From: an archaeon | Lineage (GTDB): Archaea > Nanobdellota > Nanobdellia > SCGC-AAA011-G17 > GW2011-AR17 | Length of the DNA stretch: 64,000 nucleotides | Direction of reading: 5' to 3' | Assembly (NCBI GenBank): GCA_043814545.1 | Contig: JBDRJY010000007.1 | Coordinates: 6,819 to 70,818, forward strand | Part shown: positions 1 through 64,000 of the stretch, piece by piece | How the letters are laid out: every line of letters begins with the position of its first letter | How positions within the stretch are numbered: position 1 is the first letter of the stretch | The notes under the pieces: model-generated | What the model was told of the DNA's origin: nothing | What the model saw: only the letters and a program-made list of their open reading frames with translations | Databases searched by the model: none | Position numbers and translations under genes: made by a program

Positions 1-965
1 AATTTAGTTAAACGTAAATAATTTGTTATAACATCTAACGTCAAAGCTGACATTATCGCTAAAATCAAACCTAAAAACAATAAAGCTTCATTAAGATTAA
101 TCAGCTTCAAAGCCATAAGAACTAAGTCAGATAAAACTAAAGCACTCATGAAATAAACTGTTTTAGTTTTCTTAAGCCAAAACCCTACAACAAACCCACC
201 CAAGCCAAACAATAAAGGTATCACACCTAAAGCAGTTACAATACCTAACGGCGTAGCTTCACCAAAATAATCTACCAAAAGTTCTAAAGGTACGTTCTGC
301 CAGACAGCTTGAAAACCATATTCTAAAAAAATATTTTTAAACATGATTATATTAATTAAAAGAATTAATAACACACAAAACAAAATAGCTTCATTTTTGA
401 TTTTCTCTAACTTAAAATTATCTAGGCTTAACAAAAGATAATAAAATATTAAAGATATTGGCAAAAGAAAACCCATTGGATTAATCAAAGGTAAAATAAA
501 AGATGCAATTATAAAATATGTTAAATAATTTTTAATTTCGAAAAAAGTGTAAAGCAAAAAGAAAAACACTAAAACAATCAAACAATAAACTGATGCTTGG
601 TTCAAAGTTTGTGTGATAAAAATTGGCGAAAACCCTGCAATGAACGCACTTAACAATGCAGCAGTGTTATTATGTGTGATACGCTTCGTTAACGAATAAA
701 CTACAAATACTAAAAATGCGGCTAACAATTCTGGAAAAAACTTTAACACCCATACTGCCGGCAAAATCATTGTAAACAACGCCATCAAATAATAAAATAA
801 GAATGGTGTTAAAATAAACCGTCCACCATAACTTAAATTATCATAAACCATTAAACCAATGTTATCATGAATATATTCAACATTCCTTAACTCAAAATAA
901 GCTTGATCAGAACTGAAAAACGGCGATTGTACAACAAAGAATAACCTAAAACATAATGCGAACAA
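1..965 (-). CDS. polytopic membrane protein, 5' part only (continues past window start; start codon uncertain, possibly TTG near 965)
   Basis: The reverse-complement frame is open from about 980 down to position 1. Its translation is strongly hydrophobic (..GFWLKKTKTVYFMSALVLSDLVLMALKLINLNEALLFLGLILAIMSAL..), consistent with many TM helices. It is missing from the ORF track because no stop falls inside the window. Confidence 0.35.
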   Translation of the reverse strand, partial: MFALCFRLFFVVQSPFFSSDQAYFELRNVEYIHDNIGLMVYDNLSYGGRFILTPFLFYYLMALFTMILPAVWVLKFFPELLAAFLVFVVYSLTKRITHNNTAALLSAFIAGFSPIFITQTLNQASVYCLIVLVFFFLLYTFFEIKNYLTYFIIASFILPLINPMGFLLPISLIFYYLLLSLDNFKLEKIKNEAILFCVLLILLINIIMFKNIFLEYGFQAVWQNVPLELLVDYFGEATPLGIVTALGVIPLLFGLGGFVVGFWLKKTKTVYFMSALVLSDLVLMALKLINLNEALLFLGLILAIMSALTLDVITNYLRLTK

Positions 966-984
966 AAAAATTATGATCAGGACC

Positions 985-1548
985 TTAATTTCCTTTCTCT
1001 TCAATAGATTCTTTATCATCTTCTAACTTTTCCTGCTTTTCAATTTTCCCAACATTGCCAACAACTTCTTCCATCTTAGACTGCAACCTATCATCAACAA
1101 CATCAAAATAATCATAAAATTTTGGTGCAAGTTTTAAAATTCGTGTACGGCCATGCTTTTCAGCAGTTATGAACTCATTTTCTCTTAGAGTTTTAATTTG
1201 ATCGTAAGCGCCGGAACCTCGGACTTTAATAATGTCGGCTTGTATAACTGGTTGCTTATACGCAATAATTGCTAATGTTTGTTGTGTTGGGCCGTCAAGC
1301 TCTGCACTATCTAACAATTTCGTTGTAAGATAAGTATATTCTTTTTTCAAACCTAACTTATACTTCCCGTTATCTTCATAAACCATTAAAGCTGAATCAG
1401 ATTCTTTATATTTTTCAATCAAAATCTTCAAAGAAGTTTTAATTATACCAATTGATCCAATTTCACATAATACAGCAACCTCTTCAACACTCATAAACCT
1501 GCCTGTGGTGAATAAGATAGCTTCAATCTTTTGTACAACGTCAGACAT
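985..1548 (-). CDS. scpB: segregation and condensation protein B (ScpB)-like
   Basis: N-terminal IEAILFTTGRFMSVEEV matches the ScpB signature (IEAxLF..G.P.s..eL). The 187-aa size fits a tandem winged-helix ScpB. Confidence 0.65.
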   Translation of the reverse strand: MSDVVQKIEAILFTTGRFMSVEEVAVLCEIGSIGIIKTSLKILIEKYKESDSALMVYEDNGKYKLGLKKEYTYLTTKLLDSAELDGPTQQTLAIIAYKQPVIQADIIKVRGSGAYDQIKTLRENEFITAEKHGRTRILKLAPKFYDYFDVVDDRLQSKMEEVVGNVGKIEKQEKLEDDKESIEEKGN

Positions 1549-1595
1549 ATGTAAGGATTAAAGAACTAACAGTTTTTAAAGTTTATGTTAGTATA

Positions 1596-1618
1596 GGTTT
1601 TTGCCTTCGGCTGAAGGG
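1596..1618 (+). promoter_or_regulatory. intergenic hairpin motif copy 1: GGTTTTTGCCTTCGGCTGAAGGG
   Basis: Lies 29 nt 3' of the stop of 1647..1898(-). It is followed (in minus-strand sense) by a TTTAAAAA box about 25 nt before the ATG of scpB. Confidence 0.55.
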
Positions 1619-1646
1619 TTTAAATCTACTGGTTAGTGGACAAAAA

Positions 1647-1898
1647 TTATTCAACAAATTCTCTAAAAATTTTATAACTTTTAAGTTTTACTGCATGTAA
1701 TAATTGTGATGGATATATTAGTGTATAAGTAACAAAACCTAAATTACCTTTAATCCCATTTTTTTGATATTCTTCTATATCACTCCCATAAGATTCTAAA
1801 TCTAAAGAGTCAATTGTATCACAATTATGGCTGCGATACGTTGTCAAAATTTTATGAGCCAATTTAAATCCATCAACAAATTTCTCTCGATTTGGCAT
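1647..1898 (-). CDS. hypothetical protein
   Basis: 83-aa ORF with its own upstream motif and TATA-like box. No recognisable motif. Confidence 0.35.
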   Translation of the reverse strand: MPNREKFVDGFKLAHKILTTYRSHNCDTIDSLDLESYGSDIEEYQKNGIKGNLGFVTYTLIYPSQLLHAVKLKSYKIFREFVE

Positions 1899-1969
1899 TA
1901 TAATTTATTATTGGAAAAGTTATCTTTAAAAATATTATGCATCTTATCCACAAATCAAATAATTAAAAA

Positions 1970-3460
1970 CTAATCAATAGGATATCTTAAGATAGCAGCA
2001 ATCCCACCTAATTGTTCTAACTGCTGACCTTCCATTGTATCAGTAGAAATAATTTTAACTTCGGTCCGAGAATTCTCTGCATCATCTTCCATTTTTTCAA
2101 TATAATCCTCATCTAAAGATTCAGATAATAATAAAGTTTCAACCGCAGCCATTTCCATAACTTTTTCAACTTGTTTTTTACCATAACTAACACGTTTATC
2201 ATCAGTTGACAACAATTTAAAAAATTTTTCCAAAATCTTTTTCTCTTCTATGATAGCCTCTTTGGACAAAATCTCCTGACTTTTGTTAACAAGCTCTTTC
2301 AATCCAAAATCGCCAGTATAACTTAAATCTTGTAAACCTAAGACTTTTAATTTAATTTGGTTATTCAAAAAATCGCCATTGTAAAAAGTTTCTTTGGTAG
2401 GCCCGGGACCGCCAATCAAAATACCTTTCAAAGTTTTCATCTCAAGAAACTCTTTTTGTACTGTCTCTGCTATACGCTTGTAAAAATCTTTAGCTGCACC
2501 TTCCCTGATACGAGCAAACCTTTGCGCACTGTTATGAACAATAAGACCTTCAGCAACAAAGTTTTTGTTAGCAACAGAGATGTCTATAAGATTAATCTTA
2601 ATTTGTTCATCAACTTCAATCTTTTTAATTTCTTTACCAGAACCATCACGGCCCAACAATAAATCACCAACTTGCAACTCTTCACTCGCTTTGGTCAAAC
2701 CGTCTAACAAGAAAAACAAATGATCTTTAGAAGCAGTAACAATTTCTTCAACATGAATTTTGTATATGTTTTCCGTAGGCTTAACCCATTTATCTAAAAC
2801 TTCGGAAGGTTTCAACGTTTTAGATTCAAAATCGTAACTTAAAACTTCATCACCAACTTCAACTTCTTCCAAAGAAAGAAACTGACCGTCAGCCATTGCA
2901 ATCTCAGTGTCAAATGCTAAACACTGCCCACCTGCCCTAGTTTTACCAGGCACACCCGAAGTCAAAGTTTGAAGTTCAACTATGTTCGTACCTTTCAACA
3001 AACCGATAGTAGCTTCACGCCTGTCAACCACAATCAAACCATACGTTTCTTTCACGTCAAGCATTTCACGTAAAATGTCTAACTGAAAAGTTTGGTCACA
3101 TCTATAGATTCGATTATTAATCGCTTCAGGCGGTTCTATGCTCCATACTTGTACATCTAGCTTACCTTCCTTGTCAGTAGCATTCCCTGCAAACGCTGCA
3201 AGACCATTGTCAGGAGTTTTCTTGAACAACCTTAAATGCCTAATCATCCGTTCAAGAGAATCAATAACATGTTTTTGTGTAGTTTTATCTTTAATATTAG
3301 TAGCAGTACCTTGCTCTTGCCCTAAATGATTAATAATTTTATTAATATCATAACCAGCAGGAATGTATACAGTAACTAGTTCTGTATGCCTACCACGAAT
3401 ATTTTCAAGTTTACGTACGAACTTTTTCAGTTTATGTTTCTGTTTAGGGTCAAGAACCAT
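1970..3460 (-). CDS. prf1: peptide chain release factor aRF1 (eRF1 family) carrying a mini-intein
   Basis: N-terminal domain has the TATNIKD (NIKS-like) motif. GGQ sits at residues 177-179, followed by a Cys-started insert that ends in HN. The host sequence then resumes as SAQRFARIRE, the conserved GGQ-S-xxRFxRxR context of eRF1/aRF1. Confidence 0.85.
   Translation of the reverse strand: MVLDPKQKHKLKKFVRKLENIRGRHTELVTVYIPAGYDINKIINHLGQEQGTATNIKDKTTQKHVIDSLERMIRHLRLFKKTPDNGLAAFAGNATDKEGKLDVQVWSIEPPEAINNRIYRCDQTFQLDILREMLDVKETYGLIVVDRREATIGLLKGTNIVELQTLTSGVPGKTRAGGQCLAFDTEIAMADGQFLSLEEVEVGDEVLSYDFESKTLKPSEVLDKWVKPTENIYKIHVEEIVTASKDHLFFLLDGLTKASEELQVGDLLLGRDGSGKEIKKIEVDEQIKINLIDISVANKNFVAEGLIVHNSAQRFARIREGAAKDFYKRIAETVQKEFLEMKTLKGILIGGPGPTKETFYNGDFLNNQIKLKVLGLQDLSYTGDFGLKELVNKSQEILSKEAIIEEKKILEKFFKLLSTDDKRVSYGKKQVEKVMEMAAVETLLLSESLDEDYIEKMEDDAENSRTEVKIISTDTMEGQQLEQLGGIAAILRYPID
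2531..2923 (-). other. mini-intein (131 aa, no homing-endonuclease domain) inserted between Q179 and S of the GGQS motif of aRF1
   Basis: Block A CLAFDTEIAMADG, with Cys1 encoded by TGT at 2921-2923. Block B IVTASKDHLFFLLDG (T..H). Block F/G NLIDISVANKNFVAEGLIVHN, with the terminal Asn encoded by AAC at 2531-2533. The +1 Ser is encoded at 2528-2530. Confidence 0.75.
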
Positions 3461-3694
3461 GGTTTTTCACATGAATAGGAGAATATTTAAGCTTTTTGAT
3501 AGTTAAAAAAATATAATACTGATGTCCGAAGTCTAAGCTTCAACAGAAAGGCGTCATGATCCGAAGACCACTCAACCGGATATCTATATCCACTTCAATT
3601 CTCCCACCAATACTGCAAATAGATCTATGACTTTTTCATATTTAAAATTTTCTATAAAGAAAAGTTTTTATATTGCATTACTAAATGTGTTATC

Positions 3695-4489
3695 ATGAAG
3701 AAACGTACAGTACGTTTGATTAGTATTGCAATCATTCTAATTCTCCTTTTAACATTCAGTTCAGCTCTTGTTTTGAAAATAGGTATCTTTTCAGTCTTAA
3801 ATTTTTTTGATGAAGAAGAAAAAATCTCACCTTACTCAGAATTAGTGCAAGACTTTGTTGAAGATTGTATAGAAAATACTGCTCTTGAAGGTATTACTTT
3901 CATAACAAAGGAAGGCAAAACTGTTGTCATTGATGATGAAAGTTTAGACAAAAAATCTAACCTTTCAATTAAAGAAGATTTAGAATTAGAAATTAGTAAC
4001 TATATTGACGAATATTTACCATTATGCACAAACGATTTTGTAAAATTCTTAAACATGGATGTGACAGCTAACGATGAACCGCACACTATTGTTACAATAA
4101 ATGAGAAAGAAGTTATAATTTTAACAAAATGGCCTACTCATGTTAAATACGGCAATAATCTTGATACAATTTCTGAATATGAAATAACATTAGACATGAA
4201 ACTAGGTTTTATCCACAACTTAATCACTGACATTTTCACAACTAAAGAAGAAGTTTGTTTTGAATGTTTACAAGCCGAAAGCGAAAAAGAAAATGTTTAT
4301 GCAAGCTTTTCTTTGTATAAAGAGGATGAGATTATTATTACTATCCTTGAAGAATCCGGTTTATTAGACAAACTACCTTTTACTTACATGTTCAGAATTA
4401 AACATAAGTTAAACGAAAAAGAACAAGAATATTTGGCTAACTATACATTGTTAAAAGATTTAGCACTTACACAAGACGCTCTTGCTTGA
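3695..4489 (+). CDS. hypothetical N-terminally anchored (signal/TM) protein
   Basis: N-terminus MKKRTVRLISIAIILILLLTF is a charged segment followed by a hydrophobic helix. The rest is acidic. Confidence 0.45.
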   Translation: MKKRTVRLISIAIILILLLTFSSALVLKIGIFSVLNFFDEEEKISPYSELVQDFVEDCIENTALEGITFITKEGKTVVIDDESLDKKSNLSIKEDLELEISNYIDEYLPLCTNDFVKFLNMDVTANDEPHTIVTINEKEVIILTKWPTHVKYGNNLDTISEYEITLDMKLGFIHNLITDIFTTKEEVCFECLQAESEKENVYASFSLYKEDEIIITILEESGLLDKLPFTYMFRIKHKLNEKEQEYLANYTLLKDLALTQDALA

Positions 4490-4880
4490 ATTCCCCGATT
4501 AATTCTTTGAATGCCAAACCTTTTTTCTTAGCAAAATCAAAAGTTAAAACAAAATGTTTACCTTTGGACTTAGGAACTTCCGCAAGCGGTACAAAAAACC
4601 AACCTTCATTATCAAATCTAACCGCAAGCCACGGTTCAGCGCCAAACGTTGTTGCAAACTCATTTAACTGGTTAAGCTCTTCTGCGTTAAAATATTTCTT
4701 TTTATCTTTGATAGCTTTACATTCTAAAGCTAAAGTTTTAGTACCGTTACTTGCTATAAGGTCTGGCGAGGGTTTTTGGGTTGAGCCACTGCCAGCAGAT
4801 CTTACAACTGCCCATTCTTGAGTGTCCCAAAGTAAATGAAACAATTCTCTTTCCGCCCTACTACCTTTCACTTTTGACAT
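4467..4880 (-). CDS. hjc: Holliday junction resolvase Hjc
   Basis: KGSRAERELFHLLWDTQEWAVVRSAGSG, followed by the PD-(D/E)xK nuclease motif PDLIA..LALECK. The 137-aa size and alignment fit archaeal Hjc. Confidence 0.75.
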   Translation of the reverse strand: MSKVKGSRAERELFHLLWDTQEWAVVRSAGSGSTQKPSPDLIASNGTKTLALECKAIKDKKKYFNAEELNQLNEFATTFGAEPWLAVRFDNEGWFFVPLAEVPKSKGKHFVLTFDFAKKKGLAFKELIGEFKQERLV

Positions 4881-5013
4881 ATTATTTTAGAAAGGCAAAA
4901 GAGTATATAAAATCTGTTGAATCATAAAAGAAAGTTCCTAAGATTTTCAAGAATTAAAACATTTTTACTTTGTTTTTCAAATACCATTTTATTCAAAATA
5001 AAAAATAAAAAAA

Positions 5014-5184
5014 TTAAAGGTCTCGTGCCTTTACTGTGCTTCTTTTATTTGCTTTAGCTCTTGCTGCTGCTTTTTGGATTAAACCAACTACTTCATCACT
5101 CAAAGCACTTGCAAAATCACTTGAAACGTTCATGCCATCAGCATGTTCTTTAATTTTGCTTCTTACTACAACTAAATCTGCCAT
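5014..5184 (-). CDS. small histone-fold-like DNA-binding protein (56 aa; not in ORF track)
   Basis: Translation is [56 protein letters not shown]. Its columns align with archaeal HMf-type histones (..[52 protein letters not shown]), but it ends right after the start of helix 3. A GGAGGT Shine-Dalgarno-like sequence lies 10 nt upstream of the ATG. Confidence 0.45.
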   Translation of the reverse strand: [56 protein letters not shown]

Positions 5185-5280
5185 TTTATCATTTACCTCC
5201 TTAAAATTGTTAGATAATATCTTTAATGAGTAAAAATACGGCAGTATTTAAATTTTTCGACAAATATAGAGTTTAAAGGC

Positions 5281-6330
5281 TTATTTCGTCCAAATTATCA
5301 AGAAATAAGCTTGTCCACCTATTTTAATCACTCGTTCTTCAACTTTCTTAAACTGCTTAGAATAATATAAAAGAAGTTCTTTCTTAGGCGAAACCATAAT
5401 AATCCTACCTTTTTTCTTCAAAATCATTTCAGCTTGTCTAAACAAATCTTCGTACAAATGTTTAACTTTCTTTTCAGGGTTAGAAGGCGACGGGAACGGC
5501 GGATTTGTCACAATACAATCAATTGACTCTTCCTTAAACTTAATATCTAACCAATCAATCGAAGTTTTACTCAAATTAATTTCTTTCCTAATACCAGCAA
5601 GCTTCATATTAATCTCAGTGTTACGTATATCAGAAAGCAAATTATCATAACCATATATATTAGATTTAACATCCCGAATTTTCTTATCTAAACCAGGGAA
5701 AGATAATATTTTTTCAAAATGTCCTCTCGGGACCTGTTTTGCATATTGTGCAGCTTCAATAACAATAACTCCATCTTTAACAAAAGGGTCAAGAAGAATT
5801 TTTTTCTTATCCCAGTTAGCCAACCTTACCATTGCATAAGCTAAACAAGCGTTAATAGATTGCCTGTGAAACCTAATCCGATAATCTCTTTTATGCAAAT
5901 CATCATATTTCAGGTAACCGATTATACAAACGTCATCCAAAAGTTCAACAAGCACAGTCGTTTTTGGTTTCTTCAAATTAACTTTAAAACCTTTTTTAAA
6001 AATTATCGCACCCACAGCTTCTTCAATCTCTCGCGTAGCAAAAGACAAATCTGTTTTACGAACACATCTGGCAACAAAAGGCTGTTCAAACTTAAAATCT
6101 AATTTCTCAACTTCTTCCTCAATTTGTTTTAAGGTTTGAAATTTGAACTTGTGAACAAACTCATACACTTTAATCATAGAACGAGACATGTAAACAAATT
6201 TATCTATATCCTTAGTCTCAAACATTACACGACCCTTTTTAATTTTTTTAGCATTAGAACCAAGAATTTCTTTAATCTCTTTAATTAAAACATCTTCAAT
6301 TCCAGGCAAAGTTACAGCTATATATTTCAT
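5281..6330 (-). CDS. THUMP-domain tRNA (guanine-N2)-methyltransferase (Trm14/TrmN-like)
   Basis: N-terminal THUMP-like region followed by a class I methyltransferase with the VTNPPFP (NPPF/Y) motif typical of N2-G and N6-A methyltransferases. Confidence 0.65.
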   Translation of the reverse strand: MKYIAVTLPGIEDVLIKEIKEILGSNAKKIKKGRVMFETKDIDKFVYMSRSMIKVYEFVHKFKFQTLKQIEEEVEKLDFKFEQPFVARCVRKTDLSFATREIEEAVGAIIFKKGFKVNLKKPKTTVLVELLDDVCIIGYLKYDDLHKRDYRIRFHRQSINACLAYAMVRLANWDKKKILLDPFVKDGVIVIEAAQYAKQVPRGHFEKILSFPGLDKKIRDVKSNIYGYDNLLSDIRNTEINMKLAGIRKEINLSKTSIDWLDIKFKEESIDCIVTNPPFPSPSNPEKKVKHLYEDLFRQAEMILKKKGRIIMVSPKKELLLYYSKQFKKVEERVIKIGGQAYFLIIWTK

Positions 6331-6366
6331 TCAATAATAGAGTATAACTACTACTTATAAAATTTG

Positions 6367-9300
6367 TCATAACTTTAAAATAATCCAGTCCAGAATAAAT
6401 CGAAACAACTTTACTACATAAAGTTTCAAATACCAAGGCTCTTTTTCTTGTTCTTCAACAATTTCTTCTTCTAATTCTTCACCTAAACTATCTTCTATTC
6501 CTTTTTCACTTTCATCAACCCCTAAAACTTCTTCTTCAGTTTCAGGTATTTCTTCTTGAGTAACAGGATAATTCACTGAACCTCCACCAGAAGAACTATC
6601 CGAACTTTGATCAGTGTTTGATAAGCCATTATCCAAATAAATTAAAACAGAAGTTGAATTAATATTGTTAAATGAATCATTAACAAAAACATATATAACA
6701 TGCGTTACAGTTGAACCGCTCGGGCTTGAAAATGTAAGACCAACCGTACCATTTCTAAACGTAACATTATTCCCACCATCTAAATTATACCAGTAACCTG
6801 AAACTTCATTATCATCAGTTGAATTCACATTTAAAGTTACATTAATAACATCACCAAAAGTAAAAGTCGTTTTTTGTAATGGAGAACTGATGTTTATGCT
6901 AGGTGGTACAGTTTCTGCCATTTGAATTTCAGATATGCCAATATCATAATAATCAAAATCTCCCGTACCAACATTAGGAATCCATAAGGCATCAACTCTA
7001 CTATTCCCTGCTTTATCATAAGAAACTGAAAAACTACTGTTTGCCGCATCTATTGCAGGTGAACTAATGTTAACAGTAAAATTTTTAATATTAGGCTGAA
7101 TAAACAAAGGATCACCATCAACAGCATTTGCACCAATGGTAGTCCCACTAACATTCGCAGTATTACCATACCAAAGATTATAATTTAATATTGTGTTAGC
7201 TGCTGAAGATCCATCAACAACTCCGATAGTGTTATTCGTAAAGATATTATTTTGAATTATAACATCGCTTGTAGTTGCACTACCACTTTCCAAATCAAGA
7301 CCATTAACATTGTTATAAAATACATTGTTAAAAACTTCCACAGTCCCTTCATCAAGATTAAATAACCTCATTGACTCAGCATTTTGGTAAAAAATATTGT
7401 TAAAAAACTGAATTTTTCCAGTTGTACTATCAGCAGTTTCATAAAAAATAATTCCTCCTGCATTACCATTGAAAGAATTCCCTTCAACCTTATTCACTCC
7501 ATCGCAAGCGTATAACCTTAAACCACGATTACTCGAAGAAGAACCTATCTCGTTAAAACTATTATTTTTTATTGTCAAATTTGTAACTGCCCATTCACTT
7601 AGTTCTATATGCCCCTCATTAATATTATCTGAACCATTAAAGAAATTATCTGAAATTGTTAAGTTTAACAAATTAAACCTTCGATTAGTATTATCAGATA
7701 AAAAATAAATGCTTTGCATATTATTAATAAACTTATTATTTCTTACAATACAATTATCAGAAGTTATTGTGTTATATATATCTCCACCTAAGTATAATGC
7801 AGAATGAGCATTGCTATCAGTACCGTTAAAGTTTCTAAATGTATTATTTTCTATAAAATATTGTGTACCATTTAAATCGTAAATAAGAATACCTTTTCCA
7901 TTAGTTGTTGAAAATCCTACACTGTTATCTATTGTAATATTATTATTGTAAATGTAAATTTTACCGCCTAAATTTGGACCCATATTTTGAGGCAAAATAC
8001 CTATCGCTGCAGAAGATGCACCAGCTCCCTGAAAATAATCTTCCAAACCATACCAAATATTATTTTCAATTATAATATAACCATCATCACCTAAATAATA
8101 ACTCAAAAATTTTAAATCTCCTGTATCAGTGTTACCGCCATGAAGTTCATGCTTAAACGTATTACCTTTAACAATATACTCTTGTATAGGATTACGGTCG
8201 TCAGTATTTCCGTGAGATTCCCAACCGTCCCAAATAGTAGAGTTAAAAACAAAACCGTAAATGTCTGCCGCATCAATCAACGAATGAGAATAAGCTTGAT
8301 TACCAGCAGCTTTTCCTGCCACCATGTTATAAAATATTAATCTTGTCGTTAGAATATGGGCAATATGTCCTCTATTATCAGAATAAAACTGTCTATGATT
8401 TCTAAAAATTATATCTCCATCCATATTATTTGTTTTTATTACACCATTAGCCACAACAGTACTACCAAACCTAAACTGTAAGAATTTTCCTTCACCACCA
8501 TCAATAACAACACCAGTCTTATCATCCAAGTCCATATAATATCTAGAAGTTTTAACTAACTCATAATCAACTGTACCGTTGGTAATATTAACATTTGTCC
8601 CAAAAGGATTTACATAAAGTATTTTTGTTGAATTATCAAAATAATAACTACCATCAGTATCATTAGCTTGCTGTACTGTATCATTCATTTTCGCTAAATA
8701 CCTGCAAGCATTTTGTAAAGACATGTTAGTAACATTACAACTTGCTAAAGTACGTGTATCATCTGCTGCCATCGTTCCAGTTGCTTGATAAATTTCACTA
8801 AAAGTTGCATTATGAATAAAACCAGTGTTAACAGCACCGTTAGTTGTCTTACCAAACAATTCTGAACCTGTTATAAGAACATCTGAATCTAAGGTACCAT
8901 CAGAAGCGTTTGCAGTAATAACAACCCAACCATCAGCAGCTAACTCATCATTAGTCATGGTACTCAGATTTAAGTAAGTAGAATTATCAATCCTAGTAAA
9001 CCCAGAACCGTTCGCACCAACAATCAAAGGTTCTTGATACCTTCCTTCGTCAATGTATAAAATATCTCCTGCACCAACTTCTCCAAAACCGTCACCCCAT
9101 TGAACAACACTTAAGTTAGGCCATGCACCGTCCCAAGAATGTGGGTTTGTCCCGTCGCCACTAGACGAAACAAAATAACTTGAAGAATCTGTTGAAACAT
9201 TAAACGTAATTGTATGGTTTAAGAACGGCGTATCTCTTTCATCTTCAGTATTAAAAGTTATGTTTAAACTTAAATTCGTTGTAGTTTCAGGAAAAGTAAA

Positions 9301-10308
9301 AGTGTAATAATCTGTATCATTAACTATTGTCACACTTGAAGGAAACCAAGAAACATTATAATAAGAAAAGATAAACGTCATGTTAGTTCCAGCATTAATG
9401 TTATTCGCACCAAAACTAAAATTTGCTTGCGTATAACCAGCTGCAAAATTAAAATTAGAACCGTTATTCAAAACTAACTCAGCTGCAGGTTTAAAATATT
9501 TAGTTTGATTATTATATAAATCAATAATCTCTGCTTCGGTCAAACTTCTGTTAAAAACTATTACTTCGTCTATTGAACCATTAAACTCTCTTAATCCTGC
9601 AGTGTTAGAACCAAATACCATATCAGCTGTTAAACCGTTAGGTCCCTCATTTACTGTTGTATCTGAAGCTAAAAGAACACTATTACCAAACAAATAACAA
9701 CCTGACTCATTATATAACAATGCATAATGGTACCAAATATCTACAGTCAAAGAATAAGTAGATTTTATAGCTGAACAATCGTTCGAACCATTAGGTGAAG
9801 AAAATTGAAAATAAAGTCCGTTCGTATCATAAGCCTGTATCAATGAAACAGCTCTATCGGCAGAACTTGTTTCTTGATCTATTATAGAAGCAAAATTATC
9901 TCCACTCGAAGTATCACCTCTTGACGTTACCCAAAGAGAAATTGTATAAGTATTGTTTGATGTAATAACATTACCAACATTAATATTTTCATCAATACCG
10001 TCAAAGTGCGCACATTTATCATTAAAACAATTTGAAGCATTAACATAAGCACCACCAGTACCTAGACCATCTTTATTCCTATAACTCAAATCATAATGGT
10101 TAGTAAGTACTGTATCAACTAAATCAGGTTCAAAGTTCCAAAAACAAATAATGTCAGAATCATTTAACGCTATATGGCTCCAGTTTCCGCTTTTAGTAAC
10201 ATTCAAGGCTTCATCAAAATCTGCAACTTCTAAAGACGAAACTAAAGTGATTAAAAGAATTAAACTAATTATACTAAATGTTACCTCTTTAACAAAACGC
10301 ATCTTCAC
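6367..10308 (-). CDS. giant secreted surface protein (1313 aa): LamG-like jelly-roll domain plus parallel beta-helix repeats, rich in N-glycosylation sequons
   Basis: Sec-type signal MKMRFVKEVTFSIISLILLITLVSS. The LamG_3 signature is ..FNGSIDEVIVFNRSLTEAEI. The middle has repeated NNxIxxN beta-helix rungs (NNNITIDNS, IENNTFRNFNGT, IVRNNKFINN). The C-terminus has an acidic EEEIVEE tract and a hydrophobic end. There are many N-x-S/T sequons. Confidence 0.65.
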   Translation of the reverse strand: MKMRFVKEVTFSIISLILLITLVSSLEVADFDEALNVTKSGNWSHIALNDSDIICFWNFEPDLVDTVLTNHYDLSYRNKDGLGTGGAYVNASNCFNDKCAHFDGIDENINVGNVITSNNTYTISLWVTSRGDTSSGDNFASIIDQETSSADRAVSLIQAYDTNGLYFQFSSPNGSNDCSAIKSTYSLTVDIWYHYALLYNESGCYLFGNSVLLASDTTVNEGPNGLTADMVFGSNTAGLREFNGSIDEVIVFNRSLTEAEIIDLYNNQTKYFKPAAELVLNNGSNFNFAAGYTQANFSFGANNINAGTNMTFIFSYYNVSWFPSSVTIVNDTDYYTFTFPETTTNLSLNITFNTEDERDTPFLNHTITFNVSTDSSSYFVSSSGDGTNPHSWDGAWPNLSVVQWGDGFGEVGAGDILYIDEGRYQEPLIVGANGSGFTRIDNSTYLNLSTMTNDELAADGWVVITANASDGTLDSDVLITGSELFGKTTNGAVNTGFIHNATFSEIYQATGTMAADDTRTLASCNVTNMSLQNACRYLAKMNDTVQQANDTDGSYYFDNSTKILYVNPFGTNVNITNGTVDYELVKTSRYYMDLDDKTGVVIDGGEGKFLQFRFGSTVVANGVIKTNNMDGDIIFRNHRQFYSDNRGHIAHILTTRLIFYNMVAGKAAGNQAYSHSLIDAADIYGFVFNSTIWDGWESHGNTDDRNPIQEYIVKGNTFKHELHGGNTDTGDLKFLSYYLGDDGYIIIENNIWYGLEDYFQGAGASSAAIGILPQNMGPNLGGKIYIYNNNITIDNSVGFSTTNGKGILIYDLNGTQYFIENNTFRNFNGTDSNAHSALYLGGDIYNTITSDNCIVRNNKFINNMQSIYFLSDNTNRRFNLLNLTISDNFFNGSDNINEGHIELSEWAVTNLTIKNNSFNEIGSSSSNRGLRLYACDGVNKVEGNSFNGNAGGIIFYETADSTTGKIQFFNNIFYQNAESMRLFNLDEGTVEVFNNVFYNNVNGLDLESGSATTSDVIIQNNIFTNNTIGVVDGSSAANTILNYNLWYGNTANVSGTTIGANAVDGDPLFIQPNIKNFTVNISSPAIDAANSSFSVSYDKAGNSRVDALWIPNVGTGDFDYYDIGISEIQMAETVPPSINISSPLQKTTFTFGDVINVTLNVNSTDDNEVSGYWYNLDGGNNVTFRNGTVGLTFSSPSGSTVTHVIYVFVNDSFNNINSTSVLIYLDNGLSNTDQSSDSSSGGGSVNYPVTQEEIPETEEEVLGVDESEKGIEDSLGEELEEEIVEEQEKEPWYLKLYVVKLFRFILDWIILKL

Positions 10309-10338
10309 CTCTTTAATTATTATATAGAGAATAATTAA

Positions 10339-11313
10339 CTATTTAAATTTTGCTACGTAAATACTGTTTTTATTTTCTAAAATTTCTACCTTAACCCTAT
10401 CACCAACTTTAGCTTTACAATTATTCACAGTTATGGCAACGCCTTTAGCTGTTCCTACCATTTGACCGTTTAACCAACCAGGACATACAATGTCAACATA
10501 CAGTTTATCTTTAACATTAAACACAACTGGTAAACGTTTAGACTTTTTAATTTCCAAATCTTTAGAAGTAAGTTTTAACTTAATATCATATTCTTTTTCC
10601 CATTTTTTTAACTGGTCATAAAACTTCCAATAATTTAATGGTTTGATACCTTTAACCTTTTGACTATACCTATAAATTTCATACTTCTGAATTCCGATAG
10701 AAGCGTTTAATTTTTTAGCTAATTTTATAATTCCTTCCACCTGTTCATTATTTAATTTTGGTATCCAAACAGGGCATAATCTTAAAGTAATATCTTTAGT
10801 AGACAAATATTCAGCATTCTTAACAATCTTACCAACATCATAAAACGTTTTTCCACATAATTTTTTTGCCAAAGGTCCATCTAAAGAATTAATAGATAAA
10901 TTAAGAGTAGTTAATCCCGCTTTAACTAAATCGTCAATAAGTTTTTTAGTAAGGTTAGTACCATTAGTTTGCATTGAAACTTTAGGAACTAATTTAGACA
11001 TTTCTTCAACTAGTTTAACTAAGTCTGAATAAGATGTCGGTTCGCCCATAGAATCTATATTAATTTCTTCAACATCGCCTTTATACTTTACAACTTTCTT
11101 AACTTCATCAACTAAATAATCTAATTCTACAATGAAAGAATAAGGATGAAAATCCGAGTTAGCAGTTGAAGTTGAACAAAAAATACAATCTAAGTTACAA
11201 ACTGTTGTAGCCCTAACTTGTAGCAGAGTAGTACCTCTATCTATAATTCCTAAAAAGATTGTCCCAATCAAAGGTATCCCGGACTTTCTAGTTACTTTTA
11301 CAAGCTTTTGCAT
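10339..11313 (-). CDS. radical SAM domain protein
   Basis: CNLDCIFC (CxxxCxxC) cluster motif near the N-terminus. About 324 aa with a C-terminal beta-rich extension. Substrate unknown. Confidence 0.65.
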   Translation of the reverse strand: MQKLVKVTRKSGIPLIGTIFLGIIDRGTTLLQVRATTVCNLDCIFCSTSTANSDFHPYSFIVELDYLVDEVKKVVKYKGDVEEINIDSMGEPTSYSDLVKLVEEMSKLVPKVSMQTNGTNLTKKLIDDLVKAGLTTLNLSINSLDGPLAKKLCGKTFYDVGKIVKNAEYLSTKDITLRLCPVWIPKLNNEQVEGIIKLAKKLNASIGIQKYEIYRYSQKVKGIKPLNYWKFYDQLKKWEKEYDIKLKLTSKDLEIKKSKRLPVVFNVKDKLYVDIVCPGWLNGQMVGTAKGVAITVNNCKAKVGDRVKVEILENKNSIYVAKFK

Positions 11314-11351
11314 AAGAAAAAAATATATAAGAAATTATAAAAAGGTTTTCT

Positions 11352-11969
11352 TTATTCTTCTTCAGTATTAAACTCGTCTTCAGAAGATTTCTCCTCATCT
11401 TCATCGTCAAGAATAGAATCATCTGATTCTTCAACCGGTTTTTCATTCTTCTTAGGCTTATTAACAACTAACAATACACCTACTATTCCTAAAACCAAAG
11501 CTGCAATAACATAAACGATTGAATAATTTTTCTTAAGATCTTCGGAAGGTATAAGCCCTACATCACCAGTAATTCCTGTATCGGTTAACTTTCGTGCATC
11601 AGCATCTTGTAAACCTATTACAACACGACCATCATCTTTAAATTTTAACAAACCTATAGCGAGATCGTTTTCACCGTCTTGATCTAAATCAGTTTCCAAA
11701 GACATTCCAAAATATAAAAACCCGTAAGATTGCTTTTCAGTATCTAAGAAAGGTATTAAACTTATTTTAACATCGCCGTCACGTCCAATACTTTTAACAT
11801 ACAACGAATGTGTTGCACCTAACAATTCAAACCGTACTTCATCTTTTTCTTCTAAAGTTATAGCATTCAATGTACCTTCCTGCAATTCAAGGTCATAACT
11901 ATTTGCAAGAACTAAAGGTAACATTAAAAGTAAAATTAAACTTAAAATAATTATTTTTTTCATCTTCAT
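11352..11969 (-). CDS. secreted protein with C-terminal TM anchor and acidic cytoplasmic tail
   Basis: Signal MKMKKIIILSLILLLMLPLVLA. C-terminal IVYVIAALVLGIVGVLLVV helix followed by a D/E-rich tail. Confidence 0.5.
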   Translation of the reverse strand: MKMKKIIILSLILLLMLPLVLANSYDLELQEGTLNAITLEEKDEVRFELLGATHSLYVKSIGRDGDVKISLIPFLDTEKQSYGFLYFGMSLETDLDQDGENDLAIGLLKFKDDGRVVIGLQDADARKLTDTGITGDVGLIPSEDLKKNYSIVYVIAALVLGIVGVLLVVNKPKKNEKPVEESDDSILDDEDEEKSSEDEFNTEEE

Positions 11970-11975
11970 ACCTCC

Positions 11976-12983
11976 TTAAACTCGCTTTCTCCAATATTCT
12001 AAAATATCTCTAAGAGTTTGATCAAATGTATACCTAGGTTCCCACCCGGTCAACTCTTTCATTTTTGAACAATCACCTGATAACAACGGCACATCAGAAG
12101 GTCTTACCCTTGCAGGGTCGATCTTAACTTCAACCTGTACTGTTGACATTGCTAATAACTTGTCCAAAACCTGCTGCATTGAAAATGTTGAAGCAGGTCC
12201 AGAACAAATGTTATACACTTCCCCAGGAGTTCCTCTTTCTACTATTAATAAATATGCACGTACAACATCTCGTACGTCGGTAAAATCACGTTTAGCTTCT
12301 AAGCTACCAACTAAAATAACTGGATCTTGTTTACCTTTTTCAATCATAGCAATTTGCTTGGCAAAATTACTACAAACAAAAACATGCCCGCGACGGGGAC
12401 CCGTGTGGTTAAAAGATCTGGTAGCAATAGTTTTCAAGTTATAAGATTTTGAATATTGATAACATAACTTATCACAAGCTACCTTTGACACTGCATAAGT
12501 ACTTAACGGTCGTAATGGATTTGTTTCTTTAATAGGAGTTTCTTCAGGATATACCATTCCATATTCTTCAGACGAACAAGAAACTTGTATAACAGGGTTA
12601 CACGAAGATTTCCGTACAGCTTCAAACAACTGTAAGGTACCTACAACGTTTGTAACCATTGTATCTGTTGGAGCTGTCCACGACATTGGCACATAACTTT
12701 GCGCAGCAAGATGAAAAATGTAATCTGGTTGTGTTTTATCAATCAAAGATTGCATCGCGTGCGCGTCAGTAAGATCGCCAAAATGCAAATCTAATTTATC
12801 TTTGATATGCTCAATGTTATCCATTGGGCTGCGCCATCTAATAAGTCCAGAAACTTTATAGCCTTTAGCCAGCAAATATTCAGACAAGTGTGAACCGACA
12901 AAACCAGTTATACCAGTAATTAAAACATTCTTCATTATTAGGGGAAAGAAAGTCAAGGTCTTTATAAAATTTATTATATTCAA
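11976..12983 (-). CDS. NAD-dependent nucleotide-sugar epimerase/dehydratase (extended SDR)
   Basis: GITGFVGSHL Rossmann motif (GxxGxxG) and the catalytic YAVSK (YxxxK) motif. The 335-aa length is typical of 4,6-dehydratases and 4-epimerases. Confidence 0.75.
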   Translation of the reverse strand: MNIINFIKTLTFFPLIMKNVLITGITGFVGSHLSEYLLAKGYKVSGLIRWRSPMDNIEHIKDKLDLHFGDLTDAHAMQSLIDKTQPDYIFHLAAQSYVPMSWTAPTDTMVTNVVGTLQLFEAVRKSSCNPVIQVSCSSEEYGMVYPEETPIKETNPLRPLSTYAVSKVACDKLCYQYSKSYNLKTIATRSFNHTGPRRGHVFVCSNFAKQIAMIEKGKQDPVILVGSLEAKRDFTDVRDVVRAYLLIVERGTPGEVYNICSGPASTFSMQQVLDKLLAMSTVQVEVKIDPARVRPSDVPLLSGDCSKMKELTGWEPRYTFDQTLRDILEYWRKRV

Positions 12984-13021
12984 GTCTTTCTTTATATATG
13001 AGTTATTGTTTAATAGCTAAA

Positions 13022-13375
13022 TTATCTTACTCTAAAGACATCTCCTGCCCCTATTTCTATTTCAGGTTTATCAGGATCATAGAATTTATGGTTTTTTCTT
13101 GGTTCCATGTTTGTAAAAAGAGTCATACGAGATGTTACAAGAAATTTATCTCCTTGTGAATATAAAGTATAACCATTAACATCACGAACATCAAAATCTT
13201 TTAATTTAGGATAAACTTTCATAGGATCAAAGTCAGGATTTAAATCTAAAAATGCAGGTACTAACCAACCATATAAAGTTTGGTCACGCCAATCAGAATG
13301 ACTTTCAGTTAAAACGTCAAACAATTGTTCAAGTGGTGATTTTTCACGGATTTTTAATTTCAAAATCGAGCTCAT
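13022..13375 (-). CDS. hypothetical protein (possibly part of the sugar-modification cluster)
   Basis: 117-aa ORF lying between the epimerase and surface-protein genes. No diagnostic motif recognised. Confidence 0.35.
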   Translation of the reverse strand: MSSILKLKIREKSPLEQLFDVLTESHSDWRDQTLYGWLVPAFLDLNPDFDPMKVYPKLKDFDVRDVNGYTLYSQGDKFLVTSRMTLFTNMEPRKNHKFYDPDKPEIEIGAGDVFRVR

Positions 13376-13427
13376 AAAAATAAATTATAATATTTAAGTT
13401 TATATAATTTATTATAGTAAAGTCATT

Positions 13428-15674
13428 TTAAGGTAAAGAATACCCTGAGCTAAATATTGGCACTGTTTCAGATTGATAGGTGTATAACACAGAGATAGCA
13501 TAGTTTTTACCACCATACCTTCTATCATCCATTTCAACAGAACTCCAATCAGATAAACTCTCATCAATATTCCCAGAGATATAATAAGTCGTAGGATAAG
13601 CTCGATACCTGCTACAACTTGAACCAGCATCAACTGTACAATGATTTTCAGGGTCAGAAACTTCGTGGCAAGAATTGTCACGATTAACCAACCAAGAATT
13701 AGTGTCAAGTAAAGCATATGCCCAAGCATCAACTATTGAATAATCAGCTTCTAAATAAGCTGCAAATTTCTTTGAAACTTTTTTAGAATGATAAGTGTTA
13801 GATACTAGACTACCATGCATGCCTGATAAAGTGTGAAGACCTGCAAACACACTGCCACTATCACTGGTAGTTGTATACCTTTGCCTTCCATAATCACCTT
13901 GACAATATACGACAGAATTACTTAAACAAGAAAATTGTGCCAGATATTCTAAATCTTTTTCACCTAACTGCGATAAAAAGTAATCGTATAAAGCCGAAGA
14001 TTTATTTTCATAAAGGTAAATTGGTTGATCTTCTGCCCATACTGAACCTAAATAACCGTGACCAAATAAAAATAATAAATCAACATCATCAGCATAATCG
14101 TACGAATCTTCAACAAACCTATTTTTGTAAGATAAATACTTATCATAGTCAGGCCAATAATCCTTAAACTCATCACGAAATTCCTTAGCTGCTGTTTCAA
14201 ACAAATCTTCATCAGTCGAATAATACACTGCAAACTTTGCACCAGCTACGTCTCCAGGGAGCGGCTCACCGGATTGAGGAGGCTTTGTTGTTGATACTGC
14301 GCCTGAAAACTTACACGTACCATGAACACAAACGCCACCGTCATCATCATAATCAAAACAATGTTCATCAATTACACAAGGAAACTTACCATGTCCTAAA
14401 GATTTGTCAACGTAATACATTGGAGTTAAAGAAGTCGAAGTAACTACTGGCGAATATGCGACAAGGTTACCGTCTTTAACTAATGTACCATGACAAGTTA
14501 CTGTCGGCAACAAAAGTTCTTGTGATTGAAAATATGTAGATTCACAATTAGTTACATAAATATTATGCGACTCACCTGCTTCATAAGCCATAACTTCAGT
14601 AATTTCTTTTTTTAATTTTTCAACATTTTTTAACAGAACCTCTTCCTTTTTTTCCGTTGAAAGCACCCAGTTACGTAAGCTTACGCCTGTAACTTCTCCT
14701 GTAAGAGAATTAACTTCAACTTGAATTAAAGAATTTGATACTTGCCTGCCACCAACCAAACGATAAAAACCCGCAGTTTGAAGCACAAAAAAACTGCCTT
14801 CATCAGTTACATCTTTAGTATAAATTATTGCAGCAGTTTGACGTTGATCTAATTGCGTTTGCAAATCTAATTTGTTTGATTGTAAAAATTCTTCTGCTGT
14901 TTGCCAAACTTCATTTTCTTGTAAAGGTTCTAAACTTCCTTCCCTACTAGCTAAAGAAGATCTTACTGCCAACAATTCTTCATCATCAGTTTCATTCGGA
15001 GCAAAATAAACAAAAGATGCGTCAAGATTACCTTCGTTATCTAGCATTACACCAATTTTACTTTTATCTTCTAAAGTTTTTATTTCTTTTACACCAAACG
15101 CTGAAGCCAATTCAACCATTTCTTTTTCAGTTTCTAATCTTGCCGTCGATGACAAGGTAATAAGAACATTATCATCACTATTTAAAATTTCTACCAAATC
15201 TTCTTCAAAACCGGAATAAAATTCAACTTTAGGCGATTCATCTTCAAAATTAAGTTTAGCTAAATTTTCAATTAGAAATAATTTAAGTTTATTAAAAAAC
15301 CCATGAGGCTCAATTCCAATTTGACTATTTATGTATAACCTCTGTAACATTAAACCTTGATTTTCAGTTGACAAAAAATCAGTTAAATCTTTTTCAGCAA
15401 CTGTTAAAGTAAAATCTATGTCTTTAGTATTAATAAAATTAATTTTATCATCTTCAAAAATAAATTGTAAATTTAAACCACAACCTTCAACAACAATTTC
15501 TACTTGCATCCCATCTAAAAAAAAGTTTAAAGGTTGTATATGAGTCAACAATTGTTGATTTTCCATAATCAAACTTTGCGTTTCATCTGCCAAATCATCA
15601 CATGTTGCGGATACGGTAAAAGAAAACAGAATTAAACATACAATAAACAAAATTAAATTTCTTTTTACATTCAT
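13428..15674 (-). CDS. secreted protein (748 aa), last gene of a surface-protein operon. C-terminal part has a His-Gly ... Ser-Cys pair reminiscent of clan CD cysteine peptidases
   Basis: Signal MNVKRNLILFIVCLILFSFTVSA. Overlaps the upstream gene by 4 nt. Contains the segments LLFLFGHGYLGSVW and AQFSCLSNS. The peptidase assignment is speculative. Confidence 0.5.
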   Translation of the reverse strand: MNVKRNLILFIVCLILFSFTVSATCDDLADETQSLIMENQQLLTHIQPLNFFLDGMQVEIVVEGCGLNLQFIFEDDKINFINTKDIDFTLTVAEKDLTDFLSTENQGLMLQRLYINSQIGIEPHGFFNKLKLFLIENLAKLNFEDESPKVEFYSGFEEDLVEILNSDDNVLITLSSTARLETEKEMVELASAFGVKEIKTLEDKSKIGVMLDNEGNLDASFVYFAPNETDDEELLAVRSSLASREGSLEPLQENEVWQTAEEFLQSNKLDLQTQLDQRQTAAIIYTKDVTDEGSFFVLQTAGFYRLVGGRQVSNSLIQVEVNSLTGEVTGVSLRNWVLSTEKKEEVLLKNVEKLKKEITEVMAYEAGESHNIYVTNCESTYFQSQELLLPTVTCHGTLVKDGNLVAYSPVVTSTSLTPMYYVDKSLGHGKFPCVIDEHCFDYDDDGGVCVHGTCKFSGAVSTTKPPQSGEPLPGDVAGAKFAVYYSTDEDLFETAAKEFRDEFKDYWPDYDKYLSYKNRFVEDSYDYADDVDLLFLFGHGYLGSVWAEDQPIYLYENKSSALYDYFLSQLGEKDLEYLAQFSCLSNSVVYCQGDYGRQRYTTTSDSGSVFAGLHTLSGMHGSLVSNTYHSKKVSKKFAAYLEADYSIVDAWAYALLDTNSWLVNRDNSCHEVSDPENHCTVDAGSSCSRYRAYPTTYYISGNIDESLSDWSSVEMDDRRYGGKNYAISVLYTYQSETVPIFSSGYSLP

Positions 15675-18600
15675 TTTTTCTTTACCAGATCAGACGTTTT
15701 CTTAAACGAAGATTCCAATTGTTGGTCTAACTTAGAAGGTTTAAACTCTTGTTTCTTAGCAGTAAACAATTTTTGTGGATTCACAGGCGTAAGTTTTCGC
15801 TTCGTGTTAAATGTTTGAGACTTTTGTTTCTTTTTATAATATATGTAACCTAAATAAACTAATGCTAATAACAAAATCAGGAAAACTAAAATATAAAACC
15901 AAGGTAAAGCAAAACCTTCTTCACAATCTTCAGGACAATTGTTTTCAGTTTCACCATAAGAAGAATCACACCTTTCATTCGGACACAAAGGCATACTATC
16001 AGTTGAATCATCTAAACCATCAGAATCTGAATCCACTTTATACGCACTCGTCCCAATAGAACTTTCATACTTATCACTCAAACCGTCACCGTCAGAATCT
16101 TTGTCAATATCACCAACACCTGAACACGAAGGACATGATGAACCGCCACAATCAACACCGTCTTCGTTACCGTTTCGTAAACCATCATTACATGAAACAC
16201 TTTCACAAGGTTCACAAATAGAACCGCCACAATCAATCTCTTCTTCATCCTGGTTCATAACTGTATCATAACAAGTTGGAAATAAATCGTCAGTAACTTG
16301 ACAATTTTCGTCGTCATTATCCACATAACCGTCACAATCATTATCCAAACCGTCGTTGCAAACTTCTGGGAAAGATTCAATATCATCTTCACAATCACTC
16401 CACGAACCGTTAACACAGAATTGTATACCAGCAACACAAATACCTACGTCAACGCCACAAGTTTGATTCATTCCTTCAGAACAACCACAATTTTCATCAA
16501 CTTCGCCATCACAATCATTGTCTACATTATCACAAACTTCATCACTCCCACCACTGTAAGCAGAACCCGAACAGATTGACCATAAACCATTATCACAATA
16601 TTGTACACCCGACGAACACGCACCAACATCAGTGCCACAGTTTTTAGTTTCGCCAATTGTACAAACACAACCTTCATCAGTTGACCCATCACAATCATCA
16701 TCTAAAGTGTTACAATATTCAGTTTCAGCATAAACAGCACCTTCACAATCACCCCAACCACTATTACTACAAGTTTCAACACCGTACAAACATATGCCTA
16801 TATCAGAATCACCGCATTGTTGCGTATCCTCGTCGGTACAAGCACAACCTTCCTGATCTACACAGTTAGGGTCAGTACAATCAAAGTAACCGTCACAGTC
16901 GTTGTCAAGACCGTCGTTACAGGTTAACTCTTGTTCTTCAGTAGCTTCACAAGTTTCAGCACAATGGTCTTGGTCGTAAGGATCACCAGTCCGGCCACAA
17001 ACAGTATAATCACAATAACTTTCACTAATCCATTTATAATTGTTACACCATTCACCAGCATAAGTATCACAAGTATTTTGCGAACAAACATCAGTACCAC
17101 AATCATAATCTTTGCTACCACAATTCAAACAATAATCTTCAGTTGTCCAACCGTTACTATCACAATATAAATTTTGACCTACATCACACGAACCTTCAAC
17201 ACAACTTTCATAATCAGCATCAACACCACCACAGTTTTGTTCATAATAAGCATAAACCCATTCGCCAAAGCTACAATACGAATTAGATTCAGTGTCACAA
17301 TATCCAGCCAAACATTCACCATACCCAGAACAATCATCATAATCATAAAGTGAACAAGTGTCGCAATAATCAGTCGAGTCCCAACCGCCGTTATGGCACC
17401 ACATATCAGAAGCAACATCACAAGCATTTTCAACACAACCTGACGAGTTAGCAGGATCTTCAGTTATAGATTCACAATATGTATCATCTTCGTCGCAAAG
17501 AACTTGACAATCCGAATCTTGCGCACCGCAAACATGACAATAGTTGTCAGAAACTTGGTTACCTAAATCATCGCACCAAGTGTTATCTTCCAAGTTACAT
17601 ACACCAGGAGTACAAGCACCAAGACAATCAGAATCTTCAGCATCAGTATCACCGTCGCAATCATTATCAATGTTATCTTCACAAGTGCCAAAAGTTTCTT
17701 TTTCAGCGCAAACTAAAAAATCGCCGGAATTATATTTGAAACAATCAAAACCTTCACCGCAAACCCATGAAGTGTACGAAGTATATTCACCAGCATCTTC
17801 ACTTTCAACAGTGTACGAACATTTCACATCTTCATCATACATCTCCACTGTACAAAACGTTTTATTATAACATTCGTTGTTAACCGGTGGCACATCACCG
17901 TCACCGCAAACGTAAAGATTCTTTGTACAAACACCACCTTCATCAATTTGTTCATCACAATCATTATCTTTTCCGTCGCAAATTTCTAAAGCGTAAGGAT
18001 TTATTGAAGGGTAAGCATCATCACAATCTAACTGTTCATAGGTACACTCAGAATGTTCGAACGCACCAAACCCGTCGTTATCTTCATCATAACAACCGCC
18101 TAAAGGATAAACTTGCATCTTCATAAAAATATTAAAATCAGAAGGTTGCACAGCGTCAAAACTAATTGACTTCACTGGTAATGAACGAGTAAATTCAAAC
18201 CCTGAAAACGAATCATAAAATCCGCCTTCTTCAGTATCACCGTTAACAATAATTTTGTTACCTGTTGAATCATCTTCACTTGACAATGCAAACTGATACT
18301 GGCAACCGTTATACAACTCGACAGTAAAATCTCTTATTTTGATTGAACTAAAAGTTTCATAATCAGCATTGTTATAACAATGTTTATCTTTATCATTTTG
18401 TGTAACACAACAATCAGGACGACAATAACCAGCAAATTCAATATGTCTTCTTAACGGTTTATTAATTTCATACTCATAATGATAATAATTTCCACCTGAA
18501 GGATACAACCCAATTTCAGTAAACGGCGTTGCATCATTTATTGCACATTCAGACTCAGGATCAACCCCTTCTTTTGAACAAACACCTTCACTAATAATCC

Positions 18601-19606
18601 AACCTTCATTAAAATCTACCAAGTTATCTGGGACTTCAAGCTTAATTGTTTCAATATCAGAATTATCATTTTCAATTGAAGAAATTTCTCTAACTTCTGA
18701 ATCAGTATACGAATAAATGTTCCAATCGTAAACATCAGAATCGTAATCTAAAGTATACTGTGCATTTGCGCCAACCTGACCATAACATTGGTAAACACCG
18801 TCACCGTCAAGATCTTCACAGGTAGGATCAATTTCATCAATGCGCGGACACGAAATATCTTCAGGCACACAGTCAAGGTCTAACGAATCAATACAATCAT
18901 TCTCGTCCCCTAACTCTTTTCCAGGATAACAACAATCTTGGTCACAAACAGGAAGCACGCCAGGTGTATCACTTTCAGAAATAGGATAACAACCATTATC
19001 AGGAAGATTATTTACTTGAACATCAGCGCAATCAGGATCATAATTACCAGGACAATACGTGTTACATACACCATCTTCGTCAATGTTACACCCCATTGGC
19101 ACGTCACAAAAGATAAATTCCAAATCACTACCGGCTTGAATTTCGGCGTCGTCAGGGTTAGTCATGAAATGTTGCCAGTCACCGCAAGTATGATACTCAC
19201 ACTCTTCCTCGTCGATAATTATCGCATAATCTCCAAAAGAATCAACTTCCGCATGTAAGGAAAAATAATCTTCGTCTTCAAGGTAAGAACTATCTATTTC
19301 GACCCATTCACCATTTTCATATTTGGCAAACAAAACATCACGTTTATCTTCGCACGGCACTCGATCTGTTTCATACATGTAAGGATAAGCTGCAGGCAAA
19401 ATTATTGTAAGACCATTCGGCACTTCGTCAGCTCCTGAAAAACGAAAAACATTACCAATAACAAGGTTACAATCATTATAACCAGACAAAACACAGTCAG
19501 GAATTTCTTGGATAGTATAACCTTCATTATCCGCAGTTGCATTTAAAGAAAATATTAGTAAACATAAAATTAAAAGTAAAAAAAGTTTAGCACGCAAAAC
19601 ATACAC
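15671..19606 (-). CDS. giant Cys-rich surface protein (1311 aa) with MopE-like CxDxxDNDCDGxxDE repeats and a C-terminal TM anchor
   Basis: Signal peptide, then repeats such as CNDGLDNDCDGYFDC, CNTLDDDCDGSTDEGC, CDNVDNDCDGEVDENC and CEDNIDNDCDGDTDAED. These match the Pfam 'putative metal-binding motif' (MopE-type). The C-terminus is LPWFYILVFLILLLALVYLGYIYYKKK, a TM helix plus a basic tail. Confidence 0.65.
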   Translation of the reverse strand: MYVLRAKLFLLLILCLLIFSLNATADNEGYTIQEIPDCVLSGYNDCNLVIGNVFRFSGADEVPNGLTIILPAAYPYMYETDRVPCEDKRDVLFAKYENGEWVEIDSSYLEDEDYFSLHAEVDSFGDYAIIIDEEECEYHTCGDWQHFMTNPDDAEIQAGSDLEFIFCDVPMGCNIDEDGVCNTYCPGNYDPDCADVQVNNLPDNGCYPISESDTPGVLPVCDQDCCYPGKELGDENDCIDSLDLDCVPEDISCPRIDEIDPTCEDLDGDGVYQCYGQVGANAQYTLDYDSDVYDWNIYSYTDSEVREISSIENDNSDIETIKLEVPDNLVDFNEGWIISEGVCSKEGVDPESECAINDATPFTEIGLYPSGGNYYHYEYEINKPLRRHIEFAGYCRPDCCVTQNDKDKHCYNNADYETFSSIKIRDFTVELYNGCQYQFALSSEDDSTGNKIIVNGDTEEGGFYDSFSGFEFTRSLPVKSISFDAVQPSDFNIFMKMQVYPLGGCYDEDNDGFGAFEHSECTYEQLDCDDAYPSINPYALEICDGKDNDCDEQIDEGGVCTKNLYVCGDGDVPPVNNECYNKTFCTVEMYDEDVKCSYTVESEDAGEYTSYTSWVCGEGFDCFKYNSGDFLVCAEKETFGTCEDNIDNDCDGDTDAEDSDCLGACTPGVCNLEDNTWCDDLGNQVSDNYCHVCGAQDSDCQVLCDEDDTYCESITEDPANSSGCVENACDVASDMWCHNGGWDSTDYCDTCSLYDYDDCSGYGECLAGYCDTESNSYCSFGEWVYAYYEQNCGGVDADYESCVEGSCDVGQNLYCDSNGWTTEDYCLNCGSKDYDCGTDVCSQNTCDTYAGEWCNNYKWISESYCDYTVCGRTGDPYDQDHCAETCEATEEQELTCNDGLDNDCDGYFDCTDPNCVDQEGCACTDEDTQQCGDSDIGICLYGVETCSNSGWGDCEGAVYAETEYCNTLDDDCDGSTDEGCVCTIGETKNCGTDVGACSSGVQYCDNGLWSICSGSAYSGGSDEVCDNVDNDCDGEVDENCGCSEGMNQTCGVDVGICVAGIQFCVNGSWSDCEDDIESFPEVCNDGLDNDCDGYVDNDDENCQVTDDLFPTCYDTVMNQDEEEIDCGGSICEPCESVSCNDGLRNGNEDGVDCGGSSCPSCSGVGDIDKDSDGDGLSDKYESSIGTSAYKVDSDSDGLDDSTDSMPLCPNERCDSSYGETENNCPEDCEEGFALPWFYILVFLILLLALVYLGYIYYKKKQKSQTFNTKRKLTPVNPQKLFTAKKQEFKPSKLDQQLESSFKKTSDLVKKK

Positions 19607-20189
19607 CTCCAGCTTTCATGCTTTGCCCGACTGCAATTGACCAAGACATCCCGCAAGTGTCGGTATACACGCCAGATTCCTGAGCTATACAACTACTGTC
19701 CACTTCAACAAACACACAACAATTTTGTACAAGTTCTATTTGCGCATAAAATTCAGTTAAAGACTGAGTGTTATCATTTTTGGAAATTGTAAGCTTATAA
19801 TCCATTGTAGACGAAATTAAAGTTTCATCATTACTCATGATTGTCGTAACACTGCTTAACGTACCAGTTGTTATGTCCAAATCTTCAAAAGAATCTAAAT
19901 TGATACAATCAAAAATATTATCGCGTATGTATTCCGAAACTAAAGATTCGTAACTTGCCACATGGTAAGAACCTAAATTAGTAACAGCATCTCTTAAAGT
20001 TAGTTTTAAACAAGATTCAACATGTGCGTTAACTTCCTCTACTTGTGCAGAAAAACCTAACCCAGAAATAATTTCAGTTTCAACAATATCCGAAACTAGT
20101 CCTGATCTAAACACAAAAAATAAAATGACTAACAGGATTAAAACTATGCCTAATATGATAAAAATAGTAGCTTGACCTCTTTTGTTCAT
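19587..20189 (-). CDS. small surface protein with prepilin-like (class III) signal peptide. First gene of the operon
   Basis: MNKRGQATIFIILGIVLILLVILFFVF: a short basic N-terminus ending in KRG, then Q at +1 and an uninterrupted hydrophobic helix. This fits an archaeal type IV pilin-like signal. Overlaps the next gene by 20 nt. Confidence 0.5.
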   Translation of the reverse strand: MNKRGQATIFIILGIVLILLVILFFVFRSGLVSDIVETEIISGLGFSAQVEEVNAHVESCLKLTLRDAVTNLGSYHVASYESLVSEYIRDNIFDCINLDSFEDLDITTGTLSSVTTIMSNDETLISSTMDYKLTISKNDNTQSLTEFYAQIELVQNCCVFVEVDSSCIAQESGVYTDTCGMSWSIAVGQSMKAGGVCFAC

Positions 20190-20227
20190 ACAAAAAAATT
20201 AATAGGGAATAGTATATATAAAATCTT

Positions 20228-20250
20228 CGGATTTTTGGCTTGCAACCAAT
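20228..20250 (+). promoter_or_regulatory. weak variant motif copy (CGGATTTTTGGCTTGCAACCAAT)
   Basis: Between the FMN-binding gene stop (20261) and the start of the pilin-like operon (20189). The T-run is conserved but the stem is degenerate. Confidence 0.3.
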
Positions 20251-20260
20251 ATAAAAATTA

Positions 20261-20785
20261 TTAATCCTCTTCTAAATATGTACAAGGATAAGTTTCTACC
20301 ATCTTTCTTACACCGTCTGTTACAGCTCTTGACGAAATCGTAGCACCAGTCACTGCATCTATTTTTCCACCATATTTTTTTAGCTCAAGCTCATCTTTAC
20401 TTTTCCCAACAAACTGCTCCAAAAAATAATCTTTTTCAATATTTGAACCTATGCCGGGAGTTTCCTGATGAGTTATAACATCAATCCCTGTAATTTTATT
20501 TTCCAAATCAATGCCTGCTAAAACAACAATCAGTGATGAATAACCAGGAGTTTCAACTTTTAACACTCTTCCAACTAACTGTTCATTTTTATCATAAGCA
20601 TTATAATATTTTTCTTCTTTTAAGAATGAGTCAGCAATTATTACTTTATTTAGCGATTCTTGAATTACAAGTTGCTTTTGCATCTCTATTAAGGGAGCAG
20701 TATAATCGTTAGTTAAAGCCAAAACAAACCCAGCCACAGTAGCCACTGTTGTCAAAGTTATTATAGACTTAATTAATTCACGCAT
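20261..20785 (-). CDS. FMN-binding domain protein (RnfG/NqrC-like), membrane anchored
   Basis: N-terminal TM helix. C-terminal IDAVTGATISSRAV matches the FMN_bind TGAT(I/x)(S/T)S flavin-attachment motif. Confidence 0.6.
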   Translation of the reverse strand: MRELIKSIITLTTVATVAGFVLALTNDYTAPLIEMQKQLVIQESLNKVIIADSFLKEEKYYNAYDKNEQLVGRVLKVETPGYSSLIVVLAGIDLENKITGIDVITHQETPGIGSNIEKDYFLEQFVGKSKDELELKKYGGKIDAVTGATISSRAVTDGVRKMVETYPCTYLEED

Positions 20786-20825
20786 TTCTCTTTTTCATAA
20801 AACAAAAGAAAAATATAAAATATTC

Positions 20826-20849
20826 GGTTTTTGCCTTACGGCTTAAAAG
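20826..20849 (+). promoter_or_regulatory. motif copy 2: GGTTTTTGCCTTACGGCTTAAAAG
   Basis: 24 nt 3' of the tfb stop. A TTTTATATTTTT TATA-like box starts 6 nt beyond it, about 25 nt before the ATG at 20785. Confidence 0.55.
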
Positions 20850-20872
20850 TTATAAAAAATAAAAGAAGAAAT

Positions 20873-21796
20873 TTAATCTTCGTCGTCACGAGGTTTCTTA
20901 ATCTGATCTTTCAGGTTCAACTTTCTTAACAACTCTTTGTACCTGTTCCTGATAGTAACTTCAGTAACACCTGCAATATCTGCAACTTCTCGTTGCGTAC
21001 GTTTTTCGTTGTTAATCAAAGCTGCTACGTATAACGAAGCTGCAGCAATACCTGTCGGTCCACGACCTGAAGTAAGTTCAGATGCTTGCGCCATCTCCAA
21101 AATCTCAACAGCTTTACTTTGCGTTTCAGCAGTAAGTTTTAAGGCAGATGCAAACCTCGGGATATAATCAACCGGGTTTGAAGGCAAGATTCTAATACCA
21201 AGTTCACGTGTAACAAACCTGTAAGTCCTACCAATCTCTTTCTTGTCGATACCTGAAGCTTCACTAAGCTCATCTAAGGTACGAGGAACTTCATGTCTAC
21301 GGCAAGCAGCATACAAAGCACCAGCAACAACTGATTCCATGCTACGGCCCCTAACCAATCCACGCTGTACAGCCATAGTATAAATCCGTGCAGACTCTTC
21401 CTCAACAGATTTTGGTAACTTCAAATAACTAGCAACTCGTTTCAACTCAGCTAATGCTAACTTCAAGTTACGTTCAATAGCTGTAGAAATTCTGTACTGC
21501 CATTTTCTTAACCGGAAAAACTTGTTTTTCTCTTTAGAACCTAATTTATAGATATCCTGTTTCTGACCAACATCAGTACCAAGACCTCGGTCATACTTGG
21601 TATAAGTCATCGGAGCACCAGTACGCCTTTTCTTATCACTAGAATCAGAATCAAACTCTCGCCATTCCTGGCTAAAATCAATCATTTTATCTTCAATAAC
21701 TAAACCACAATTTCGACAAATAACTTCGCCTTTCTCTTTTTGAATTATTAAATTTGGATTCCCGCATTCGGGACATTTCTTCAAAGAACCTGCCAT
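20873..21796 (-). CDS. tfb: transcription initiation factor IIB (TFB)
   Basis: N-terminal Zn ribbon CPECGNPNL..CRNCG, a B-linker and two cyclin-fold repeats. 307 aa, with no intein. Confidence 0.9.
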   Translation of the reverse strand: MAGSLKKCPECGNPNLIIQKEKGEVICRNCGLVIEDKMIDFSQEWREFDSDSSDKKRRTGAPMTYTKYDRGLGTDVGQKQDIYKLGSKEKNKFFRLRKWQYRISTAIERNLKLALAELKRVASYLKLPKSVEEESARIYTMAVQRGLVRGRSMESVVAGALYAACRRHEVPRTLDELSEASGIDKKEIGRTYRFVTRELGIRILPSNPVDYIPRFASALKLTAETQSKAVEILEMAQASELTSGRGPTGIAAASLYVAALINNEKRTQREVADIAGVTEVTIRNRYKELLRKLNLKDQIKKPRDDED

Positions 21797-21900
21797 TTTT
21801 TTTTGCCTCCAGAGGTGTTTATTTTACTTCAAAACAACAATATTTAAATACTAGATTAGAAGTAGTATATAAACCTTTCGGAAGCTTTATATAAAAAACA

Positions 21901-22281
21901 TTATTTTATTAAAACAGCGTTAATCACTCGTTCTTGACCAGGCCTAGAAGTAATCTTAGCCTTCCCTTTATCGGTCTCAATCACAGTACCTTTAGTCAAA
22001 ATGTTACGCCTAACAAAGTTCCTGTTAGCAGGGTTTTCAAGAACAGTTTTAATTTCTAACTTCTCATATTTTTTAGTATCAGGGTTAAATACGTTAGCAA
22101 TTTTTTCAGAAAGCAAACGTGATTTTTTGTTTGCACCGCGTACTCTAAGAACTCTAAATATTTTTTCGCCTAGTTTAGTTAATGTAGGTAAGTTACGAAC
22201 TTCACTAATTCTCTTCTTTCTATATCCCACATATCGTCCACCAGTAACTTTTCTTTTAGATCTTGAATTTGTTAAAGCCAT
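21901..22281 (-). CDS. rps8e: 30S ribosomal protein S8e
   Basis: MALTNSRSKRKVTGGRYVGYRKKR... is the classic S8e N-terminus (KRK.TGG.....RKKR). 126 aa. Confidence 0.85.
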   Translation of the reverse strand: MALTNSRSKRKVTGGRYVGYRKKRISEVRNLPTLTKLGEKIFRVLRVRGANKKSRLLSEKIANVFNPDTKKYEKLEIKTVLENPANRNFVRRNILTKGTVIETDKGKAKITSRPGQERVINAVLIK

Positions 22282-22436
22282 TTTATGTGTCGAAGGAAAC
22301 AGGATTGGTTTATAAACGTTTTGTTTTTGAAAAATAAACTCAAAAAACCTCTAATACAAAACGAAAACCCTAAAACGTAACATTTAAATATAGACACAAT
22401 TTCTATCCAACTTATTAAAGAGGTAAATTTGAAAAA

Positions 22437-22658
22437 ATGGAAGCAAGACCACTAGATGCATTGAATGCCGCTCGAGGCAAAAGAGTTATAGTAGAACTAA
22501 AAAATAAGACACAGTTAACTGGTATTTTGAAAGCGTTTGATATTCATATCAACACTGTTTTAGATGAAGCAGAAGAAAGAGAAAACAACGAAATCAAAAG
22601 AAAGATCGGTACTACTTTTATTCGTGGCGATACAATCATCTTAATTTCTACAGCGTAA
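22437..22658 (+). CDS. Sm-like (LSm/SmAP) RNA-binding protein
   Basis: 73 aa with Sm1 ([29 protein letters not shown]) and Sm2 (IRGDTIILI) motifs. A Shine-Dalgarno-like AGAGGT lies upstream. Confidence 0.8.
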
Positions 22659-22659
22659 A

Positions 22660-22833
22660 ATGACTAAAGGAACACCATCCATGGGTAAGAAGAGTGGAAA
22701 AGACGTCCACATCCTTTGCCGTCGATGCGGTAAAGCTAGTTACCACAAAATTCATAGTCGATGTAGTTCGTGCGGTTATGGTTCTACAGCTAAGATGCGT
22801 AAATATAATTGGAATAAGAAACTTAATCATTAA
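22660..22833 (+). CDS. rpl37e: 50S ribosomal protein L37e (57 aa; below ORF-track cutoff)
   Basis: Hand translation gives [57 protein letters not shown]. This carries the L37e C4 zinc ribbon (LCRRCG...CxxCGY). The track ORF 22648..22830(-) is the antisense artefact. Confidence 0.85.
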
Positions 22834-23636
22834 AATTCTATTCTATCCACAATTCTGCTACGATTAATTTCGCACCTATTAGGTACTTTATGAAACACTG
22901 CTTTAATCTTAGTCTTCCACCTTTCGTCCCGATAAGTTTTCTTAATCAAAGTTGCAGCAAGCTTTTTGTATTCTATAGTAGAATTAGATTTAGGCGAAAA
23001 CGAAGTTGAAGGTATATGATTTGCTAACGCAGCCAAAATATTAACATCATCAGGCAACATTGCCAAAACTGAAGCTCCTGCACAATGTTCAACTTCTTCA
23101 ATTGGAACTTCAAATTTTTTATTACGTACTTTGTTAAGAACTATGCCCACAATAGGAGTATTTTTCTTCAAAGCAATTTGGGTCGCATAAATTGTACAAC
23201 TTAAAGTAGGATAATCCGGTGTTGTCACAACAAGAATTTCATCAGATGCTGTCATTGCAGCCAACAGTTCTTCGTGCATTGATGGGCTTGAGTCAATCAA
23301 AATAATATCATAAAACGGTTTTAACGTTTCAAGCTTAGCTGAAAAATTATTCATTTTGTTAATTTTTGTCGGCGGCACCCTTGCAGGTAAAACATGTATA
23401 CCATCGTATTCGTAAATCGCATCTTGAATCTTAGCTTTACCATTAATCACATCATGAATAGTTACATCAGGCTTAACTATCCCTAAATGAATACCAAGGT
23501 TAGGAGCAGAGAAATTTGCATCTACCAAAAGAACTTTCTGACCAAAATCATGAGTCAAGACTGCGCCTAAAGCGACTACTGTTGAAGTCTTACCAACTCC
23601 ACCTTTAATAGAAATTACACCTATCGTTTTCCCCAT
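22830..23636 (-). CDS. ParA/MinD-family P-loop ATPase
   Basis: Deviant Walker [13 protein letters not shown]. 268 aa. Confidence 0.75.
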
Positions 23637-23712
23637 TACAAACCTCTACTTTATATATTGTGTTAAAAATATTTAAACTTATCGTTAATATACGTTTAAG
23701 TCTAGATAAACT

Positions 23713-23735
23713 GGTTTTTGCCTTCGGCTTTTCCG
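23713..23735 (+). promoter_or_regulatory. motif copy 3: GGTTTTTGCCTTCGGCTTTTCCG
   Basis: In the divergent ParA(-)/LAGLIDADG(+) intergenic region. Confidence 0.55.
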
Positions 23736-23792
23736 TAAATTTTCCGGTTTTTTCTAGTCAAAGTTCTTGAAGCGTAAAAACAGATTTTCTTT

Positions 23793-24416
23793 ATGTATTC
23801 AAAAGACTTGTTTTATTTAATTGGAGTAATTTATGGAGATGGACATATTAGGCATGGACCTAAATCAAAAAGTGATCCTTCACTTCATTATGGAATTGCT
23901 ATAGATATTTCTGATATTAATTTTTTAAGAGAAGAGATTCTTCCTTTATTTCAAAAATTTACTAATACTAAAGCTCAAGTAAAAATAAGAACATTTGAAA
24001 ATCGAAAAACAAGAGGTTGTTTAGTTGTAAGTTGTAAAAAATTCTATAAACTTTTAACAGAAGAAATACAAACACACAAAGGACCAAAGACAAGAGATAT
24101 AGATATTTCTCCCGTAATAAAAGCTGCTTCAATGGAATTAAAAAAAGAATTCATTGCTGGATATTTTGATACTGATGGAGGTTTTAGAGGTAAAGTTATT
24201 GGTATTACTACTAACAATAAAAAATTTCAAGAATTTTTCTATCAAACTGTAACAGAAACTGGAATTCGTTGTAGTTATGAAAAATGGTTTAACAAAAAAT
24301 ATCAAAAAGACTATTATGGTGTTAGAATAAAAATTGGCAATATCGATAAGTTTTTAAAGACCTATAGATTACGAAACTTTGAGAAGTTAGCTAAAATAAA
24401 AGCTAAATTTTCTTAA
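23793..24416 (+). CDS. free-standing double-motif LAGLIDADG homing endonuclease-like protein
   Basis: Two LAGLIDADG motifs: LFYLIGVIYGDGHI and FIAGYFDTDGGF. 207 aa. It is not embedded in an intein or in an obvious intron. Confidence 0.7.
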   Translation: MYSKDLFYLIGVIYGDGHIRHGPKSKSDPSLHYGIAIDISDINFLREEILPLFQKFTNTKAQVKIRTFENRKTRGCLVVSCKKFYKLLTEEIQTHKGPKTRDIDISPVIKAASMELKKEFIAGYFDTDGGFRGKVIGITTNNKKFQEFFYQTVTETGIRCSYEKWFNKKYQKDYYGVRIKIGNIDKFLKTYRLRNFEKLAKIKAKFS

Positions 24417-24417
24417 C

Positions 24418-24535
24418 GCGGGGGTGCCGGAGTGGTCAAACGGGCCAGAAATTAACAATAATTGTTGTTAGTTGGTCATGCTTAGGACCTGGTGGCTTAG
24501 TGCCTACGCAGGTTCGAACCCTGTCCCCCGCACCA
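24418..24535 (+). tRNA. tRNA-Leu (anticodon TAG), class II, with ~31-nt intron (24450..24480). CCA encoded
   Basis: Acceptor GCGGGGG/CCCCCGC plus ACCA. Long variable arm TGGCTTAGTGCCTAC. T-arm CAGGTTCGAACCCTG. Removing 24450-24480 gives the anticodon stem-loop CCAGA-CTTAGGA-CCTGG with U33, TAG and G37. The intron boundary can slide by about 1 nt. Confidence 0.7.
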
Positions 24536-24546
24536 TATTCTCATAA

Positions 24547-25377
24547 TCATTTCAAAGCGAGATAAGAAGCAAATATAATTAATACCCCACCAATTAAAGT
24601 AGGAATCGTTAGAACTTCAGAAAAAACTAACCATGCAAAGATTACAGCAAAAAAGATTTCTGTATAACCAATGATTGAAACAGTTGTAGCTTGCATTATT
24701 TTCAACCCTTGAAACTGTAAAGCCGGCGCTGCAAACTGATGTATCAGACCTACTATTAACAAACAACCCCAAGCCATAGGCGTGATAGTAAAAATGTTCA
24801 TAAAAAGGAACGGTGAAAATATTACAAACGTTACCAACATTTGCATGAAAAGGATTTGTTTAAAATTAAAATGTTCAAACGCTTTTTTGTAAAGAATAAA
24901 CGATATTGCATAAGATATTGCTGAACCAATTGCAAACAAGTTACCTATTGTTTCCATTGAAGAAAACGTAGGTTTACCTAAAATGAAAATCAAACCAATT
25001 GTAGCAATTACTATAGCTAAAAACGACTTCCATGTAAACTTTTCTTTCAAAAATATTAAAGATAAAACTAAAACTATTGGTGGCGCTAAATAATGTAAGA
25101 ACGCTGCATTTGAAATTGTTGTTAAATTGAAAGCAAAAAAGTATAAACTGTTATTTGCTGCACCTAAAATACCGATTAAAACTAAAAACCAAAACTTATC
25201 CTTGAATATTCCTTTAAACTCTTTAGCATTAAGCCAAATTAAAAACGCAAACGCTGAAAACAGTGAAACTGCTGACGCAATAATTATACCGTTCTGTCCA
25301 GTTAACCTAGTAAATATTCCCATAGAACCGAATATAAAATAAGAGATAAAAACAAAAAGTGGATATTTAAATTTCAT
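24547..25377 (-). CDS. EamA/DMT-family transporter
   Basis: About 10 predicted TM helices in two repeated halves. 276 aa. Confidence 0.55.
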   Translation of the reverse strand: MKFKYPLFVFISYFIFGSMGIFTRLTGQNGIIIASAVSLFSAFAFLIWLNAKEFKGIFKDKFWFLVLIGILGAANNSLYFFAFNLTTISNAAFLHYLAPPIVLVLSLIFLKEKFTWKSFLAIVIATIGLIFILGKPTFSSMETIGNLFAIGSAISYAISFILYKKAFEHFNFKQILFMQMLVTFVIFSPFLFMNIFTITPMAWGCLLIVGLIHQFAAPALQFQGLKIMQATTVSIIGYTEIFFAVIFAWLVFSEVLTIPTLIGGVLIIFASYLALK

Positions 25378-26183
25378 TGTAAAAAGTGTTTGTAAATTTC
25401 TATTACTCCTTGACCATATTCAGCTTTAGCAACATACCCTTTCTTTTCGTTAACATAATCCTTAACTTTTTCGTCTGAATTCGCAGGACACGCTACAAAC
25501 TCGGAACGTTCAAACATGTCAATATCGGAATGATACGAATCCCCTATACCTAAGGCTCGTTGTCCGTCGCGATTATAAGAATTCTTGTAAAGATAATCTA
25601 TACCTTCACCTTTACCAATATCCATTCTAATATCAATAGCAAAATCGCAGGTAACTTTTTTTATTGTATCTTGGGTTAAACCTTGTTTGATTTCATCTGA
25701 CATTTTAGTGTAAAGAAACTGGAAAACATCTTCAGCATCAATCTTCGGATCAAATTCATAAGTTAACATATAAGCATTATCTTTTCGACGCCAAATTCTG
25801 CCTTGACCAAAAACATTTTCTATATTAAAAGTATTTGAACTATCAATAAAACTTTTCAAACTAGTAAATTGACTTTGTAACTCTGGTTTAACTTCTGGTA
25901 AAAGAGGAAAAACTTTTCTAGTATTAGGCGAATAAATTACTTGCCCCATCTCTGCAACAGAATCACCGTTTATGTGTAAAGCATTAACAATATCTTGCGA
26001 CAAATGCCAAGAACGCCCTGTACAGACTGCAAAAGTCGTTTGAGGGTTAGCAAGCATAATCTTTTTCATTTCAGCAAGCTCAATTAAGTGAGGTTGTAAG
26101 TTTTGTCTGTCCAAACCGCTAGGCTTTTCAAACTTACCTATACAGCCGTCAATATCGTTCCATACTAGATTTACGTTAACCAT
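25374..26183 (-). CDS. HAD-superfamily (IIB-like) phosphatase
   Basis: Motif I WNDIDGCI (DxDG) and motif IV GIGDSYHSD (GDSxxD). Overlaps the downstream gene by 4 nt. Confidence 0.55.
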   Translation of the reverse strand: MVNVNLVWNDIDGCIGKFEKPSGLDRQNLQPHLIELAEMKKIMLANPQTTFAVCTGRSWHLSQDIVNALHINGDSVAEMGQVIYSPNTRKVFPLLPEVKPELQSQFTSLKSFIDSSNTFNIENVFGQGRIWRRKDNAYMLTYEFDPKIDAEDVFQFLYTKMSDEIKQGLTQDTIKKVTCDFAIDIRMDIGKGEGIDYLYKNSYNRDGQRALGIGDSYHSDIDMFERSEFVACPANSDEKVKDYVNEKKGYVAKAEYGQGVIEIYKHFLQ

Positions 26184-26269
26184 GTTATGATTTGGTCACA
26201 AAGTCCTTATTTATATAATTTACGAAAAGAATTAAATATCCCTAAACCTATAGATACTATATCTCTCAG

Positions 26270-27424
26270 ATGGTATCGAAAAAGAAAGCTAAGAAAACAT
26301 TATGGATATTTTCAGTTGCTGCGTTCTTGAACGATGTAGGTTCAGATATGATAATGCCAATATGGCCGTTGTTCGTTACAACTTTTCTTGGCGCAGACTT
26401 AACAATTTTAGGTTTGTTGGACGGGTTAGGTAAAGCTTTTGTTTCAATTTCTCAAGCAGTTTCAGGTTATGTTTCTGACAGGATTAGAAAACGTAAAGTT
26501 TTTGTCTGGGTAGGTTATCTTTTCGCAGGATTCGCAAGGGGCGGTTACGCTTTGGTAAACACTTGGCCTTGGTTAGTACCATTAAAGATTTTGGATAGAA
26601 GCGGTAAAATACGTGACGCACCACGTGACGCTATCATTGCAGACATTAGTAAATATAAGTCTAGAGGGAAATTCTTTGGCATATTAGAAATGATGGATAA
26701 TTTGGGAGCCATAGTAGGTATTTTAATTTCTATTGCGGTTTTCAGTTTGTTAGGTTTCAAAAAATTATTTTTGTTAGCAGCAATCCCTTCTTTGATAGCA
26801 GTAATTTTAATAATATTTTTTATTAAAGAAAAACACGATGGTAAAATCTTTAAAGGATTAAAAATAAAAAACTTAGACTTTAACTTTAAACTATTTTTAT
26901 TTGTTAGCGGAATATTTGCATTGGCAAACTTTAGTTATTCTTTTTTATTAGTATTTGCAAACCAGTTCGGGATACCAACAACTTTTGTTCCAGTATTTTA
27001 TTTACTGTATACAGTTGTTGCTACAATAGCAGCAATACCTTTTGGTAAAGCTTTGTTAAAATTAGGAAGAAGATCAACAATAACAATATCTTTTGCCTTA
27101 TTTGCAGTAATGTGTTTAGGTTTTATTTTGATTAACCAAACATGGATGTTATACATTTTGTTTATTTTGTACGGTTTACATTTAGCTTCATTAAACGTTT
27201 CACAAAAAACAATTGTAAGCGAGTTAGCGCCTAAGAAATATCGTGCAAGTTCTTTAGGGTTATACCAAATGGTGATTGGGATTTTGGCGTTGCCTTCGTC
27301 GGTAATAGCAGGCGTTTTATGGGAAAAGGTTGCAATGTGGGCACCATTCGCTTTAGCGTTGGGTTTGACGAGCATTGCTATCGTGGTATTATCTTTTGTT
27401 AATTTTAAGAACCACGATTCGTAA
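26270..27424 (+). CDS. MFS transporter
   Basis: 12-TM topology, with a G-x-x-x-D-R/K-x-G-R-K/R-like loop (GYVSDRIRKRKV) after TM2. Confidence 0.7.
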   Translation: MVSKKKAKKTLWIFSVAAFLNDVGSDMIMPIWPLFVTTFLGADLTILGLLDGLGKAFVSISQAVSGYVSDRIRKRKVFVWVGYLFAGFARGGYALVNTWPWLVPLKILDRSGKIRDAPRDAIIADISKYKSRGKFFGILEMMDNLGAIVGILISIAVFSLLGFKKLFLLAAIPSLIAVILIIFFIKEKHDGKIFKGLKIKNLDFNFKLFLFVSGIFALANFSYSFLLVFANQFGIPTTFVPVFYLLYTVVATIAAIPFGKALLKLGRRSTITISFALFAVMCLGFILINQTWMLYILFILYGLHLASLNVSQKTIVSELAPKKYRASSLGLYQMVIGILALPSSVIAGVLWEKVAMWAPFALALGLTSIAIVVLSFVNFKNHDS

Positions 27425-27491
27425 ATTTAACGGATTCTTTGAAAAAATAAAGTAAATTTACAAATAAAAGTTATAAAGCAAAATTTAAATA

Positions 27492-27710
27492 GTGTCTTTC
27501 ATTAACAAAAAGGAGATGAAAGAAGTGGATGGAACAGTAACAATACCAACTGAAGAGTATAATGAATTATTAGAAAAAGCTAAACAGTGGGAAGAACATT
27601 TTGAAACTGAAGAATTAACTAAAGAAGAATTAAAAGAAATTGAAGAAGCTCGCAAAGGCCCGTTTATGACCAAAGAAGAATTTCTTAAACGCCATCCTGA
27701 ATTAAAATAA
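27492..27710 (+). CDS. putative antitoxin of a RelE/ParE-type TA pair
   Basis: 72-aa acidic, helical protein ending 3 nt before the toxin ORF. Confidence 0.4.
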   Translation: MSFINKKEMKEVDGTVTIPTEEYNELLEKAKQWEEHFETEELTKEELKEIEEARKGPFMTKEEFLKRHPELK

Positions 27711-27713
27711 AGG

Positions 27714-27962
27714 ATGTTTTCTGTTATTATTGGTAAAAAGTTTGAATCTAGTTTATCTAAAATTAAAGAGAAAATAATTAGAAAACAAATTTGGAAAAAA
27801 ATTGATGAATTAGAATTTAGATGTCCTATTGGTAAAAAATTAAAAGATGACTCTAGTTGGTCTATTCATATTAACAAATATAGAGTAATTTATGAATTCA
27901 AAGGTAAAAAAATTAAAATTTTAAAAATTCTCCCTAGAAAAAAAGATTATAGAGATTTATAA
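27714..27962 (+). CDS. RelE/ParE-family toxin
   Basis: 82 aa. C-terminal YRVIYEFKGKKIKILKILPRKKDYR resembles the RelE/ParE fold signature (YRiiY...i.Il.i.hRkd.Y). Confidence 0.55.
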   Translation: MFSVIIGKKFESSLSKIKEKIIRKQIWKKIDELEFRCPIGKKLKDDSSWSIHINKYRVIYEFKGKKIKILKILPRKKDYRDL

Positions 27963-28607
27963 CTTCTGTAAAGTTTTCAAATTTTCAATTCTCTTCTTAG
28001 CAGGTATAGAACTACGAAAATAATTCCAAAAAACTTTTCTCATCCAATCAACCCAATGTTCATCAAAGATTTCGTAAAAGATATAAGTTTTTTTTCCACA
28101 AGTTTTCCCTCTTAAAGAAGGATCATTAATTTCTTTAAACTTAACAAACTTATTATCGACAATGAAAGCACGTAAAGGCTGCATACAATGCCTAACTTCA
28201 ACACGATCTTTACAAATACGATCGTTAATAGAATTCATTTTAACAATATTTTCCTGACTGTTAAGATCAACATTAGCAAGAAATTTAATACTAACATTTT
28301 TTTCAGCTAATTCTTCAAAAACTTCAATTAACGGTTTATTATTTTGTATAAGATTAGACCAAGAAATATTTCCGGAAAAAATTAAAATTTCTAGTTCAGC
28401 TGAACGTAAAGAACCGATTAAATCTTGCTTAACATTAATTAACTCTTCTTCTTGATTTTCAAAAAAAGAATTACGTTGAGTTTCGTCAACATGTTGATAA
28501 ATATCGAAAGGCGAAAAATCAAACTTATCTTTACCTATTTCTAACTGTTTAAACAACCGTTCTTGAGCAGAAGTATGCGGAATTTTATCCAAATTGCTCC
28601 AATACAC
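27957..28607 (-). CDS. hypothetical protein
   Basis: 216 aa. Its 5' end overlaps the plus ORF 28563..28922 by 45 nt, so one of the two starts is probably downstream of the annotated one. Confidence 0.35.
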   Translation of the reverse strand: MYWSNLDKIPHTSAQERLFKQLEIGKDKFDFSPFDIYQHVDETQRNSFFENQEEELINVKQDLIGSLRSAELEILIFSGNISWSNLIQNNKPLIEVFEELAEKNVSIKFLANVDLNSQENIVKMNSINDRICKDRVEVRHCMQPLRAFIVDNKFVKFKEINDPSLRGKTCGKKTYIFYEIFDEHWVDWMRKVFWNYFRSSIPAKKRIENLKTLQKL

Positions 28608-28922
28608 AAAGGTGTAACAGATTGTACAATAACGGGAATAGCTTACGTTGCAAAAACAAAAAAAGAAATTGCAAACTTACCAGAACACCAGATCTTAGTA
28701 ACACAGTATGCAACACCAGATTTAGTAGAATATTTTCAAAGAGCAAAAGCAATCGCAACCGACCATGGCGGAGCCACTTCCCATGCTGCTAACATTGCAA
28801 GACAACGAGGGTATGTGGTAGCACTGGGCCTTGGAGAAGCTACTAAACTTATACAAACAGGTGACGAGATTACTATAGAAATCAAAAATGGTTTAAGTAG
28901 AGTTATTTTAAAAGGGACTTAA
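28563..28922 (+). CDS. stand-alone PEP-utilising enzyme mobile (phosphohistidine) domain protein
   Basis: ..AIATDHGGATSHAANIARQRGYVVALGLGEA.. matches the PEP-utilisers swivel-domain signature, including the phospho-His in GGxTSHAAI(I/V)AR. The true start may be internal (GTG/TTG). Confidence 0.6.
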   Translation: MSRSMRNFIQIAPIHKGVTDCTITGIAYVAKTKKEIANLPEHQILVTQYATPDLVEYFQRAKAIATDHGGATSHAANIARQRGYVVALGLGEATKLIQTGDEITIEIKNGLSRVILKGT

Positions 28923-28980
28923 TTCCCTTTATAAACAATCTGCATAAAATATATAAAACGAATCTTTACTCTTATTAATT

Positions 28981-29979
28981 ATGACTGACCATATTGCTTT
29001 AGTTTATGATTTAGACCATACTTTAACCACAGCTTACCAGCAGACAGCTTTGTTTCAAGATCATCTTGTAAATTTACAACAAGAATATGGAAAGAGAAGA
29101 ATAACTAAACCTGACGATTACTGGAAACTTGTTTCTAAAAGAGTTGATTTAGGCATTGGTTATATGGAACAAATCTTGAACGATATTCAAAATAATATTT
29201 TCGCAGGCATAACTAATGAAGTTTTAGAAAAAGAATATGGTCCACGTCTAGAATTAGCACCAGGTTTGCCAGATTTTTTTGAACGTATTAACGAATTTTG
29301 TAAACAAGAAGGAATTAAGGTAGACCACCATATTGTCAGTGTAGGACTTAAACCAATTATTCAAGGAAGCAAACTTGCACCTTACATGAAATCTATCCAT
29401 GCGAGCGAATTTGAAGAAGATAAAGAAGGAAACATTACAGGGTTCAAACATGTTTTAGGTCCAACAAAAAAACCTAATGTTGTTAAAGACATTTGTCGAG
29501 GTAAAGGAAGCGATTTTAAACCTTTTCACGAATACGATATTTTTCACCGAGACATACTTGCTTTCGGTGACGGTCAATCCGATATTGAAATGTTTACATA
29601 TCTTAAGTCACGAGGTGCGACTTGCTTTGGTGTTTATCCAATAGGATCTTCTGAATCTTATGCAAAAGCACATGGAAACTTAGGAAGATGTATTAACATT
29701 TTAGTTCCAAGAGATTATAGGGAAAAAAGTGACCTTGAACGTTTTGTAAAAAAAGCAATCTTACAAAAAAGAGACAGAGAATGTATTGATATTAATCCAA
29801 ATATGATGCACAGGTACAGATATGGAAAAGTTTTCCCTTCAGAAGCACAATTGATTGAAAACCATTTACGAACAAATTGCCCTGAATGTAAAATCGAAGA
29901 AGAGCTCTTAGCAGTCCCACCAAGGTATACAGATAAAGAAGATCCATTGTATCACGTTAAACGTAACGGTTTCTCTTAG
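28981..29979 (+). CDS. HAD-superfamily hydrolase with C-terminal CxxC-containing extension
   Basis: Motif I VYDLDHTLT (DxDxT). Motif IV AFGDGQSDIEMF (GDGxxD). C-terminal CPECK. Confidence 0.6.
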   Translation: MTDHIALVYDLDHTLTTAYQQTALFQDHLVNLQQEYGKRRITKPDDYWKLVSKRVDLGIGYMEQILNDIQNNIFAGITNEVLEKEYGPRLELAPGLPDFFERINEFCKQEGIKVDHHIVSVGLKPIIQGSKLAPYMKSIHASEFEEDKEGNITGFKHVLGPTKKPNVVKDICRGKGSDFKPFHEYDIFHRDILAFGDGQSDIEMFTYLKSRGATCFGVYPIGSSESYAKAHGNLGRCINILVPRDYREKSDLERFVKKAILQKRDRECIDINPNMMHRYRYGKVFPSEAQLIENHLRTNCPECKIEEELLAVPPRYTDKEDPLYHVKRNGFS

Positions 29980-29993
29980 CTTAAAAAATAATT

Positions 29994-30818
29994 CTACAAT
30001 AACTTCTGTTTTTTAACATAAAGAACATAAAATGTTCTAAACAATCCTAACAGTATTACAAAGATTAATACAAAAATAATACCTAGCACTATACCAACTA
30101 TAGACTGTCCCACTAAAGAAACTAATAAACTAAAATAAAAAAATAAAAATAATAAAGTTAAAAATAAGAACAGTAAAAATAATGGAAACAATTTAAAAAA
30201 TTTCTTAAAACTTATTTGAACAAGTTTACCAAAATTAGATAAGTCAAGTTTTGTCAAAACAGCATAACTCAAAAACATTACATACAAAACAAAAGCTAAC
30301 AAGATTAAACCTAAAACTAGTTTAGAAAAAAAGTAAGGGACTTCTTCAAACAATACCGATGTTATCATGTCAAGAACCATTTTCAGTAACAAAGTTAATA
30401 TTAAAATTCCTGGAAAACTTAAAGCAAAAAACTTATACATGTGCTCAGAGTTGTAAAACTTTGAACTTTTAATTAAGTTAAAACTAAAACCTTGCGAAAG
30501 ACACCATAAAATAAAAAAACCTATTGGTATTATGATATAAAAAAACACTTGGATTTTAGCAGTGATAGGGTATAACTGTTCTAACAAAGTTGTAAACTGT
30601 AACTGTGCCATTGTTGCGTTTTCAACGAAAAGATTTTGTACTGTACTAATCTGGTCTTGAAACAACTGTATCTGGACAAAATACGTTTTTAATTTAAACC
30701 TAGAATATAAAACTAGTAAAGAAAGGAAAAAAACAAAGGCTAAATCTAAGACTAAAAACTTCCACCATTTATTAAAATACAATTCAAAGGATTTTTTTAT
30801 CAAAGATTTCATTTTCAA
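29994..30818 (-). CDS. polytopic membrane protein. Last gene of the giant-protein operon
   Basis: Multiple hydrophobic helices. Its start overlaps the stop of the 2745-aa gene by 4 nt. Confidence 0.5.
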   Translation of the reverse strand: MKMKSLIKKSFELYFNKWWKFLVLDLAFVFFLSLLVLYSRFKLKTYFVQIQLFQDQISTVQNLFVENATMAQLQFTTLLEQLYPITAKIQVFFYIIIPIGFFILWCLSQGFSFNLIKSSKFYNSEHMYKFFALSFPGILILTLLLKMVLDMITSVLFEEVPYFFSKLVLGLILLAFVLYVMFLSYAVLTKLDLSNFGKLVQISFKKFFKLFPLFLLFLFLTLLFLFFYFSLLVSLVGQSIVGIVLGIIFVLIFVILLGLFRTFYVLYVKKQKLL

Positions 30819-33800
30819 GCATTAGTACAATAAAATTTCGTAGTCCCTTCAATAAGAGCAAGTTCACAATTTCCAATATCACATATATCATTAGCGCAAG
30901 CTTGAGCAAGCATAGTCGAACCACCATAAACAGATTCAAAGATCAAACTATTATAACTATAACAATAATCTAATCCAAAGTCATAACATGAAAAACATCC
31001 GGAAGCACCTTGTTCAGTTGTACCTAAAAAACAACCATCAATCGCCACACATTTGTCATAGGATGTCCTTGTCCCATCATTACAATCTTCACAAGAAGAA
31101 CAATCTATTTCACCTACACCTGTCAATTGTTCAACATCATAAACATTTAAACCAGCATCCTGGCACGAAGCTTCATCACCTTCTTCTAAATAAAAATAAT
31201 CGCAGCCTAAATTACAAGGATCTTCCTTACAAGTCAACTCAACACTGGAATAAAGCGTCCCTAAATCTGAATAAGTAAAATCAAATACTTTAGTATTATA
31301 ATCATTACAATAATTAATCTCGCTACAATCGCCACACTCCGGACCAGTTCCCCCTTGATACAAAACACAATCGCCGTAATCCTTCATACATATATCATAA
31401 ATTGTTGCAATAGAAGTATCTGCTTGCCAGTATTCGTAAAGTGAATTATAATTTTCACAAACTTTTTCTTCACAAACATTATTTAATTCATCCCAAATAC
31501 ATTCTCCAACACCACATGCGTCAAGCCCACATTCTTTCTGTGCAAAAGATTCATCTAAAACATACCATTCTTCATAATCATAAATACCGTCGTAAGCATA
31601 AGTTGAATAATCAACACAAACGTCAATAGCGTTACAATCTTTGCAATACGATTTACCACCCTCATCACCTAAAAAACATTGACCTCGGTTATAATAATCT
31701 TGATGACACTCGTCAAACGCTTCATTATCTCCTGAAAAACAATCTTTGCCACAATCAGTACAATCGTATTTAGTAACTGAAACACATTCACCACCAAAAT
31801 CTAAACTAGAATCTTCACGCCACGAACAAGTGCCAAACCCGCACGAATCCATTTCACATTCTTTCTGTGCAAAATATTCACCGTCGTACTTATTATCATA
31901 CGCATAATTATAAGTTTCACAATCAGTAATAGCATCGCATGAACGACAATAAGCATTATCGTTATCAAAAGGAGATACAATCAAAACACATTCACCATTT
32001 TCATAATCACGGCTATGACATAAGTCAAAAGCGTTTTCATTTCCCTTAACACAATCATTACACTCTTCACAACTTAAAGCAGTCTTACAACTACCACCAG
32101 CGTTTAAAGTATCATCCTCTTCCCAATAACAAGGACCTTTACTACAACTATCCAATTCACACTCTTTTTTGTAAAAATGTTCATTATCAGTCGCAACACC
32201 GTAATAAGTATAATGTGACATAGAATAACTTTCACATGAAGTTATACCTTGTGAATAAGTCCAGCCCCAATTAACAAGACCAAACGTCCAACTATCACCC
32301 AAACAACTTTTACATTCAGGTTCGCCATTAGCATCATCGCCAAGGAAACAAGCAGTACCTTCAGTCGTACCGTCGTCAGAAAGGTAAACCGTGTCAAGGT
32401 CCGTCGCATAATAACCTACTTGATGACATTTGTCAAATATTGCATTTGCATCTAAAGCAGTGTTAGCATAATCACAAGTTTCATATTGTATTGTAGTAAT
32501 CTCAGGCACACAGTTATGATTTTCGCAAGTGTAAGCTATACCACCATAATAAGCAACATCCAAATCTTCATAATAAGTACCACAATCAGCAGTCGTGCTA
32601 CAATAGTCAGGATAAACATCTTCCTCTAAAGTATTTTCAAGATAACAATAACTGTTTTCACCTTCAGAAAGACATTCATAACCACTAGGACAACCTGTCG
32701 ATGGATAGTCGCAACTTATCCTAGAATCAATAGGGTAACAAGAGTGATACTTACATTCATATTCAATATCTTCATTATTATATACTGTACACTCAGAATC
32801 AACATCACACCAAGTTACAGCAACTCCTGTAAGTTCAAACGTTTGACAATAACCTGCAACACAAACATAATCAGTATTATCAGAACAAAGATTCTTTTCG
32901 TCGCATTCAATCAAACAAACTCCGCTTAAACAATCAGAACCGTCCACACACGTGTTGCCATAGTCACATTTAGGGAACTGTGTTTGTGCATTAGCGTTAA
33001 CATCTTTAGTAGGATTATAATCATAACATAAACCACTAATACAAATTTGGTTGGCAGGATCAGGACAAGGATTAGCATCGTCACAATCAGCAAAACAATA
33101 ACCATCTAAACATTCGCCACCAAGACAATATCCATCATCACATCTTGGTACAGTTATCGAACCAAGCTCTTCAGTAAAACTACCAATATCATCAGTCTTC
33201 AAACAATAATCAGATTTGATACATTCGTAGTCAATGGTAGGACAATCTTCATCTTTATCACACTCAAGCCAACAATCATCACCGTAACAAAGAGCATCTT
33301 GTTTTACACAACAAAGTTCAGGGTCAGAATTACATAACTTGGGCGAACACGAAGCAGAAACATCACACGAACTATAATATTCCCAAATACCATTTTGACA
33401 TTTGCCAACAGTAAGAGACACACCAGTAAGAGACACACCATAATAATCACTAATAATATCTAAGCACGCATAATCTTGATTATCATCAGAACAATCGCTG
33501 CCATATTCAAAATATCCTACATCAACTTGAACAACTTCTTCTTCGACAACAGTTGTAGTAGTTGTAGTAATATCATCTGCAGCTTCAAGCGCAGCTTCTT
33601 CTACGTCAGACAAAGGTTCTAAACCTTCATCTTCACCCATCAGAGTTTGCGTATCAGTTGTCTTCATACCACCCATTGTTTTGAACAACTGTCCGATTTT
33701 GTAAAGAGACTGCAATTCTACATCTGGAGATAAAGTACGCTCATACAAATCATTAAAGGCATTAACCAACTCCACCATTTCATTCATTGTTGTAGCTGTT

Positions 33801-36800
33801 CCAACTGCTTCTTCAAGAGTATCTAACATGTTCACGCTATCGTCTAAATCTAAAAGATCGTCAATGCCTAATTCATCTTTAATTTCTTCAATGCCAATAG
33901 CTTCAAGTTCAGTTGAAACAGTTTCGTACCTTTGAGTATCCTGAATAGTAATTGTTCTTGAATCAAGCCAACATCCGCCTAAGCTACGACCTTCACTATC
34001 CTCACCACAAGTTCCAACATACAACCAGTCGTTAGGGTTAGTACCTGACCCTGGATTATTAACTGCACATATTCTAATTAAACCAGTTGTTAACATGTCA
34101 ACATCATAAGGAGTAGTAAAACTTAACAAACTCGGGCTTGTGCGCGGAGCGCTAGGAACACAATCAGATTCTGAATCAATTTCGCGGCTTAACTCGTCTT
34201 GCACTAACAAGTCGTTCAAGTAATCTAAACTGAACGCAGTGCTAACCGAACCAAAACCACAATGTTCAACACCGTTTATCCTGACACAAATTTCATCATA
34301 ACCTTCAGTCGTTGCACAATCAACAGTATAATCTGCCATCTCGCCTTTCGCAATTGTCGACGAACGTTTACCACAAGTTTCAGTCACGTAGTAAGGCCAT
34401 AAAGTTCCAGTAGAACTTTTCAGGTAAACACTATACGTAGCATCTTCATCTTCGCCAGCATAAATATGATAATAAGATTGGTACGCTTCTTGTTGTTGAG
34501 TTTCAGCATAAGGTTTTACAGTTAAAAGAGCTGTGAACTGTGGCGGACTTTCAGGCTCAGTCAACTGCGTAAACAAGTCACCGAACTCAGGCATCTTACC
34601 AAAAATCGCTTGCTTACAAATCAAAGCACCTATCTCTTCAGTTGACCTTCCTTGGAAAGCTGAAAACGCTGTCTGAGCATAATCTTGTGTAAAATATTCA
34701 ATCGAGTTAGCAGCATTTTCAAAACTTGTCTGGAAAGTTAAATATTCGCCACCGCCTTCCTGTTGACCAAACACTTTTTCTGATAACAGTTCTAGGATAC
34801 CACCGTTAGCGTTAAAAATATTTATCAGTTCCCTAGCAATCATTTCACAAACGAAAACTGACCTAATCTTATCACAAATTCCGACAGACGTACCTTCAAA
34901 CTTAGCAGCTTCAAGACATTCAACATACCCTTCCATGAAAGACTGTATGTTTTGTAAACCTGCCAATACGCCAGTAAGACATACAGGCACCATATCTCCA
35001 CTGCCCCAAGGTAAAACTATCGAACCAATCAAACCTGTTTCAACTACGTTATTCACGTTCCATCTTCCACCTAAGTTAAACCGAGAAGTAGGACACATTA
35101 CAGGATCACATACATTAAACATAAGTTTACAATCGCCAGGGTTCATTACATCGTAACATGTCATTGACGCGCCAGGATCAATTGATTTTGCTTTACCTGA
35201 ACTAATCACAAAACTTGTACCTTCAATTGAAACAATTTCACCATCACTTTTACCTTCCATTTTTCTTATCGCTCGTTCAACTGACGACCTTAACCGATTA
35301 TACGTGCTATGTTCTAACTCTAACTGGCTACTATGCATAATTAAAACATCATCACCTGTACACAACCGACCGTCAGCGCCAACGTTCCACAATTCTAAAG
35401 TGTCAGGCGACCCGTCTTTATAGAAATCTAAGATTTTCACAAACTCGCCATTATTAGTTGGCACACAATATGGTTTATCATCACCATAACGCTCAATAGG
35501 AGGTATACCTGCATAATCAGTACGCGTTGTAAAACTTGAAAACGCTGTAACTTGCGCAACATAAAGCTTGTTAGTATCTTTATCAATGTAAACTTCGCCT
35601 TGCTCAGTCGCAACAACTGCAGTCAAATCATTTTCATAACTAGAAGCAATACGATCCATATCCTTAGATATTTCTTCAAGCTCAGCACCAGTAGCAGTTT
35701 TATTTTTATTTTCAAGATAAGTCTGATATTCTTCAACATCTAAAGGCGTTAAAACTAAAACTCCTGATAAAGTGTCAGCATAAATATTATTATCACTTTC
35801 TTTTTTGTAAACTGAAGTTAAAACATCAACAGTATCACTATTAATATACCTGAACTCAGACGGTGTAACTTCAGGTTCAGTTAACGCTTGATTATACAAG
35901 TTAGTAAAAATTCGATTTTGTTCGTCTTCATGTTCACTAAAATAATTTTTCCATTCTTTTGATTTAGTTGCATTAACAGCAGTGTTACAAGCGTCTTGCT
36001 TTTCCTTATTAGATAACGTAAAACCTGCAAGGTTAGTATTGGTTTCAGCTTGAAGATTATATTCTTGCGTGCCTGATAACGAATTATAACTTCTAGTTTT
36101 TGACATACCTGTCCAGTAAGCATGATTACGCAAAGCTTCCAAGTCATGGAACTCACTCGCACCTAAATACTCAACACACGTGTTCATGTCATCATAACCA
36201 GTTGTAAGATTCTTGTACCATTCTTGCGACAAATAATTATCGTCAGTAAACTGGTTGTTCACATCTGATACAACAGTTTTCGTGTCAGCTATCTGTTGTG
36301 TTATCTCGGACGAATGTGTAGCAATACAATCATCAAACGTTTGATGTAATTTACCTGAACCAGAGTTAGCTTGACAGTAAGCATACCATCCACTTTGACC
36401 ATCCTGGCCACGCATTACAAAACTTCTAGCTTGCGAAGTTGAAAATCCAGATAAGAATGAATTTTTCACTGTTAAGAAACCAAACGTTGCAAGGCAAACA
36501 GTTTTCCAAGTCTTAACCAATTTTTCTAAAGTATCAATAGTATTTTGCAACTTCTCAATTTGCTGCTGAGTTTTATTTATTTTTTGATCAATATTTTTCG
36601 GTGTTAAATTAAACGCAGCTTTGTCGACAGTAATATGCATTGAAAAGTTTGACCTGCTAATCAATTCACGACCAGTACCAGGTATGATTGAAACATGCGC
36701 ACGTTTATACAACTCAACATCATCAACGCGTACATTATAACCGTCAACAGATTCAGTATCACTTAAACTAATTGTTTTTGTTGAAAACGTTGGACTTACT

Positions 36801-39052
36801 GGTTGTTTATCAAGATAATTTTTCTGAAACGTTACAGAGTTAGAATTGATTGACTGTATAATCCACTGATATTCATAAGTTTCATCACCGTCAGACTCAG
36901 TTCGTGTAAAAGGCAAGGCTTGCCCAGTTTGATAATCGTTAGTTGACCCTTGCACATTCAAGGTAGCTTTAGGCATTAAATAAGAAGGCGTTTCAGCAAC
37001 GTTCAACAATTTTACTGTAAGATACTTACCATTATCATCAAGTTCAGCAATACCATACTCTAAATTTTGTTTAATTGCATTTTGTAACTCACTCATCCAA
37101 TCATACAAAGCGCCAAGGTCAGGAATATTATTGTTAGCAACACCACGTTCAAGATATTCTAACTCATACTGTCGAGCACCATCAATATCTAAATTACCTA
37201 ACTCTTTGTACACTTTAGCAATTTCTATTGCAGCCAAATCAGAATATAAGTAACCATTATCATCAGTTTTTGACGAATAAAAATCCATAACATTTTTGAA
37301 ATATTCTTTCGAAGTGCAAAAACGTTTAGCTTGTTCAACAGCTTCTACGTCTGCAGAAGTTAAACCAGCTGAAGGTATAACCATACTACCATAAACTTCA
37401 CAAGGATCGTCGCTTACTGCACGAATAATCTTAACAGTAACTTCGTTACCGCTTTGAGTTAAATCATACTGGAAACCTGCTGGCAAAATCTCTAACATAA
37501 CATCAGCAAGAGTATCATTTTCTTGAACTGTATAAGTCCGTGTCCAGCCTGACGACCCTGTTTGCGCCACAACAGTTGCAGCAGTTTCAAACCTGTCAAT
37601 TAAAGTGCTAACATCTCCACTGCCCCACAGGTTCTCAAGCTTAGCAACATCATAACCAGATTCTAAAGCTGCAACAATATTTTCGATCACAGGCAAATAC
37701 TCAGAACCTTGATCTTCAATCTTTTCAACAAGATCTTCTGCAAAGTCAGGAACATAATCTGCTAAAACAGATTTCTTTTCTTCAACATCAATTATCTGCG
37801 ACAAGTCAAAGTTAACAGTCATAGTTTTCAAACCTTTTTCAAAAGTCAAAGTTGAAAACTGCGTTTCAAGATCAGTAATATAAAACGAACTTAATTTAGT
37901 AGAAGAAGATTTTGAATAGTCAATATCTTTACCTTCTTCCTGTTCACCGCGCATATAAGTTGAAATAGTTTTTTTACCACGAGAACTTTTCAAAACAACT
38001 TGATACTCAGTATCGCCACCAGAAATTACAGGGTCGATTACACTAATGGAATATACTGTCCATATTGAACCCGGATACAGACTATCACCTTCGGACAACC
38101 TTTTTTTGTAAACAACACCATCAACATCAATTTCTAAATTAACTTCAACATTTTGCGGATCAGTTATACTGTTAAGTTTAATTCTAAACGATTCTTCAAT
38201 GATACCTTCGGTTTCTTGCAAGTTAAAATAACCTGAAGACTCCTCACCCACTTTTAAGGTAACATCAGCAATTGGACGAGGCGAACCAGTGAAAGGATAA
38301 GTAATATCATCGCCTGAATAAATCGTGAACGATGCAGATGTATCACTTACATCAGAAGCTCTTATTGCGCCACGATAACCAAAAAACCACGAAACTTCTG
38401 AAGTATCCATTACAGTTGTCGCACCAGCACCACCAACAGCGCCAAGGACAGCGTTGCTTAACCATTTATCTTCATCAGGCTCTTCAGCCAAAGACAAGTC
38501 CTGCTGTGCTAAACTATACAACCGTTCAGCATCTTCAAAATATACAACCGCAGAAAAATTTAAGTTAAAAGAATCAGGCACGTCAGCTTCGACAGGTATT
38601 TGTTTCAACCGCATCCAAACATGACCCATGTTATCTAAAGAATAATCTCTTGGAGCTCTAAACTTAGGACCAGACTTAATTAAATCTGAAGTACCTGCAT
38701 CTAAAGGCAAGACAACCATTTTCTTAACATTAATACCACCATAAAAAGGTTCAACTTCTGCAGGCGTACGCGTTAACGCACCTAAAGTCGTACCAATTAA
38801 ATATCCGTAAACATCAACATCATTATCTTCAATTAAATTTGCAGTAAGCATCAACGGCTCATAAGATTTCAAATTTACAATAACAGTTTCACCGGTTTCA
38901 GCTTCTTCAAAATCTCCACTAGCTTCTTCGATTGCCAGGTCAGGTGTTAAAGCTTCAGCAATTTGTTCAGGCGTACTAGTTTCTAAGGCTGACACAACCG
39001 GCAACATAATTACAAGAATCATACAAAACATAGCAGTGAAAATTTTCTTCAT
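30815..39052 (-). CDS. giant secreted surface protein (2745 aa) with a Cys-rich C-terminal third
   Basis: Signal MKKIFTAMFCMILVIMLPVVSA. An uninterrupted 8.2-kb ORF. The C-terminal ~1000 aa (about 30818..33750) is dense in Cys, with repeated C..C..C and Y/D-rich spacing (CEECNDCVKG, CTDCGKDC, CGDCSEINYC). Overlaps the flanking genes by 4 nt on each side. Confidence 0.7.
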   Translation of the reverse strand: MKKIFTAMFCMILVIMLPVVSALETSTPEQIAEALTPDLAIEEASGDFEEAETGETVIVNLKSYEPLMLTANLIEDNDVDVYGYLIGTTLGALTRTPAEVEPFYGGINVKKMVVLPLDAGTSDLIKSGPKFRAPRDYSLDNMGHVWMRLKQIPVEADVPDSFNLNFSAVVYFEDAERLYSLAQQDLSLAEEPDEDKWLSNAVLGAVGGAGATTVMDTSEVSWFFGYRGAIRASDVSDTSASFTIYSGDDITYPFTGSPRPIADVTLKVGEESSGYFNLQETEGIIEESFRIKLNSITDPQNVEVNLEIDVDGVVYKKRLSEGDSLYPGSIWTVYSISVIDPVISGGDTEYQVVLKSSRGKKTISTYMRGEQEEGKDIDYSKSSSTKLSSFYITDLETQFSTLTFEKGLKTMTVNFDLSQIIDVEEKKSVLADYVPDFAEDLVEKIEDQGSEYLPVIENIVAALESGYDVAKLENLWGSGDVSTLIDRFETAATVVAQTGSSGWTRTYTVQENDTLADVMLEILPAGFQYDLTQSGNEVTVKIIRAVSDDPCEVYGSMVIPSAGLTSADVEAVEQAKRFCTSKEYFKNVMDFYSSKTDDNGYLYSDLAAIEIAKVYKELGNLDIDGARQYELEYLERGVANNNIPDLGALYDWMSELQNAIKQNLEYGIAELDDNGKYLTVKLLNVAETPSYLMPKATLNVQGSTNDYQTGQALPFTRTESDGDETYEYQWIIQSINSNSVTFQKNYLDKQPVSPTFSTKTISLSDTESVDGYNVRVDDVELYKRAHVSIIPGTGRELISRSNFSMHITVDKAAFNLTPKNIDQKINKTQQQIEKLQNTIDTLEKLVKTWKTVCLATFGFLTVKNSFLSGFSTSQARSFVMRGQDGQSGWYAYCQANSGSGKLHQTFDDCIATHSSEITQQIADTKTVVSDVNNQFTDDNYLSQEWYKNLTTGYDDMNTCVEYLGASEFHDLEALRNHAYWTGMSKTRSYNSLSGTQEYNLQAETNTNLAGFTLSNKEKQDACNTAVNATKSKEWKNYFSEHEDEQNRIFTNLYNQALTEPEVTPSEFRYINSDTVDVLTSVYKKESDNNIYADTLSGVLVLTPLDVEEYQTYLENKNKTATGAELEEISKDMDRIASSYENDLTAVVATEQGEVYIDKDTNKLYVAQVTAFSSFTTRTDYAGIPPIERYGDDKPYCVPTNNGEFVKILDFYKDGSPDTLELWNVGADGRLCTGDDVLIMHSSQLELEHSTYNRLRSSVERAIRKMEGKSDGEIVSIEGTSFVISSGKAKSIDPGASMTCYDVMNPGDCKLMFNVCDPVMCPTSRFNLGGRWNVNNVVETGLIGSIVLPWGSGDMVPVCLTGVLAGLQNIQSFMEGYVECLEAAKFEGTSVGICDKIRSVFVCEMIARELINIFNANGGILELLSEKVFGQQEGGGEYLTFQTSFENAANSIEYFTQDYAQTAFSAFQGRSTEEIGALICKQAIFGKMPEFGDLFTQLTEPESPPQFTALLTVKPYAETQQQEAYQSYYHIYAGEDEDATYSVYLKSSTGTLWPYYVTETCGKRSSTIAKGEMADYTVDCATTEGYDEICVRINGVEHCGFGSVSTAFSLDYLNDLLVQDELSREIDSESDCVPSAPRTSPSLLSFTTPYDVDMLTTGLIRICAVNNPGSGTNPNDWLYVGTCGEDSEGRSLGGCWLDSRTITIQDTQRYETVSTELEAIGIEEIKDELGIDDLLDLDDSVNMLDTLEEAVGTATTMNEMVELVNAFNDLYERTLSPDVELQSLYKIGQLFKTMGGMKTTDTQTLMGEDEGLEPLSDVEEAALEAADDITTTTTTVVEEEVVQVDVGYFEYGSDCSDDNQDYACLDIISDYYGVSLTGVSLTVGKCQNGIWEYYSSCDVSASCSPKLCNSDPELCCVKQDALCYGDDCWLECDKDEDCPTIDYECIKSDYCLKTDDIGSFTEELGSITVPRCDDGYCLGGECLDGYCFADCDDANPCPDPANQICISGLCYDYNPTKDVNANAQTQFPKCDYGNTCVDGSDCLSGVCLIECDEKNLCSDNTDYVCVAGYCQTFELTGVAVTWCDVDSECTVYNNEDIEYECKYHSCYPIDSRISCDYPSTGCPSGYECLSEGENSYCYLENTLEEDVYPDYCSTTADCGTYYEDLDVAYYGGIAYTCENHNCVPEITTIQYETCDYANTALDANAIFDKCHQVGYYATDLDTVYLSDDGTTEGTACFLGDDANGEPECKSCLGDSWTFGLVNWGWTYSQGITSCESYSMSHYTYYGVATDNEHFYKKECELDSCSKGPCYWEEDDTLNAGGSCKTALSCEECNDCVKGNENAFDLCHSRDYENGECVLIVSPFDNDNAYCRSCDAITDCETYNYAYDNKYDGEYFAQKECEMDSCGFGTCSWREDSSLDFGGECVSVTKYDCTDCGKDCFSGDNEAFDECHQDYYNRGQCFLGDEGGKSYCKDCNAIDVCVDYSTYAYDGIYDYEEWYVLDESFAQKECGLDACGVGECIWDELNNVCEEKVCENYNSLYEYWQADTSIATIYDICMKDYGDCVLYQGGTGPECGDCSEINYCNDYNTKVFDFTYSDLGTLYSSVELTCKEDPCNLGCDYFYLEEGDEASCQDAGLNVYDVEQLTGVGEIDCSSCEDCNDGTRTSYDKCVAIDGCFLGTTEQGASGCFSCYDFGLDYCYSYNSLIFESVYGGSTMLAQACANDICDIGNCELALIEGTTKFYCTNA

Positions 39053-41049
39053 GTTAGTTCAGGATAAGTTATACCTGTCCCCTCCTCAAGTTTACTATAA
39101 ACATCTGAAAGCTCGTCGTACGTACTAGGCGTACCATAACTGTTAACATAAAAAGTTATGGTGGATGCAGACGACAGTTCATCTCGACCCAAGGTCCATA
39201 AGTATTCTCCCCCGCCACTTACTAAAGAATCAAGAGTCATTGACGGTATTTCCACAGTGGTACATTCTTCATCAGTTCCAAAAAACGAAAACAAACTTTT
39301 CACAGGGTTAGTAACACAATGTTCAACTTCTTGTTCTTCAATAACAAAATCAAAAACTGCGTCAGTTACAATGTAAGCATTAATATCATAATCGCCAGAG
39401 ATTAAGGTTATGGTATTAAACCCCTCCATAGGATACGCTACTGAAGTTGAATAATCTAACTCTTCATTGTTTAACTGAATACTAATTGACTCACTACTTA
39501 AAGGATCTCTTATAGAACCAGACTCGTCAACAACTTTTACTTTAACGTTAAATTCATAATACCTTTCTAAAATAACATAAGCTTCATCTTCATCAATACT
39601 AGAAAACTGCGTTTTACCAGGATGCAAACCTTCTTTTTCAGCTAAGATAAAACCGTTGTAACATGCCGGGAAATCAGCAGTGATACCAACACCTGTAGCA
39701 GTGCTAGAAGTTTCACCAATTTCGCAAACTTGCGTAATACATTTGTACGATACAGTCGCATCGTTAACAGTTTCTAACAAACCATCTTCTCTTGGCGCAA
39801 CTACGTAAACAGTTGCGGGCCAGAATGCGTTTTCGCATATAGGCGTTTCAGGATCAACCACATCTAACAAACCAAGTTCGTTTTCTCGAGGCTGGTTATT
39901 ATCTATGATAACCATATACGCAAACTGAAAAACGTAATCAGACGTTTCATCATATAAGGAAATTAATACAGGATATTTAATATCATAAACAAAATTATAA
40001 GTGTTAAGACAGAAAAACGCTTTAAGATATGAAGGACCTTCACCGCCAGGCATTTCAGGTATGACAGGTTCTGATAACATCAAGTCACCTTCCGAAGGAA
40101 ACACGTCTAAGTATAAAGGCCACGATGTAAAATATTCTAAGTTAGCTTTCACGTTATACCTGTTATAATCTAAAACGTCCCATTCATAATATACACTGTC
40201 AGAGTCAGACATATCATAATCAGTTCCTACTAGTTTCACTTGTGCAACGTTCGCATCTAAATAATTTTTTAAATCTTCTTTAACACCAGTCTTGCTCCAC
40301 GTATCAACTTCGCACGAAACTTCTAAGTCTGATAAAGGCAGTTCTTCATTGATTGCGAAAAGGTCGATGGTACGTTCTTCAAGGAAAAACTCATTATCAC
40401 TATTTGCGATAATCTCAGCAGCCAAATCATGCAAGTCACCTAACGGAACATTCATTGAATAAAAAAACGTGTCAAAGTTATATCTGAAAGAATCTAAGGT
40501 TACTCTTAACGGATATTCGATTGTAAACAAAACTTGATCATCTTGAATATCAACTTCAGTTTCTATAGGACCAGCTGTCATGTTATAAGTTTCAAACATA
40601 TCAAAATCATTGGTACACTTTCCTAAGTTTTGGTTTAAGTAATAAACTAAATGCTCTTGCATTTCTTCAATTGTAGGCGCTGCAGACTTTTGTACACCGT
40701 TAGCTGTTTCATAAAACCAATACGCTACATTATAATCCCCACCTTCAAAAACTTCTAAGTAATTAGAAAACATGTTCGCATCAGTTTGCGGAATAGTATC
40801 ACTCGGTATTAAAATATAACCGCCCTGCGATCCTAAAAGTTCTAAAGCGTTTTGGGTAGTTTCTTCAATACATGCTAAAATAAAATCATTCGGTTCTTGC
40901 ACTTCTTCAGGAACAATTAAAGAAGCTTGCCTTTGCCGTTCCCAATCCGAAAGAAAAAGAACATCTTTATACACAACTACAAAAACTGCGAAGATAAGAA
41001 TAATTAATCCTAATATGACTAATAAAGTCACCTGCCCTCTTTTTTTCAT
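39049..41049 (-). CDS. surface protein (666 aa) with prepilin-like (class III) signal peptide
   Basis: MKKRGQVTLLVILGLIILIFAVFVVVY: a KRG|Q junction followed by a hydrophobic helix. Nearly identical in pattern to the N-terminus of 19587..20189. Confidence 0.55.
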   Translation of the reverse strand: MKKRGQVTLLVILGLIILIFAVFVVVYKDVLFLSDWERQRQASLIVPEEVQEPNDFILACIEETTQNALELLGSQGGYILIPSDTIPQTDANMFSNYLEVFEGGDYNVAYWFYETANGVQKSAAPTIEEMQEHLVYYLNQNLGKCTNDFDMFETYNMTAGPIETEVDIQDDQVLFTIEYPLRVTLDSFRYNFDTFFYSMNVPLGDLHDLAAEIIANSDNEFFLEERTIDLFAINEELPLSDLEVSCEVDTWSKTGVKEDLKNYLDANVAQVKLVGTDYDMSDSDSVYYEWDVLDYNRYNVKANLEYFTSWPLYLDVFPSEGDLMLSEPVIPEMPGGEGPSYLKAFFCLNTYNFVYDIKYPVLISLYDETSDYVFQFAYMVIIDNNQPRENELGLLDVVDPETPICENAFWPATVYVVAPREDGLLETVNDATVSYKCITQVCEIGETSSTATGVGITADFPACYNGFILAEKEGLHPGKTQFSSIDEDEAYVILERYYEFNVKVKVVDESGSIRDPLSSESISIQLNNEELDYSTSVAYPMEGFNTITLISGDYDINAYIVTDAVFDFVIEEQEVEHCVTNPVKSLFSFFGTDEECTTVEIPSMTLDSLVSGGGEYLWTLGRDELSSASTITFYVNSYGTPSTYDELSDVYSKLEEGTGITYPELT

Positions 41050-41106
41050 ATATTGACTTATAGCGTATATAGGTTTAAAAATCTTTTGTTATATATAGAA
41101 GAAACT

Positions 41107-41129
41107 TGGTTTTTGCCTTCGGCTGGAAT
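41107..41129 (+). promoter_or_regulatory. motif copy 4: GGTTTTTGCCTTCGGCTGGAATG
   Basis: Abuts the 3' end of tRNA-Val(-), 58-80 nt upstream of the 39049..41049 start. Confidence 0.55.
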
Positions 41130-41200
41130 GGGCCCGCCCGGACTCGAACCGGGGATTCTCACCAAGTCAAGGTGATGTCATAGCCACTAGACCACGGGCC
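41128..41200 (-). tRNA. tRNA-Val (anticodon GAC)
   Basis: Reverse complement is GGGCCCG-TG-GTCT-AGTGGCTA-TGAC-A-TCACC-TTGACTT-GGTGA-GAATC-CCCGG-TTCGAGT-CCGGG-CGGGCCC-A. The acceptor, anticodon and T stems are perfect. The loop has U33, then GAC. Position 37 is T, which is unusual. CCA is not encoded. Confidence 0.7.
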
Positions 41201-41260
41201 CTTTTAATAAAAAAGAATTAGTTTGATTATAAAAAAGTTTCTAAAAAGAAATAAAAAAAA

Positions 41261-44200
41261 TCATTTTTTCTTTTTCAAGACTAGCGGTATAACAACTGCT
41301 GCTGCAACAATTGCAATTCCAAGACCTATTACAACCCACCACCACCAAGCCATGCCTGCTTCAATGATAGGTTCTTCTGCTATTAACTCTGGCTCAGTTT
41401 CTGCTTCAGGTTCAGTTGTTGGTGCTGCTGCAACTTTCGCTACAATTGCAAAGTATGACAATGCGTCAGACGTTGCTTCAAAGTACACATCGTCGTCATC
41501 TTGGTAAAGCTTCTTGGTTTTTAATTCATTCCAAACACCATTATCATACCTGTACAATATAATGTCTGAAGACTTATGATTATTGTCAGCTAACCATTCC
41601 CTTGTAACATGGAACGTTACTTTAGCCTCATCAATTTCACTATCTTCCAAACCAGTTTTTGTAACAGTTATGTAATAATACAAGTCACCCGGTGCATCTT
41701 TATTAACATCAGATTGCCTTTCAATTTCTTTGGTAACTGAAACTCTTACATTTTCAACATCAGTGTTCGTTGTTAACGAGATACCTGAAACAATCAAAGC
41801 TTTGTCGGTAAACGTTACTACTGCTGATTCCCCTGCAATAATCCTACTTAACGTTGTTGCTGAACTTACAACAACATCAACACCGTTACCACCTGTTGAA
41901 CTTGTACTTGATGAACCTGCTGCAGCTGCTGTCGTAACATAACTGTAAGTTGTACTGTTACTGGTTGTCATAATATTATTTTCTGTATCGTTACATCTTA
42001 CGTACCATGTACCAGCTATTTCTCCAGTGAACACTTGCGAATAGCTATGGTTCAATCCATTACCCAAGAACCTTGTCATCGACGCTATAGCCACATCTGT
42101 TGTTGACCAGAAACAAGTTGCTGTTTCATCCGTCTTAACTAACAAAGTCCAGTTAGCTGTATTACTTGCATCTGCTGTAGCTGAAATTTCAACAATTCTC
42201 GGATAAGCTGTATCATCCATTTGCCTTGCTAATACGTCCCCATCGAAACCAGTTACTTTAAAGAACTGTTGGTTATTAAAAATATGGCTAGAACAGTTAT
42301 ACTTATGTGCAGTAAACTGACTTGACCCTACATTTTCCCCTGGACAACGCAAGTACAACTCATCACTCGCTGTACAATTACTACTAAAGTTATATGGCGA
42401 CTCATAACTACCATCTTTCAGACAAATACCTGCAACATTTTTATTATTACTATAATTAGTACTGTTATAGATATAAATTGTTGTTGCATTTGCTTCAGGA
42501 TATAAGCCATAAGTCCAAACCATACCATAAGAGGTTCTGTTGTGCCAATAAATTGATACATTCCTTAAATCAATTTCTTTAGTTGGCCCAAACGTATAAT
42601 TAAACTCGATAATGTATGCGCTATGGTTATATGTTCCTGACCCGTTTGCTACATCTGAAGCTAGTGAAACATTCGAACCATTATAAAACCTTACAATGCT
42701 TGCTGCACCAGTCAGACTTGTAACATTCACACTCGAAATATTCCAATCTACACTCATGTTTAATTTTACATTAGTAGCAACATTAGTTATGTTACCTGTA
42801 AGGAAGTCAGACGTATCCATTACACCATCATTATCATCGTCCGGATCAATTGCATCTAAAGTACCATTTTCATCACAATCCTCTTTTACTTTAAAATAAT
42901 AATAGACTGCCTGAGCTAATGCATTAGATGCGTTATCTGTCATTCCTGTTAATAATAATGTATAAGTCACACCTGGGACTAAATTTCTGTAAGGGTTCAT
43001 CTCAAGAAACCCTGTTGTATTAGCTGAGATATAATCAATAATACTACCATTATTAGCAATCTCACTAGCATTAGATACGTTATAGTAGAAATGACCATCT
43101 AACCTTGTCGCCCCAGTAACATTTGTATCAAATAATCTTACAGTCGCAGTATTAAAAGAGTTAATATCCATTGTTTCTGAAAAATTCATAGAAATATTCA
43201 TCTTATACGAAACATTAACTGAAAGATTTCCAAAGTTAGCAGTTCTGTTAATGAAACTTACAAAGTTGGGTGCAACATCATCTATTATGAAAGATTGACC
43301 TACATAATTTACTACATAGCCCATATAATCAGATGCGTTAACATCAACTGTATACGCAGAAGAAACATTTGCTAATGTGATTGTTCCGGTATAGTTATTG
43401 TCATCTACCCTTGTTAATAAAGTTCCTTCTGCTGTTACGTTATGGATACCAGTTCCACTATCATTAACATTTACATAAATTGTAACTTGAGTTACATTTT
43501 GTACATAATAGTCACTTAGTAAAACTTCATTAACTGCTGGAGCCATAGTATCAACAGTGAACGTATAATTTGTTGCATATGTACTGTTAGAAGTTGTCGC
43601 TTTTGTTGTATTAATATCTATGTCAGCTGCTAAACAGTTCCAAATATATGTACCATCAGCCATATTACTAATATTTGTTTCAAAAGTTATAGCGTCAACA
43701 CCATAAGGATCATCAGCCACTAATGACTCAGTAAAATTTCCTCCCCATGATGTACCACGGGTAGCATTAGACATAAAAGTAAGACTATAAAGTCCTGATG
43801 CGTCCGATGCACTACAATTAAAAGTAAGATAATTGTTTGTAGTGTTAGTAAAGTTATAACCATTCACTGGAGAATTTAATGTCACAACAGGTGCAGCAGA
43901 GTTTCTTCCAAATTTTACCCTTCTAAAAGATTGCGACCCATTTGCATTACCTAACGAATCATTTGCATAGAACCAAATAGACAAGTTCGTACTTTCGTTA
44001 TTCACTGCAGGGAAAAGTGTGTTAACGTCACAAGGTACTGAAATGTTATTGGACCAATTTATTCCATCAGTATACCTATACCAACAAGACATACTAACAT
44101 TAGATGTTCGAGCATCACTAGCACGTATCTGGAAATTTTGGTTATTGTTATTCGTATAAAGGGTGTTATTAGCAGGAAGCGTAACAGTAATGTTTGGGGA

Positions 44201-44632
44201 AGTATAATCTACGCTTATTGTATAAATTGAGGAGTTTACATAGTTAGAACCTGCGGTTACATTTGTTTTGTTGGCAGCAGCACACATCCAAGTAAAGTTG
44301 CCTTCAGGCAAAGATGCATTAAAGATAAATCCAGTGCTACTTACAACTGCAGTACTGTTTGATACATTAACCATAAAAGTTCCGTTAAAATTGTGCCAGA
44401 AGGTTAAGTTAACAATACCGTCAGTAGCAGTTACACCAGCCCATGTTACATTACATGTAAAATTCTGACCACTTCCATTTAAGCCACTAATATAAATGTT
44501 ATTTCCTGGTGAAATCACATCAACTGATTGTACACCCTGCGTCTGATACTCTGCTATTACATAAACTGCACCTAGTACAATTAATAATACAAACAGAAAT
44601 AATATTCCTCTTTTTATTCCCCTTTTATTCAC
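41261..44632 (-). CDS. large surface glycoprotein candidate (1123 aa), extremely rich in N-x-S/T sequons, with a C-terminal TM anchor and KKKK tail. First gene of the operon
   Basis: N-terminus MNKRGIKRGILFLFVLLIVLGAVYV. About 17 sequons in the first 170 aa (NGS, NFT, NVT, NLT, NGT, NVS, NST, NAS...). C-terminus ..AGMAWWWWVVIGLGIAIVAAAVVIPLVLKKKK. Confidence 0.65.
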   Translation of the reverse strand: MNKRGIKRGILFLFVLLIVLGAVYVIAEYQTQGVQSVDVISPGNNIYISGLNGSGQNFTCNVTWAGVTATDGIVNLTFWHNFNGTFMVNVSNSTAVVSSTGFIFNASLPEGNFTWMCAAANKTNVTAGSNYVNSSIYTISVDYTSPNITVTLPANNTLYTNNNNQNFQIRASDARTSNVSMSCWYRYTDGINWSNNISVPCDVNTLFPAVNNESTNLSIWFYANDSLGNANGSQSFRRVKFGRNSAAPVVTLNSPVNGYNFTNTTNNYLTFNCSASDASGLYSLTFMSNATRGTSWGGNFTESLVADDPYGVDAITFETNISNMADGTYIWNCLAADIDINTTKATTSNSTYATNYTFTVDTMAPAVNEVLLSDYYVQNVTQVTIYVNVNDSGTGIHNVTAEGTLLTRVDDNNYTGTITLANVSSAYTVDVNASDYMGYVVNYVGQSFIIDDVAPNFVSFINRTANFGNLSVNVSYKMNISMNFSETMDINSFNTATVRLFDTNVTGATRLDGHFYYNVSNASEIANNGSIIDYISANTTGFLEMNPYRNLVPGVTYTLLLTGMTDNASNALAQAVYYYFKVKEDCDENGTLDAIDPDDDNDGVMDTSDFLTGNITNVATNVKLNMSVDWNISSVNVTSLTGAASIVRFYNGSNVSLASDVANGSGTYNHSAYIIEFNYTFGPTKEIDLRNVSIYWHNRTSYGMVWTYGLYPEANATTIYIYNSTNYSNNKNVAGICLKDGSYESPYNFSSNCTASDELYLRCPGENVGSSQFTAHKYNCSSHIFNNQQFFKVTGFDGDVLARQMDDTAYPRIVEISATADASNTANWTLLVKTDETATCFWSTTDVAIASMTRFLGNGLNHSYSQVFTGEIAGTWYVRCNDTENNIMTTSNSTTYSYVTTAAAAGSSSTSSTGGNGVDVVVSSATTLSRIIAGESAVVTFTDKALIVSGISLTTNTDVENVRVSVTKEIERQSDVNKDAPGDLYYYITVTKTGLEDSEIDEAKVTFHVTREWLADNNHKSSDIILYRYDNGVWNELKTKKLYQDDDDVYFEATSDALSYFAIVAKVAAAPTTEPEAETEPELIAEEPIIEAGMAWWWWVVIGLGIAIVAAAVVIPLVLKKKK

Positions 44633-44733
44633 TTAAAACACCTCTTGATTATTAATAAAGATTAGTAATCTATGTTTTCGATGATTTTTAAGTATTTAAA
44701 TGTTTTGACAATTTAAGAGAAAAAATTAATTTT

Positions 44734-44756
44734 GATTTTTGGCTTTGCCTTTAAAT
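44734..44756 (+). promoter_or_regulatory. motif copy with flipped stem: GATTTTTGGCTTTGCCTTTAAAT
   Basis: Between tRNA-Thr(-) and the start of 41261..44632. The stem is GGC-TTT-GCC rather than GCC-N-GGC. Confidence 0.45.
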
Positions 44757-44815
44757 AAAATATATTCTGTAAAATATAAATTAGTTTGTTTCAGTTTGTT
44801 TCAAAAAGGTTAGAA

Positions 44816-44887
44816 AGCCTCAGGAGGGAGTCGAACCCCCGACCTGCAGATTACAAGTCTGCTGCTCTACCACTGAGCCACTGAGGC
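44816..44887 (-). tRNA. tRNA-Thr (anticodon TGT)
   Basis: Reverse complement is GCCTCAG-TG-GCTC-AGTGGTA-GAGC-A-GCAGA-CTTGTAA-TCTGC-AGGTC-GGGGG-TTCGACT-CCCTC-CTGAGGC-T. All stems pair. U33, TGT, A37. Confidence 0.75.
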
Positions 44888-44960
44888 ATATAGCAATGTC
44901 AACAATTCAATAATTTAAAAAGGTTTCTAATTAAAAAATTTAAATAAAAATATAAGAATT

Positions 44961-45593
44961 CTAAACTCGTATTAATGCACGAATCTCAGCAATAGATACA
45001 GGATAAACTTTTTTCAAAGCACCTTTCATCTCACGCTGAATTTCTCCAGCATTCAAAGCCGAAACAAATTGCGTAAAAGTTTTATCTTTAGCATATTTTG
45101 CAATAAACTCTTGAGCACCTTTACGAAGATCAGTCAACACACCATTAGTAGTATGAGACTTGGTAAACAATACAGGTTTTACTCTAATCTTAACTTCATC
45201 TTTAGTAACTGTTACAAAAGAATCATCAATTTTTTCCTTAGACCGTTTAGCTAGACGTTTCACATAAGACAAGTTCATATCATAAGCAACAAGTTCTGTT
45301 TCAGCCTTATCACCTTTAACATCTTTAATTCTAAACTTAACAATAATGTTTTGCTTTTTCATATTACGCGTAACCGTCATAAGGTTCATTTTTACAATAC
45401 GATTTTTTAAAGAATCAGCATCAGCAGCCATACTTTCACCTACAACTACAGAGTTATATTCTACCGGAGCTAAAACTGTAAACCATTTTTTCTTATGTTT
45501 CGGTTTTATAACAGGTTTTTTCTTAGGCTTACTAGCTGCCTTCTTCGCCTGCTTAGCTTGTTTTTTTAATAACTTTTTTTGTTTAGATGCCAT
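44961..45593 (-). CDS. rps3ae: 30S ribosomal protein S3Ae (eS1)
   Basis: Lys-rich N-terminus, then ..KKKWFTVLAPVEYNSVVVGE.. (KxWxxIxAPxxF) and ..TVTKDEVKIRVK.. 210 aa. Confidence 0.85.
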   Translation of the reverse strand: MASKQKKLLKKQAKQAKKAASKPKKKPVIKPKHKKKWFTVLAPVEYNSVVVGESMAADADSLKNRIVKMNLMTVTRNMKKQNIIVKFRIKDVKGDKAETELVAYDMNLSYVKRLAKRSKEKIDDSFVTVTKDEVKIRVKPVLFTKSHTTNGVLTDLRKGAQEFIAKYAKDKTFTQFVSALNAGEIQREMKGALKKVYPVSIAEIRALIRV

Positions 45594-45595
45594 TT

Positions 45596-46051
45596 TTATT
45601 CAATCAACAGTTTAGCTTTTTTCTCATCGTATTTCCAGTCTTGAGGTAAGATTTTTTTCTTAATATAATATTTAGCTAACCTACGAATTTTAGAGAAAGT
45701 TAACTGTGCCCCTCTTTTAGAAACTTTATCGTGTTTGTTAGCTCCATAATGTTTGATTAAAGCAATATGTTTTTTAATCAAAGCAGTAAGATCTTCAGGT
45801 AATTTAGGATTTAATTTGTTTTGTTTTAAGATTTCAGAAATCTTTTTATTGGTAACAGTTTTAACGTCAGGCACACCATAAGTGTCTCTCAAGATTAAAC
45901 CGATTTTACTGGCAGTAATTTCAGTTTTAGCTAACTTGACTATTAACTGTTCAATCTCTTTAGGTGTATATGTTAACCAAGAAGGTTTAACTTTTTTAAT
46001 TGGCTTAGTACTAGAAGATTTTCCTCGCCGTCTTGAATACATTCGTGCCAT
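45596..46051 (-). CDS. rps15: 30S ribosomal protein S15 (uS15/S13e)
   Basis: MARMYSRRRGKSSSTKP.. is the archaeal S15 N-terminus. 151 aa. Confidence 0.85.
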   Translation of the reverse strand: MARMYSRRRGKSSSTKPIKKVKPSWLTYTPKEIEQLIVKLAKTEITASKIGLILRDTYGVPDVKTVTNKKISEILKQNKLNPKLPEDLTALIKKHIALIKHYGANKHDKVSKRGAQLTFSKIRRLAKYYIKKKILPQDWKYDEKKAKLLIE

Positions 46052-46136
46052 TTTTATATCTCAGCATGTGAAAGTCCGTTTGAACAATCTACATCCGTTA
46101 GCGATTAATGAATTAAGAGGTCTTTATAAAAGTTTC

Positions 46137-46159
46137 GGGTTTTGCCTGCGGCTGAAAAG
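46137..46159 (+). promoter_or_regulatory. motif copy 5: GGGTTTTGCCTGCGGCTGAAAAG
   Basis: Sits between two divergent TATA-like boxes: CTTTTATAAAG for rps15(-), and TTATAAAT at 46162-46169 for the plus gene at 46191. Confidence 0.55.
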
Positions 46160-46190
46160 ACTTATAAATAAGCGTTTCATACCGCATTTC

Positions 46191-46997
46191 ATGGTAAAAT
46201 GGCCGTTTTTACAGAAATTGGATAAAAAACATTTGTTAATCCCTACTATCATTGTCGTTCTTGAAGGCGTTATTGCGTTAAGTTCTTTACCTGCAGGCTA
46301 TAAAGCCAATAACAACCCTTATTTCGAGAAACATGTTTGGGCATGGCAACGTAGTGCTTATGTTATTGAAGAAGGGCCAAGGTGGGCAGCTTACCAAACT
46401 GAAATTAACCAAGTACCTTTCAAAGATATAGAAAACGCAGCACAATATTCTTACAAAGAGTTACAAACTTTACAAACTACTGATAATATGAATGAAATTT
46501 CTGAGATACAAGGCGTTATTACTTTGAATGAAGATAAATTAAAATTTTACCCGTTCGAATGTTCTAACTCTAAACACGCTGAAAATTTAAATGGCTTATA
46601 TGATTCCCCTGAACAAGCTAAAGATTATTTAAAAAAAAATCAAAAAGAGATAAATAAAATCTTAAACATTGACGGTAACATCCAATTAAAAGAAAATTTA
46701 AGTTTGGAAGAAGTTCAAAAAATTATAAATGTTTATGTTTACTTAAGCGACTCTGCATCAAGTTGCACAACTAATGATTATGTACAGTTTTATGCAAACA
46801 ATAATTTGGACGGAAAAGTTATTGGGAGTTTTCATACACATAATGATGGTAGTAGTCCATCTGATTTTGATTATGATAAAAGTTTAAAACGAAGAGAAAT
46901 TGTTATTTCTTTTACTCAAGAAGGAAACAGTTTTACTTTATACGATTTAGTTAAAGGCGACGAACAAAACATTACAGTTTTACCTTTTAAAGAGTAG
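46191..46997 (+). CDS. membrane-anchored protein with a possible JAMM/MPN-like HxH...S..D motif. Start re-assigned from track ORF 45882
   Basis: The track ORF runs antisense through the S15 gene. The first in-frame ATG after the divergent promoter (TATA TTATAAAT at 46162-46169) is at 46191 (MVKWPFLQK..). The C-terminus has GSFHTHNDGSSPSDFD. Confidence 0.4.
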   Translation: MVKWPFLQKLDKKHLLIPTIIVVLEGVIALSSLPAGYKANNNPYFEKHVWAWQRSAYVIEEGPRWAAYQTEINQVPFKDIENAAQYSYKELQTLQTTDNMNEISEIQGVITLNEDKLKFYPFECSNSKHAENLNGLYDSPEQAKDYLKKNQKEINKILNIDGNIQLKENLSLEEVQKIINVYVYLSDSASSCTTNDYVQFYANNNLDGKVIGSFHTHNDGSSPSDFDYDKSLKRREIVISFTQEGNSFTLYDLVKGDEQNITVLPFKE

Positions 46998-47339
46998 CCA
47001 GTTCTTAGAATCTTTCATTCTGATTAAAGCGTAATCACCTTTAAGTTTTTCACCATGAATAGTGATAAGAATTTTATTTTTTTCCCATTCTTCTAAATCA
47101 TAAGTACCTTTGTCCCAAATTTTTACAGTACCCTTACCATAACCTTCTTCTATTTCACCTTCAAACTTTGCATAAGATTTAGCATGATCAGTTACTTCTA
47201 CTGCTAAACGTTTCAAACCTTTTTTTCTTGGCGGAGTTTTAGGTACTGCCCAACTTTTCAGAACCATCCCTTTTTCTAATCTTAAATCCCAATGTAAGTT
47301 TCTTGCATGATGTTCTTGTATAACATAAATTTTTTTCAT
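46980..47339 (-). CDS. stand-alone polynucleotide 3'-phosphoesterase (LigD-PE domain)
   Basis: VIQEHHARNLHWDLRLE matches the LigD phosphoesterase signature (H.A....HyDlRLE). 119 aa, as in stand-alone archaeal PE proteins. Confidence 0.7.
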   Translation of the reverse strand: MKKIYVIQEHHARNLHWDLRLEKGMVLKSWAVPKTPPRKKGLKRLAVEVTDHAKSYAKFEGEIEEGYGKGTVKIWDKGTYDLEEWEKNKILITIHGEKLKGDYALIRMKDSKNWLLFKR

Positions 47340-47387
47340 TATGGATTATAATAATTTTAGAATTTAAAAAGCTTAACAAAGTTTAAA

Positions 47388-48122
47388 CTAATCCGCTTTA
47401 ACAATAAAGAAAGAAATAATTAACAAAACAAAAATATAAAAAATAATCAACACAATCAACGACCAATCCGTTACTTGCGTACCATTAATAAAATCTAAAT
47501 GATTTTTATACTTAAACCCTAAATAATACCACCATTGGTTAGCATGAGTGTAAAGCTGGTAATCACGATTCTCTAAAGAACTTTCCAAATATTTTGCATT
47601 AAGTTCTTCCAACGATTTTTCACGCAAATCAATATCATCAAAATCATAACCTTCAGGAGTAATAAAATCTGTATAACCGCAAGACTTTGCTAAATTAATA
47701 ACTTCTTCATTATATTGATCATAAGGAAAAATAAGAGTCGTTATATCTCTTCCAGTAATTTCATCCAACTCTTGTTTACAAACACAAACTTCGTAATAAA
47801 GGTCAGCTTCATTTAACGTAGTAAGATCTTTATGCGTATAACCATGACAAGCCACTATCCAATTTTCTTTAATTAAATATGCATACTTTTCAATAGACTG
47901 AGGATAATTTATTCCAACGATCAAAGTATAATTATAGTCTTCATACAAATCACTTACAGCTTTAATGGTTGGATAATATTTATCAACATAAACATAAGGA
48001 AAAAAACCATTCTTTCCTGTAACATCATCTATCCTAATTATCACTTCTGATGAAACTAATGGTATTATTAATAATAACAAAAATACAAAAATCAAAACAA
48101 ATTTTAAGTTACGCATTTTCAA
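47388..48122 (-). CDS. polysaccharide deacetylase (NodB-homology) family protein, secreted with C-terminal TM
   Basis: Signal peptide. IRIDDVT (the TFDDG-equivalent Asp motif) and CHGYTH (HxxxH metal motif). C-terminal hydrophobic helix. Confidence 0.55.
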   Translation of the reverse strand: MKMRNLKFVLIFVFLLLLIIPLVSSEVIIRIDDVTGKNGFFPYVYVDKYYPTIKAVSDLYEDYNYTLIVGINYPQSIEKYAYLIKENWIVACHGYTHKDLTTLNEADLYYEVCVCKQELDEITGRDITTLIFPYDQYNEEVINLAKSCGYTDFITPEGYDFDDIDLREKSLEELNAKYLESSLENRDYQLYTHANQWWYYLGFKYKNHLDFINGTQVTDWSLIVLIIFYIFVLLIISFFIVKAD

Positions 48123-48291
48123 ACCTTGTTAAGCAAAGTGCCAAAATAAAACAAACAAAAAAACAAAGGCACCTCCAGCTAATAACAATAAACTATTTTT
48201 AATTTCTTCTCTCATTTTTTTAAAACTCCCCTTTTTCAACTATTTTAGTATCAAATATCAAAAAGAACTCTATATAAAATTTATGAAAAAG

Positions 48292-48399
48292 TAGCCCCGC
48301 GCGGATTCGAACCGCGGTCTCCGCCTTTCCCTTGAAAGATATCAATTAAGACATCATCCATCCAAAGGGCGAAATGATTGGCCACTACACTACGGGGCT
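48292..48399 (-). tRNA. tRNA-Gln (anticodon TTG) with canonical 35-nt intron after position 37
   Basis: Reverse complement is AGCCCCG...GTAGTGGCCAATCA..TCGCC-CTTTGG[ATGGATGATGTCTTAATTGATATCTTTCAAGGGAA]A-GGCGG-AGAC-CGCGG-TTCGAAT-CCGCG-CGGGGCT-A. The exon CCCTT pairs with intron AAGGG, as in a bulge-helix-bulge. Confidence 0.75.
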
Positions 48400-48458
48400 G
48401 TAACAGTAGTCAAAAAGAGAAACAATTGGTATATAAATTTAATGATTCACTAAAAATC

Positions 48459-49247
48459 CTACTTCAACTTAACAATAAAAAACACTTCGTTAAAAACTTC
48501 AAACTCTTCATACTTATAATCTTTAATTATCTGCTTAAACCAACTTAAACGATTCTTGCTAATCTTATTTTTACCACCTAATGTCCGCGTAGGAAAACTC
48601 ACAACCAACCATTTTACATTAAGGGAATGTACTAATTCTTTAGAAACATTTTTCTTAATTGTTTCAAGAGTATCTAACAACTTAAACATAAAACACACAT
48701 CAGCTTTAGGAAGCATAGGAATAATTGTCAAGTCTAAAGCAAAAGCTTCACCTTTTATTTTCAACTTACTAAAATATTTGTTTAACAACTTAGCATCATC
48801 TTCAGTAAGTTCAGTTGCATAATACTTCAAGTTACGTTTATTCATGTAAGGGTACGAAATAGGATTAAGACCACAACCTAAATCTAAAACAGAATTTACA
48901 TTACCAGTAACAGAAAAGATTTTCAAATAAATTTCGGAATAGAACGGCAACCTTTCCTTAGTAGATGTATGCAAAGACAAAACTTTATCATGAGTCTCAA
49001 GATCAGTAATAGAAGATATTTCATCTACCAGATCATTAGCCTTGTGAAACTTATGCAATTTGAAAGCACCATAAACTTCGCGTAAGATACGACGAGATTC
49101 TTTAACAACTTCTTTCTGATGTTTTTTCTTAGAAAGATCCTTATCAAAAGTTTTGACGACAGAATCAACAACAGATTTGACAAACTCGTAATCTAAAGAC
49201 CGTAACTCTTTTTTCTTTTTTACTTCTTCTACAAGTTCGGTTATCAT
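48459..49247 (-). CDS. class I SAM-dependent methyltransferase (possibly rRNA/ribosome-biogenesis related)
   Basis: Motif I VLDLGCGLNP. Lies in an operon with the KH/Rio1 genes, with 4-nt overlaps. Confidence 0.5.
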   Translation of the reverse strand: MITELVEEVKKKKELRSLDYEFVKSVVDSVVKTFDKDLSKKKHQKEVVKESRRILREVYGAFKLHKFHKANDLVDEISSITDLETHDKVLSLHTSTKERLPFYSEIYLKIFSVTGNVNSVLDLGCGLNPISYPYMNKRNLKYYATELTEDDAKLLNKYFSKLKIKGEAFALDLTIIPMLPKADVCFMFKLLDTLETIKKNVSKELVHSLNVKWLVVSFPTRTLGGKNKISKNRLSWFKQIIKDYKYEEFEVFNEVFFIVKLK

Positions 49248-49786
49248 AATTTTTCTTCAAACTGTTTATTTTTCAAATTACGTACAGAAACTTCTAACCA
49301 TTTGAAAACGTTACCATGCGGCGAACCTTCAAGCAACATTTCAATTGCACGTTTAGCTAAAGACAAATATTCAATTTCACCAAGGATAGCAATTGTCTTC
49401 CCGTAAACAGAAACATGACATTCGGTAAGACGTTCAATCATCTTCCTAGACTTACCTTCAGCACCAATAACTCTACCTTTCAACCTCATTTGAGTTTTCT
49501 TTGATTTACCTACAAAATCTTGAATATTAAGAATATCCAAACCATATTCTTCACTAAACAACAACATAGCATTTTCAGGCGAAAACCCTCTACCTATAGC
49601 CTGGACAACAATTTTCATTTCAAAAGCAGCAACACTATCTTTGGATTCTAAACCAACATCGCCAGTGTCAGAGTTAACAGAAATTCTTACACCAGACTTT
49701 TTTTCTAAAAGATTTTTAATTTCCCCTTTAGTACCGATTAGAACAGCTACACGTTCCTTGGGAATCTTAATTTCTTGTCGACTCAT
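49244..49786 (-). CDS. KH-domain RNA-binding protein (aDim2/Pno1-like)
   Basis: Two KH-like segments (VAVLIGTKGEIKNLLEKKSGVRISV and GRVIGAEGKSRKMIERLTECHVSV). Classic adjacency to Rio1. Confidence 0.6.
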   Translation of the reverse strand: MSRQEIKIPKERVAVLIGTKGEIKNLLEKKSGVRISVNSDTGDVGLESKDSVAAFEMKIVVQAIGRGFSPENAMLLFSEEYGLDILNIQDFVGKSKKTQMRLKGRVIGAEGKSRKMIERLTECHVSVYGKTIAILGEIEYLSLAKRAIEMLLEGSPHGNVFKWLEVSVRNLKNKQFEEKL

Positions 49787-50481
49787 TTTATTACTCGTTC
49801 AAACTCTTTTTCAGGGTCTAATATAAAACCTTGTTTCTTAAACCGCATGCAAACGTTCTTAATATCACGTTTTAACAATTCTTTCACGTTCGGATATCTT
49901 AAATCAACAGCATGTGACCAGTCTATAATAATAGGCCTTTCCTCGTAATTTATCACGTTAAACGCAGACAGGTCACCATGGACCAACCTTGCTTCTCGAT
50001 ACAACATTTGAACGTCTTTTATAAGCCTTTCGTAAAAGATTTTTGGGTCTTCTGGTGGACATTGACTCATTAAAGGCGCTGGATCATTGTTTTTACCGAT
50101 AAATTCCATTACAAGAATATTTTTATATACTGCTATAGGCTTAGGTACTTTAATACCCACTTTCCTGCATTTTAACAGATTTCTATACTCTTTCTTCGCC
50201 CAAGAGTAAATTATACTAGTTTTGTTTCTCTTTAAACCTGCAAATCTAGGGTCAGGCGACATGTATTCGTACATTTTCTTAAAATTAGCTGACACCCTAT
50301 AGATTTTTACAGCAACGTAACCATCATCTTTAGTAGCGGAAAAGACATTAGCTTCCTTACCTAGAGAAATCAAACTTTTCAATTCGTCAAAATAATTTTG
50401 TGATGATAACTTAAACAAACTTCTAAGAGTACTTTGATCAAATACATTTTCATAAGCCTTAAACTTGTCTAAGCCACCCAT
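49783..50481 (-). CDS. rio1: RIO-type serine protein kinase (Rio1-like)
   Basis: LVHGDLSAFNVI catalytic loop and IIDWSHAV metal-binding loop. No N-terminal winged-helix domain, so more like Rio1 than Rio2. Confidence 0.75.
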   Translation of the reverse strand: MGGLDKFKAYENVFDQSTLRSLFKLSSQNYFDELKSLISLGKEANVFSATKDDGYVAVKIYRVSANFKKMYEYMSPDPRFAGLKRNKTSIIYSWAKKEYRNLLKCRKVGIKVPKPIAVYKNILVMEFIGKNNDPAPLMSQCPPEDPKIFYERLIKDVQMLYREARLVHGDLSAFNVINYEERPIIIDWSHAVDLRYPNVKELLKRDIKNVCMRFKKQGFILDPEKEFERVIK

Positions 50482-50532
50482 AATAATTCAGAATTTAACT
50501 TGGTTTAAATACGTTGTGATTAAAGGGAAAGA

Positions 50533-51465
50533 TTAACAGAATAATTTATTATAAAATTCTTCTCGGCCTATTAAATTAAGAGATTCTATTTTCTTTTTCT
50601 CACTTTCATAATCATCGTTGTCATGGATAAACCAGCCTATACTCATAAAAACTACCATTTTCAGTATATCGTACAAATGTTCTTTCTCTATTTGAGTTAA
50701 TTTTCTATGTTTATTATATTCTACAAGAAGTTCTTTTGCCTTGTTAAAAATTAGTTTCTTCTTATGCGGCCAAGCCCAAAAATAAATCATATTTGATATA
50801 TCATAAAGAAGATAAACATAACTAGCATCATCAAAATCTAAAACAGCAGTCAGTTTATTATTTTTATATAAAAAATTTGAAGGGTGAGTATCACAATGGC
50901 AAAGTCCTTTAGGAAGGTTGTTAGGAAGTTTTAATTTCTGTAATTCTATTTTTAACCATCTTAATCTATTTTCAGATTCTGATTTGGATTTAATTTTTCT
51001 TGAATTTAATTTTGCATTTTTCCAACAGGAATTAGGATCATAAGTATCACGAACTTTATAATACTCTGGCTTATATCCAATACTAATCTTATGAAGTTTG
51101 CCTATTGTTTGAGCAATCAATTTAGCATCTCCTTTTTTTCTATGTACTCCTTCCATTAACTCAAAAAGGGCAAAAGGTTTATTTTTATATTTTCCAAGAA
51201 ATCTACCGTGTTTGTTTCTTATTGGTGCAGGGCAAGGATAAGAATGTTTTTTTAAATATTGTAAAATGTTTGATTCAAATAAAGCATATTTTTCAGGTCG
51301 GTTTTCATAATATCTAAAAACAAATTTTCCTCTTGTAGTTTCAAGCAATAAGTTTGTTTGGACAGCACCCAACTTAAAAGGTTTAAATTTTTTATATTCG
51401 CCTAAATCATACTCAGAAAGAATTTTATTAAAATCTTCTTTTGAAAATGTTGTTTTAACTGCCAC
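50533..51465 (-). CDS. phosphotransferase (APH/homoserine-kinase-II/choline-kinase fold) family protein
   Basis: HCDTHPSNFL (compare HGDxHpgNil) catalytic loop and LDFDDA (DFxxA) motif. Confidence 0.55.
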   Translation of the reverse strand: MAVKTTFSKEDFNKILSEYDLGEYKKFKPFKLGAVQTNLLLETTRGKFVFRYYENRPEKYALFESNILQYLKKHSYPCPAPIRNKHGRFLGKYKNKPFALFELMEGVHRKKGDAKLIAQTIGKLHKISIGYKPEYYKVRDTYDPNSCWKNAKLNSRKIKSKSESENRLRWLKIELQKLKLPNNLPKGLCHCDTHPSNFLYKNNKLTAVLDFDDASYVYLLYDISNMIYFWAWPHKKKLIFNKAKELLVEYNKHRKLTQIEKEHLYDILKMVVFMSIGWFIHDNDDYESEKKKIESLNLIGREEFYNKLFC

Positions 51466-51520
51466 ACTCTTTATTGATATAATTAGATTTAAAAAACTTT
51501 CTTTGTCAATAAAATAAAAT

Positions 51521-52093
51521 TCACTTAACTCTTCTTCTATAAAAGTCAGCTAAAAATATATTTTTTGTAAAAGCTCCTGCAGGTATACCAACCAAAACAA
51601 TAATCATGATTAAAAAGATAATACCTAACAAAATACTTTGCCCTAAAGCCAAAAGATAATCTCCAAAATTATTAAAAACAGATTTTATAATTCTAAATTC
51701 AAAAAAAGATTCAATTGTTTGTTTGTTAAAGAAATTTATAGTTAACATTGGAACTATCAATAATTGTAATAATAAATCAACCAAACTCAGCACACCTTCA
51801 TTTAATCCTAAGACTTCAACAACCAAACCTACAACACTAATAAAAATTGCATATACTATCACAAAAGGTAAAGCTTTCAAAAACATAAAAAAACCTAACT
51901 TCAAATCACTCTTAAACTTAAAAATTGGTAATTTCTTAAATTTACCCTTACAAAACTCTTGAACTATCCGAATAGAATATCCACCAATTGCAAACCAACC
52001 AATAATCGGCAAAAGAATCCATAAAATATTCAATAAACCTTTAGGTCTGTTAAAAGGATATTTGAAAGCTTTCTTAAAATCTAATTTTGCCAT
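51521..52093 (-). CDS. hypothetical multi-pass membrane protein
   Basis: 190 aa with about 4 hydrophobic helices. Confidence 0.4.
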   Translation of the reverse strand: MAKLDFKKAFKYPFNRPKGLLNILWILLPIIGWFAIGGYSIRIVQEFCKGKFKKLPIFKFKSDLKLGFFMFLKALPFVIVYAIFISVVGLVVEVLGLNEGVLSLVDLLLQLLIVPMLTINFFNKQTIESFFEFRIIKSVFNNFGDYLLALGQSILLGIIFLIMIIVLVGIPAGAFTKNIFLADFYRRRVK

Positions 52094-52131
52094 GTATTAA
52101 TCCAAGTTAACCAAACTTATAAAACTAACTA

Positions 52132-52587
52132 TTAAACAATAATCATCACTAAAGCCAACACAGCTCCAAAAAGAAAACCAGCAAAAACATCAGTAACATA
52201 ATGCCTTTTCATAACAACCCGAGTAACACCTGTAACAACAACCAATACAATAGATAATATAGTAACATAAAAATTCTGCAAAGAAACCGAACAAAAGATT
52301 GCTAACATAATGACACGCATAGAATGTAAAGAAGGAAACGAACTTGCACCCATTTTTTCCAAAAAAGTCACAGCCTTCATCTTCTTAGGACGTTCACGAA
52401 AATAAACAGATTTTATTATAACAACAATTACCAAAGACAAAACGTAAGCAATAATTAACTGTGCAGCTAAGATATACATTGAATAAATTAAAGATAAAAC
52501 AATAACAAAACCGTAAAAAGCTGTACTGCCAAAAGCTGTTAAACCTTCAACCAAATCTTTTATAATCAAATGCATATAATAACACAA
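52132..52587 (-). CDS. PAP2-family (type 2 phosphatidic acid phosphatase-like) membrane phosphatase
   Basis: The three PAP2 motifs: KSVYFRERP (KxxxxxxRP), SFPSLHS (PSGH) and KRHYVTDV (SRxxxxxHxxxD). Confidence 0.65.
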   Translation of the reverse strand: MCYYMHLIIKDLVEGLTAFGSTAFYGFVIVLSLIYSMYILAAQLIIAYVLSLVIVVIIKSVYFRERPKKMKAVTFLEKMGASSFPSLHSMRVIMLAIFCSVSLQNFYVTILSIVLVVVTGVTRVVMKRHYVTDVFAGFLFGAVLALVMIIV

Positions 52588-52610
52588 GACTTAAACAATT
52601 AAAAATGTAT

Positions 52611-53006
52611 CTAAAACTCTTCCATATCTTCAATAACTTCTTTTACCATACCTTTTCTCTTTAGAACAGAAACTTGATTAGGTTTATACTTGTAAACAAC
52701 ATCACCTTTCTCGTCACCGCCCAAATCCCAAGGCTTAATAAGTAAAGTATCACCTTCACGCACCCATAACCGCCTTTTCAACCTGCCAGGTATACGACAA
52801 ATCCTCATTCTACCATCAAAACATCTTACTCTCATTCTAGAACCACCAAGTCTAGACTCTAAAATCCCAAGAACTTCGTTATCTCTAGGCATCCTAACAC
52901 GAACAAACTCTGGTTGTGGTTCAAGTGTACCTTTCTGTTTCTTTTTCTTATCAAATTTCCTGGGTGGTGGCATTAGAATAAAGAATTGTGGATAGTTTAT
53001 AAACAT
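52611..53006 (-). CDS. eif1a: translation initiation factor 1A (aIF-1A)
   Basis: ..GILESRLGGSRMRVRCFDGRMRICRIPGRLKRRLWVREGDTLLIKPWD.. is the eIF1A S1/OB core. The real start is probably the internal Met (MPPPRK.. or MPRDNE..). Confidence 0.8.
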   Translation of the reverse strand: MFINYPQFFILMPPPRKFDKKKKQKGTLEPQPEFVRVRMPRDNEVLGILESRLGGSRMRVRCFDGRMRICRIPGRLKRRLWVREGDTLLIKPWDLGGDEKGDVVYKYKPNQVSVLKRKGMVKEVIEDMEEF

Positions 53007-53019
53007 TCGGTTTTAGCTT

Positions 53020-54309
53020 TCAGCTTAAATGTTTAGGTATTTTTTCGCCAATTACAAGTTGTTCAAACTGTTGATGCTCTCTTATAACATGCGAAAAACC
53101 ATTTGTATCAATTAAAACTTCTGTTGGTAATAACATAGAATTATAATTAGATTGCATTGACGTACCATATGCACCAACACAACTTATCACAACTAAGTCG
53201 TCAGGTTTTGCTAAAGCTAACTCTCTCGGTAACATGTGCCCAATTTCATCACGAGTAAAAACGTCGCCAGATTCACATAAGTTACCCGCAACAACAACGT
53301 TAGATTTTTTTCTTTCACCATTAGCAATAACAGCTATCGGATGGTAAGCACCGTAAGCCATAGGACGAACCAAATTGTTAAACCCTGCATTAATCATAAG
53401 AAAAGTCATCTCAGACGTATTTTTCAAACCTAAAACTTCTGTAATCAACGAACCTGAATCTGCTAAAAAATATCTTCCTGGTTCAAGCTCAAACTGAACT
53501 TTACCATACTCTTTTTTAAATTTCTTCAAACGTTCAAGTAACCGAGGAGCAAACTCGTGCAAGTTAAATTCTTTCTCAGTTAAAGAGTTATATACTGTAG
53601 GAAAACCGCCACCGAGGTTAACAAAATCTAAATTTTCAAATCTTTTTGCAATGCATAAACTTTTGTCAACAATGTTTAACCATCTATCAAGATCATTACC
53701 AGAACCGGCGTGCGTGTGAACACCTTTAATATTTAAGCTATGTTCCTGGGCAATTTTCTGTAACTCATCAATTTGTGTATGATAAATGCCATGCTTTGAA
53801 TAAGGTCCAGCAGTTGTACAAGTTAAATGATGACCAGTGCCCATTCCAGGATTAATACGCACAGCAATGTTGGGATTACGAAATTTCATTTTACCATAAC
53901 GTTCAATATCATCTAACGAACCAAGGTTAACCATAATATTATTATCAAACATATATTCTAACGTATCATGCGAACCATCATCACTTGTGAAAATCATCTC
54001 TTCAGGCTGATAACCTGTCTTAAGGCAACGCCAAACTTCGCCCTGAGAAACAGCGTCAATCATAAGACCTTCACTTTTTATTATTTTAAGTATAGCACCA
54101 AGAGTGTTAGCTTTACAAGCATAACGTAAATTAATGCCAGGAAGTTCACGTTTAAAATCTTGACACCTTTCACGAATAATATTTTCTTCATAAACAAACA
54201 AAGGAGTGCCGTGTACTATTGCTAATTCAGAAACATAATTTAAATTATCTTTAAACAAATCAGACCGTAATTCTCCATAAACTTTACTCGTTACTTTCTT
54301 CGTCAACAT
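53020..54309 (-). CDS. PLP-dependent diaminopimelate decarboxylase-family (fold type III) decarboxylase
   Basis: YACKAN (PLP-Lys), GMGTGHH, EPGRYF and CESGD motifs. 429 aa. LysA, as opposed to ODC or ADC, cannot be decided from sequence alone. Confidence 0.65.
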   Translation of the reverse strand: MLTKKVTSKVYGELRSDLFKDNLNYVSELAIVHGTPLFVYEENIIRERCQDFKRELPGINLRYACKANTLGAILKIIKSEGLMIDAVSQGEVWRCLKTGYQPEEMIFTSDDGSHDTLEYMFDNNIMVNLGSLDDIERYGKMKFRNPNIAVRINPGMGTGHHLTCTTAGPYSKHGIYHTQIDELQKIAQEHSLNIKGVHTHAGSGNDLDRWLNIVDKSLCIAKRFENLDFVNLGGGFPTVYNSLTEKEFNLHEFAPRLLERLKKFKKEYGKVQFELEPGRYFLADSGSLITEVLGLKNTSEMTFLMINAGFNNLVRPMAYGAYHPIAVIANGERKKSNVVVAGNLCESGDVFTRDEIGHMLPRELALAKPDDLVVISCVGAYGTSMQSNYNSMLLPTEVLIDTNGFSHVIREHQQFEQLVIGEKIPKHLS

Positions 54310-54613
54310 GTTTTCGGAAAAGAACTGTTGCCCTATATAAATCTTTACTTTTCATATTATCGCGAGTGTGTAAAGTATGAGTTACTTTTACTTCTCCTTT
54401 AAACTTCTTAAGCTTTGCAGCAATAGACCGAGCATACCTTTGCGAACTTAAATAAATGTCAACACCGCCCTTAACTTCAAAAATTCTAGAAATAAAAACA
54501 CTTTTACGTTTCTTAACTTGATTTTGAATAAAACGAAAAACTTCGTCGTCAAAAGGTCTTAACTGTATTACCGCTTCCCAATAATTATTTCCTGAATCAT
54601 AAACAACTTTCAT
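54284..54613 (-). CDS. conserved hypothetical protein
   Basis: 109 aa. Translationally coupled in a run with aIF2beta and the upstream small gene. Confidence 0.4.
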   Translation of the reverse strand: MKVVYDSGNNYWEAVIQLRPFDDEVFRFIQNQVKKRKSVFISRIFEVKGGVDIYLSSQRYARSIAAKLKKFKGEVKVTHTLHTRDNMKSKDLYRATVLFRKHVDEESNE

Positions 54614-54897
54614 AAATTAACCTCGACAATCTGCGCATGGGGCACGTCGCCAATATAAATTATATTTTCCTCAGATACAAACCTATGTTTCAACACAAAC
54701 TTAATAGATTCTTTACCAATAATGTTAATGTTGTGCGCGTCTTGTAAAATATTTAACAACTCTTCCTCACTCTTTTCTTCACCACCGTAAAAACGTTCAG
54801 TAATTTGAATTTCCAAATTTTCGTCAGAAATAGTTTTACCAATAAGATCTTTATCACAAACAGCTACAACACCTTGATGAATCTTGACAAGTATCAT
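54610..54897 (-). CDS. conserved hypothetical protein
   Basis: 95 aa. 4-nt overlaps on both sides. Confidence 0.4.
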   Translation of the reverse strand: MILVKIHQGVVAVCDKDLIGKTISDENLEIQITERFYGGEEKSEEELLNILQDAHNINIIGKESIKFVLKHRFVSEENIIYIGDVPHAQIVEVNL

Positions 54898-55298
54898 ATT
54901 TTCGATTTGATAGGACTTTTTTCACCACAAGCTGTACATTTTAATGTTTTACCACCTTCAATAATCTCAGTGTCAGGTTTACCACACTTAGGACAAATAA
55001 CAAACTCATGAGCATACTGTTCAATCTTTGAATTAATGAACACAGAACTTAACTTTCTACCTAAGATTAAACGCGGACCATCAATCTTTGTCGGTGTAGC
55101 CAATTCATGTTGCAAGTATTTTAACAAATGCTGCGGATCTCTACTCAAATCTGAAGCAATCTGGAAAAAGTTTGTTAGAATCGTACGTATACCTTCAACA
55201 TGCCCTCTAACTTTAGGTATTTCAAACCGTTTTTCTTCAATAACATTCTTAGGCAACGTTTTCCCTGCACGTTTTAACAGTGTTTCATAATCAGTCAT
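54894..55298 (-). CDS. eif2b: translation initiation factor 2 beta subunit (aIF-2beta)
   Basis: Helical N-domain, central domain and C-terminal C4 Zn ribbon CPKCGKPDTEI..CTACGE. 134 aa. Confidence 0.85.
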   Translation of the reverse strand: MTDYETLLKRAGKTLPKNVIEEKRFEIPKVRGHVEGIRTILTNFFQIASDLSRDPQHLLKYLQHELATPTKIDGPRLILGRKLSSVFINSKIEQYAHEFVICPKCGKPDTEIIEGGKTLKCTACGEKSPIKSKI

Positions 55299-55322
55299 AA
55301 AAGGTTAGAAATTTTGTGTTGT

Positions 55323-55430
55323 TTATAAGCGTTTGGTTCTCTGCGGACCGCCTTTTTTATACACTCTCACCTTACGTTTCAACTTTTTCTCTTTCTTAGA
55401 TTTTCTTTTATCATAAGAGGGTTCTTCCAT
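55323..55430 (-). CDS. 35-aa highly basic small protein (not in ORF track). Possible small r-protein-like
   Basis: Hand translation is MEEPSYDKRKSKKEKKLKRKVRVYKKGGPQRTKRL. Its own motif copy (55461-55477) and an ATTTAAG TATA-like box sit about 25-30 nt upstream of the ATG. This is the same promoter architecture seen at the neighbouring genes. Confidence 0.4.
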   Translation of the reverse strand: MEEPSYDKRKSKKEKKLKRKVRVYKKGGPQRTKRL

Positions 55431-55460
55431 TAACAATAATCTAGATTTTAGAACTTAAAT

Positions 55461-55477
55461 GGTTTTTGGCTAACGCC
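55461..55477 (+). promoter_or_regulatory. motif copy with flipped stem: GGTTTTTGGCTAACGCC
   Basis: 13 nt 3' of the RPA-like gene stop, upstream of the 35-aa ORF. The stem is GGC-TAAC-GCC. Confidence 0.45.
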
Positions 55478-55489
55478 TGTAAGAAAAAC

Positions 55490-56140
55490 TCAAGAAAGAA
55501 TTTTTATAAAACCGTTCCGTGGACAAAACGCTTCACCTTCGCGAATAAGTTCTTCAATAACTTTTTCAGCTTCAACAACACTAACTCCGGCTTCCTTAAT
55601 TAACTGTTCAATATCTTTACCTTTAGAATCCTCACAATTTTCTATGATAGTAAATATTTTACCACGAACCAACATTGAAGGCTCGACTGGTTCTTCCTCT
55701 TCACTATCCATTTTAACTTGAACAGGTACATGTTCAGCCTTACCATAATCTTGTTCCAATTCTAAACGACGAAACTCATTCCATTTAGTATTACCTAAAT
55801 ACCGTGTAACTTCTGGACGTAAAAAAACTTCATCGTTTTGCACAGTTAACCGCCCAATAACAACGACTGAATCACCAACTTCCATATTCAAAACCATCGC
55901 AACATCTTCACCCCAAGCTTTAACACGAATTTGGCCAGAACCGTCGTCCAAAGTCAACGCAACGTAAGAAGAAGCTTCGCTAACATATTTTCCAATAACT
56001 AAAGCAATTAAATTTACACGTACAACACGTTTACCTTTAATGTCAAAAAACTTAAACCCTTCCTCATTGGTAACCACATTAGCACTAACCAAATCCCTAA
56101 TCCAAAACTTGTATGCGGTTTGTCTTTTTATCGGTGTCAT
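55490..56140 (-). CDS. OB-fold ssDNA-binding (RPA-like) protein with C-terminal winged-helix-like tail
   Basis: Central beta-rich OB-like segment (RVVRVNLIALVIGKYVSE..GQIRVKAWGE..VGDSVVVIGRL). Acidic linker. A C-terminal helical domain resembling the RPA32 wH. Adjacent to MCM. Confidence 0.4.
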   Translation of the reverse strand: MTPIKRQTAYKFWIRDLVSANVVTNEEGFKFFDIKGKRVVRVNLIALVIGKYVSEASSYVALTLDDGSGQIRVKAWGEDVAMVLNMEVGDSVVVIGRLTVQNDEVFLRPEVTRYLGNTKWNEFRRLELEQDYGKAEHVPVQVKMDSEEEEPVEPSMLVRGKIFTIIENCEDSKGKDIEQLIKEAGVSVVEAEKVIEELIREGEAFCPRNGFIKILS

Positions 56141-58173
56141 ATTTTCTGTATGAAATTCGGCTTAGGCTGGAAGATATCTCCCGAACGTTTAAGCTTTTCG
56201 ATTGCTTCTTCAACTTTATCAGCAGATATACCTTTTTCAGCAGCAAGCCTAATAATTTCTTCAATCTCAATCATTTTTTTACCTTTAGCATCTAAATCAG
56301 ATATAAGAGTTTTAATCCTAACAATTTTGCTCCGAGTAGCAGCAGTCATCCCGGTATTAATTATGTCAATATCTATTGTACCTGTCTCGGCATCAAAACC
56401 TACTTGTTGTAAACAATACATTTGCAAGTTGATAGCTTTCTCCGCATCTTGAAGATCAACAGTTTTCGATAACCGTATACGAGCTGCAGCTTCGGCCATA
56501 CGTATAATAGCTTCAAGCTGACGAGGAGATATTGGAATACTTTTAATTTCTTCTCTACCTTTACCTTGGTTACGCAATTTTACATAAAACTCTTTTATCT
56601 TGACAATAGCTTCTTCCGTCAAAACAGGTTTAACACGTTGACGAACATAAGCAATAAATTTACGCAAAGTAGCAGCAGATACCTCAGGTTCAGAATCTTT
56701 ATACGACTGATTATCCAAAATCTTACTAGCAATGTTTGTGTCCAAAATTTTGTCTGGAAGGTCACGTAAAACAAAAATCAAATCAAACCTGTTAATCAAC
56801 GGTAACGGCAAATTAATCTGTTGTGGTATTGAAGTGTACGGGTCAAACCTTCCCATCTTTGGGTTCGCAGCTGCAAGCACTGAAGTTTCCGAACGTAGGG
56901 TAGCTTGAATGTTAGCTTTAGCAATAGAAATCCGTTGCTGTTCCATACCTTCATGCAAAGCAGAAGTATCTTCCTCACGCATTTTATCCATTTCATCTAA
57001 AACAAGAATACCCCTATCAGCAAGAACTAACGCACCTGCTTCTAAAGCCCATCCTCTCAAAAATTCATCTTTAACAACAGTAGCAGTAATACCAGCACCG
57101 GATGCTGACCTTCCTGCAACATACCTAGACTTAGGCGCTGCCGCATGTGTGAAGGTAAGCAATTGCGATTTGCCTGAACCAGGATCACCTACCAACAAAA
57201 CGTGTAAATCGCCACGTGAAACTGTTCCATCTTTTTTCTTCTTTCTAACTCCACCCATCATTTGTAAAGTGATAGCTTCCTTAATCCTATCATGACCATA
57301 TATACTTGGCGCGATTGAACCAACAAGCTTTTGATAAAACCCTTCCTGCGCAGCCATTTTTTTAATTTCTATTTCATCCTCAGAATTAATTTCAATTTCA
57401 GAAAAATCTTCTTCAATAGGTTCAATATGATTACTATCCATTTTCAAATCATATCTGGTAGAAGTTGCACCTGTCCTCAACGGAACAGGAACATCTTTGA
57501 CAACACCTGTTACTCGAACTTTACTTCCAGGAGTAGTACGTTTTTCCATTTTAGGTTCAACAAGATCTTCAGATAAAAAAACCGATAGACGTTTAGGCTG
57601 CGCCCCCCCTTCAAGATCTTCAGGCGATTCTTCGATAACCAACCTTTGCACGTCAACTAACTCACGTGAAAGAATTCTAAACCGTCCTTTACGCCCACAC
57701 GAACATTTGGCCGGTTCACGAAACTGACTATCATGTTGTAAAACTGTTATAACATTCCCGCACGATGGACATTCAAATTTTGCAGAAACAACTTGTGGCC
57801 TAACTTCTGACGACTGTCTAATGATACCTTCAACCATTAAAAACTTGTTAAGATGCTCGCTTCGTAAATTCCTTATAGGCACTTTCTGACTTTGCGAGAG
57901 GTTCATAAACCTAACCCTAAAATTCTTAGGAGCTTCAAACTGTTCAAGAGCAATTTCTGAAGCTTTAACTGCATCATCAGGCTGTTCTAAAAGATCTTCG
58001 GCAAGGTCAACATCAAAACGGGACAAATCAGCAAAATCTACAACTAAGAAATTATTACCTTTAGACAACTGACTATGAATTTCATCTTTATAATTAGTTT
58101 CAAAAAATTCCTGAAAACGTTCTATTTGCTCAGTTGCATCTAAAGTCAAGTTACACCCCCTAATTATATACAA
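56137..58173 (-). CDS. mcm: MCM replicative helicase
   Basis: Zn motif CPSCG..CSCG. Walker A GDPGSGKSQ. Walker B ILVLDEMDKM. Arginine finger SVLAAANP. C-terminal wH. 678 aa, with no intein. Confidence 0.9.
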   Translation of the reverse strand: MYIIRGCNLTLDATEQIERFQEFFETNYKDEIHSQLSKGNNFLVVDFADLSRFDVDLAEDLLEQPDDAVKASEIALEQFEAPKNFRVRFMNLSQSQKVPIRNLRSEHLNKFLMVEGIIRQSSEVRPQVVSAKFECPSCGNVITVLQHDSQFREPAKCSCGRKGRFRILSRELVDVQRLVIEESPEDLEGGAQPKRLSVFLSEDLVEPKMEKRTTPGSKVRVTGVVKDVPVPLRTGATSTRYDLKMDSNHIEPIEEDFSEIEINSEDEIEIKKMAAQEGFYQKLVGSIAPSIYGHDRIKEAITLQMMGGVRKKKKDGTVSRGDLHVLLVGDPGSGKSQLLTFTHAAAPKSRYVAGRSASGAGITATVVKDEFLRGWALEAGALVLADRGILVLDEMDKMREEDTSALHEGMEQQRISIAKANIQATLRSETSVLAAANPKMGRFDPYTSIPQQINLPLPLINRFDLIFVLRDLPDKILDTNIASKILDNQSYKDSEPEVSAATLRKFIAYVRQRVKPVLTEEAIVKIKEFYVKLRNQGKGREEIKSIPISPRQLEAIIRMAEAAARIRLSKTVDLQDAEKAINLQMYCLQQVGFDAETGTIDIDIINTGMTAATRSKIVRIKTLISDLDAKGKKMIEIEEIIRLAAEKGISADKVEEAIEKLKRSGDIFQPKPNFIQKI

Positions 58174-58274
58174 AAGAATTCTACCGCCAATATAAAGTTT
58201 TATGTCTTATATTAAACAATTTTACGGGTTATATAAAAGAATGATGAAAAATGAAATAAAAGAAAAAGGTTTAT

Positions 58275-58832
58275 TTATACCTTTTTTTTATACCCTTTTG
58301 CAGCTAAAGTTTTAATCAACAATTCAACAGCTTCATGCAATTTTTTCTCTGAACGTGTACCCGTACAAACAATCTTACCATTACTAAACAATAGGAAAGT
58401 AGCTCTTGTATCAGGTAACTTATAAACCAGACCAGGGAACTGTTCCGGCTCGTATTCAGTATTAGGCAAGTTAATTGCTAACGAGTTCAAGTTAAGGTCA
58501 ATACCTATAGCACCAGATGCAACCATGTTCTGAACTTTACATACGGGGTTAATTGTTATTTTTATTTTAATTTTTTCTATATTTTTAATAATAGCTTCTA
58601 CAGATTCTTTCACTTTTGCCAAAGACTTAGCACCGGTACATACAACTTTACCTGAGCTAAATATCAAAGCAGAAGTTTTAGGATCTTTAATCCTCATAAC
58701 CAAACCTGGAAACTGTTCAGGGTTATATTCGGTGTTAGGTAATGTTTCAGCCAATTTCACCAATGGGATAGGCTGTCCTAAATATGTGGTAGCCACAATG
58801 TTTTGAATAATTACTTTTTTCTTTCCTGTCAT
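58275..58832 (-). CDS. tbp: TATA-box binding protein
   Basis: Two direct repeats (IQNIVATTYLG...GKVVCTGAKS / VQNMVASGAIG...GKIVCTGTRS). 185 aa. Confidence 0.9.
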   Translation of the reverse strand: MTGKKKVIIQNIVATTYLGQPIPLVKLAETLPNTEYNPEQFPGLVMRIKDPKTSALIFSSGKVVCTGAKSLAKVKESVEAIIKNIEKIKIKITINPVCKVQNMVASGAIGIDLNLNSLAINLPNTEYEPEQFPGLVYKLPDTRATFLLFSNGKIVCTGTRSEKKLHEAVELLIKTLAAKGYKKKV

Positions 58833-58987
58833 GTTTTTTGCCTCGCTTAAGGTAATTCTTTAAAAAGAAAGTTAAAAGTGTTTATAAAGGTATTTATAAA
58901 AGAAATTTTAGAATATAAAAGCTAATTCTTTAATATTTAAAGGAATTAGAGCTATTTGTCCTTATTTAGGAAATAAATTTTAGGGTT

Positions 58988-59009
58988 GGTTTTGCCTTTG
59001 GCTTTGATG
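58988..59009 (+). promoter_or_regulatory. motif copy 7: GGTTTTGCCTTTGGCTTTGATG
   Basis: 31 nt 3' of the ileS stop, about 155 nt upstream of tbp. Confidence 0.5.
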
Positions 59010-59039
59010 TTTGAAAATAGTGAATAAGGGACAAAAATA

Positions 59040-62000
59040 TTATTTCAAAATCTTAAAACTAACATTAAACATTTCACCTTTAATCATTTCTTTAGAACTA
59101 TGTTCAAACTCTTTACGTTCAAACACTAAAGATTTTGCACCAACTTTAATCATCATGTCATCTTTCCATTTATTCAATTCATAACCAGTTTGTATTGCTA
59201 ATTCTATTTCATCTGACTTTTCCAAACCTACTTTTTTTCTTAAATTCTGTACACGACGCATCAATTCTCTAGCAAACCCTTCAGCTTCTAACTCTTTATT
59301 CAATTCAGTGTCGATGTATAACACTCCACTTTTAAAATTAGCAGCAGTTAAGTTGGCAGGCAAAGTTTCTTTAACATGAATATGCGTCCTGTTCAATTCA
59401 AACTTGTCAACATTTGCAGAACCTTCCTTATAAATTTTTTTCATAACATCGTCGTTTAACATTTGTTTAATTTGAGGAGCATCAGCTTTGAAATCTTTAC
59501 CTATTGTGCCAGGGTTCATTGTAATTTCTACGCGAGCACCTTCAACTTCACTTTCAAACAACAATTGTTTAATATTAGTCTGACGCAAAACAATACTTTG
59601 CAATTTTTCTAACGAACCTAAAACATCTTTGTTCATTGTAAGAACTGTAACTTTTGACAAAGGCCATCTTACACTTATAATAGCTTTTTCCCGAGCAGAT
59701 AATATTGTAGCAATAACATCTTTCGCATGCTCAAAATTTTCTTCTAATTCAACAGAAACATAACTTGCCTCAGCCTTAGGCCAATCTAACAAATGCACAG
59801 ATTCTTCCGAAGCACCTAAACCATTTTCTTTCAGTTTCAAGTACAACTCTTCAGAAATCATCGGCATAACAGTTGCAAGCATTGTAATAATTTTCAACAA
59901 AACTTCATGTATAACATCAATCACAATCTGTTTTTGTTTAGGAGTACCAGTTGCAGCTTTATCACGTACTAACTGAATATAAGTTCTACTCAGTTCTAAA
60001 AACAAATCTTCAATCTGTAAAGGAACTTCGTTCAGCTGATACTTGTTAAACTTGTTAGTAACATCGTTAAGAGTAGAATGTAATTTTGATAAGATGTAAA
60101 CTTCTTCAACTTCCAACTTAGTTTTATCAATAGGGTTCGGTTTTACATTATTAGTTTTTACTAAATCAATAAGAAAGTTTACTAAGTTAGAAAGAATGAA
60201 AATATTTTTATGCTTAAGTTTCAAATCATCAAAGTTATAGTTCATGTCTACACCAGGATTAGCAGCACCAATTGCATAATACCTAAACGTGTCAGCACCA
60301 TACTTTTCAATAACTTCATAAGGAGAAATAATATTTTTTAACGACTTGCTCATCTTACGCCCTTCAGAATCGTTAATGAACCCGTGCATGTAAACAGCTT
60401 TATACGACGGTTGTTTGAACGCTACCATGCTTAAAGCCATTAAAGAATTGAACCAACCACGAATTTGATCTTTACCTTCAAGGATTAAATCCGGCTGTCC
60501 CAGTTTATCATAAAGTTCAGTCTTTCCTGGGTAACCAAGGGTCGCCCAAGGTGCTGCGCCTGAATCTAACCATACATCTAAAATATCTTCAATCCTCGAC
60601 ATTTCTTTTCCACATTTACATTTGATTTTAACTTCATCAATCCACGGCCTGTGCAAATTTTCTAATTTCATTCCGGAAGCATCTTCAACTTCTTTTTTCG
60701 AACCTAAAACTTTATGCTGACCACATTCACAAACCCAAATCGGTAAAGGTATACCCCAAAATCTTTGACGAGAAATGCACCAGTCTTGAAGATTTCGCAA
60801 CCATGAATCAAACCATTTATTACCTGCCCAATCAGGAACCCAAAGAATTTTTTTGTTATGCTCAATCATTTCACTTTTCAAGTTTTCAACTGCAAGGAAC
60901 CACTGGTTCGTAGCCCTAAATACAACAAGAGACTTACAGCGCCAACATCCAGGATACTCGTGTACGACCGGCGTTGAAGCTACTAAAAAACCTTTCTTAT
61001 CAATAGCTTCGATAAATTTAGGATCATCTTTCTTTGCAACTAAACCTTTGAAAAGCCCCATTTCTTCAGGGAACACACCATGTTCATCAATCAAATTGAA
61101 AGCAGGAATACCAAACTCTTTACCGACTTCATAATCTTCAGCACCACAACCCGGCGCCATGTGTACAAGGCCTGAACCTGACAACACGTCAACATACTTT
61201 TCTGACATTACAACCGAATACGCTTTTTCATTTTCGTCAAAAGTTTTTTGGTGGTAAGGTATTTCATCAAAGAACGGATGTTTGTACCGAGTTTTATACA
61301 AATCTAAACCTTTCAACTCTTCAACAATCTTATATTTGTGACCAGCAACCATTTGTATCACAGCACCAGCCAACGCTTTTGCCAAAATCCAAATTTCTCC
61401 AGTATCTTCAATCTTAACTTTAACATAATCATATTCAGGATGCGCCATTACACCCATGTTAAACGGAATAGTCCACGGCGTTGTCGTCCAAACAATTAAG
61501 AAAGTATTATCTTCGCCAATAACAGGAAGTTTTACAAAAATAGAATCATCTTTAACATTCTCATATTCTAATTCATGTTTTGCGAGAGCAGTTGCACAAC
61601 GCGGACACCAAGTCATACTTTTTTTACCTTGATACAAATAACCATTTTTGTTTGCCAAAGATAAAGCGTACCATGCACCTTCAATGTATTCGGTTTTAAC
61701 TGTCATGTACGGATTTTCCCAATCCATCCATATACCTAACCTCTTAAAATCTTTAATCATGGGATGCATTTTAGATATTGCATACTTTTCACACTCTTCG
61801 ATAAACTTTTTCATGCCAAGCTTTTCAAGAATTTCTTTTTTATTTTTCAAACCTAACTCTTTTTCTACAGAAACTTCGATAGGAAGACCATGCATGTCAA
61901 ATCCTGGTTGGTCCCAGACATTAAACCCATTCATTCTTTTAAAACGGATTAAGGAATCTCTAAGGGCTTTCCCCCAAGCGTGACCGATGTGTATAGCACC

Positions 62001-62132
62001 TGTAGTGTAAGGTGGACCGTCAAGATAAAAGAATTTTTTACCAGATTCAGTTTTAGCTTTAGCTTTCTGATAAATTTGATTATCATCCCAAAATTTAAGG
62101 ATTTTCTCTTCGGTTTTAACCACGTCTTGCAT
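59040..62132 (-). CDS. ileS: isoleucyl-tRNA synthetase
   Basis: HIGH motif PPYTTGAIHIGHAWG. KMSKS motif RKMSKSLKN. Editing CP1 region. 1030 aa. Confidence 0.9.
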   Translation of the reverse strand: MQDVVKTEEKILKFWDDNQIYQKAKAKTESGKKFFYLDGPPYTTGAIHIGHAWGKALRDSLIRFKRMNGFNVWDQPGFDMHGLPIEVSVEKELGLKNKKEILEKLGMKKFIEECEKYAISKMHPMIKDFKRLGIWMDWENPYMTVKTEYIEGAWYALSLANKNGYLYQGKKSMTWCPRCATALAKHELEYENVKDDSIFVKLPVIGEDNTFLIVWTTTPWTIPFNMGVMAHPEYDYVKVKIEDTGEIWILAKALAGAVIQMVAGHKYKIVEELKGLDLYKTRYKHPFFDEIPYHQKTFDENEKAYSVVMSEKYVDVLSGSGLVHMAPGCGAEDYEVGKEFGIPAFNLIDEHGVFPEEMGLFKGLVAKKDDPKFIEAIDKKGFLVASTPVVHEYPGCWRCKSLVVFRATNQWFLAVENLKSEMIEHNKKILWVPDWAGNKWFDSWLRNLQDWCISRQRFWGIPLPIWVCECGQHKVLGSKKEVEDASGMKLENLHRPWIDEVKIKCKCGKEMSRIEDILDVWLDSGAAPWATLGYPGKTELYDKLGQPDLILEGKDQIRGWFNSLMALSMVAFKQPSYKAVYMHGFINDSEGRKMSKSLKNIISPYEVIEKYGADTFRYYAIGAANPGVDMNYNFDDLKLKHKNIFILSNLVNFLIDLVKTNNVKPNPIDKTKLEVEEVYILSKLHSTLNDVTNKFNKYQLNEVPLQIEDLFLELSRTYIQLVRDKAATGTPKQKQIVIDVIHEVLLKIITMLATVMPMISEELYLKLKENGLGASEESVHLLDWPKAEASYVSVELEENFEHAKDVIATILSAREKAIISVRWPLSKVTVLTMNKDVLGSLEKLQSIVLRQTNIKQLLFESEVEGARVEITMNPGTIGKDFKADAPQIKQMLNDDVMKKIYKEGSANVDKFELNRTHIHVKETLPANLTAANFKSGVLYIDTELNKELEAEGFARELMRRVQNLRKKVGLEKSDEIELAIQTGYELNKWKDDMMIKVGAKSLVFERKEFEHSSKEMIKGEMFNVSFKILK

Positions 62133-62192
62133 ACGAAATTGGTTATGAGGCTTTATTTATATAATTTACCGTTTTAATATTGGGAAGGTTAA

Positions 62193-62215
62193 AGTTTTGC
62201 CTTACGGCTGAAAGG
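62193..62215 (+). promoter_or_regulatory. motif copy 8: AGTTTTGCCTTACGGCTGAAAGG
   Basis: Immediately 3' of the stop of 62217..62606(-). A TTATATAAAT box follows about 22 nt before the ileS ATG. Confidence 0.55.
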
Positions 62216-62216
62216 T

Positions 62217-62606
62217 TTATTTTGGTTTAATATCATGTACACTGCGCTTTACAACTTTCATATCAGACTTTAATCCAGTTATATCGCGTTTTAAATCCCT
62301 AACATCCATTTTCATCTCAGAAAAATCTTTTCTATGAGTTTTAAAATCAGAAGCTAAAGCATTAAATTGATTTCTTAAATGTTTTACATCAGAATTTAAT
62401 TTACTCAAAGAAAATCCTAAGCCAATAGTAATGGTAAGGTTTGCTACTAAAAATGCAATAATTATATCTTCTTTCACCCAAGATCCACCTAAAATTTTTC
62501 TTAATATTTGAAAAATAATAAACAATCCAAAAATGATTATAAAAATATATATTAAATGGCGTAAGGTTTTGTTCAAAAATATTTTATTAGTTATTTTTTT
62601 AAACAT
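62217..62606 (-). CDS. small membrane protein with coiled-coil C-terminus
   Basis: N-terminal TM (LIYIFIIIFGLFIIF) and a second TM, then a K/D-rich helical tail. A paralogous N-terminal fragment lies 300 bp upstream. Confidence 0.45.
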   Translation of the reverse strand: MFKKITNKIFLNKTLRHLIYIFIIIFGLFIIFQILRKILGGSWVKEDIIIAFLVANLTITIGLGFSLSKLNSDVKHLRNQFNALASDFKTHRKDFSEMKMDVRDLKRDITGLKSDMKVVKRSVHDIKPK

Positions 62607-62790
62607 ATTTTAAGCACCCACTAAGTTATATATTAACCAAATCCCTGTAACAATAGCCAATAAAATTGCTACAATCATAACTAAAGGAAATAATATGTCT
62701 TCATCCATAACTAAAACAAAAGTATTAATGTTTAAATAATTTGCTTAAGATTTTCTAAGAATTTTCCGAAAATAACGTAAAATCAATGGT

Positions 62791-63030
62791 TTAAAAAGCT
62801 TCAAAAATTTTAAGAATAATTTGCCAGATTATAATTAGACCAAAAACAATTATAAAAATATAGATTAAATGTCGTAAGGTCTTATTCAAAAATATTTTAT
62901 CCATAGTATTTACAAATTTTTTAGATAAATCCATACTAAAAATAAAGCTGTTATTGTTTAAATAATTATCCCAAAACCTGTAACAATCCAGTATAATTCC
63001 TTGGTATGAAAATTGTAGCTCTTTCATCAA
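62791..63030 (-). pseudogene. duplicated 5' fragment of the 62217..62606 gene (79-aa ORF)
   Basis: The protein segment KIFLNKTLRHLIYIFIIVFGLIIIWQ matches KIFLNKTLRHLIYIFIIIFGLFIIFQ in the neighbouring gene. At the DNA level, ~65 bp (62833-62900 vs 62524-62590) are about 88% identical. The fragment overlaps the next ORF. Confidence 0.35.
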
Positions 63031-63490
63031 ACTTTTTAGGATTCATTTTTTTATTAACAGAAACAATATCAAAAGGTAAACCGCTTGCATCTAAAACAGG
63101 ACGCATTGCAAAATCTTCTTTAGAATCGCCAAACAATAAAACTTGTTCTAAGTTAAAAGTTCTATCCATTTCTCCCATAGAATCTTTCAAAATAGAAGAT
63201 TTATCTTGGATACGCCAAAAACAGGCATCACAATTCAAATTTTTCACATCTCTCTCAACAATTTGTTGAATGTTTCTAGAAATAATTTCTTTACGAACCA
63301 TAGGATAACAAATGTCTAACATAAATTCAAACCCAGGATAATAAGGAGTGTCAGAAGCTTCAATTAACTCCTGCATGAATTCTTCAGAAAATGTAGGTAA
63401 TATGGTGTCGCAAACATATTCCCAGCTTGCATGTTCAGCATCTTTTGTTGAACCACCCTTGGCCCAAGTTTTAACAATTTCCCACGCCAC
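62966..63490 (-). CDS. hypothetical protein (GTG start), with a HAD-like GDSxxD motif near the C-terminus
   Basis: 174 aa. ..LLFGDSKEDF.. No motif I was seen in the window, so the call is weak. Confidence 0.3.
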   Translation of the reverse strand: MAWEIVKTWAKGGSTKDAEHASWEYVCDTILPTFSEEFMQELIEASDTPYYPGFEFMLDICYPMVRKEIISRNIQQIVERDVKNLNCDACFWRIQDKSSILKDSMGEMDRTFNLEQVLLFGDSKEDFAMRPVLDASGLPFDIVSVNKKMNPKKFDERATIFIPRNYTGLLQVLG

Positions 63491-63799
63491 ATGCGTTATC
63501 CAATTAGGATGTTGAATCCAATGAGAAACAAAGATGTTACATAGAAATTGACGAACAATTAGTTGAAGAATATTTAAAATAATCTTTTACCTATACAAAT
63601 TAACAAAGAATAATTTTATTTTCTTTCCTATTTCATTAATTTTTTCTTTTTTATCTACACATAAGGTTTAATTAACTGTTTAATTCCATAAACTGCAAAG
63701 AAAACTCGGAATTCTTCCAATAACAGAAACAAAAGCTTTATAAATTTCACAAAAAAATTAAATAAGGTGCTTTAGGGCACAAGTTAGGAGAAAGTTAAA

Positions 63800-64000
63800 A
63801 TGGAATATGACAATGGAAATAGAGGCGGTTTCCGCCAAAGCTTCGCTCCCGTTAAAGTTGGAGACGAAATAGACGTAACAATCGAGAGCCTTGGAGAAAA
63901 AGGCGATGGTATTGCTAAAGTTAACAACTTCGTTATCGTTGTACCAGGCGGTAAAGAAGGGGAAACCGTTAAAGTTAGAATAACTAGAGTTTTAAGAAAA
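63800..64000 (+). CDS. small TRAM-domain protein (3' end beyond window)
   Basis: MEYDNGNRGGFRQSFAPVKVGDEIDVTIESLGEKGDGIAKVNNFVIVVPGGKEGETVKVRITRV.. is the TRAM OB-fold pattern (G..y.v.Ie.l...G.GvAr.dg.vvFV.galPGE.v.v.i). An AGGAG Shine-Dalgarno-like sequence lies 9 nt upstream. Confidence 0.65.
   Translation, partial: MEYDNGNRGGFRQSFAPVKVGDEIDVTIESLGEKGDGIAKVNNFVIVVPGGKEGETVKVRITRVLRK

Follow-up and report, generated by a model that had tools for sequence, protein, structure and literature searches.

In phage G4 and plasmid ssiA, DNA mini-hairpins act as signals for primase, and the RNA polymerase of phage N4 uses them as a promoter signal (PMC13037366). The accepted stems are CC-GG and GC-GC, while CG-CG and GG-CC are not accepted, and the accepted loops include GTTA and the GBAA class (PMC13037366). 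The RNA version is far less stable, with a Tm of 39 C compared with 76.5 C for the DNA, and the stability of the motif is missed by nearest-neighbour models (PMC13037366). A second close system is formed by the bacterial REPs, which are repeats of 20-40 nt or more with a 5' GTAG or CGTC tag. Canonical REPs exceed about 100 copies per genome, are frequently arranged as inverted pairs (BIME/REPIN), and have a cognate RAYT (Y1/HUH transposase) gene. In the REP/RAYT model, an asymmetric conserved tag by the hairpin is read on single-stranded DNA.

Herein, a dispersed element was analyzed in a window of 64,000 nucleotides, the window being the whole stretch of archaeal DNA under study. Judged by its sequence, the element is a true repeat family, apparently restricted to one lineage of an uncultured DPANN-type archaeon. 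The explanation that we favor, with a probability of roughly 40%, is a REP-like mini-hairpin repeat that is specific to one strand, marks the boundaries of transcription units and would be read as single-stranded DNA.

Copies of the element in the window

A sequence-only reading had described about ten recurrent copies of a literal consensus, GGTTTTTGCC-N3-4-GGCTGAAAGG, with a conserved TGAAAG tail. The consensus has zero exact matches in the window, and TGAAAGG is not conserved. The relaxed core TTTTGSC-N3-4-GSCT was matched 10 times, compared with 0.14 matches expected from shuffles, and all 10 matches were on the plus strand. The stricter pattern TTTTGCC-N3-4-GGC was matched seven times on the plus strand and zero times on the minus strand. 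The conserved unit on the plus strand is GG-T4-5-G-S-C, a loop, and G-S-C-T. Read on the minus strand, which is the gene sense, the unit of about 18 nt is an A, a 3-bp G/C stem with a GNA, GNNA or AAA loop, and the tail AAAA(A)CC.

A covariance model of the element was trained on the copies. Nine genuine copies scored between 27.9 and 38.8 bits, one extra copy was found as a match at 53005-53037 (24.7 bits, E ~1e-3), and all remaining matches in the window scored at most 17 bits. The clear gap between the copies, at 24.7 bits or more, and this background indicates that the family is real. Nine of the copies described earlier hold, far above chance; the one at 20228 is only a degenerate trace, and the copy at 53009-53025 is added. 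The intergenic location was also borne out, as nine of the 10 pattern matches and the extra model match fall within the non-coding part that makes up about 8% of the window; this extra copy, at 53009, overlaps a stop codon. Over the 64-kb window and about 40 kb of a relative, a copy is met roughly every 4-6 kb. DNA scans of public collections returned chance-level matches only.

All ten copies are read on the minus strand. The sequence AGCC-GAA-GGC-AAAAACC is found three times. At 1596..1612 (38.7 bits), it lies 37 nt past the stop of an unlisted 83-aa ORF (1647-1898), and the ScpB TATA box TTTAAAAA follows 15 nt downstream. At 23713..23729 (34.1 bits), it occupies the divergent gap between a plus-strand LAGLIDADG gene and the minus-strand ParA gene; the ortholog in L130 (2047-2064) has the loop GTAA and a 105-aa gene inserted directly after the tail. 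At 41108..41124 (32.4 bits), it starts 6 nt past the 3' end of tRNA-Val, with the operon of a 666-aa surface protein downstream.

Four further copies share the same stem. The copy AGCC-GTAA-GGC-AAAAACC at 20826..20843 (38.8 bits) lies 30 nt past the TFB stop, after runs of T4 and T6, and the CC of its tail merges with CCGAATA-TTTTATAT, the promoter in front of the FMN-binding gene. An identical sequence is present in the JGI contig L133. The copy AGCC-GCA-GGC-AAAACCC at 46137..46153 (33.8 bits), with an identical counterpart in L125, is flanked by two divergent TATA boxes as had been reported, namely CCCGAAAC-TTTTATAA toward S15 and TTATAAATAA toward a 268-aa plus-strand gene. The copy AGCC-AAA-GGC-AAAACC at 58988..59003 (27.9 bits) is located 37 nt past the ileS stop, after a T5 run, with TBP downstream. 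The copy AGCC-GTAA-GGC-AAAACT at 62192..62209 (34.5 bits) follows the stop of a 129-aa gene by 8 nt and precedes the ileS TATA box by 27 nt; it is kept in L003 and missing from L001 and L002.

Two copies carry the swapped stem. AGGC-AAA-GCC-AAAAATC at 44734..44750 (32.7 bits) is downstream of tRNA-Thr and its T5 run, and its ortholog at 5759-5775 of L125 reads GGC-GAA-GCC-AAAAACC. AGGC-GTTA-GCC-AAAAACC at 55461..55478 (31.8 bits) is 12 nt past the stop of an OB-fold gene, and the TATA box of the 35-aa ORF and aIF2-beta operon, TTTAAGTT, follows after 1 nt. Its L126 ortholog has the loop GTGA and different upstream genes. The new copy at 53009..53025, AGCT-GAA-AGC-TAAAACC, has a U-A closing pair, its loop holds the TGA stop codon of a decarboxylase gene, and the eIF-1A promoter CCGAATG-TTTATAAA is fused to its tail.

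Three weaker matches were also recorded. The degenerate trace at 20228..20252 on the minus strand, GGTTGCAAGCC-AAAAATCC-GAAGA-TTTTATAT, went undetected by the covariance model at E<=10; it retains the tail and promoter junction, GCCAAAAATCC-GAAGA-TTTTATAT, but has a broken 5' stem. At 22348..22370 on the plus strand, a decayed copy (CCTCTAATACAAAACGAAAACCC) runs in the opposite orientation and faces a plus-strand LSM gene. Its ortholog in L130 is intact (GGC-AAA-GCC-AAAACCC, 34 bits). The doubtful match AGGC-AAC-GCC-AAAATCC at 27279..27295 on the minus strand (17.2 bits, E 0.12) is antisense within the coding sequence of an MFS transporter and is probably due to chance.

Hairpin pairing and conservation in relatives

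The short inverted repeat claimed earlier is real and covaries. Across 17 distinct element sequences, 51/51 stem cells pair, two-sided changes occur at all three pairs, and no G-U pair is found. Four stem types are present: GCC/GGC, GGC/GCC, CCC/GGG and GCT/AGC. The stem covariation score was reached by no shuffle. Non-complementary arms were absent from the model-free pattern matches (0/10; p ~0.004 given independently varying arms). The covariation could partly reflect templated (quasi-palindrome) mutation instead of selection. The loop-closing pair is C-G in 16/17 sequences and U-A in one, and the second stem pair is C-G in 12 and G-C in five. These stems are the accepted CC-GG and GC-GC types (PMC13037366). 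The loop is GAA, GCA, GTAA, GTTA or GTGA in 12 sequences and AAA in five, the latter starting with A where the motif has G. Every loop ends in A, which holds for the A-tail strand only. Since the complement would have TTC or TTAC loops, only the A-tail strand fits the mini-hairpin rules. A high stability of the element hairpin would be expected from the literature (PMC13037366); nearest-neighbour folding of the element as DNA gives just -1.6 to -3.4 kcal/mol.

In a relative about 88% identical in DNA, the elements are retained at orthologous sites. The core identity over five ortholog pairs is 92%, compared with 75% in the flanks, and 30/30 stem positions are unchanged, with differences only in the loops and the tail. 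This conservation is counted as a sign of selection on the element. The same relative also displays element gain, decay, opposite-orientation copies and neighboring gene-sized indels. Its ScpB-upstream copy has lost the 5' stem at a synteny breakpoint, and elsewhere in this relative the sole inverted pair flanks a 177-aa gene, about 700 nt apart. A relative at 81% IleRS identity has zero elements in 23 kb, with the ileS promoter conserved.

Gene-sized indels begin directly next to an element at the ParA, aIF2-beta and eIF-1A loci, and five others are element-free. As about one third of the spacers carry a copy, this adjacency may be chance. One paralogous pair of copies has 57 nt of flank in common; the flanks are unrelated in most paralog pairs.

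Placement between transcription units and its explanation

The copies are single and lie in AT-rich spacers that separate transcription units. Typically, a copy follows the stop codon and T-run of the preceding gene and borders the A-tract/BRE/TATA region of the next gene on its upstream side. The boundary position proposed in the sequence-only reading agrees with this result, most copies having a stop codon or tRNA end before them and a TATA box after them, and its view of a general, non-pathway-specific intergenic element is supported. The uniform plus-strand T-run that it reported stands for the 10/10 pattern matches, but not for the decayed opposite copy at 22348-22370 or for the two copies in the relative that are flipped with the local gene. 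The uniform orientation in the window mirrors the minus-strand bias of its genes. Within same-direction gene gaps, nine copies are sense and one is antisense. Five loci occupy gaps of divergent genes, in which they sit between promoters or upstream of them, and transcription from either neighbor is not expected there. This speaks for a DNA-level rather than an RNA-level element.

The favored mini-hairpin would work as follows. Supercoiling in the wake of RNA polymerase, the opening of a promoter or replication would leave the spacer single-stranded for a short time. In this state, the A-tail strand would fold as a very stable DNA mini-hairpin, and d(AGCCGAAGGCAAAAACC) would be expected to be more structured than either its complement or the corresponding RNA. 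A putative protein would recognize the hairpin together with the 3' A4-5CC tail. The outcome would be an orientation-specific punctuation mark or insulator that separates units and carries no core promoter signal; the insulator role is suggested by position. The family would also spread, decay and mark rearrangement junctions in the manner of small dispersed repeats, and these repeat-like dynamics are partly shown.

It is conceivable, though we doubt it, that the element instead works in duplex DNA as an upstream promoter element or regulator site. A lineage-specific protein would bind the palindrome and A-tract directly upstream of BRE/TATA and help or orient the assembly of the initiation complex. 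At 14/16 loci, a same-direction gene with a TATA-like box is found 1-46 nt downstream. In five copies, a CCGAA-N-TATA promoter (CCGAA-N-TTTWTAW) begins with the terminal CC of the element, and four of the five intergenic promoters of this type in the window have an element tail. The element and promoter stay joined at 55461 and at 2719 of L126 despite the different upstream genes, and the eIF-1A promoter has an upstream copy in both lineages at unequal distances. The CC tail running into these five promoters indicates that the promoter link is real, yet not obligatory, so that the earlier idea of a promoter role is kept in part. The tail-to-TATA spacings are about 1, 5, 5, 5, 6, 10, 12, 15, 27, 32, 32, 35 and 46 nt. 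The TATA-like box stated earlier is indeed there, on the minus (gene) strand, with a spacing of 1-46 nt instead of 5-25 nt.

This variable spacing speaks against a promoter element, and just 9/27 of the window spacers of at least 48 nt are occupied. The ileS and ParA promoters are conserved without an adjacent element. Of two other copies, one occupies a convergent gap and lacks a downstream gene, and the second is placed between two genes in antisense. A homodimer tolerating GCC or GGC should also take mixed arms, and none occur; the 3-bp arm is below the typical half-site length. The narrower proposal of a BRE-like position, or any fixed-position part of the core promoter, was rejected by the same spacing and by the occupancy of about one third of the spacers. 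The 81% relative has kept the ileS TATA region but has no element, and the conserved ParA promoter of the closer relative is separated from its element by the 105-aa gene.

A role in RNA, at the 3' end of the preceding transcript, is unlikely. Here a GNRA-type hairpin with an A-rich tail would define, process or protect the end of an mRNA or tRNA precursor, or assist termination. Ten of the 16 loci are indeed 0-67 nt past a same-direction stop codon or tRNA end, with one stop codon inside the loop, and the convergent-gap copy has an upstream gene only. The region upstream of ileS in L001 lacks the element, and the upstream gene there is divergent. Of four copies examined as RNA, three also have a sense strand that folds better than shuffles (z about -1.9 to -2.6), whereas the antisense strand does not. 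However, the five divergent-gap loci have no same-direction upstream gene. A T5-6 run, the usual archaeal terminator, precedes the element in about six copies, and many transcripts may thus terminate before they reach it. Downstream of the hairpin there are A's and not U's, and the lack of G-U pairs in 51 cells is not favorable to RNA. Triloops of the GAA and GCA kind have no special stability in RNA (PMC13037366). A covariance-model scan of Rfam, including CRISPR repeats, matched no family to the elements even at E<=1 and reported only four tRNAs at threshold.

A replication-linked single-strand signal, for instance a landmark that excludes SSB or serves priming on the lagging-strand template, with an orientation that follows the fork and not transcription, is very improbable: the shared orientation of 14/16 loci and the role of mini-hairpins as primase and N4 RNA polymerase promoter signals (PMC13037366) would suit it, but two opposite copies within 700 nt of a forward copy follow the local gene, confinement to spacers is left unexplained, and the GC skew flips at plus-strand genes, so no replication direction can be read from it in the window.

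For the strand-specific mini-hairpin, a reader protein was also searched for. A Pfam scan that covered almost every gene of the window, together with the genes inserted in the relative, detected no HUH, Y1 or other transposase, and no recognizing or mobilizing protein was found in the small portion of the genome covered. We consider it possible, with considerable doubt, that a cellular DPANN chromosome uses d(C-GNA-G) as a dispersed, selected, strand-specific signal that is read on transient single-stranded DNA together with the A4-5CC tail. Candidate readers would be an HUH-type nuclease or recombinase, or a promoter-insulating boundary factor. If this is true, a mini-hairpin so far found only at single sites on phage and plasmid single-stranded DNA would be in chromosomal use. 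If the reader were an HUH-type nuclease or recombinase, the gene-sized indels next to copies would be accounted for.

Comparison with known systems

A MITE with target-site duplications was rejected. The unit is about 18 nt and not about 50 bp or more, neither terminal inverted repeats nor duplications at presence/absence sites are seen, and the flanks of most paralog pairs are unrelated, although one pair of copies shares flanking sequence.

The archaeal BRE/TATA signals resemble the element in that it lies upstream of TATA boxes and points at them, with its CC joining a CCGAA-type BRE in five copies. It differs in that its spacing is not fixed, most promoters are without it, promoters are conserved without it, and it has a covarying hairpin where the BRE has none. 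Intrinsic and oligo-T terminators likewise place a GC hairpin just past stop codons with a homopolymer run beside it. The run of the element on the gene strand is A4-5CC, however, with the T-run on the opposite strand ahead of the hairpin, and separate T5-6 runs are often found upstream.

Like the bacterial REP/RAYT repeats, the element is short, dispersed and extragenic. It is a GC-rich imperfect palindrome within AT-rich spacers, often a few nucleotides past the upstream stop codon, it is lineage-specific with quick gain and loss, and it has an asymmetric conserved tag by the hairpin. Unlike REPs, its stem is only 3 bp in the unit of about 18 nt, and in the alignment its tag is a 3' AAAA(A)CC and a 5' A, with no GTAG or CGTC. 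Its copies are single, without BIME or REPIN pairing, and almost all are oriented like the genes. Within the DNA covered, a RAYT-like gene was not seen, and the host is a DPANN-type archaeon.

The motif d(GC-GNA-GC)/d(GC-GNNA-GC) of the phage G4, St-1 and alpha3 origins, plasmid ssiA and the phage N4 promoters (PMC13037366) shares the C-G closing pair with the element. The second pair is G-C or C-G in both, and the loops GAA, GCA, GTAA and GTTA are common to them (PMC13037366). Both are strand-specific, with the G...A loop on one strand only, and the GC-GTTA-GC core of the 55461 copy (GGC-GTTA-GCC) is the same as that of the St-1/alpha3 origin mini-hairpin. The phage and plasmid mini-hairpins are single functional sites on single-stranded DNA read by primase or N4 RNA polymerase, whereas the element is a dispersed chromosomal family of about one copy per 6 kb that adds an A4-5CC tail.

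Detection and base pairing of the element

The literal consensus proposed in the sequence-only reading gave zero exact matches in the window. In a window pattern search, TTTTGCC-N3-4-GGC had seven plus-strand matches and no minus-strand match, and TTTTGGC-N3-4-GCC contributed three more. With S at both middle positions (TTTTGSC-N3-4-GSCT), 10 matches were found against 0.14 expected, all on the plus strand. The proposed intergenic placement was borne out, with 9 of the 10 pattern matches falling in non-coding DNA, which makes up roughly 8% of the window.

A covariance model was trained on nine window copies and one ortholog. The nine window copies scored 27.9-38.8 bits, and a new copy (53009) was recovered at 53005-53037 with 24.7 bits. 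A doubtful match within an MFS transporter gene scored 17.2 bits. The remaining matches, at 13 bits or below, were noise, and the top eleven matches were all on one strand. The copy proposed at 20228 went undetected by the model; its 5' arm is broken, and the tail and promoter junction are retained.

Read on the minus (gene) strand, the conserved unit is A-[3-bp stem]-[3-4-nt loop]-[3-bp stem]-AAAA(A)CC. The TGAAAGG tail described earlier corresponds to the 5' flank on this strand and shows no conservation. The window and a close relative together supply 17 distinct sequences. In these, 51 of 51 stem cells form Watson-Crick pairs, with no G-U or G-T pair, and all three stem pairs vary on both sides: the outer pair is G-C in 16 and C-G in 1, the middle pair C-G in 12 and G-C in 5, and the loop-closing pair C-G in 16 and U-A in 1. 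The observed covariation score was unmatched by any shuffle, and pairing fell to 35-37% when the partner column was shifted by one. Since the 17-sequence alignment had been fitted to the model, pairing was re-tested with the model-free pattern. None of its 10 matches had non-complementary arms, for which we calculate p of about 0.004 under independently varying arms. The element is a hairpin. An extended stem formed by the flanking T-run and A-run was rejected, because the base composition of the 5' flank differs among copies, from T-rich to A-rich. A long alternative hairpin with the upstream partner TTTTGTCC was also rejected; this partner lies near three copies only, and at one of them it falls in a flank shared with a paralog.

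The loops on the A-tail strand are GAA, GCA, AAA, GTAA, GTTA, and GTGA, while the opposite strand would have TTC or TTAC loops. A 2026 review of mini-hairpin DNA describes d(GC-GNA-GC) and d(GC-GNNA-GC) as extraordinarily stable, with a Tm of 76.5 C resting on two G-C pairs and a sheared G-A pair; the RNA form is far weaker, with a Tm of 39 C (PMC13037366). Accepted stems are GC-GC and CC-GG, in contrast to CG-CG and GG-CC, and the accepted loops are GBAA, GABA, and GTTA (PMC13037366). Judged by sequence, the variation of the element fits these rules on the A-tail strand only, since the closing C-G pair hardly varies, the pair next to it can be either C-G or G-C, and the majority of loops have the form G...A. 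Nearest-neighbour folding gave -1.6 to -3.4 kcal/mol as DNA and -2.8 to -5.3 kcal/mol as RNA, and the sense strand folds somewhat better than shuffled sequence. Because nearest-neighbour-type models fail to capture the motif (PMC13037366), the stability of the hairpin is taken from the literature.

Position, orientation, and promoters

The window has a GC content of about 32%, and nearly all of its genes are on the minus strand. It carries intron-containing tRNAs and genes for archaeal TBP, TFB, MCM, eRF1 with an intein, aIF2-beta, eIF-1A, ribosomal proteins S15, S3Ae, and S8e, ScpB, IleRS, and very large surface proteins. The IleRS matches a protein labelled "MAG: archaeon" at 100% identity; among named relatives, the nearest are Woesearchaeota, with about 55-57% identity. 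On these IleRS matches, the host is assigned as an uncultured DPANN-type archaeon.

Every window copy is upstream of a same-direction, minus-strand gene. The claim that most copies closely follow the preceding gene stands: 8 of the 10 lie 0-67 nt past a same-direction stop codon or tRNA end, a count that takes in copy 1596 given an unlisted 83-aa ORF (1647-1898). In copy 53009, the TGA stop codon of the decarboxylase gene is within the loop. Copies 23713 and 46137 occupy divergent gaps. Of 16 loci, divergent gaps account for five and a convergent gap for one. Only same-direction gaps inform on orientation, as divergent and convergent gaps match one neighbour either way. In same-direction gaps the element is oriented, with 9 sense copies versus 1 antisense copy, which follows a recent gene insertion.

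A TATA-like box does follow the element as had been stated, but its spacing is variable, at about 1-46 nt. In the downstream genes, TATA and ATG are often 21-27 nt apart, a distance that points to leaderless or short-leader mRNAs. In five copies (20826, 20228, 46137, 53009, and L124 7165 on a contig of the close relative), the terminal CC is the start of CCGAA-N1-3-TTTWTAW, and the element tail is present at 4 of the 5 intergenic promoters of this form in the window. A hairpin-less promoter form, AAAAAACGAAAGG-TTTATAT, is found in a more distant relative (81% IleRS identity). In the contigs of that relative (L001/L002), the ileS TATA region and the TBP upstream region are conserved despite the absence of the element. 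The suggested role as a BRE or fixed-position core-promoter element is excluded by the variable spacing, by the minority of promoters that carry the element, and by the conservation of promoters without it. A regulator acting upstream of promoters is unlikely; it stays a serious rival because a downstream promoter is present at 14 of 16 loci and five copies are fused to the BRE-like CCGAA.

Less likely than such a regulator is an RNA 3'-end element, which we consider improbable. A purely RNA-level role is unlikely in general, since copies in divergent gaps should escape transcription by both neighbours, no G-U pairs occur, and the loops obey rules established for DNA. A simple terminator is also disfavoured: on the gene strand the run consists of A, and separate T5-6 runs precede the element in about six copies. 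A replication-linked signal also ranks below the promoter-upstream regulator and is very improbable. GC skew was rejected as a guide to replication direction because it reverses where genes run on the plus strand.

Other features of the window were also recorded. The eRF1 gene (1970-3460, minus strand) is split by an intein with Hint/Intein_splicing domains at about aa 177-311. A LAGLIDADG homing-endonuclease ORF (23793-24532, plus strand) stops one base before an intron-containing tRNA (24418-24532), an arrangement retained in the relative (L130/L131). A 35-aa Lys/Arg-rich ORF, MEEPSYDKRKSKKEKKLKRKVRVYKKGGPQRTKRL (55323-55430, minus strand), closely follows the 55461 copy and precedes aIF2-beta; the relative has retained this ORF, whose start is about 21 nt past a TATA-like box. 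Upstream of TBP, the inverted repeat TTTCCTAAATAAGGACAAA (58955-58973, minus strand; L001 about 13190-13215) is conserved even in the 81% relative, although the neighbouring spacer sequence has diverged there, and it may be a TBP regulatory site. The TFB-S8e spacer holds a near-palindromic double promoter, TATATAAAGCTTCCGAAAGGTTTATATA (21866-21893), conserved in L130, in which two back-to-back TATA boxes flank CCGAAAGG. The eIF-1A start is probably the ATG at 52973 (minus strand; 120 aa, as in the relative) and not 53006, which places the TTTATAAA box 22 nt upstream of the start codon.

Conservation, turnover, and rearrangement in relatives

Contigs of the close relative (L003 and L124-L131, about 84-91% DNA identity) were reached through protein cluster members. 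The ortholog of copy 44734 is GGC-GAA-GCC and that of 46137 is identical. The loop changed from GTTA to GTGA at 55461 and from GAA to GTAA at 23713; at 62192 the hairpin is identical and the last two tail bases differ. Over these five ortholog pairs, core identity is 92% versus 75% in the flanks, and 30 of 30 stem positions are unchanged. The hairpin is under selection.

The copies also turn over. The copy facing the plus-direction LSM gene is intact in the relative (34 bits), and its window counterpart at 22348-22370, opposite in orientation to all other window copies, has decayed. The ScpB-upstream copy of the relative kept GAAGGCAAAAACC and lost its 5' arm exactly at a synteny break, and the copy after HicA has a mutated A-run. 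No copy was found by the covariance model in 23 kb of the 81% relative, where the top score was 13.6 bits.

Several gene insertions in the relative lie beside copies. Between the decarboxylase gene and eIF-1A, the relative has an inserted 177-aa gene with one copy on each side, the two in inverted orientation; of these, CCC-GCA-GGG is in the convergent gap, past the stop codon of the 177-aa gene and a T6 run. A 105-aa gene is inserted directly past the tail of the ParA-upstream copy, leaving it antisense between two genes. Another insertion, of a deaminase gene together with a 65-aa gene, lies about 20 nt upstream of the copy at aIF2-beta. The association of the element with rearrangement is only suggestive, because the window and the relative differ by gene-sized segments at five other places, all of them free of the element; the elements were thus rejected as obligatory indel junctions.

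Further features of the window and the relatives were noted. The 83-aa ORF (1647-1898, minus strand) between eRF1 and ScpB has flanks that match those of an unrelated 177-aa lipoprotein-like gene in the relative (L126 5190-5990), with 83% identity on the 5' side (1914-1977) and 79% on the 3' side (1596-1646). The shared 3' flank runs in the order T-run, hairpin TCCACT-AACC-AGTAGA, and element. Two different ORFs thus have cassette-like flanks in common. An insertion of about 1 kb with a 262-aa gene (L125 60-1110) lies beside the ortholog of tRNA 48292-48399, and a second copy of the 3' end of this tRNA, CCGCGCGGGGCTA, marks its boundary, as is characteristic of elements that integrate at tRNA genes. 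Several contigs of the relative (ends of L124, L128, L129, and L125) stop about 30-150 nt or less from an element, at tRNA-Val and upstream of ScpB, and the assemblies of the relative may break at element sites through strain-level rearrangement. A different intergenic repeat (…TTTAACATCG…CCTGTTAG…) occupies at least 4 spacers near MazE/ParE/Fic genes at L001 17665-22289.

Interpretation and comparison with known families

The 17-mer GGTTTTTGCCTTCGGCT matched at least 115 stretches in a genome-collection scan, nearly all of them matched once and belonging to unrelated genomes, for the most part bacterial; the matches listed did not include the window's own MAG. The archaeal matches inspected were due to chance, with 4 of 5 on the reported strand, as in AAGCCGAAGGCAAAAACC, which is apparently coding. 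The 20-mer TYCAGCCGAAGGCAAAAACC gave five single matches in a metagenome scan, all chance, on contigs of 40-56% GC. No Rfam family matched the elements. A solitary CRISPR-like repeat was rejected, with no array, no Rfam match, and no regular spacing, and so was a MITE, with no terminal inverted repeats and no target-site duplications. Pfam scans covering nearly every window gene and the genes inserted in the relative showed no transposase or HUH nuclease.

We tentatively read the element as a REP-like, strand-specific DNA mini-hairpin repeat at transcription-unit boundaries, with a probability of roughly 0.4. The spacer would become transiently single-stranded, and the hairpin would then be recognised together with the A4-5CC tail, presumably by a protein partner. 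The element may in this way have a boundary or insulator function.

To our knowledge, DPANN archaea have not been cultured, and next to nothing of their regulatory DNA has been mapped. A repeat that is under selection, oriented, and structure-forming, and that recurs about every 6 kb, offers a handle on how very compact DPANN transcription units are separated, and it may bear on the traffic of small accessory genes between close relatives. If the single-stranded mini-hairpin reading is true, a motif of phage and plasmid origins gains a chromosome-wide cellular role. If the element is merely a selfish REP-like repeat, it is still a lineage marker and an explanation for assembly breaks, and annotation as a promoter element would be unwarranted.

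Like REP elements, the element is extragenic, palindromic, near stop codons, and confined to one lineage; unlike canonical REPs, it has no GTAG/CGTC tag and no BIME pairs. REP-like palindromes have been reported in other archaeal phyla by a survey tool (PMC12306157). In the searchable literature, we found none that resembles the element and none in DPANN. The DNA mini-hairpin motif is known from the origins of phages G4, St-1, and alpha3, from plasmid ssiA, and from the promoters of phage N4, and the element follows the sequence rules of this motif.

Follow-up and report, generated by a model that had tools for sequence, protein, structure and literature searches.

Most known inteins sit in proteins of replication, repair and nucleotide metabolism, and few occur in the core machinery of translation and transcription, as set out in the main text of a survey of bacterial and archaeal inteins (Novikova et al. 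2016, PMC4760082). The survey lists inteins in the initiation factors aIF2/IF-2, which resemble the element described here in having a conserved archaeal translation factor as host (PMC4760082). However, aIF2/IF-2 are P-loop GTPases interrupted in the nucleotide-binding region, whereas our host is a class-I release factor interrupted at its GGQ motif. Release factors are absent as intein hosts from the main text of the survey (PMC4760082), and a full-text literature search, in which this survey was represented by its main text, found neither aRF1 nor eRF1 described as an intein host, in agreement with a preliminary description of the locus, according to which aRF1 is not known as a standard host.

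Two groups of solved domains are relevant for comparison. The class-1 mini-inteins gp41-1 (cyanophage-like), NpuDnaB, SspDnaB and Mtu RecA have the HINT fold in common with our intein (TM 0.80-0.86), as well as Cys1, a block-B His, a block-F Asp, a His-Asn end, a +1 nucleophile and a length of ~130 aa without an endonuclease; gp41-1 is 30% identical to it (phmmer E 7.8e-4). They differ from it in their hosts, which are DNA-replication/repair proteins and not the GGQ loop of aRF1, and in carrying Thr in block B where our intein has Ser. The best structural matches are BIL domains (C. thermocellum BIL 2lwy and Tetrahymena BUBL BIL2 6y75; TM 0.91), and 2lwy is also a sequence match (E 5.7e-6). 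BIL and PT-HINT domains belong to variable proteins, often secreted ones or toxins, and as a rule they cleave and do not splice. Our domain, in contrast, lies inside an essential conserved motif and precedes a +1 Ser, and some of its sister alleles encode an endonuclease.

The host gene occupies positions 1970-3460 on the minus strand of the window (the whole 64-kb stretch of DNA analysed), where we read a single contiguous ORF of 496 aa with an ATG start and without a frameshift. Its parts outside the insert are as follows.

1970..3460, minus strand: aRF1 precursor ORF, intein included, 496 aa plus stop, matched by TIGR03676 (aRF1_eRF1) and Pfam eRF1_1, eRF1_2 and eRF1_3
2924..3460, minus strand: N-extein (aa 1-179), comprising domain N of aRF1 and the start of domain M up to GGQ, aligning to 4af1 residues 11-187
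2924..2932, minus strand: GGQ motif for peptidyl-tRNA hydrolysis (aa 177-179), visible in the translated sequence, with Gln179 as the intein -1 residue
1973..2530, minus strand: C-extein (aa 311-496), the remainder of aRF1 domain M and domain C, aligning to 4af1 from residue 188 and to 3agk residues 183-370

The ORF scored 411.1 bits against the NCBIfam model TIGR03676 (curated cut-off 234.7), and Pfam eRF1_1, eRF1_2 and eRF1_3 each exceeded their gathering scores, with eRF1_2 covering 310-399 and eRF1_3 covering 403-495 of the precursor. This three-domain eRF1 architecture, together with a score above the curated equivalog cut-off, is that of a class-I release factor, and the motifs of a release factor are present as well: GGQ in domain M, and in domain N the stop-codon-recognition motifs TNIK (NIKS-like, aa 54-57) and YRCDQTF (YxCxxxF, aa 119-125). 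By these sequence features the host of the insert is identified as aRF1, as had been proposed. aRF1 is the sole archaeal class-I release factor, and no second aRF1-like ORF was found within the 64-kb window.

In phmmer alignments to the solved aRF1 chains 4af1 and 3agk, two collinear stretches flank the insert: query 5-180 ends at residue 188 of 4af1 or 183 of 3agk, where Cys1 of the intein falls on the Ser of the chain, and query 311 restarts at that same Ser. Deleting the 131 aa in silico gave a 365-aa protein with an unbroken GGQSAQRFARIR. The expectations of the preliminary description that the host would measure about 365 aa, be continuous without the insert, align to homologues with a clean ~131-aa insertion and be free of frameshifts were thus all borne out.

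The insert begins with CLAFDTEIAMADG, passes through KDHLFFLLDG and ends in NFVAEGLIVHN, with KTRAGGQ before it and SAQRFARIRE after it, and to the base it separates the GGQ Gln from Ser+1. Its extent, its first Cys, its terminal His-Asn and the +1 Ser match exactly what had been reported earlier. The features of the insert and its junction are listed below.

2531..2923, minus strand: mini-intein of class-1 type without homing endonuclease, 131 aa (aa 180-310), recognised by Pfam and NCBIfam intein models, an AF2 model and Foldseek
2885..2923, minus strand: block A (CLAFDTEIAMADG), with Cys1 at 2921-2923, invariant in alignment A1 (n=44) and in 120/120 homologues
2708..2749, minus strand: block B (EEIVTASKDHLFFL), a TxxH variant with Ser65-x-x-His68 at 2720-2731, S65 and H68 invariant in A1
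2549..2593, minus strand: block F (NLIDISVANKNFVAE), with Asp114 at 2582-2584, invariant in A1
2531..2548, minus strand: block G (GLIVHN), with penultimate His130 and terminal Asn131; V129, H130 and N131 invariant in A1
2528..2530, minus strand: +1 Ser (aa 311), which opens the C-extein and is the nucleophile of the transesterification, Ser in 120/120 homologues and aligned to the post-GGQ Ser of solved aRF1

Taken alone, the insert exceeded the cut-offs of three curated intein models (Pfam Intein_splicing, 43.1 bits, cut-off 35.8, E 5e-11; NCBIfam intein_Nterm, 25.8 bits, cut-off 24.5, and intein_Cterm, 15.8 bits, cut-off 15.6). The Pfam scan gave no match to LAGLIDADG, HNH or GIY-YIG at E <= 1, and 131 aa leaves no space for an endonuclease domain. 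The earlier reading of blocks A, B, F and G without LAGLIDADG or HNH therefore stands. The AF2 model of the insert (pLDDT 97.4) is an all-beta HINT fold of 14 beta-strands, and Foldseek matched it to solved mini-inteins and BIL domains with probability 1.00 and TM 0.80-0.91. The insert accordingly combines the HINT fold, Cys1, the block B motif, Asp114, the His-Asn end, Ser+1, collinear empty-site homologues and the lack of an endonuclease, the features that define a class-1 mini-intein. No second intein turned up in the 64-kb window with either of two profiles, the family HMM and a generic one made from 199 diverse HINT domains.

The conservation of these residues was assessed in alignment A1, which holds 44 diverse aRF1-site inteins that are 32-58% identical to the window intein. 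Across the 44 alleles, invariance is confined to seven of the 131 positions (C1, S65, H68, D114, V129, H130 and N131), and six of the seven are at canonical splicing sites. D67 and F71 in block B, and N121, F122 and A124 in block F, are kept in at least 90% of sequences. Block B of the window allele reads S65-K-D-H68; this position is Thr in most inteins, and all family members have Ser in its place with the His invariant. The window intein also has Lys at a block-F position that is often His in the block consensus. Neither deviation is known to block splicing. Since every catalytic residue is conserved, the window aRF1 is predicted to undergo self-excision of the insert with ligation of the exteins.

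The same element is found at this site in many other genomes. Inteins at the aRF1 GGQ site occur in at least 120 database clusters, with GGQ/C, the HN end and Ser+1 in 120/120, and the architecture is shared by assemblies from NCBI, JGI, ENA and Logan and by at least 24 GTDB species representatives, including a complete genome. The complete genome CP045477.1 (Ca. Forterrea multitransposorum, locus L015) is among the carriers. The aRF1-site intein is present in hundreds of public sequences of metagenome origin, some with a homing endonuclease. The GTDB matches listed are labelled as several DPANN phyla, and two MAGs bear the label 'Methanosarcinales'; the intein is widespread in DPANN archaea. 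With a family profile, aRF1-site inteins scored 107-132 bits per domain while the best domain in any other host reached at most 84 bits, so that in sequence they form a distinct family. They are not rare (hundreds of sequences), and their mechanism is wholly conventional.

Three kinds of allele, endonuclease-bearing, mini and empty, coexist at the aRF1 GGQ site. Six homologues (P0095, P0103, P0109, P0110, P0116 and P0118) have inteins of 420-504 aa with LAGLIDADG_3, with or without HTH_3, and LAGLIDADG-bearing aRF1 inteins are found at loci L006, L010-L012, L014-L019, L023, L025 and L027. These alleles interrupt the gene at the same point as the window intein (GGQ/C...HN/S) and have homologous N- and C-terminal splicing halves (BLASTP E 6e-13 and 3e-08), but between the halves they carry a LAGLIDADG_3 endonuclease of 290-370 aa, sometimes with HTH_3 ahead of it, where the window intein has the short loop LLGRDGSGKEIKK. 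The window allele is probably an endonuclease-less derivative of such an intein. Within the family there is also a large clade with mini-inteins only, in which the catalytic residues are all intact. Empty sites occur in close relatives with aRF1 of 361-367 aa, ~59-69% identical and with an intact GGQS. In empty-site DNA, GCAGGTGGGCAG, for example, is followed directly by AGTGCGCAAAGG. Every homologue has either the same intein or a clean empty site, and a non-intein insertion at GGQ/S, which the preliminary description had named as grounds for doubt, was not found among them.

The intein appears to have resided in its host for a long time. Its GC and GC3 (33.8% and 26%) equal those of the extein (35.6% and 27%), which points to long residence. 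Pairwise identities of intein and extein correlate (Mantel r 0.76, p 0.001), and on average the intein diverges faster than the extein (mean identity 46% versus 64%). We read this correlation as largely vertical inheritance, an approximate picture of vertical versus horizontal descent as the extein phylogeny was built quickly by neighbour joining from top matches, which are a biased sample. A recent horizontal gain of the intein by the window genome was considered and rejected because the compositions are equal and the intein and extein distances correlate.

Taken together, we place a probability of about 93% on the reading that the insert is a canonical class-1 mini-intein in the GGQ loop of aRF1, now without the endonuclease it once had and passed on largely by vertical descent, whose splicing is presumably required for an active release factor. 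The steps follow established intein chemistry. The gene would be translated as a 496-aa precursor, in which Cys1 (aa 180) would attack the Gln179-Cys180 bond in an N-S acyl shift, aided by Ser65/His68 of block B and Asp114 of block F. The N-extein would then pass by transesterification to the hydroxyl of Ser+1 (aa 311), and Asn131 would cyclise with the help of the penultimate His130, freeing the intein. A final O-N shift would leave a native Gln-Ser bond, giving a 365-aa aRF1 with GGQSAQRFARIR intact. Because the GGQ loop of eRF1/aRF1 must fit into the peptidyl-transferase centre, a precursor that keeps the 14-kDa HINT domain at the loop tip should be inactive. Efficient splicing would therefore be obligatory for the window aRF1 if the genome has no second, uninterrupted copy, of which the 64-kb window shows none. 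The window allele would have derived from a LAGLIDADG-bearing intein, a type still present at the same site in related archaea, and would since have been transmitted mostly vertically without a homing endonuclease. It could not move on its own because this endonuclease is absent, and it would be carried along because an imprecise deletion within GGQ would be lethal.

Besides the danger of deletion, the endonuclease-less intein could be kept as a post-translational switch on translation termination, with splicing, which depends on the Cys1 thiol, tuned by redox, temperature or another cue. We regard such a switch as unlikely. The large clade of mini-inteins with intact catalytic residues is compatible with it. 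At locus L045, in one lineage, the gene for a catalytically dead, free-standing copy of this intein family lies 1 nt downstream of an aRF1 that has no intein, which hints at a relation between HINT domains and aRF1 beyond parasitism. If the switch were real, the supply of active release factor in small-genome DPANN archaea would be governed by splicing.

Some HINT domains do lose splicing activity, and P0333, a free-standing relative of the aRF1 intein family, has lost every catalytic residue (a metagenome scan for further copies found one near-identical contig only). The insert could on such grounds be a dead or exapted intein that is never excised, with aRF1 working with it in place. This is very unlikely, as the splicing residues are all invariant in 120 clusters while the rest of the intein falls to ~46% identity, a signature of selection for splicing, and the site is a loop required in the peptidyl-transferase centre.

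We consider it highly improbable that the insert is a polymorphic-toxin pretoxin HINT (PF07591) or a BIL domain capable of cleavage only, a reading that would fit its match to Pfam PT-HINT (37 bits, cut-off 27.7), its best Foldseek matches and the tandem HINT and ubiquitin-BIL proteins that are its closest non-aRF1 relatives in the profile search. The insert alone, however, scores higher with Intein_splicing than with PT-HINT; aRF1 is collinear on both flanks, with no toxin, secretion or RHS architecture; a +1 Ser nucleophile in a conserved essential site is a trait of inteins and not of BIL or PT-HINT domains; and the same site holds endonuclease-bearing alleles. The 37-bit match thus reflects HINT homology only, and the GenBank product name of the window protein (MFH1455779.1), 'polymorphic toxin-type HINT domain-containing protein', which would also speak for a toxin, is a misannotation. 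An assembly, binning or gene-calling artefact (a chimeric contig or frameshifted pseudogene), conceivable in a metagenome-assembled genome, has a negligible chance given the unbroken ORF, the matching composition of intein and host, and the same architecture in more than 120 independent clusters and at least 24 GTDB species representatives.

With the mini-intein reading, a translation-termination factor joins the hosts of inteins. The element that is split, the GGQ loop, is universally conserved and belongs to the only class-I release factor, a clear instance of an intein placed where an essential protein is most constrained. We found no published description of this host and site (aRF1, GGQ); the mechanism of the element is ordinary. 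The endonuclease-bearing, mini and empty alleles of DPANN archaea form a natural series for the study of the homing cycle, and these compact (~130 aa) and diverse Cys1/Ser+1 mini-inteins with Gln at -1 are a possible source of splicing tools. Hundreds of intein-bearing aRF1 genes are annotated as 'hypothetical protein' or 'polymorphic toxin-type HINT domain-containing protein'. As a result of such mislabelling, an essential marker gene can seem absent from DPANN genomes, which can skew inferences of their completeness or metabolism.

The aRF1 precursor is encoded by a single ORF with an ATG start, in a window that is AT-rich (G+C of 33.4%), and the mini-intein occupies its residues 180-310:

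1970..3460, (-) strand: aRF1 precursor ORF, 496 aa
2531-2923, (-) strand: mini-intein, 131 aa, CLAFDTEIAMADG...ASKDHLFFLLDG...LIDISVANKNFVAEGLIVHN

The insert is flanked by ...PGKTRAGGQ and SAQRFARIRE..., and without it the aRF1 is 365 aa long with an unbroken GGQSAQRFARIR; the preliminary description of the ORF, insert coordinates, flanks and remainder was right in every detail when checked against the sequence. The NCBIfam equivalog model TIGR03676 gave the ORF 411 bits (cut-off of 234.7), and the ORF contains Pfam eRF1 domains 1, 2 and 3 as well as the domain-N motifs TNIK and YRCDQTF. By searching all PDB sequences with phmmer, we found that the best matches were archaeal aRF1 and eukaryotic eRF1, aligned in two collinear pieces. 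Query residues 5-180 end at residue 188 of Halobacterium aRF1 (4af1) and 183 of Aeropyrum aRF1 (3agk), with the intein Cys1 placed on a Ser of the chain, and query residue 311 onward restarts at the same Ser. These two pieces indicate a clean insertion right after the GGQ Gln and before the next Ser, and the earlier identification of the host as aRF1 with a 131-aa insertion at GGQ/S thus agrees with solved aRF1 on both sides. A second aRF1-like ORF was not found within the 64-kb window.

Scored alone, the 131-aa segment exceeded the curated threshold of Pfam Intein_splicing (43.1 versus 35.8 bits) and those of NCBIfam intein_Nterm (25.8 versus 24.5) and intein_Cterm (15.8 versus 15.6), and no homing endonuclease family was detected in it by the Pfam/NCBIfam HMM scan. 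With three curated intein models passed and zero endonuclease families matched, the insert is an intein without an endonuclease domain, as had been proposed. In an alignment of 44 diverse homologous segments from this site (32-58% identical to the window's intein), just seven columns show no variation (C1, S65, H68, D114, V129, H130 and N131), and six of these are canonical splicing positions of class-1 inteins: the nucleophile of block A, (T/S)xxH of block B, Asp of block F and His-Asn of block G. That every catalytic residue is invariant against a diverged intein background contradicts a permanent insertion that is never spliced out. The first C-extein residue is Ser, and the residue ahead of the intein is the Gln of GGQ, in 120 of the 120 intein-bearing homologues examined.

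The AlphaFold2 model of the insert, built with the same alignment, is all-beta and of very high confidence (pLDDT 97.4, pTM 0.88), and a Foldseek search against PDB returned HINT-fold proteins only. Bacterial intein-like (BIL) domains 6y75 and 2lwy matched it with a TM of 0.91, and mini-inteins including gp41-1 (30% identical to the window's intein), NpuDnaB, SspDnaB, Mtu RecA and PhoCDC21-1 with a TM of 0.80-0.86. The GenBank name of the window's aRF1 precursor (MFH1455779.1), 'polymorphic toxin-type HINT domain-containing protein', implies a pretoxin HINT or BIL cleavage domain. This reading is contradicted by the aRF1 sequence on both flanks, by the Ser at +1 and by the sister alleles with an endonuclease; the name arose as an artefact of naming by HMM. 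Many intein-bearing aRF1 homologues are named 'hypothetical protein' in public records, and the intein causes this essential marker gene to be misnamed. An assembly artefact was ruled out by the same architecture in at least 120 independent clusters.

A whole-protein search recovered at least 120 aRF1 clusters (at the 90% identity level) with an intein at the GGQ|S site, and all 120 listed matches carry it. The intein is 124-134 aa long in 114 of the 120 listed clusters, and 420-504 aa long in the other 6, with LAGLIDADG_3 and both LAGLIDADG-type motifs. Both splicing halves of one large intein show homology to the mini-intein of the window in BLASTP (N half, E-value of 6e-13; C half, 3e-08). 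In the inteins of homologous proteins P0103 and P0116 and of loci L006, L018 and L023 in other genomes, a Cro/C1-type HTH_3 domain is inserted directly before the LAGLIDADG domain; other large aRF1 inteins, for example that of P0095, do not have this additional DNA-binding module. An extein-only search recovered close relatives with an empty site, ~59-69% identical, with 361-367 aa and uninterrupted GGQS, which NCBI names 'peptide chain release factor aRF-1' (from Nanoarchaeota, Woesearchaeota and Nanoarchaeia). The same search also found three intein-free homologues of 363-365 aa (P0192, P0204 and P0213) in which GGF replaces GGQ, e.g. ...PGKVHAGGFSQQRYARLR...; GGQ is, to our knowledge, a universally conserved motif, and these proteins are possibly modified or paralogous release factors of DPANN archaea.

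Among GTDB species representatives there are at least 44 loci, at least 24 of them being aRF1 genes that read GGQ|C. Those listed are labelled Woesearchaeota, Nanoarchaeota, Pacearchaeota, Aenigmatarchaeota and Iainarchaeum, and include the complete genome of Ca. Forterrea multitransposorum and one 'uncultured archaeon' MAG. Another two MAGs, labelled 'uncultured Methanosarcinales archaeon' (L018, CAZFJK010000001.1; L023, CAYFJX010000001.1), have a GGQ-site HTH + LAGLIDADG intein in aRF1; their G+C is low (36-37%) and their exteins resemble those of DPANN, which suggests mis-binning, a wrong label or transfer to hosts outside DPANN. When 1.84 billion representative proteins were searched exhaustively with a profile, 20,893 proved to contain HINT. 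On per-domain rescoring, aRF1-site inteins reached 107-132 bits and the top domain in any other host 84 bits, a gap that makes the aRF1 inteins a family of their own; tandem HINT or BIL-like arrays and ubiquitin-BIL proteins made up most of the next-best hosts.

Across 111 mini-intein alleles, pairwise identities of inteins and exteins were correlated (Mantel r 0.76, p 0.001), with the inteins more diverged (mean identity of 46% versus 64%). On a quick, approximate neighbour-joining extein tree, from a sample biased toward top matches and therefore giving tendencies and not counts, intein presence/absence required 31 changes versus ~70 with shuffled labels; one large clade has mini-inteins only, and the alleles with an endonuclease are dispersed among empty ones. 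The G+C and GC3 of the intein match the host gene. Together, the identity correlation, tree pattern and composition fit the usual homing cycle, in which an endonuclease-bearing intein would invade the aRF1 site, become fixed and then lose its endonuclease, and a splicing-competent mini-intein would persist vertically for long. Only an exact deletion of the intein is tolerable at the GGQ site.

By established intein chemistry, given the residues that the insert and its flanks carry, Cys1 would undergo an N-S acyl shift, followed by transesterification onto Ser+1, cyclisation of Asn131 with His130 assisting, and an O-N shift that would remake the Gln-Ser bond. In eRF1/aRF1 structures the GGQ loop has to enter the peptidyl-transferase centre, so that the precursor should be inactive; splicing is thus expected to be required for aRF1.

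A full-text literature search found no paper on an intein in aRF1, eRF1 or another release factor or GGQ motif, including in DPANN, in keeping with the earlier remark that aRF1 is not known as a standard intein host. A 2016 survey covering the inteins of bacteria and archaea (PMC4760082) lists aIF2 among archaeal hosts in its main text, reports few inteins in core translation components and does not mention a release factor there; eRF1 and release factors are likewise absent from the main text of a 2023 paper on Anaeramoeba inteins (PMC10710043). The aRF1-intein sequences are already public, with precomputed intein Pfam matches. What is new is the host and insertion site, the mini-intein itself being fully conventional; this is relevant to intein and translation specialists and helps annotation.

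One free-standing 134-aa HINT protein, P0333, scored 111 bits against the aRF1-intein profile, at the level of genuine aRF1 inteins, yet all of its catalytic residues have been replaced (C1 to L, SxDH to SPGM, block-F D to S, VHN to VIS). Its gene lies 1 nt downstream of an intein-free aRF1 with intact GGQS (L045:103-1603, on a 1.7-kb metagenomic contig, Logan SRR6240789), and from this adjacency it may be a domesticated ex-intein next to its former host gene. A metagenome scan yielded just one further, near-identical contig (L046, Ga0210057_1112204).

No HINT domain other than the aRF1 intein was detected in the 64-kb window, which also contains:

56137-58173, (-) strand: MCM replicative helicase, 678 aa, intein-free
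48292-48399, (-) strand: Rfam tRNA match, 108 nt, 46 bits, not called by ARAGORN
24418-24532, (+) strand: Rfam tRNA match, 115 nt, 38 bits, not called by ARAGORN
30815-39052, (-) strand: large ORF, 2745 aa
41261-44632, (-) strand: large ORF, 1123 aa
39049-41049, (-) strand: large ORF, 666 aa
6367-10308, (-) strand: large ORF, 1313 aa
15671-19606, (-) strand: large ORF, 1311 aa

MCM helicase is a classic intein host, among the commonest in archaea. The tRNA matches, against a model of 71 positions, are probably intron-containing archaeal tRNAs. The five large ORFs have no Pfam match, or merely Laminin_G_3 or a MopE-type metal-binding motif, and may be big surface proteins typical of DPANN archaea.

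What the first reader, a model, noticed from the sequence alone, without database searches (positions are those of the whole stretch)
13428..20250. Second, similarly organised surface-protein operon: a 200-aa prepilin-signal protein, a 1311-aa MopE-repeat Cys-rich protein and a 748-aa secreted protein
19587..20189 (MNKRGQATIFIILGIVLILLV) overlaps 15671..19606 by 20 nt, which in turn overlaps 13428..15674 by 4 nt. The first gene's N-terminus is almost superimposable on that of 39049..41049 (M[KN]KRGQ[AV]T[IL][FL][IV]ILG[IL][IV]L). The two operons therefore look like paralogous modules, each preceded by a motif copy. Repetition of the architecture (small pilin-like leader, then giant Cys-rich protein, then further secreted protein) argues for a functional system and against random surface-protein clustering.
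Basis: seen in the sequence. Interest (0 to 1): 0.6.

Follow-up and report, generated by a model that had tools for sequence, protein, structure and literature searches.

The report
Pilin-like leader plus giant surface-protein cassette
In this DPANN (Woesearchaeota-type) archaeon, a small membrane protein with a pilin-type N-terminus is encoded directly in front of a giant cysteine-rich surface protein, and this two-gene cassette recurs across the lineage as an undescribed and probably dedicated way of building the cell surface.

Summary
The three overlapping minus-strand genes exist as described: 200 aa, 1311 aa and 748 aa. The 200-aa protein is a true paralogue of the N-terminal 200 residues of the 666-aa protein at 39049-41049 (hhalign 99.4%, E 5e-21).

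The rest of the "paralogous operon" idea fails. The two giant proteins are unrelated to each other, and so are the two third genes.

The leader domain has an invariant M-x-K-R-G-Q-x-T-x-F...G start and no Pfam or NCBIfam model. It occurs in at least 1443 protein clusters. In 80 Woesearchaeota/Nanoarchaeota loci:
- 78 of 81 leaders are followed on the same strand.
- 67 of 78 are followed with a gap of 10 nt or less.
- 54 of 78 are followed by a gene of at least 700 aa.
- Leader subtype predicts the giant's family in 43 of 44 cases.

Operon A's leader + MopE-giant core sits at a conserved S8e-TFB position. The DUF6345 gene and the FMN-binding gene are lineage-specific additions.

I read it as a class-III-signal (prepilin-like) adaptor paired with a giant surface adhesin. 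Cleavage and physical interaction are inferred, not shown.

The parts
20214..20223 (-). TATA-box-like TTTATATATA about 25-35 nt upstream of the leader ATG; probable operon promoter, implying a leaderless or very short 5' UTR
   Evidence: Read directly from the sequence. The function is inferred from archaeal promoter geometry and was not tested.
20225..20241 (-). Degenerate copy (AAGCCAAAAATCCGAAG) of the window's intergenic motif
   Evidence: The canonical form AGCCG(T)AAGGCAAAAACC occurs at 1595-1611, 20826-20842, 23712-23728, 41107-41123 and 62195-62208, with a shorter variant (AGCCAAAGGCAAAACC) at 58990-59002, all on the minus strand.
19587..20189 (-). Leader gene, 200 aa. It has a class-III-signal-like N-terminus (MNKRG|QATIFIILG...), a 21-residue hydrophobic helix, a conserved alpha/beta ectodomain (aa 32-152) and a Cys-rich C-terminal mini-domain ending GGxCxAC.
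   Evidence: ORF. Homology to the N-terminal 200 aa of the 660-aa family. Family size (1443 cluster representatives). Alignment of 21 short forms with invariant Q6, Y80, C158, C167, G188, C197, A199, C200. AF2 model, pLDDT 86.6.
19605..19610 (-). Shine-Dalgarno-like GGAGGT inside the leader's last codons, 7 nt before the in-frame TTG at 19597 of the giant gene
   Evidence: Sequence read. Translational coupling is inferred.
15671..19606 (-). Giant A, 1311 aa. In order: signal peptide; N-terminal domain (aa ~25-250) conserved in relatives; tandem Cys-rich repeats including 4 MopE / acidic double-disulfide repeats; TSP3-type Ca-binding repeats (aa ~1170-1200); TM helix (aa ~1229-1259); ~50-aa basic cytoplasmic tail with a conserved end motif.
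   Evidence: Pfam PF11617 3.5e-14 and TSP3_bac. NCBIfam acid_disulf_rpt and weak PGF_pre_PGF. Composition and TM. Homologues downstream of short leaders in L008 (1.6e-116), L024, L010, L009, L026 and L007. Conserved C-terminal tails.
13428..15674 (-). Third gene, 748 aa: secreted DUF6345 protein overlapping the giant's stop codon by 4 nt. It is a lineage-specific addition to the cassette.
   Evidence: Pfam PF19872 7.4e-16 at aa 523-660. The only close relative is 87% identical, with the same 4-nt junction. No homologue in 80 related loci or in a metagenome scan.
20261..20785 (-). FMN_bind-domain membrane protein gene lying between TFB and the leader; absent at this position in the syntenic loci L008 and L009
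   Evidence: Pfam PF04205 1.6e-19. Synteny comparison.
39049..41049 (-). Leader of operon B, 666 aa: the same N-terminal domain as the 200-aa protein, followed by a middle domain and Ig-like beta-sandwich domains
   Evidence: At least 139 full-length homologues in Woesearchaeota/Nanoarchaeota, all 'hypothetical', none with a Pfam domain. AF2 model pLDDT 81.9. The only fold matches are to Gram-positive pilin/adhesin beta-sandwich domains, at low TM-score.
30815..39052 (-). Giant B, 2745 aa, a member of the Woesearchaeota/Pacearchaeota giant-protein family. This copy has a ~900-aa Cys-rich C-terminal region in place of a murein-hydrolase domain.
   Evidence: Homologues in L004, L005, L038, L041 and others. 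SLT or DUF2272+Glucosaminidase domains in homologues, none in the window copy. Literature: PMC8204110.
29994..30818 (-). Third gene of operon B, 274 aa, a 7-TM membrane protein, conserved after giant B in some relatives
   Evidence: TM prediction. Homologues in L038 (6e-17) and L004 (4e-8).
41107..41123 (-). Canonical intergenic motif copy between tRNA-Val (41129-41201) and the operon B promoter

Best explanation
Operon A is one copy of a two-gene cassette typical of Woesearchaeota-type DPANN archaea.

Gene 1, the 'leader', encodes a protein whose N-terminus (M-x-K-R-G|Q-x-T-x-F-I-I-L-G) has the hallmarks of an archaeal class III (prepilin-type) signal. These are a basic residue at -2, Gly at -1, Gln at +1, and then a 21-residue hydrophobic helix. 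I propose that a prepilin peptidase cleaves it after Gly5. The retained helix would then keep the small disulfide-stabilised alpha/beta ectodomain at the membrane surface, alone or in a short pilin-like bundle.

Gene 2 is translated from the same message; its start overlaps the leader's stop, and an SD-like site lies inside the leader's last codons. It encodes a giant exported protein. Here that is a 1311-aa, very acidic, disulfide- and Ca-binding-repeat stalk, held by a C-terminal TM helix with a conserved cytoplasmic tail.

I propose that the leader ectodomain is the dedicated partner of its giant, acting as a docking, assembly or presentation factor. Together they would form an adhesive surface structure used for attachment to a host cell or substrate. 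The DUF6345 protein is a lineage-specific accessory, co-translated with the pair.

Shown: the gene structure, the leader homology, the family's breadth, the tight leader-giant linkage and co-variation, and the exported/anchored topology features. Inferred: signal cleavage, physical interaction, and the adhesion role.
For: - Homology beyond the TM helix between the 200-aa leader and the 660-aa family: hhalign 99.4%, E 4.7e-21.
- Exhaustive HMMER search: 1443 cluster representatives at E<=1e-3, with length classes of about 160, 200, 250-280, 660-740 and 800-1100 aa.
- N-terminal conservation in 81 leaders: K(-3) 90%, K/R(-2) 95%, G(-1) 97%, Q(+1) 100%, T(+3) 91%, F(+5) 95%, G(+9) 92%, with a basic residue at +23. 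This is partly biased by the search pattern, but the same residues are conserved in alignments A1 and A4.
- This pattern matches the published rule that positions -2 (positive), -1 and +1 define archaeal SPase III sites and that Glu+5 is dispensable (PMC3387779).
- Linkage: 78/81 leaders have a same-strand downstream gene. Of these, 67/78 have a gap <=10 nt (background 43%, p=1e-13), 54/78 have a downstream gene >=700 aa (background 7.5%, p=3e-34), and 67/78 downstream proteins have a hydrophobic N-terminus.
- Co-variation: the leaders' mature parts form one homology cluster (75/79), while the downstream proteins form more than 30 unrelated clusters. The nearest leader relative has a giant of the same family in 43/44 cases.
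- The A-type pair is conserved in L007-L010, L024 and L026; L008 and L009 are syntenic with the window (S8e-TFB-leader-giant).
- A closer relative keeps the leader/giant and giant/DUF6345 junctions while both flanks differ.
- Conserved Cys pairs in the ectodomain (C60/C95 here; C60/C145 in the 666-aa protein) fit an extracellular location.
- An SD-like GGAGGT sits 7 nt before TTG 19597.
Against: - No Pfam or NCBIfam pilin, archaellin or class-III-signal model matches either leader (E<=0.1 and <=1).
- Foldseek found no type IV pilin or archaellin fold for the 200-aa model (best E 7e-3, TM<0.3).
- The model has a break between the TM helix (4-28) and the next helix (32-72), rather than one long pilin alpha-1 helix.
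- No prepilin peptidase, PilB/FlaI ATPase or PilC/FlaJ gene lies in the 64-kb window. A crude T2SS-E signature regex found none in 1.2 Mb of leader-flanking DNA.
- Interaction between leader and giant is untested.
- ORF starts were taken as the first possible start codon, which can exaggerate overlaps.
Confidence: 0.45

Rival explanations
1. The leader is an uncleaved type II (signal-anchor) membrane protein. The conserved KRGQxTxF motif would serve membrane insertion or helix packing, not peptidase recognition. The protein would still act as a membrane-bound chaperone or dock for the co-translated giant.
For: No pilin profile or fold was found. There is a flexible break after the TM helix in both AF2 models. 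No linked peptidase or pilus machinery was found. A basic residue at +23 flanks a standard-length TM segment.
Against: Plain signal anchors rarely keep an invariant G-Q and fixed T/F/G positions across more than 1400 divergent clusters. The -2/-1/+1 pattern is exactly the archaeal SPase III site.
Confidence: 0.27
2. The leaders are true type IV pilins that polymerise into filaments. The giant would be carried as a tip or lateral adhesin, analogous to minor pilin/PilY1 or modular pilins.
For: The highly conserved hydrophobic N-terminal helix with variable globular parts is the classic pilin pattern. The C-terminal half of the 666-aa leader resembles adhesin/pilin stalk beta-sandwiches. Modular pilins with adhesion modules are known (PMC8179133, listed).
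Against: There is only one leader per cassette and no neighbouring ATPase or platform genes. The ectodomain is not a pilin or archaellin fold. Leaders of up to 1200 aa are unlikely to be major filament subunits. Giant A has its own TM anchor.
Confidence: 0.12
3. The leader is a pseudopilin-like piston or recognition component of an export route dedicated to very large proteins. It would act transiently in secretion of the giant rather than staying bound to it.
For: There is a strict one-to-one leader/giant linkage across more than 30 unrelated cargo families. Cargoes are unusually large, which may require help beyond Sec.
Against: No ATPase or channel gene is linked. The giants carry ordinary Sec-type N-terminal signals.
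Confidence: 0.08
4. There is no functional coupling. These are simply surface-protein genes that cluster and are co-expressed, and the leader similarity reflects a common membrane-anchor module.
For: Genomes are compact and 43% of same-strand neighbours already have gaps <=10 nt. The giants and third genes of operons A and B are unrelated.
Against: The enrichments over background are very strong (p=1e-13 and 3e-34). Leader subtype predicts giant family in 43/44 cases. The pair persists while the flanks change.
Confidence: 0.08

Closest known systems
Archaeal class III signal peptide / type IV pilin-like proteins (substrates of PibD, FlaK or EppA; archaellins and pilins)
   Same: Very short basic n-region, K/R at -2, G at -1, Q at +1 (as in RGQ-type archaellin/pilin signals, from my own knowledge), immediately followed by a ~20-residue hydrophobic helix. 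The conserved N-terminus contrasts with variable globular parts (rule from PMC3387779).
   Different: No profile match to the pilin/archaellin families. The ectodomain fold is neither a pilin alpha/beta roll nor an archaellin beta-sandwich. No linked peptidase, ATPase or platform genes. Each leader is instead paired with a giant gene.
[quoted passage not shown]
   Same: It is a precedent for large non-pilin surface proteins that use a prepilin-type N-terminus for surface localisation rather than for building a classical pilus.
   Different: Bindosome proteins are solute-binding proteins and depend on the linked basABC/basEF genes. Here the domains are unrelated, no Bas-like genes are linked, and the partner is a giant adhesin-like protein.
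Giant extracellular murein-lytic-transglycosylase proteins of Woesearchaeota/Pacearchaeota (fam00969; Castelle et al. 2021, PMC8204110)
   Same: Giant B (30815-39052) is a homologue of these proteins; L005's copy carries SLT and L004's carries DUF2272+Glucosaminidase. They are interpreted as host-attachment or cell-wall-degrading surface proteins.
   Different: In the passages I read, the paper does not mention the upstream leader gene or the cassette rule. The window's giant B lacks any SLT domain. Giant A is not a member of this family at all.
MopE-type 'putative metal-binding motif' / acidic double-disulfide repeat proteins (Pfam PF11617, NCBIfam NF033662)
   Same: Giant A has 4-5 CxDGxDNDCDGxxDE repeats scoring above the Pfam cut-off and matches the NCBIfam repeat below its cut-off.
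   Different: The repeats occupy only part of a 1311-aa archaeal type I membrane protein that also has an N-terminal domain of its own and a conserved cytoplasmic tail. Nothing here indicates copper binding.
Minor pilin + giant tip adhesin pairs and modular pilins in bacteria (e.g. PilY1 with minor pilins; S. sanguinis PilB, PMC8179133)
   Same: A small pilin-type protein is genetically coupled to, or fused with, a large adhesive module. The 666-aa leader looks like a 'modular' version, with beta-sandwich stalk domains.
   Different: It is archaeal, with an unrelated sequence and fold. No pilus operon context was found and no filament has been demonstrated.

Membership tests
Archaeal class III signal peptide (prepilin-like) proteins | Short n-region with a positively charged residue at -2, Gly/Ala at -1 and a permitted residue at +1 | tested here: met
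   The sequence is MNK-R(-2)-G(-1)|Q(+1)ATIF. Across 81 family members, K/R at -2 is 95%, G at -1 is 97% and Q at +1 is 100%. The rule is quoted from PMC3387779.
Archaeal class III signal peptide (prepilin-like) proteins | Uninterrupted ~20-residue hydrophobic H-domain directly after the cleavage site | tested here: met
   Residues 7-27 are hydrophobic (mean Kyte-Doolittle 1.96). AF2 predicts a helix at 4-28. Family positions +2 to +22 are hydrophobic.
Archaeal class III signal peptide (prepilin-like) proteins | Match to curated pilin, archaellin or class-III-signal profiles | tested here: not met
   No Pfam hit at E<=0.1 and no relevant NCBIfam hit at E<=1 for the 200-aa or the 666-aa protein.
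Archaeal class III signal peptide (prepilin-like) proteins | Cleavage by an A24-family prepilin peptidase encoded in the genome | not testable with these tools
   No such gene is in the 64-kb window. The rest of the MAG could not be retrieved. Cleavage needs an experiment.
Type IV pilus / archaellum-type filament system | Pilin genes clustered with a PilB/FlaI-type ATPase and a PilC/FlaJ-type platform protein | tested here: not met
   None were found in the window by Pfam. The T2SS-E signature regex gave 0 hits in 1.2 Mb of 80 leader loci. That is a weak test, because the regex was written from memory.
Type IV pilus / archaellum-type filament system | Pilin or archaellin globular fold | tested here: not met
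Cu-binding_MopE repeat proteins (PF11617) | Repeat profile above the Pfam gathering score | tested here: met
   The 1311-aa protein scores 53.2 bits against a cut-off of 27, in 4 stretches. Five CxDGxDNDCD motifs were found by regex.
DUF6345 (PF19872) | Profile above the Pfam gathering score | tested here: met
   The 748-aa protein scores 58.7 bits against a cut-off of 26.9, at aa 523-660. NCBI also names it a DUF6345 domain-containing protein.
Woesearchaeota/Pacearchaeota giant SLT-domain proteins (fam00969) | Homology of giant B to the family core | tested here: met
   BLASTP against the SLT-bearing L005 protein gives E 3e-111 over aa 1180-1696, plus two further blocks. phmmer hits 11 loci.
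Woesearchaeota/Pacearchaeota giant SLT-domain proteins (fam00969) | Presence of a murein lytic transglycosylase domain | tested here: not met
   No SLT, DUF2272 or Glucosaminidase hit in the window's 2745-aa protein or in its aa 340-660 segment.
Woesearchaeota/Pacearchaeota giant SLT-domain proteins (fam00969) | Giant A (1311 aa) belongs to the same family as giant B | tested here: not met
   BLASTP E 0.55; hhalign probability 0.1%.
Leader + giant cassette (defined here) | Leader-domain gene directly followed on the same strand by a large gene encoding a protein with an N-terminal signal | tested here: met
   Both window operons meet this. In related loci: 78/81 same strand, 67/78 gap <=10 nt, 54/78 downstream >=700 aa.

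The most novel reading that the evidence does not exclude
Woesearchaeota may possess a previously undescribed surface-display or export pathway for giant proteins. In it, one conserved prepilin-like adaptor domain has co-diversified with dozens of unrelated giant cargo families. The domain forms at least 1443 clusters at 50% identity and has no Pfam or NCBIfam model. The cargoes include the murein-hydrolase-bearing giants thought to attack or attach to bacterial hosts. If so, the adaptor would be the key to how these ultrasmall archaea build their host-contact apparatus.
Probability: 0.3. Interest if true: 0.8.

Novelty: new variant of a known kind. Interest (0 to 1): 0.58.

Why it matters
Woesearchaeota and related DPANN archaea are uncultivated, ultrasmall and presumed to live attached to other cells. 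How they build their contact surface is unknown. Their giant extracellular proteins have been flagged as likely host-interaction factors, but as isolated genes.

This work shows that each giant gene is translationally coupled to a member of a single conserved family with a pilin-type N-terminus, and that the two co-vary. That gives a concrete, testable handle: a predicted cleavage site, a predicted binary interaction and a diagnostic N-terminal motif. The motif could be used to find surface-apparatus genes in any DPANN genome. It also defines a large protein family that currently has no curated model.

Tried and rejected
- Paralogy of the giants: BLASTP and profile-profile comparison show no homology between the 1311-aa and 2745-aa proteins. 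The 748-aa protein is also unrelated to giant B.
- DUF6345 gene as a conserved third member: rejected. There was no homologue in 80 related loci, only one 87% relative in the 5.8-billion-protein search, and nothing in a metagenome scan.
- Function of DUF6345: the PDB sequence search found nothing even at E<=10. One paper mentions the name without giving a function.
- Motif as an operon-specific signal: rejected, because it is a general intergenic element. Rfam has no family for it.
- Retrieving the rest of the 85-kb contig to look for pilus machinery: four look-ups found no record.
- Literature: no paper links Woesearchaeota with class III signals. The arCOG 'putative secretion system' papers describe other families, and I could not connect them to this one.

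Full report
**Source organism.** The window comes from a low-GC (about 33%) archaeal genome. It encodes TFB, TBP, S8e, S3Ae, S15, aRF1, MCM, Hjc and aIF proteins. Exact matches are annotated 'MAG: archaeon', and nearly all relatives are Woesearchaeota/Nanoarchaeota MAGs. I therefore treat it as a Woesearchaeota-type DPANN archaeon.

**Checking the observation.**
- The three minus-strand ORFs are at the stated coordinates: 19587-20189 (200 aa), 15671-19606 (1311 aa, GTG) and 13428-15674 (748 aa).
- The giant/third-gene junction is AAAAAATGAATG, a 4-nt ATGA overlap.
- At the leader/giant junction, the sequence GCTGGAGGTGTATGTTTTGCGTGCTAA contains GTG (19606) and TTG (19597) in the giant's frame. 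A GGAGGT site lies 7 nt before the TTG. A 77%-identical relative was called from the equivalent TTG. The overlap is therefore 20 or, more likely, 11 nt. Either way there is no room for a separate promoter.
- A TTTATATATA box lies 25-35 nt before the leader ATG.
- The 1311-aa protein has four MopE repeats above the Pfam threshold and a TSP3-type repeat, and NCBIfam acidic double-disulfide repeats. It has 115 Cys, 22% Asp+Glu, an N-terminal signal and a C-terminal TM helix followed by a basic tail.
- The 748-aa protein has a signal-like N-terminus and a DUF6345 domain.

**The leader is a true paralogue.** BLASTP between the 200-aa and 666-aa proteins aligns residues 1-74 (30% identity, E 3e-5), already beyond the hydrophobic helix. 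A profile of 35 members of the 666-aa family, compared with the 200-aa protein plus its 77% relative, gives hhalign probability 99.4%, E 4.7e-21 and 149 aligned columns. Residues 1-152 of the short protein correspond to 1-200 of the long one, and the short form lacks a ~46-residue QGGY-containing insert.

**The rest of the operons is not paralogous.** Giant A versus giant B gives BLASTP E 0.55 and hhalign probability 0.1%. The third genes differ in kind: a secreted 748-aa DUF6345 protein against a 274-aa protein with seven predicted TM segments. Both giants are acidic and Cys-rich, but with different repeat types.

**How wide the leader family is.**
- The word-indexed search found only three relatives of the 200-aa protein, but more than 139 full-length relatives of the 666-aa protein. 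All are 'hypothetical' and none has a Pfam domain.
- An exhaustive HMMER search with a short-form profile found 1443 cluster representatives at E<=1e-3. About 25 are full-length ~195-210-aa forms. Further size classes lie near 160, 250-280, 660-740 and 800-1100 aa.
- Short forms share Q6, Y80, C158, C167, G188 and a terminal GGxCxAC. C60 and C95 are nearly invariant.
- Pfam and NCBIfam have no model for the family.

**Structure.**
- The AF2 model of the 200-aa protein (pLDDT 86.6) shows a TM helix (4-28), a break, helices 32-72 and 80-95, a three-stranded sheet (105-152) and a small Cys-rich beta unit. Foldseek against the PDB gives nothing below E 7e-3 and no pilin.
- The 666-aa model (pLDDT 81.9) adds a middle domain and C-terminal beta-sandwiches. 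Their only matches are to Gram-positive pilin/adhesin stalk domains, at low TM-score.

**Gene context across genomes.** A scan of GTDB species genomes with the short-form alignment returned 80 loci, almost all Woesearchaeota/Nanoarchaeota, with several genomes contributing two or three loci. I called ORFs myself; starts are the first possible start codon, which can exaggerate overlaps.

| Measure | Leader genes | Background (other same-strand pairs) | p |
|---|---|---|---|
| Same-strand downstream gene | 78 of 81 | n/a | n/a |
| Gap <=10 nt | 67 of 78 | 43% | 1e-13 |
| Downstream gene >=700 aa | 54 of 78 | 7.5% | 3e-34 |
| Downstream product with hydrophobic N-terminus | 67 of 78 | n/a | n/a |

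The leaders' mature parts form essentially one homology cluster (75 of 79), whereas the downstream proteins fall into more than 30 unrelated clusters. The pairing is nevertheless specific:
- ~160-210-aa leaders go with MopE-type giants (7 cases, including the window).
- ~250-290-aa leaders go with a ~1230-aa family with 5% Cys (15 cases).
- ~655-716-aa leaders go with the giant B family (10 cases).
- ~635-aa leaders go with a ~1345-aa family (6 cases).
- The nearest leader relative has a giant of the same family in 43 of 44 cases.

**Operon A specifically.**
- Giant A has clear homologues downstream of short leaders in L008 (1.6e-116), L024, L010, L009, L026 and L007. They share the N-terminal domain, the repeats and the C-terminal anchor, and a conserved cytoplasmic end motif (...LEKSFKE..EL.KK).
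- In L008 and L009 the order is S8e - TFB - leader - giant. This is the same neighbourhood as in the window (S8e 21901-22281, TFB 20873-21796), except that the window has an FMN_bind gene inserted before the leader and the DUF6345 gene appended after the giant.
- The DUF6345 protein has no homologue in any of the 80 loci.
- A closely related strain keeps both junctions (leader/giant in L001; giant/DUF6345 with the same 4-nt overlap in L006) while its flanking genes differ on both sides.
- The conserved core of operon A is therefore two genes. The third gene is a recent, lineage-specific passenger.

**Operon B.** The trio of about 660 aa + 2200-2750 aa + ~250-aa membrane protein is conserved, for example in L004 (downstream of S15-S3Ae, as in the window) and L005. 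Its giant belongs to the family that Castelle et al. 2021 highlighted as large extracellular murein-lytic-transglycosylase proteins of Woesearchaeota/Pacearchaeota. L005's copy has an SLT domain and L004's has DUF2272 plus glucosaminidase. The window's copy has none of these and instead carries a ~900-aa Cys-rich C-terminal region.

**Is the leader a prepilin?**
- In favour: the N-terminus is M-x-K-R-G-Q-x-T-x-F-I-I-L-G, with K/R at -2, G at -1 and Q at +1, followed by 21 hydrophobic residues and then a basic residue. It is far more conserved than a generic anchor would be. The published rule for archaeal SPase III substrates stresses exactly -2 (positive), -1 and +1, and notes that Glu+5 is dispensable (PMC3387779). 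Class III signals also occur on non-pilin surface proteins, such as the Sulfolobus bindosome (same source).
- Against: there is no profile match, no pilin fold, and no peptidase, ATPase or platform gene in the window. A signature regex found none in 1.2 Mb of leader-flanking DNA, which is a weak test.
- I could not retrieve the rest of the contig.

**Most likely mechanism.** I favour, at about 45%, a cassette in which the leader is a class-III-signal, membrane-retained adaptor whose ectodomain partners with the co-translated giant to build an adhesive surface structure. The main rival (about 27%) keeps the partnership but drops the cleavage. The remainder is divided as follows:
- True pilus filaments with a tip adhesin: 12%.
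- A pseudopilin-like export helper: 8%.
- Mere co-location: 8%.

The gene structure, homology, linkage and co-variation are shown. The processing, the contact between the two proteins and the adhesion role are inferred.

**Novelty.** The giants of operon B and the MopE repeats are known kinds. The leader family, its size, and the rule that it is coupled to and co-diversifies with giant surface-protein genes were not found in the literature searches I ran. The family also has no curated model. I rate it a new variant of a known kind (class III signal or pilin-like surface proteins), of moderate-to-good interest for DPANN cell biology.

Noticed in passing
window 1595-1611, 20826-20842, 23712-23728, 41107-41123, 58990-59002, 62195-62208 (all minus strand): Recurrent intergenic motif AGCCG(T)AAGGCAAAAACC: a mini-hairpin GCC-GAA-GGC followed by an A-run. 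The 58990-59002 copy is a shorter variant (AGCCAAAGGCAAAACC). It usually lies 6-50 nt after the 3' end of a gene or tRNA and before the next TATA box. It may be a 3'-end or terminator-type element. It matches no Rfam family.
   Followed up: partly
window 1970-3460 (-): The aRF1 (peptide chain release factor) gene carries an intein: Hint/Intein_splicing domains at aa ~177-311, between eRF1 domains 1 and 2.
   Followed up: no
window 23793-24416 (+) and 24418-24532 (+): A stand-alone LAGLIDADG-domain ORF is followed immediately by a 115-nt tRNA match. Rfam finds this tRNA but ARAGORN does not, so it probably contains an intron. A second long tRNA lies at 48292-48399 (-).
   Followed up: no
window 41261-44632 (-): A 1123-aa protein with 69 N-x-S/T sequons, a PGF_pre_PGF domain (5.7e-28) and a C-terminal TM helix, so probably an S-layer-like glycoprotein. 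Its N-terminus MNKRGIKRGILFLF resembles the leader start but lacks Gln+1.
   Followed up: partly
window 6367-10308 (-): A 1313-aa secreted protein with Laminin_G_3 and Big_7 domains and 53 glycosylation sequons. It is another large surface glycoprotein, and no leader gene precedes it.
   Followed up: no
L004 11977-19020; L005 11988-18554; window 30815-39052: The giant B family keeps three conserved core blocks but swaps accessory domains: SLT in L005, DUF2272 + glucosaminidase in L004, and a ~900-aa Cys-rich region in the window. This resembles a variable effector module on a constant scaffold.
   Followed up: partly
window 15671-15830 (C-terminal tail of the 1311-aa protein); L008, L009, L010, L024, L026: The cytoplasmic tail of A-type giants ends in a conserved motif (...LE(K/S)SFK(E/K)..(E/D)L.KK). 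This hints at a conserved intracellular binding partner for a surface protein.
   Followed up: no
L004 5102-9945; window ~15840-15900: Cys-rich MopE-like proteins next to operon B in L004 all end with E(E/K)GF(F/W) plus a short hydrophobic tail. Giant A has CEEGFALPWFYILVF at the start of its TM helix. This may be a C-terminal sorting or anchoring signal.
   Followed up: no
window 13428-15674, aa 532-583 of the product: The DUF6345 region contains LLFLFGH(539)G and AQFSC(583), 44 residues apart, each after a hydrophobic strand-like stretch. From memory this resembles the His/Cys dyad spacing of clan CD (caspase/legumain-type) peptidases. It was not tested.
   Followed up: no
window 45882-46997 (+): A 371-aa ORF partly overlaps the S15 gene on the opposite strand. 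Its product contains HTHNDGSSPSDFD, which reads like a JAMM/MPN metalloprotease motif (HxHx7SxxD). This was seen only by eye in the translation.
   Followed up: no
window 11352-11969 (-); L010 17247-17849, L024 11707-12321, L026 13013-13618: A ~200-aa very acidic protein with an N-terminal signal and a C-terminal TM helix recurs a few genes away from A-type cassettes in several genomes. It may be another component of the conserved surface-gene neighbourhood.
   Followed up: no
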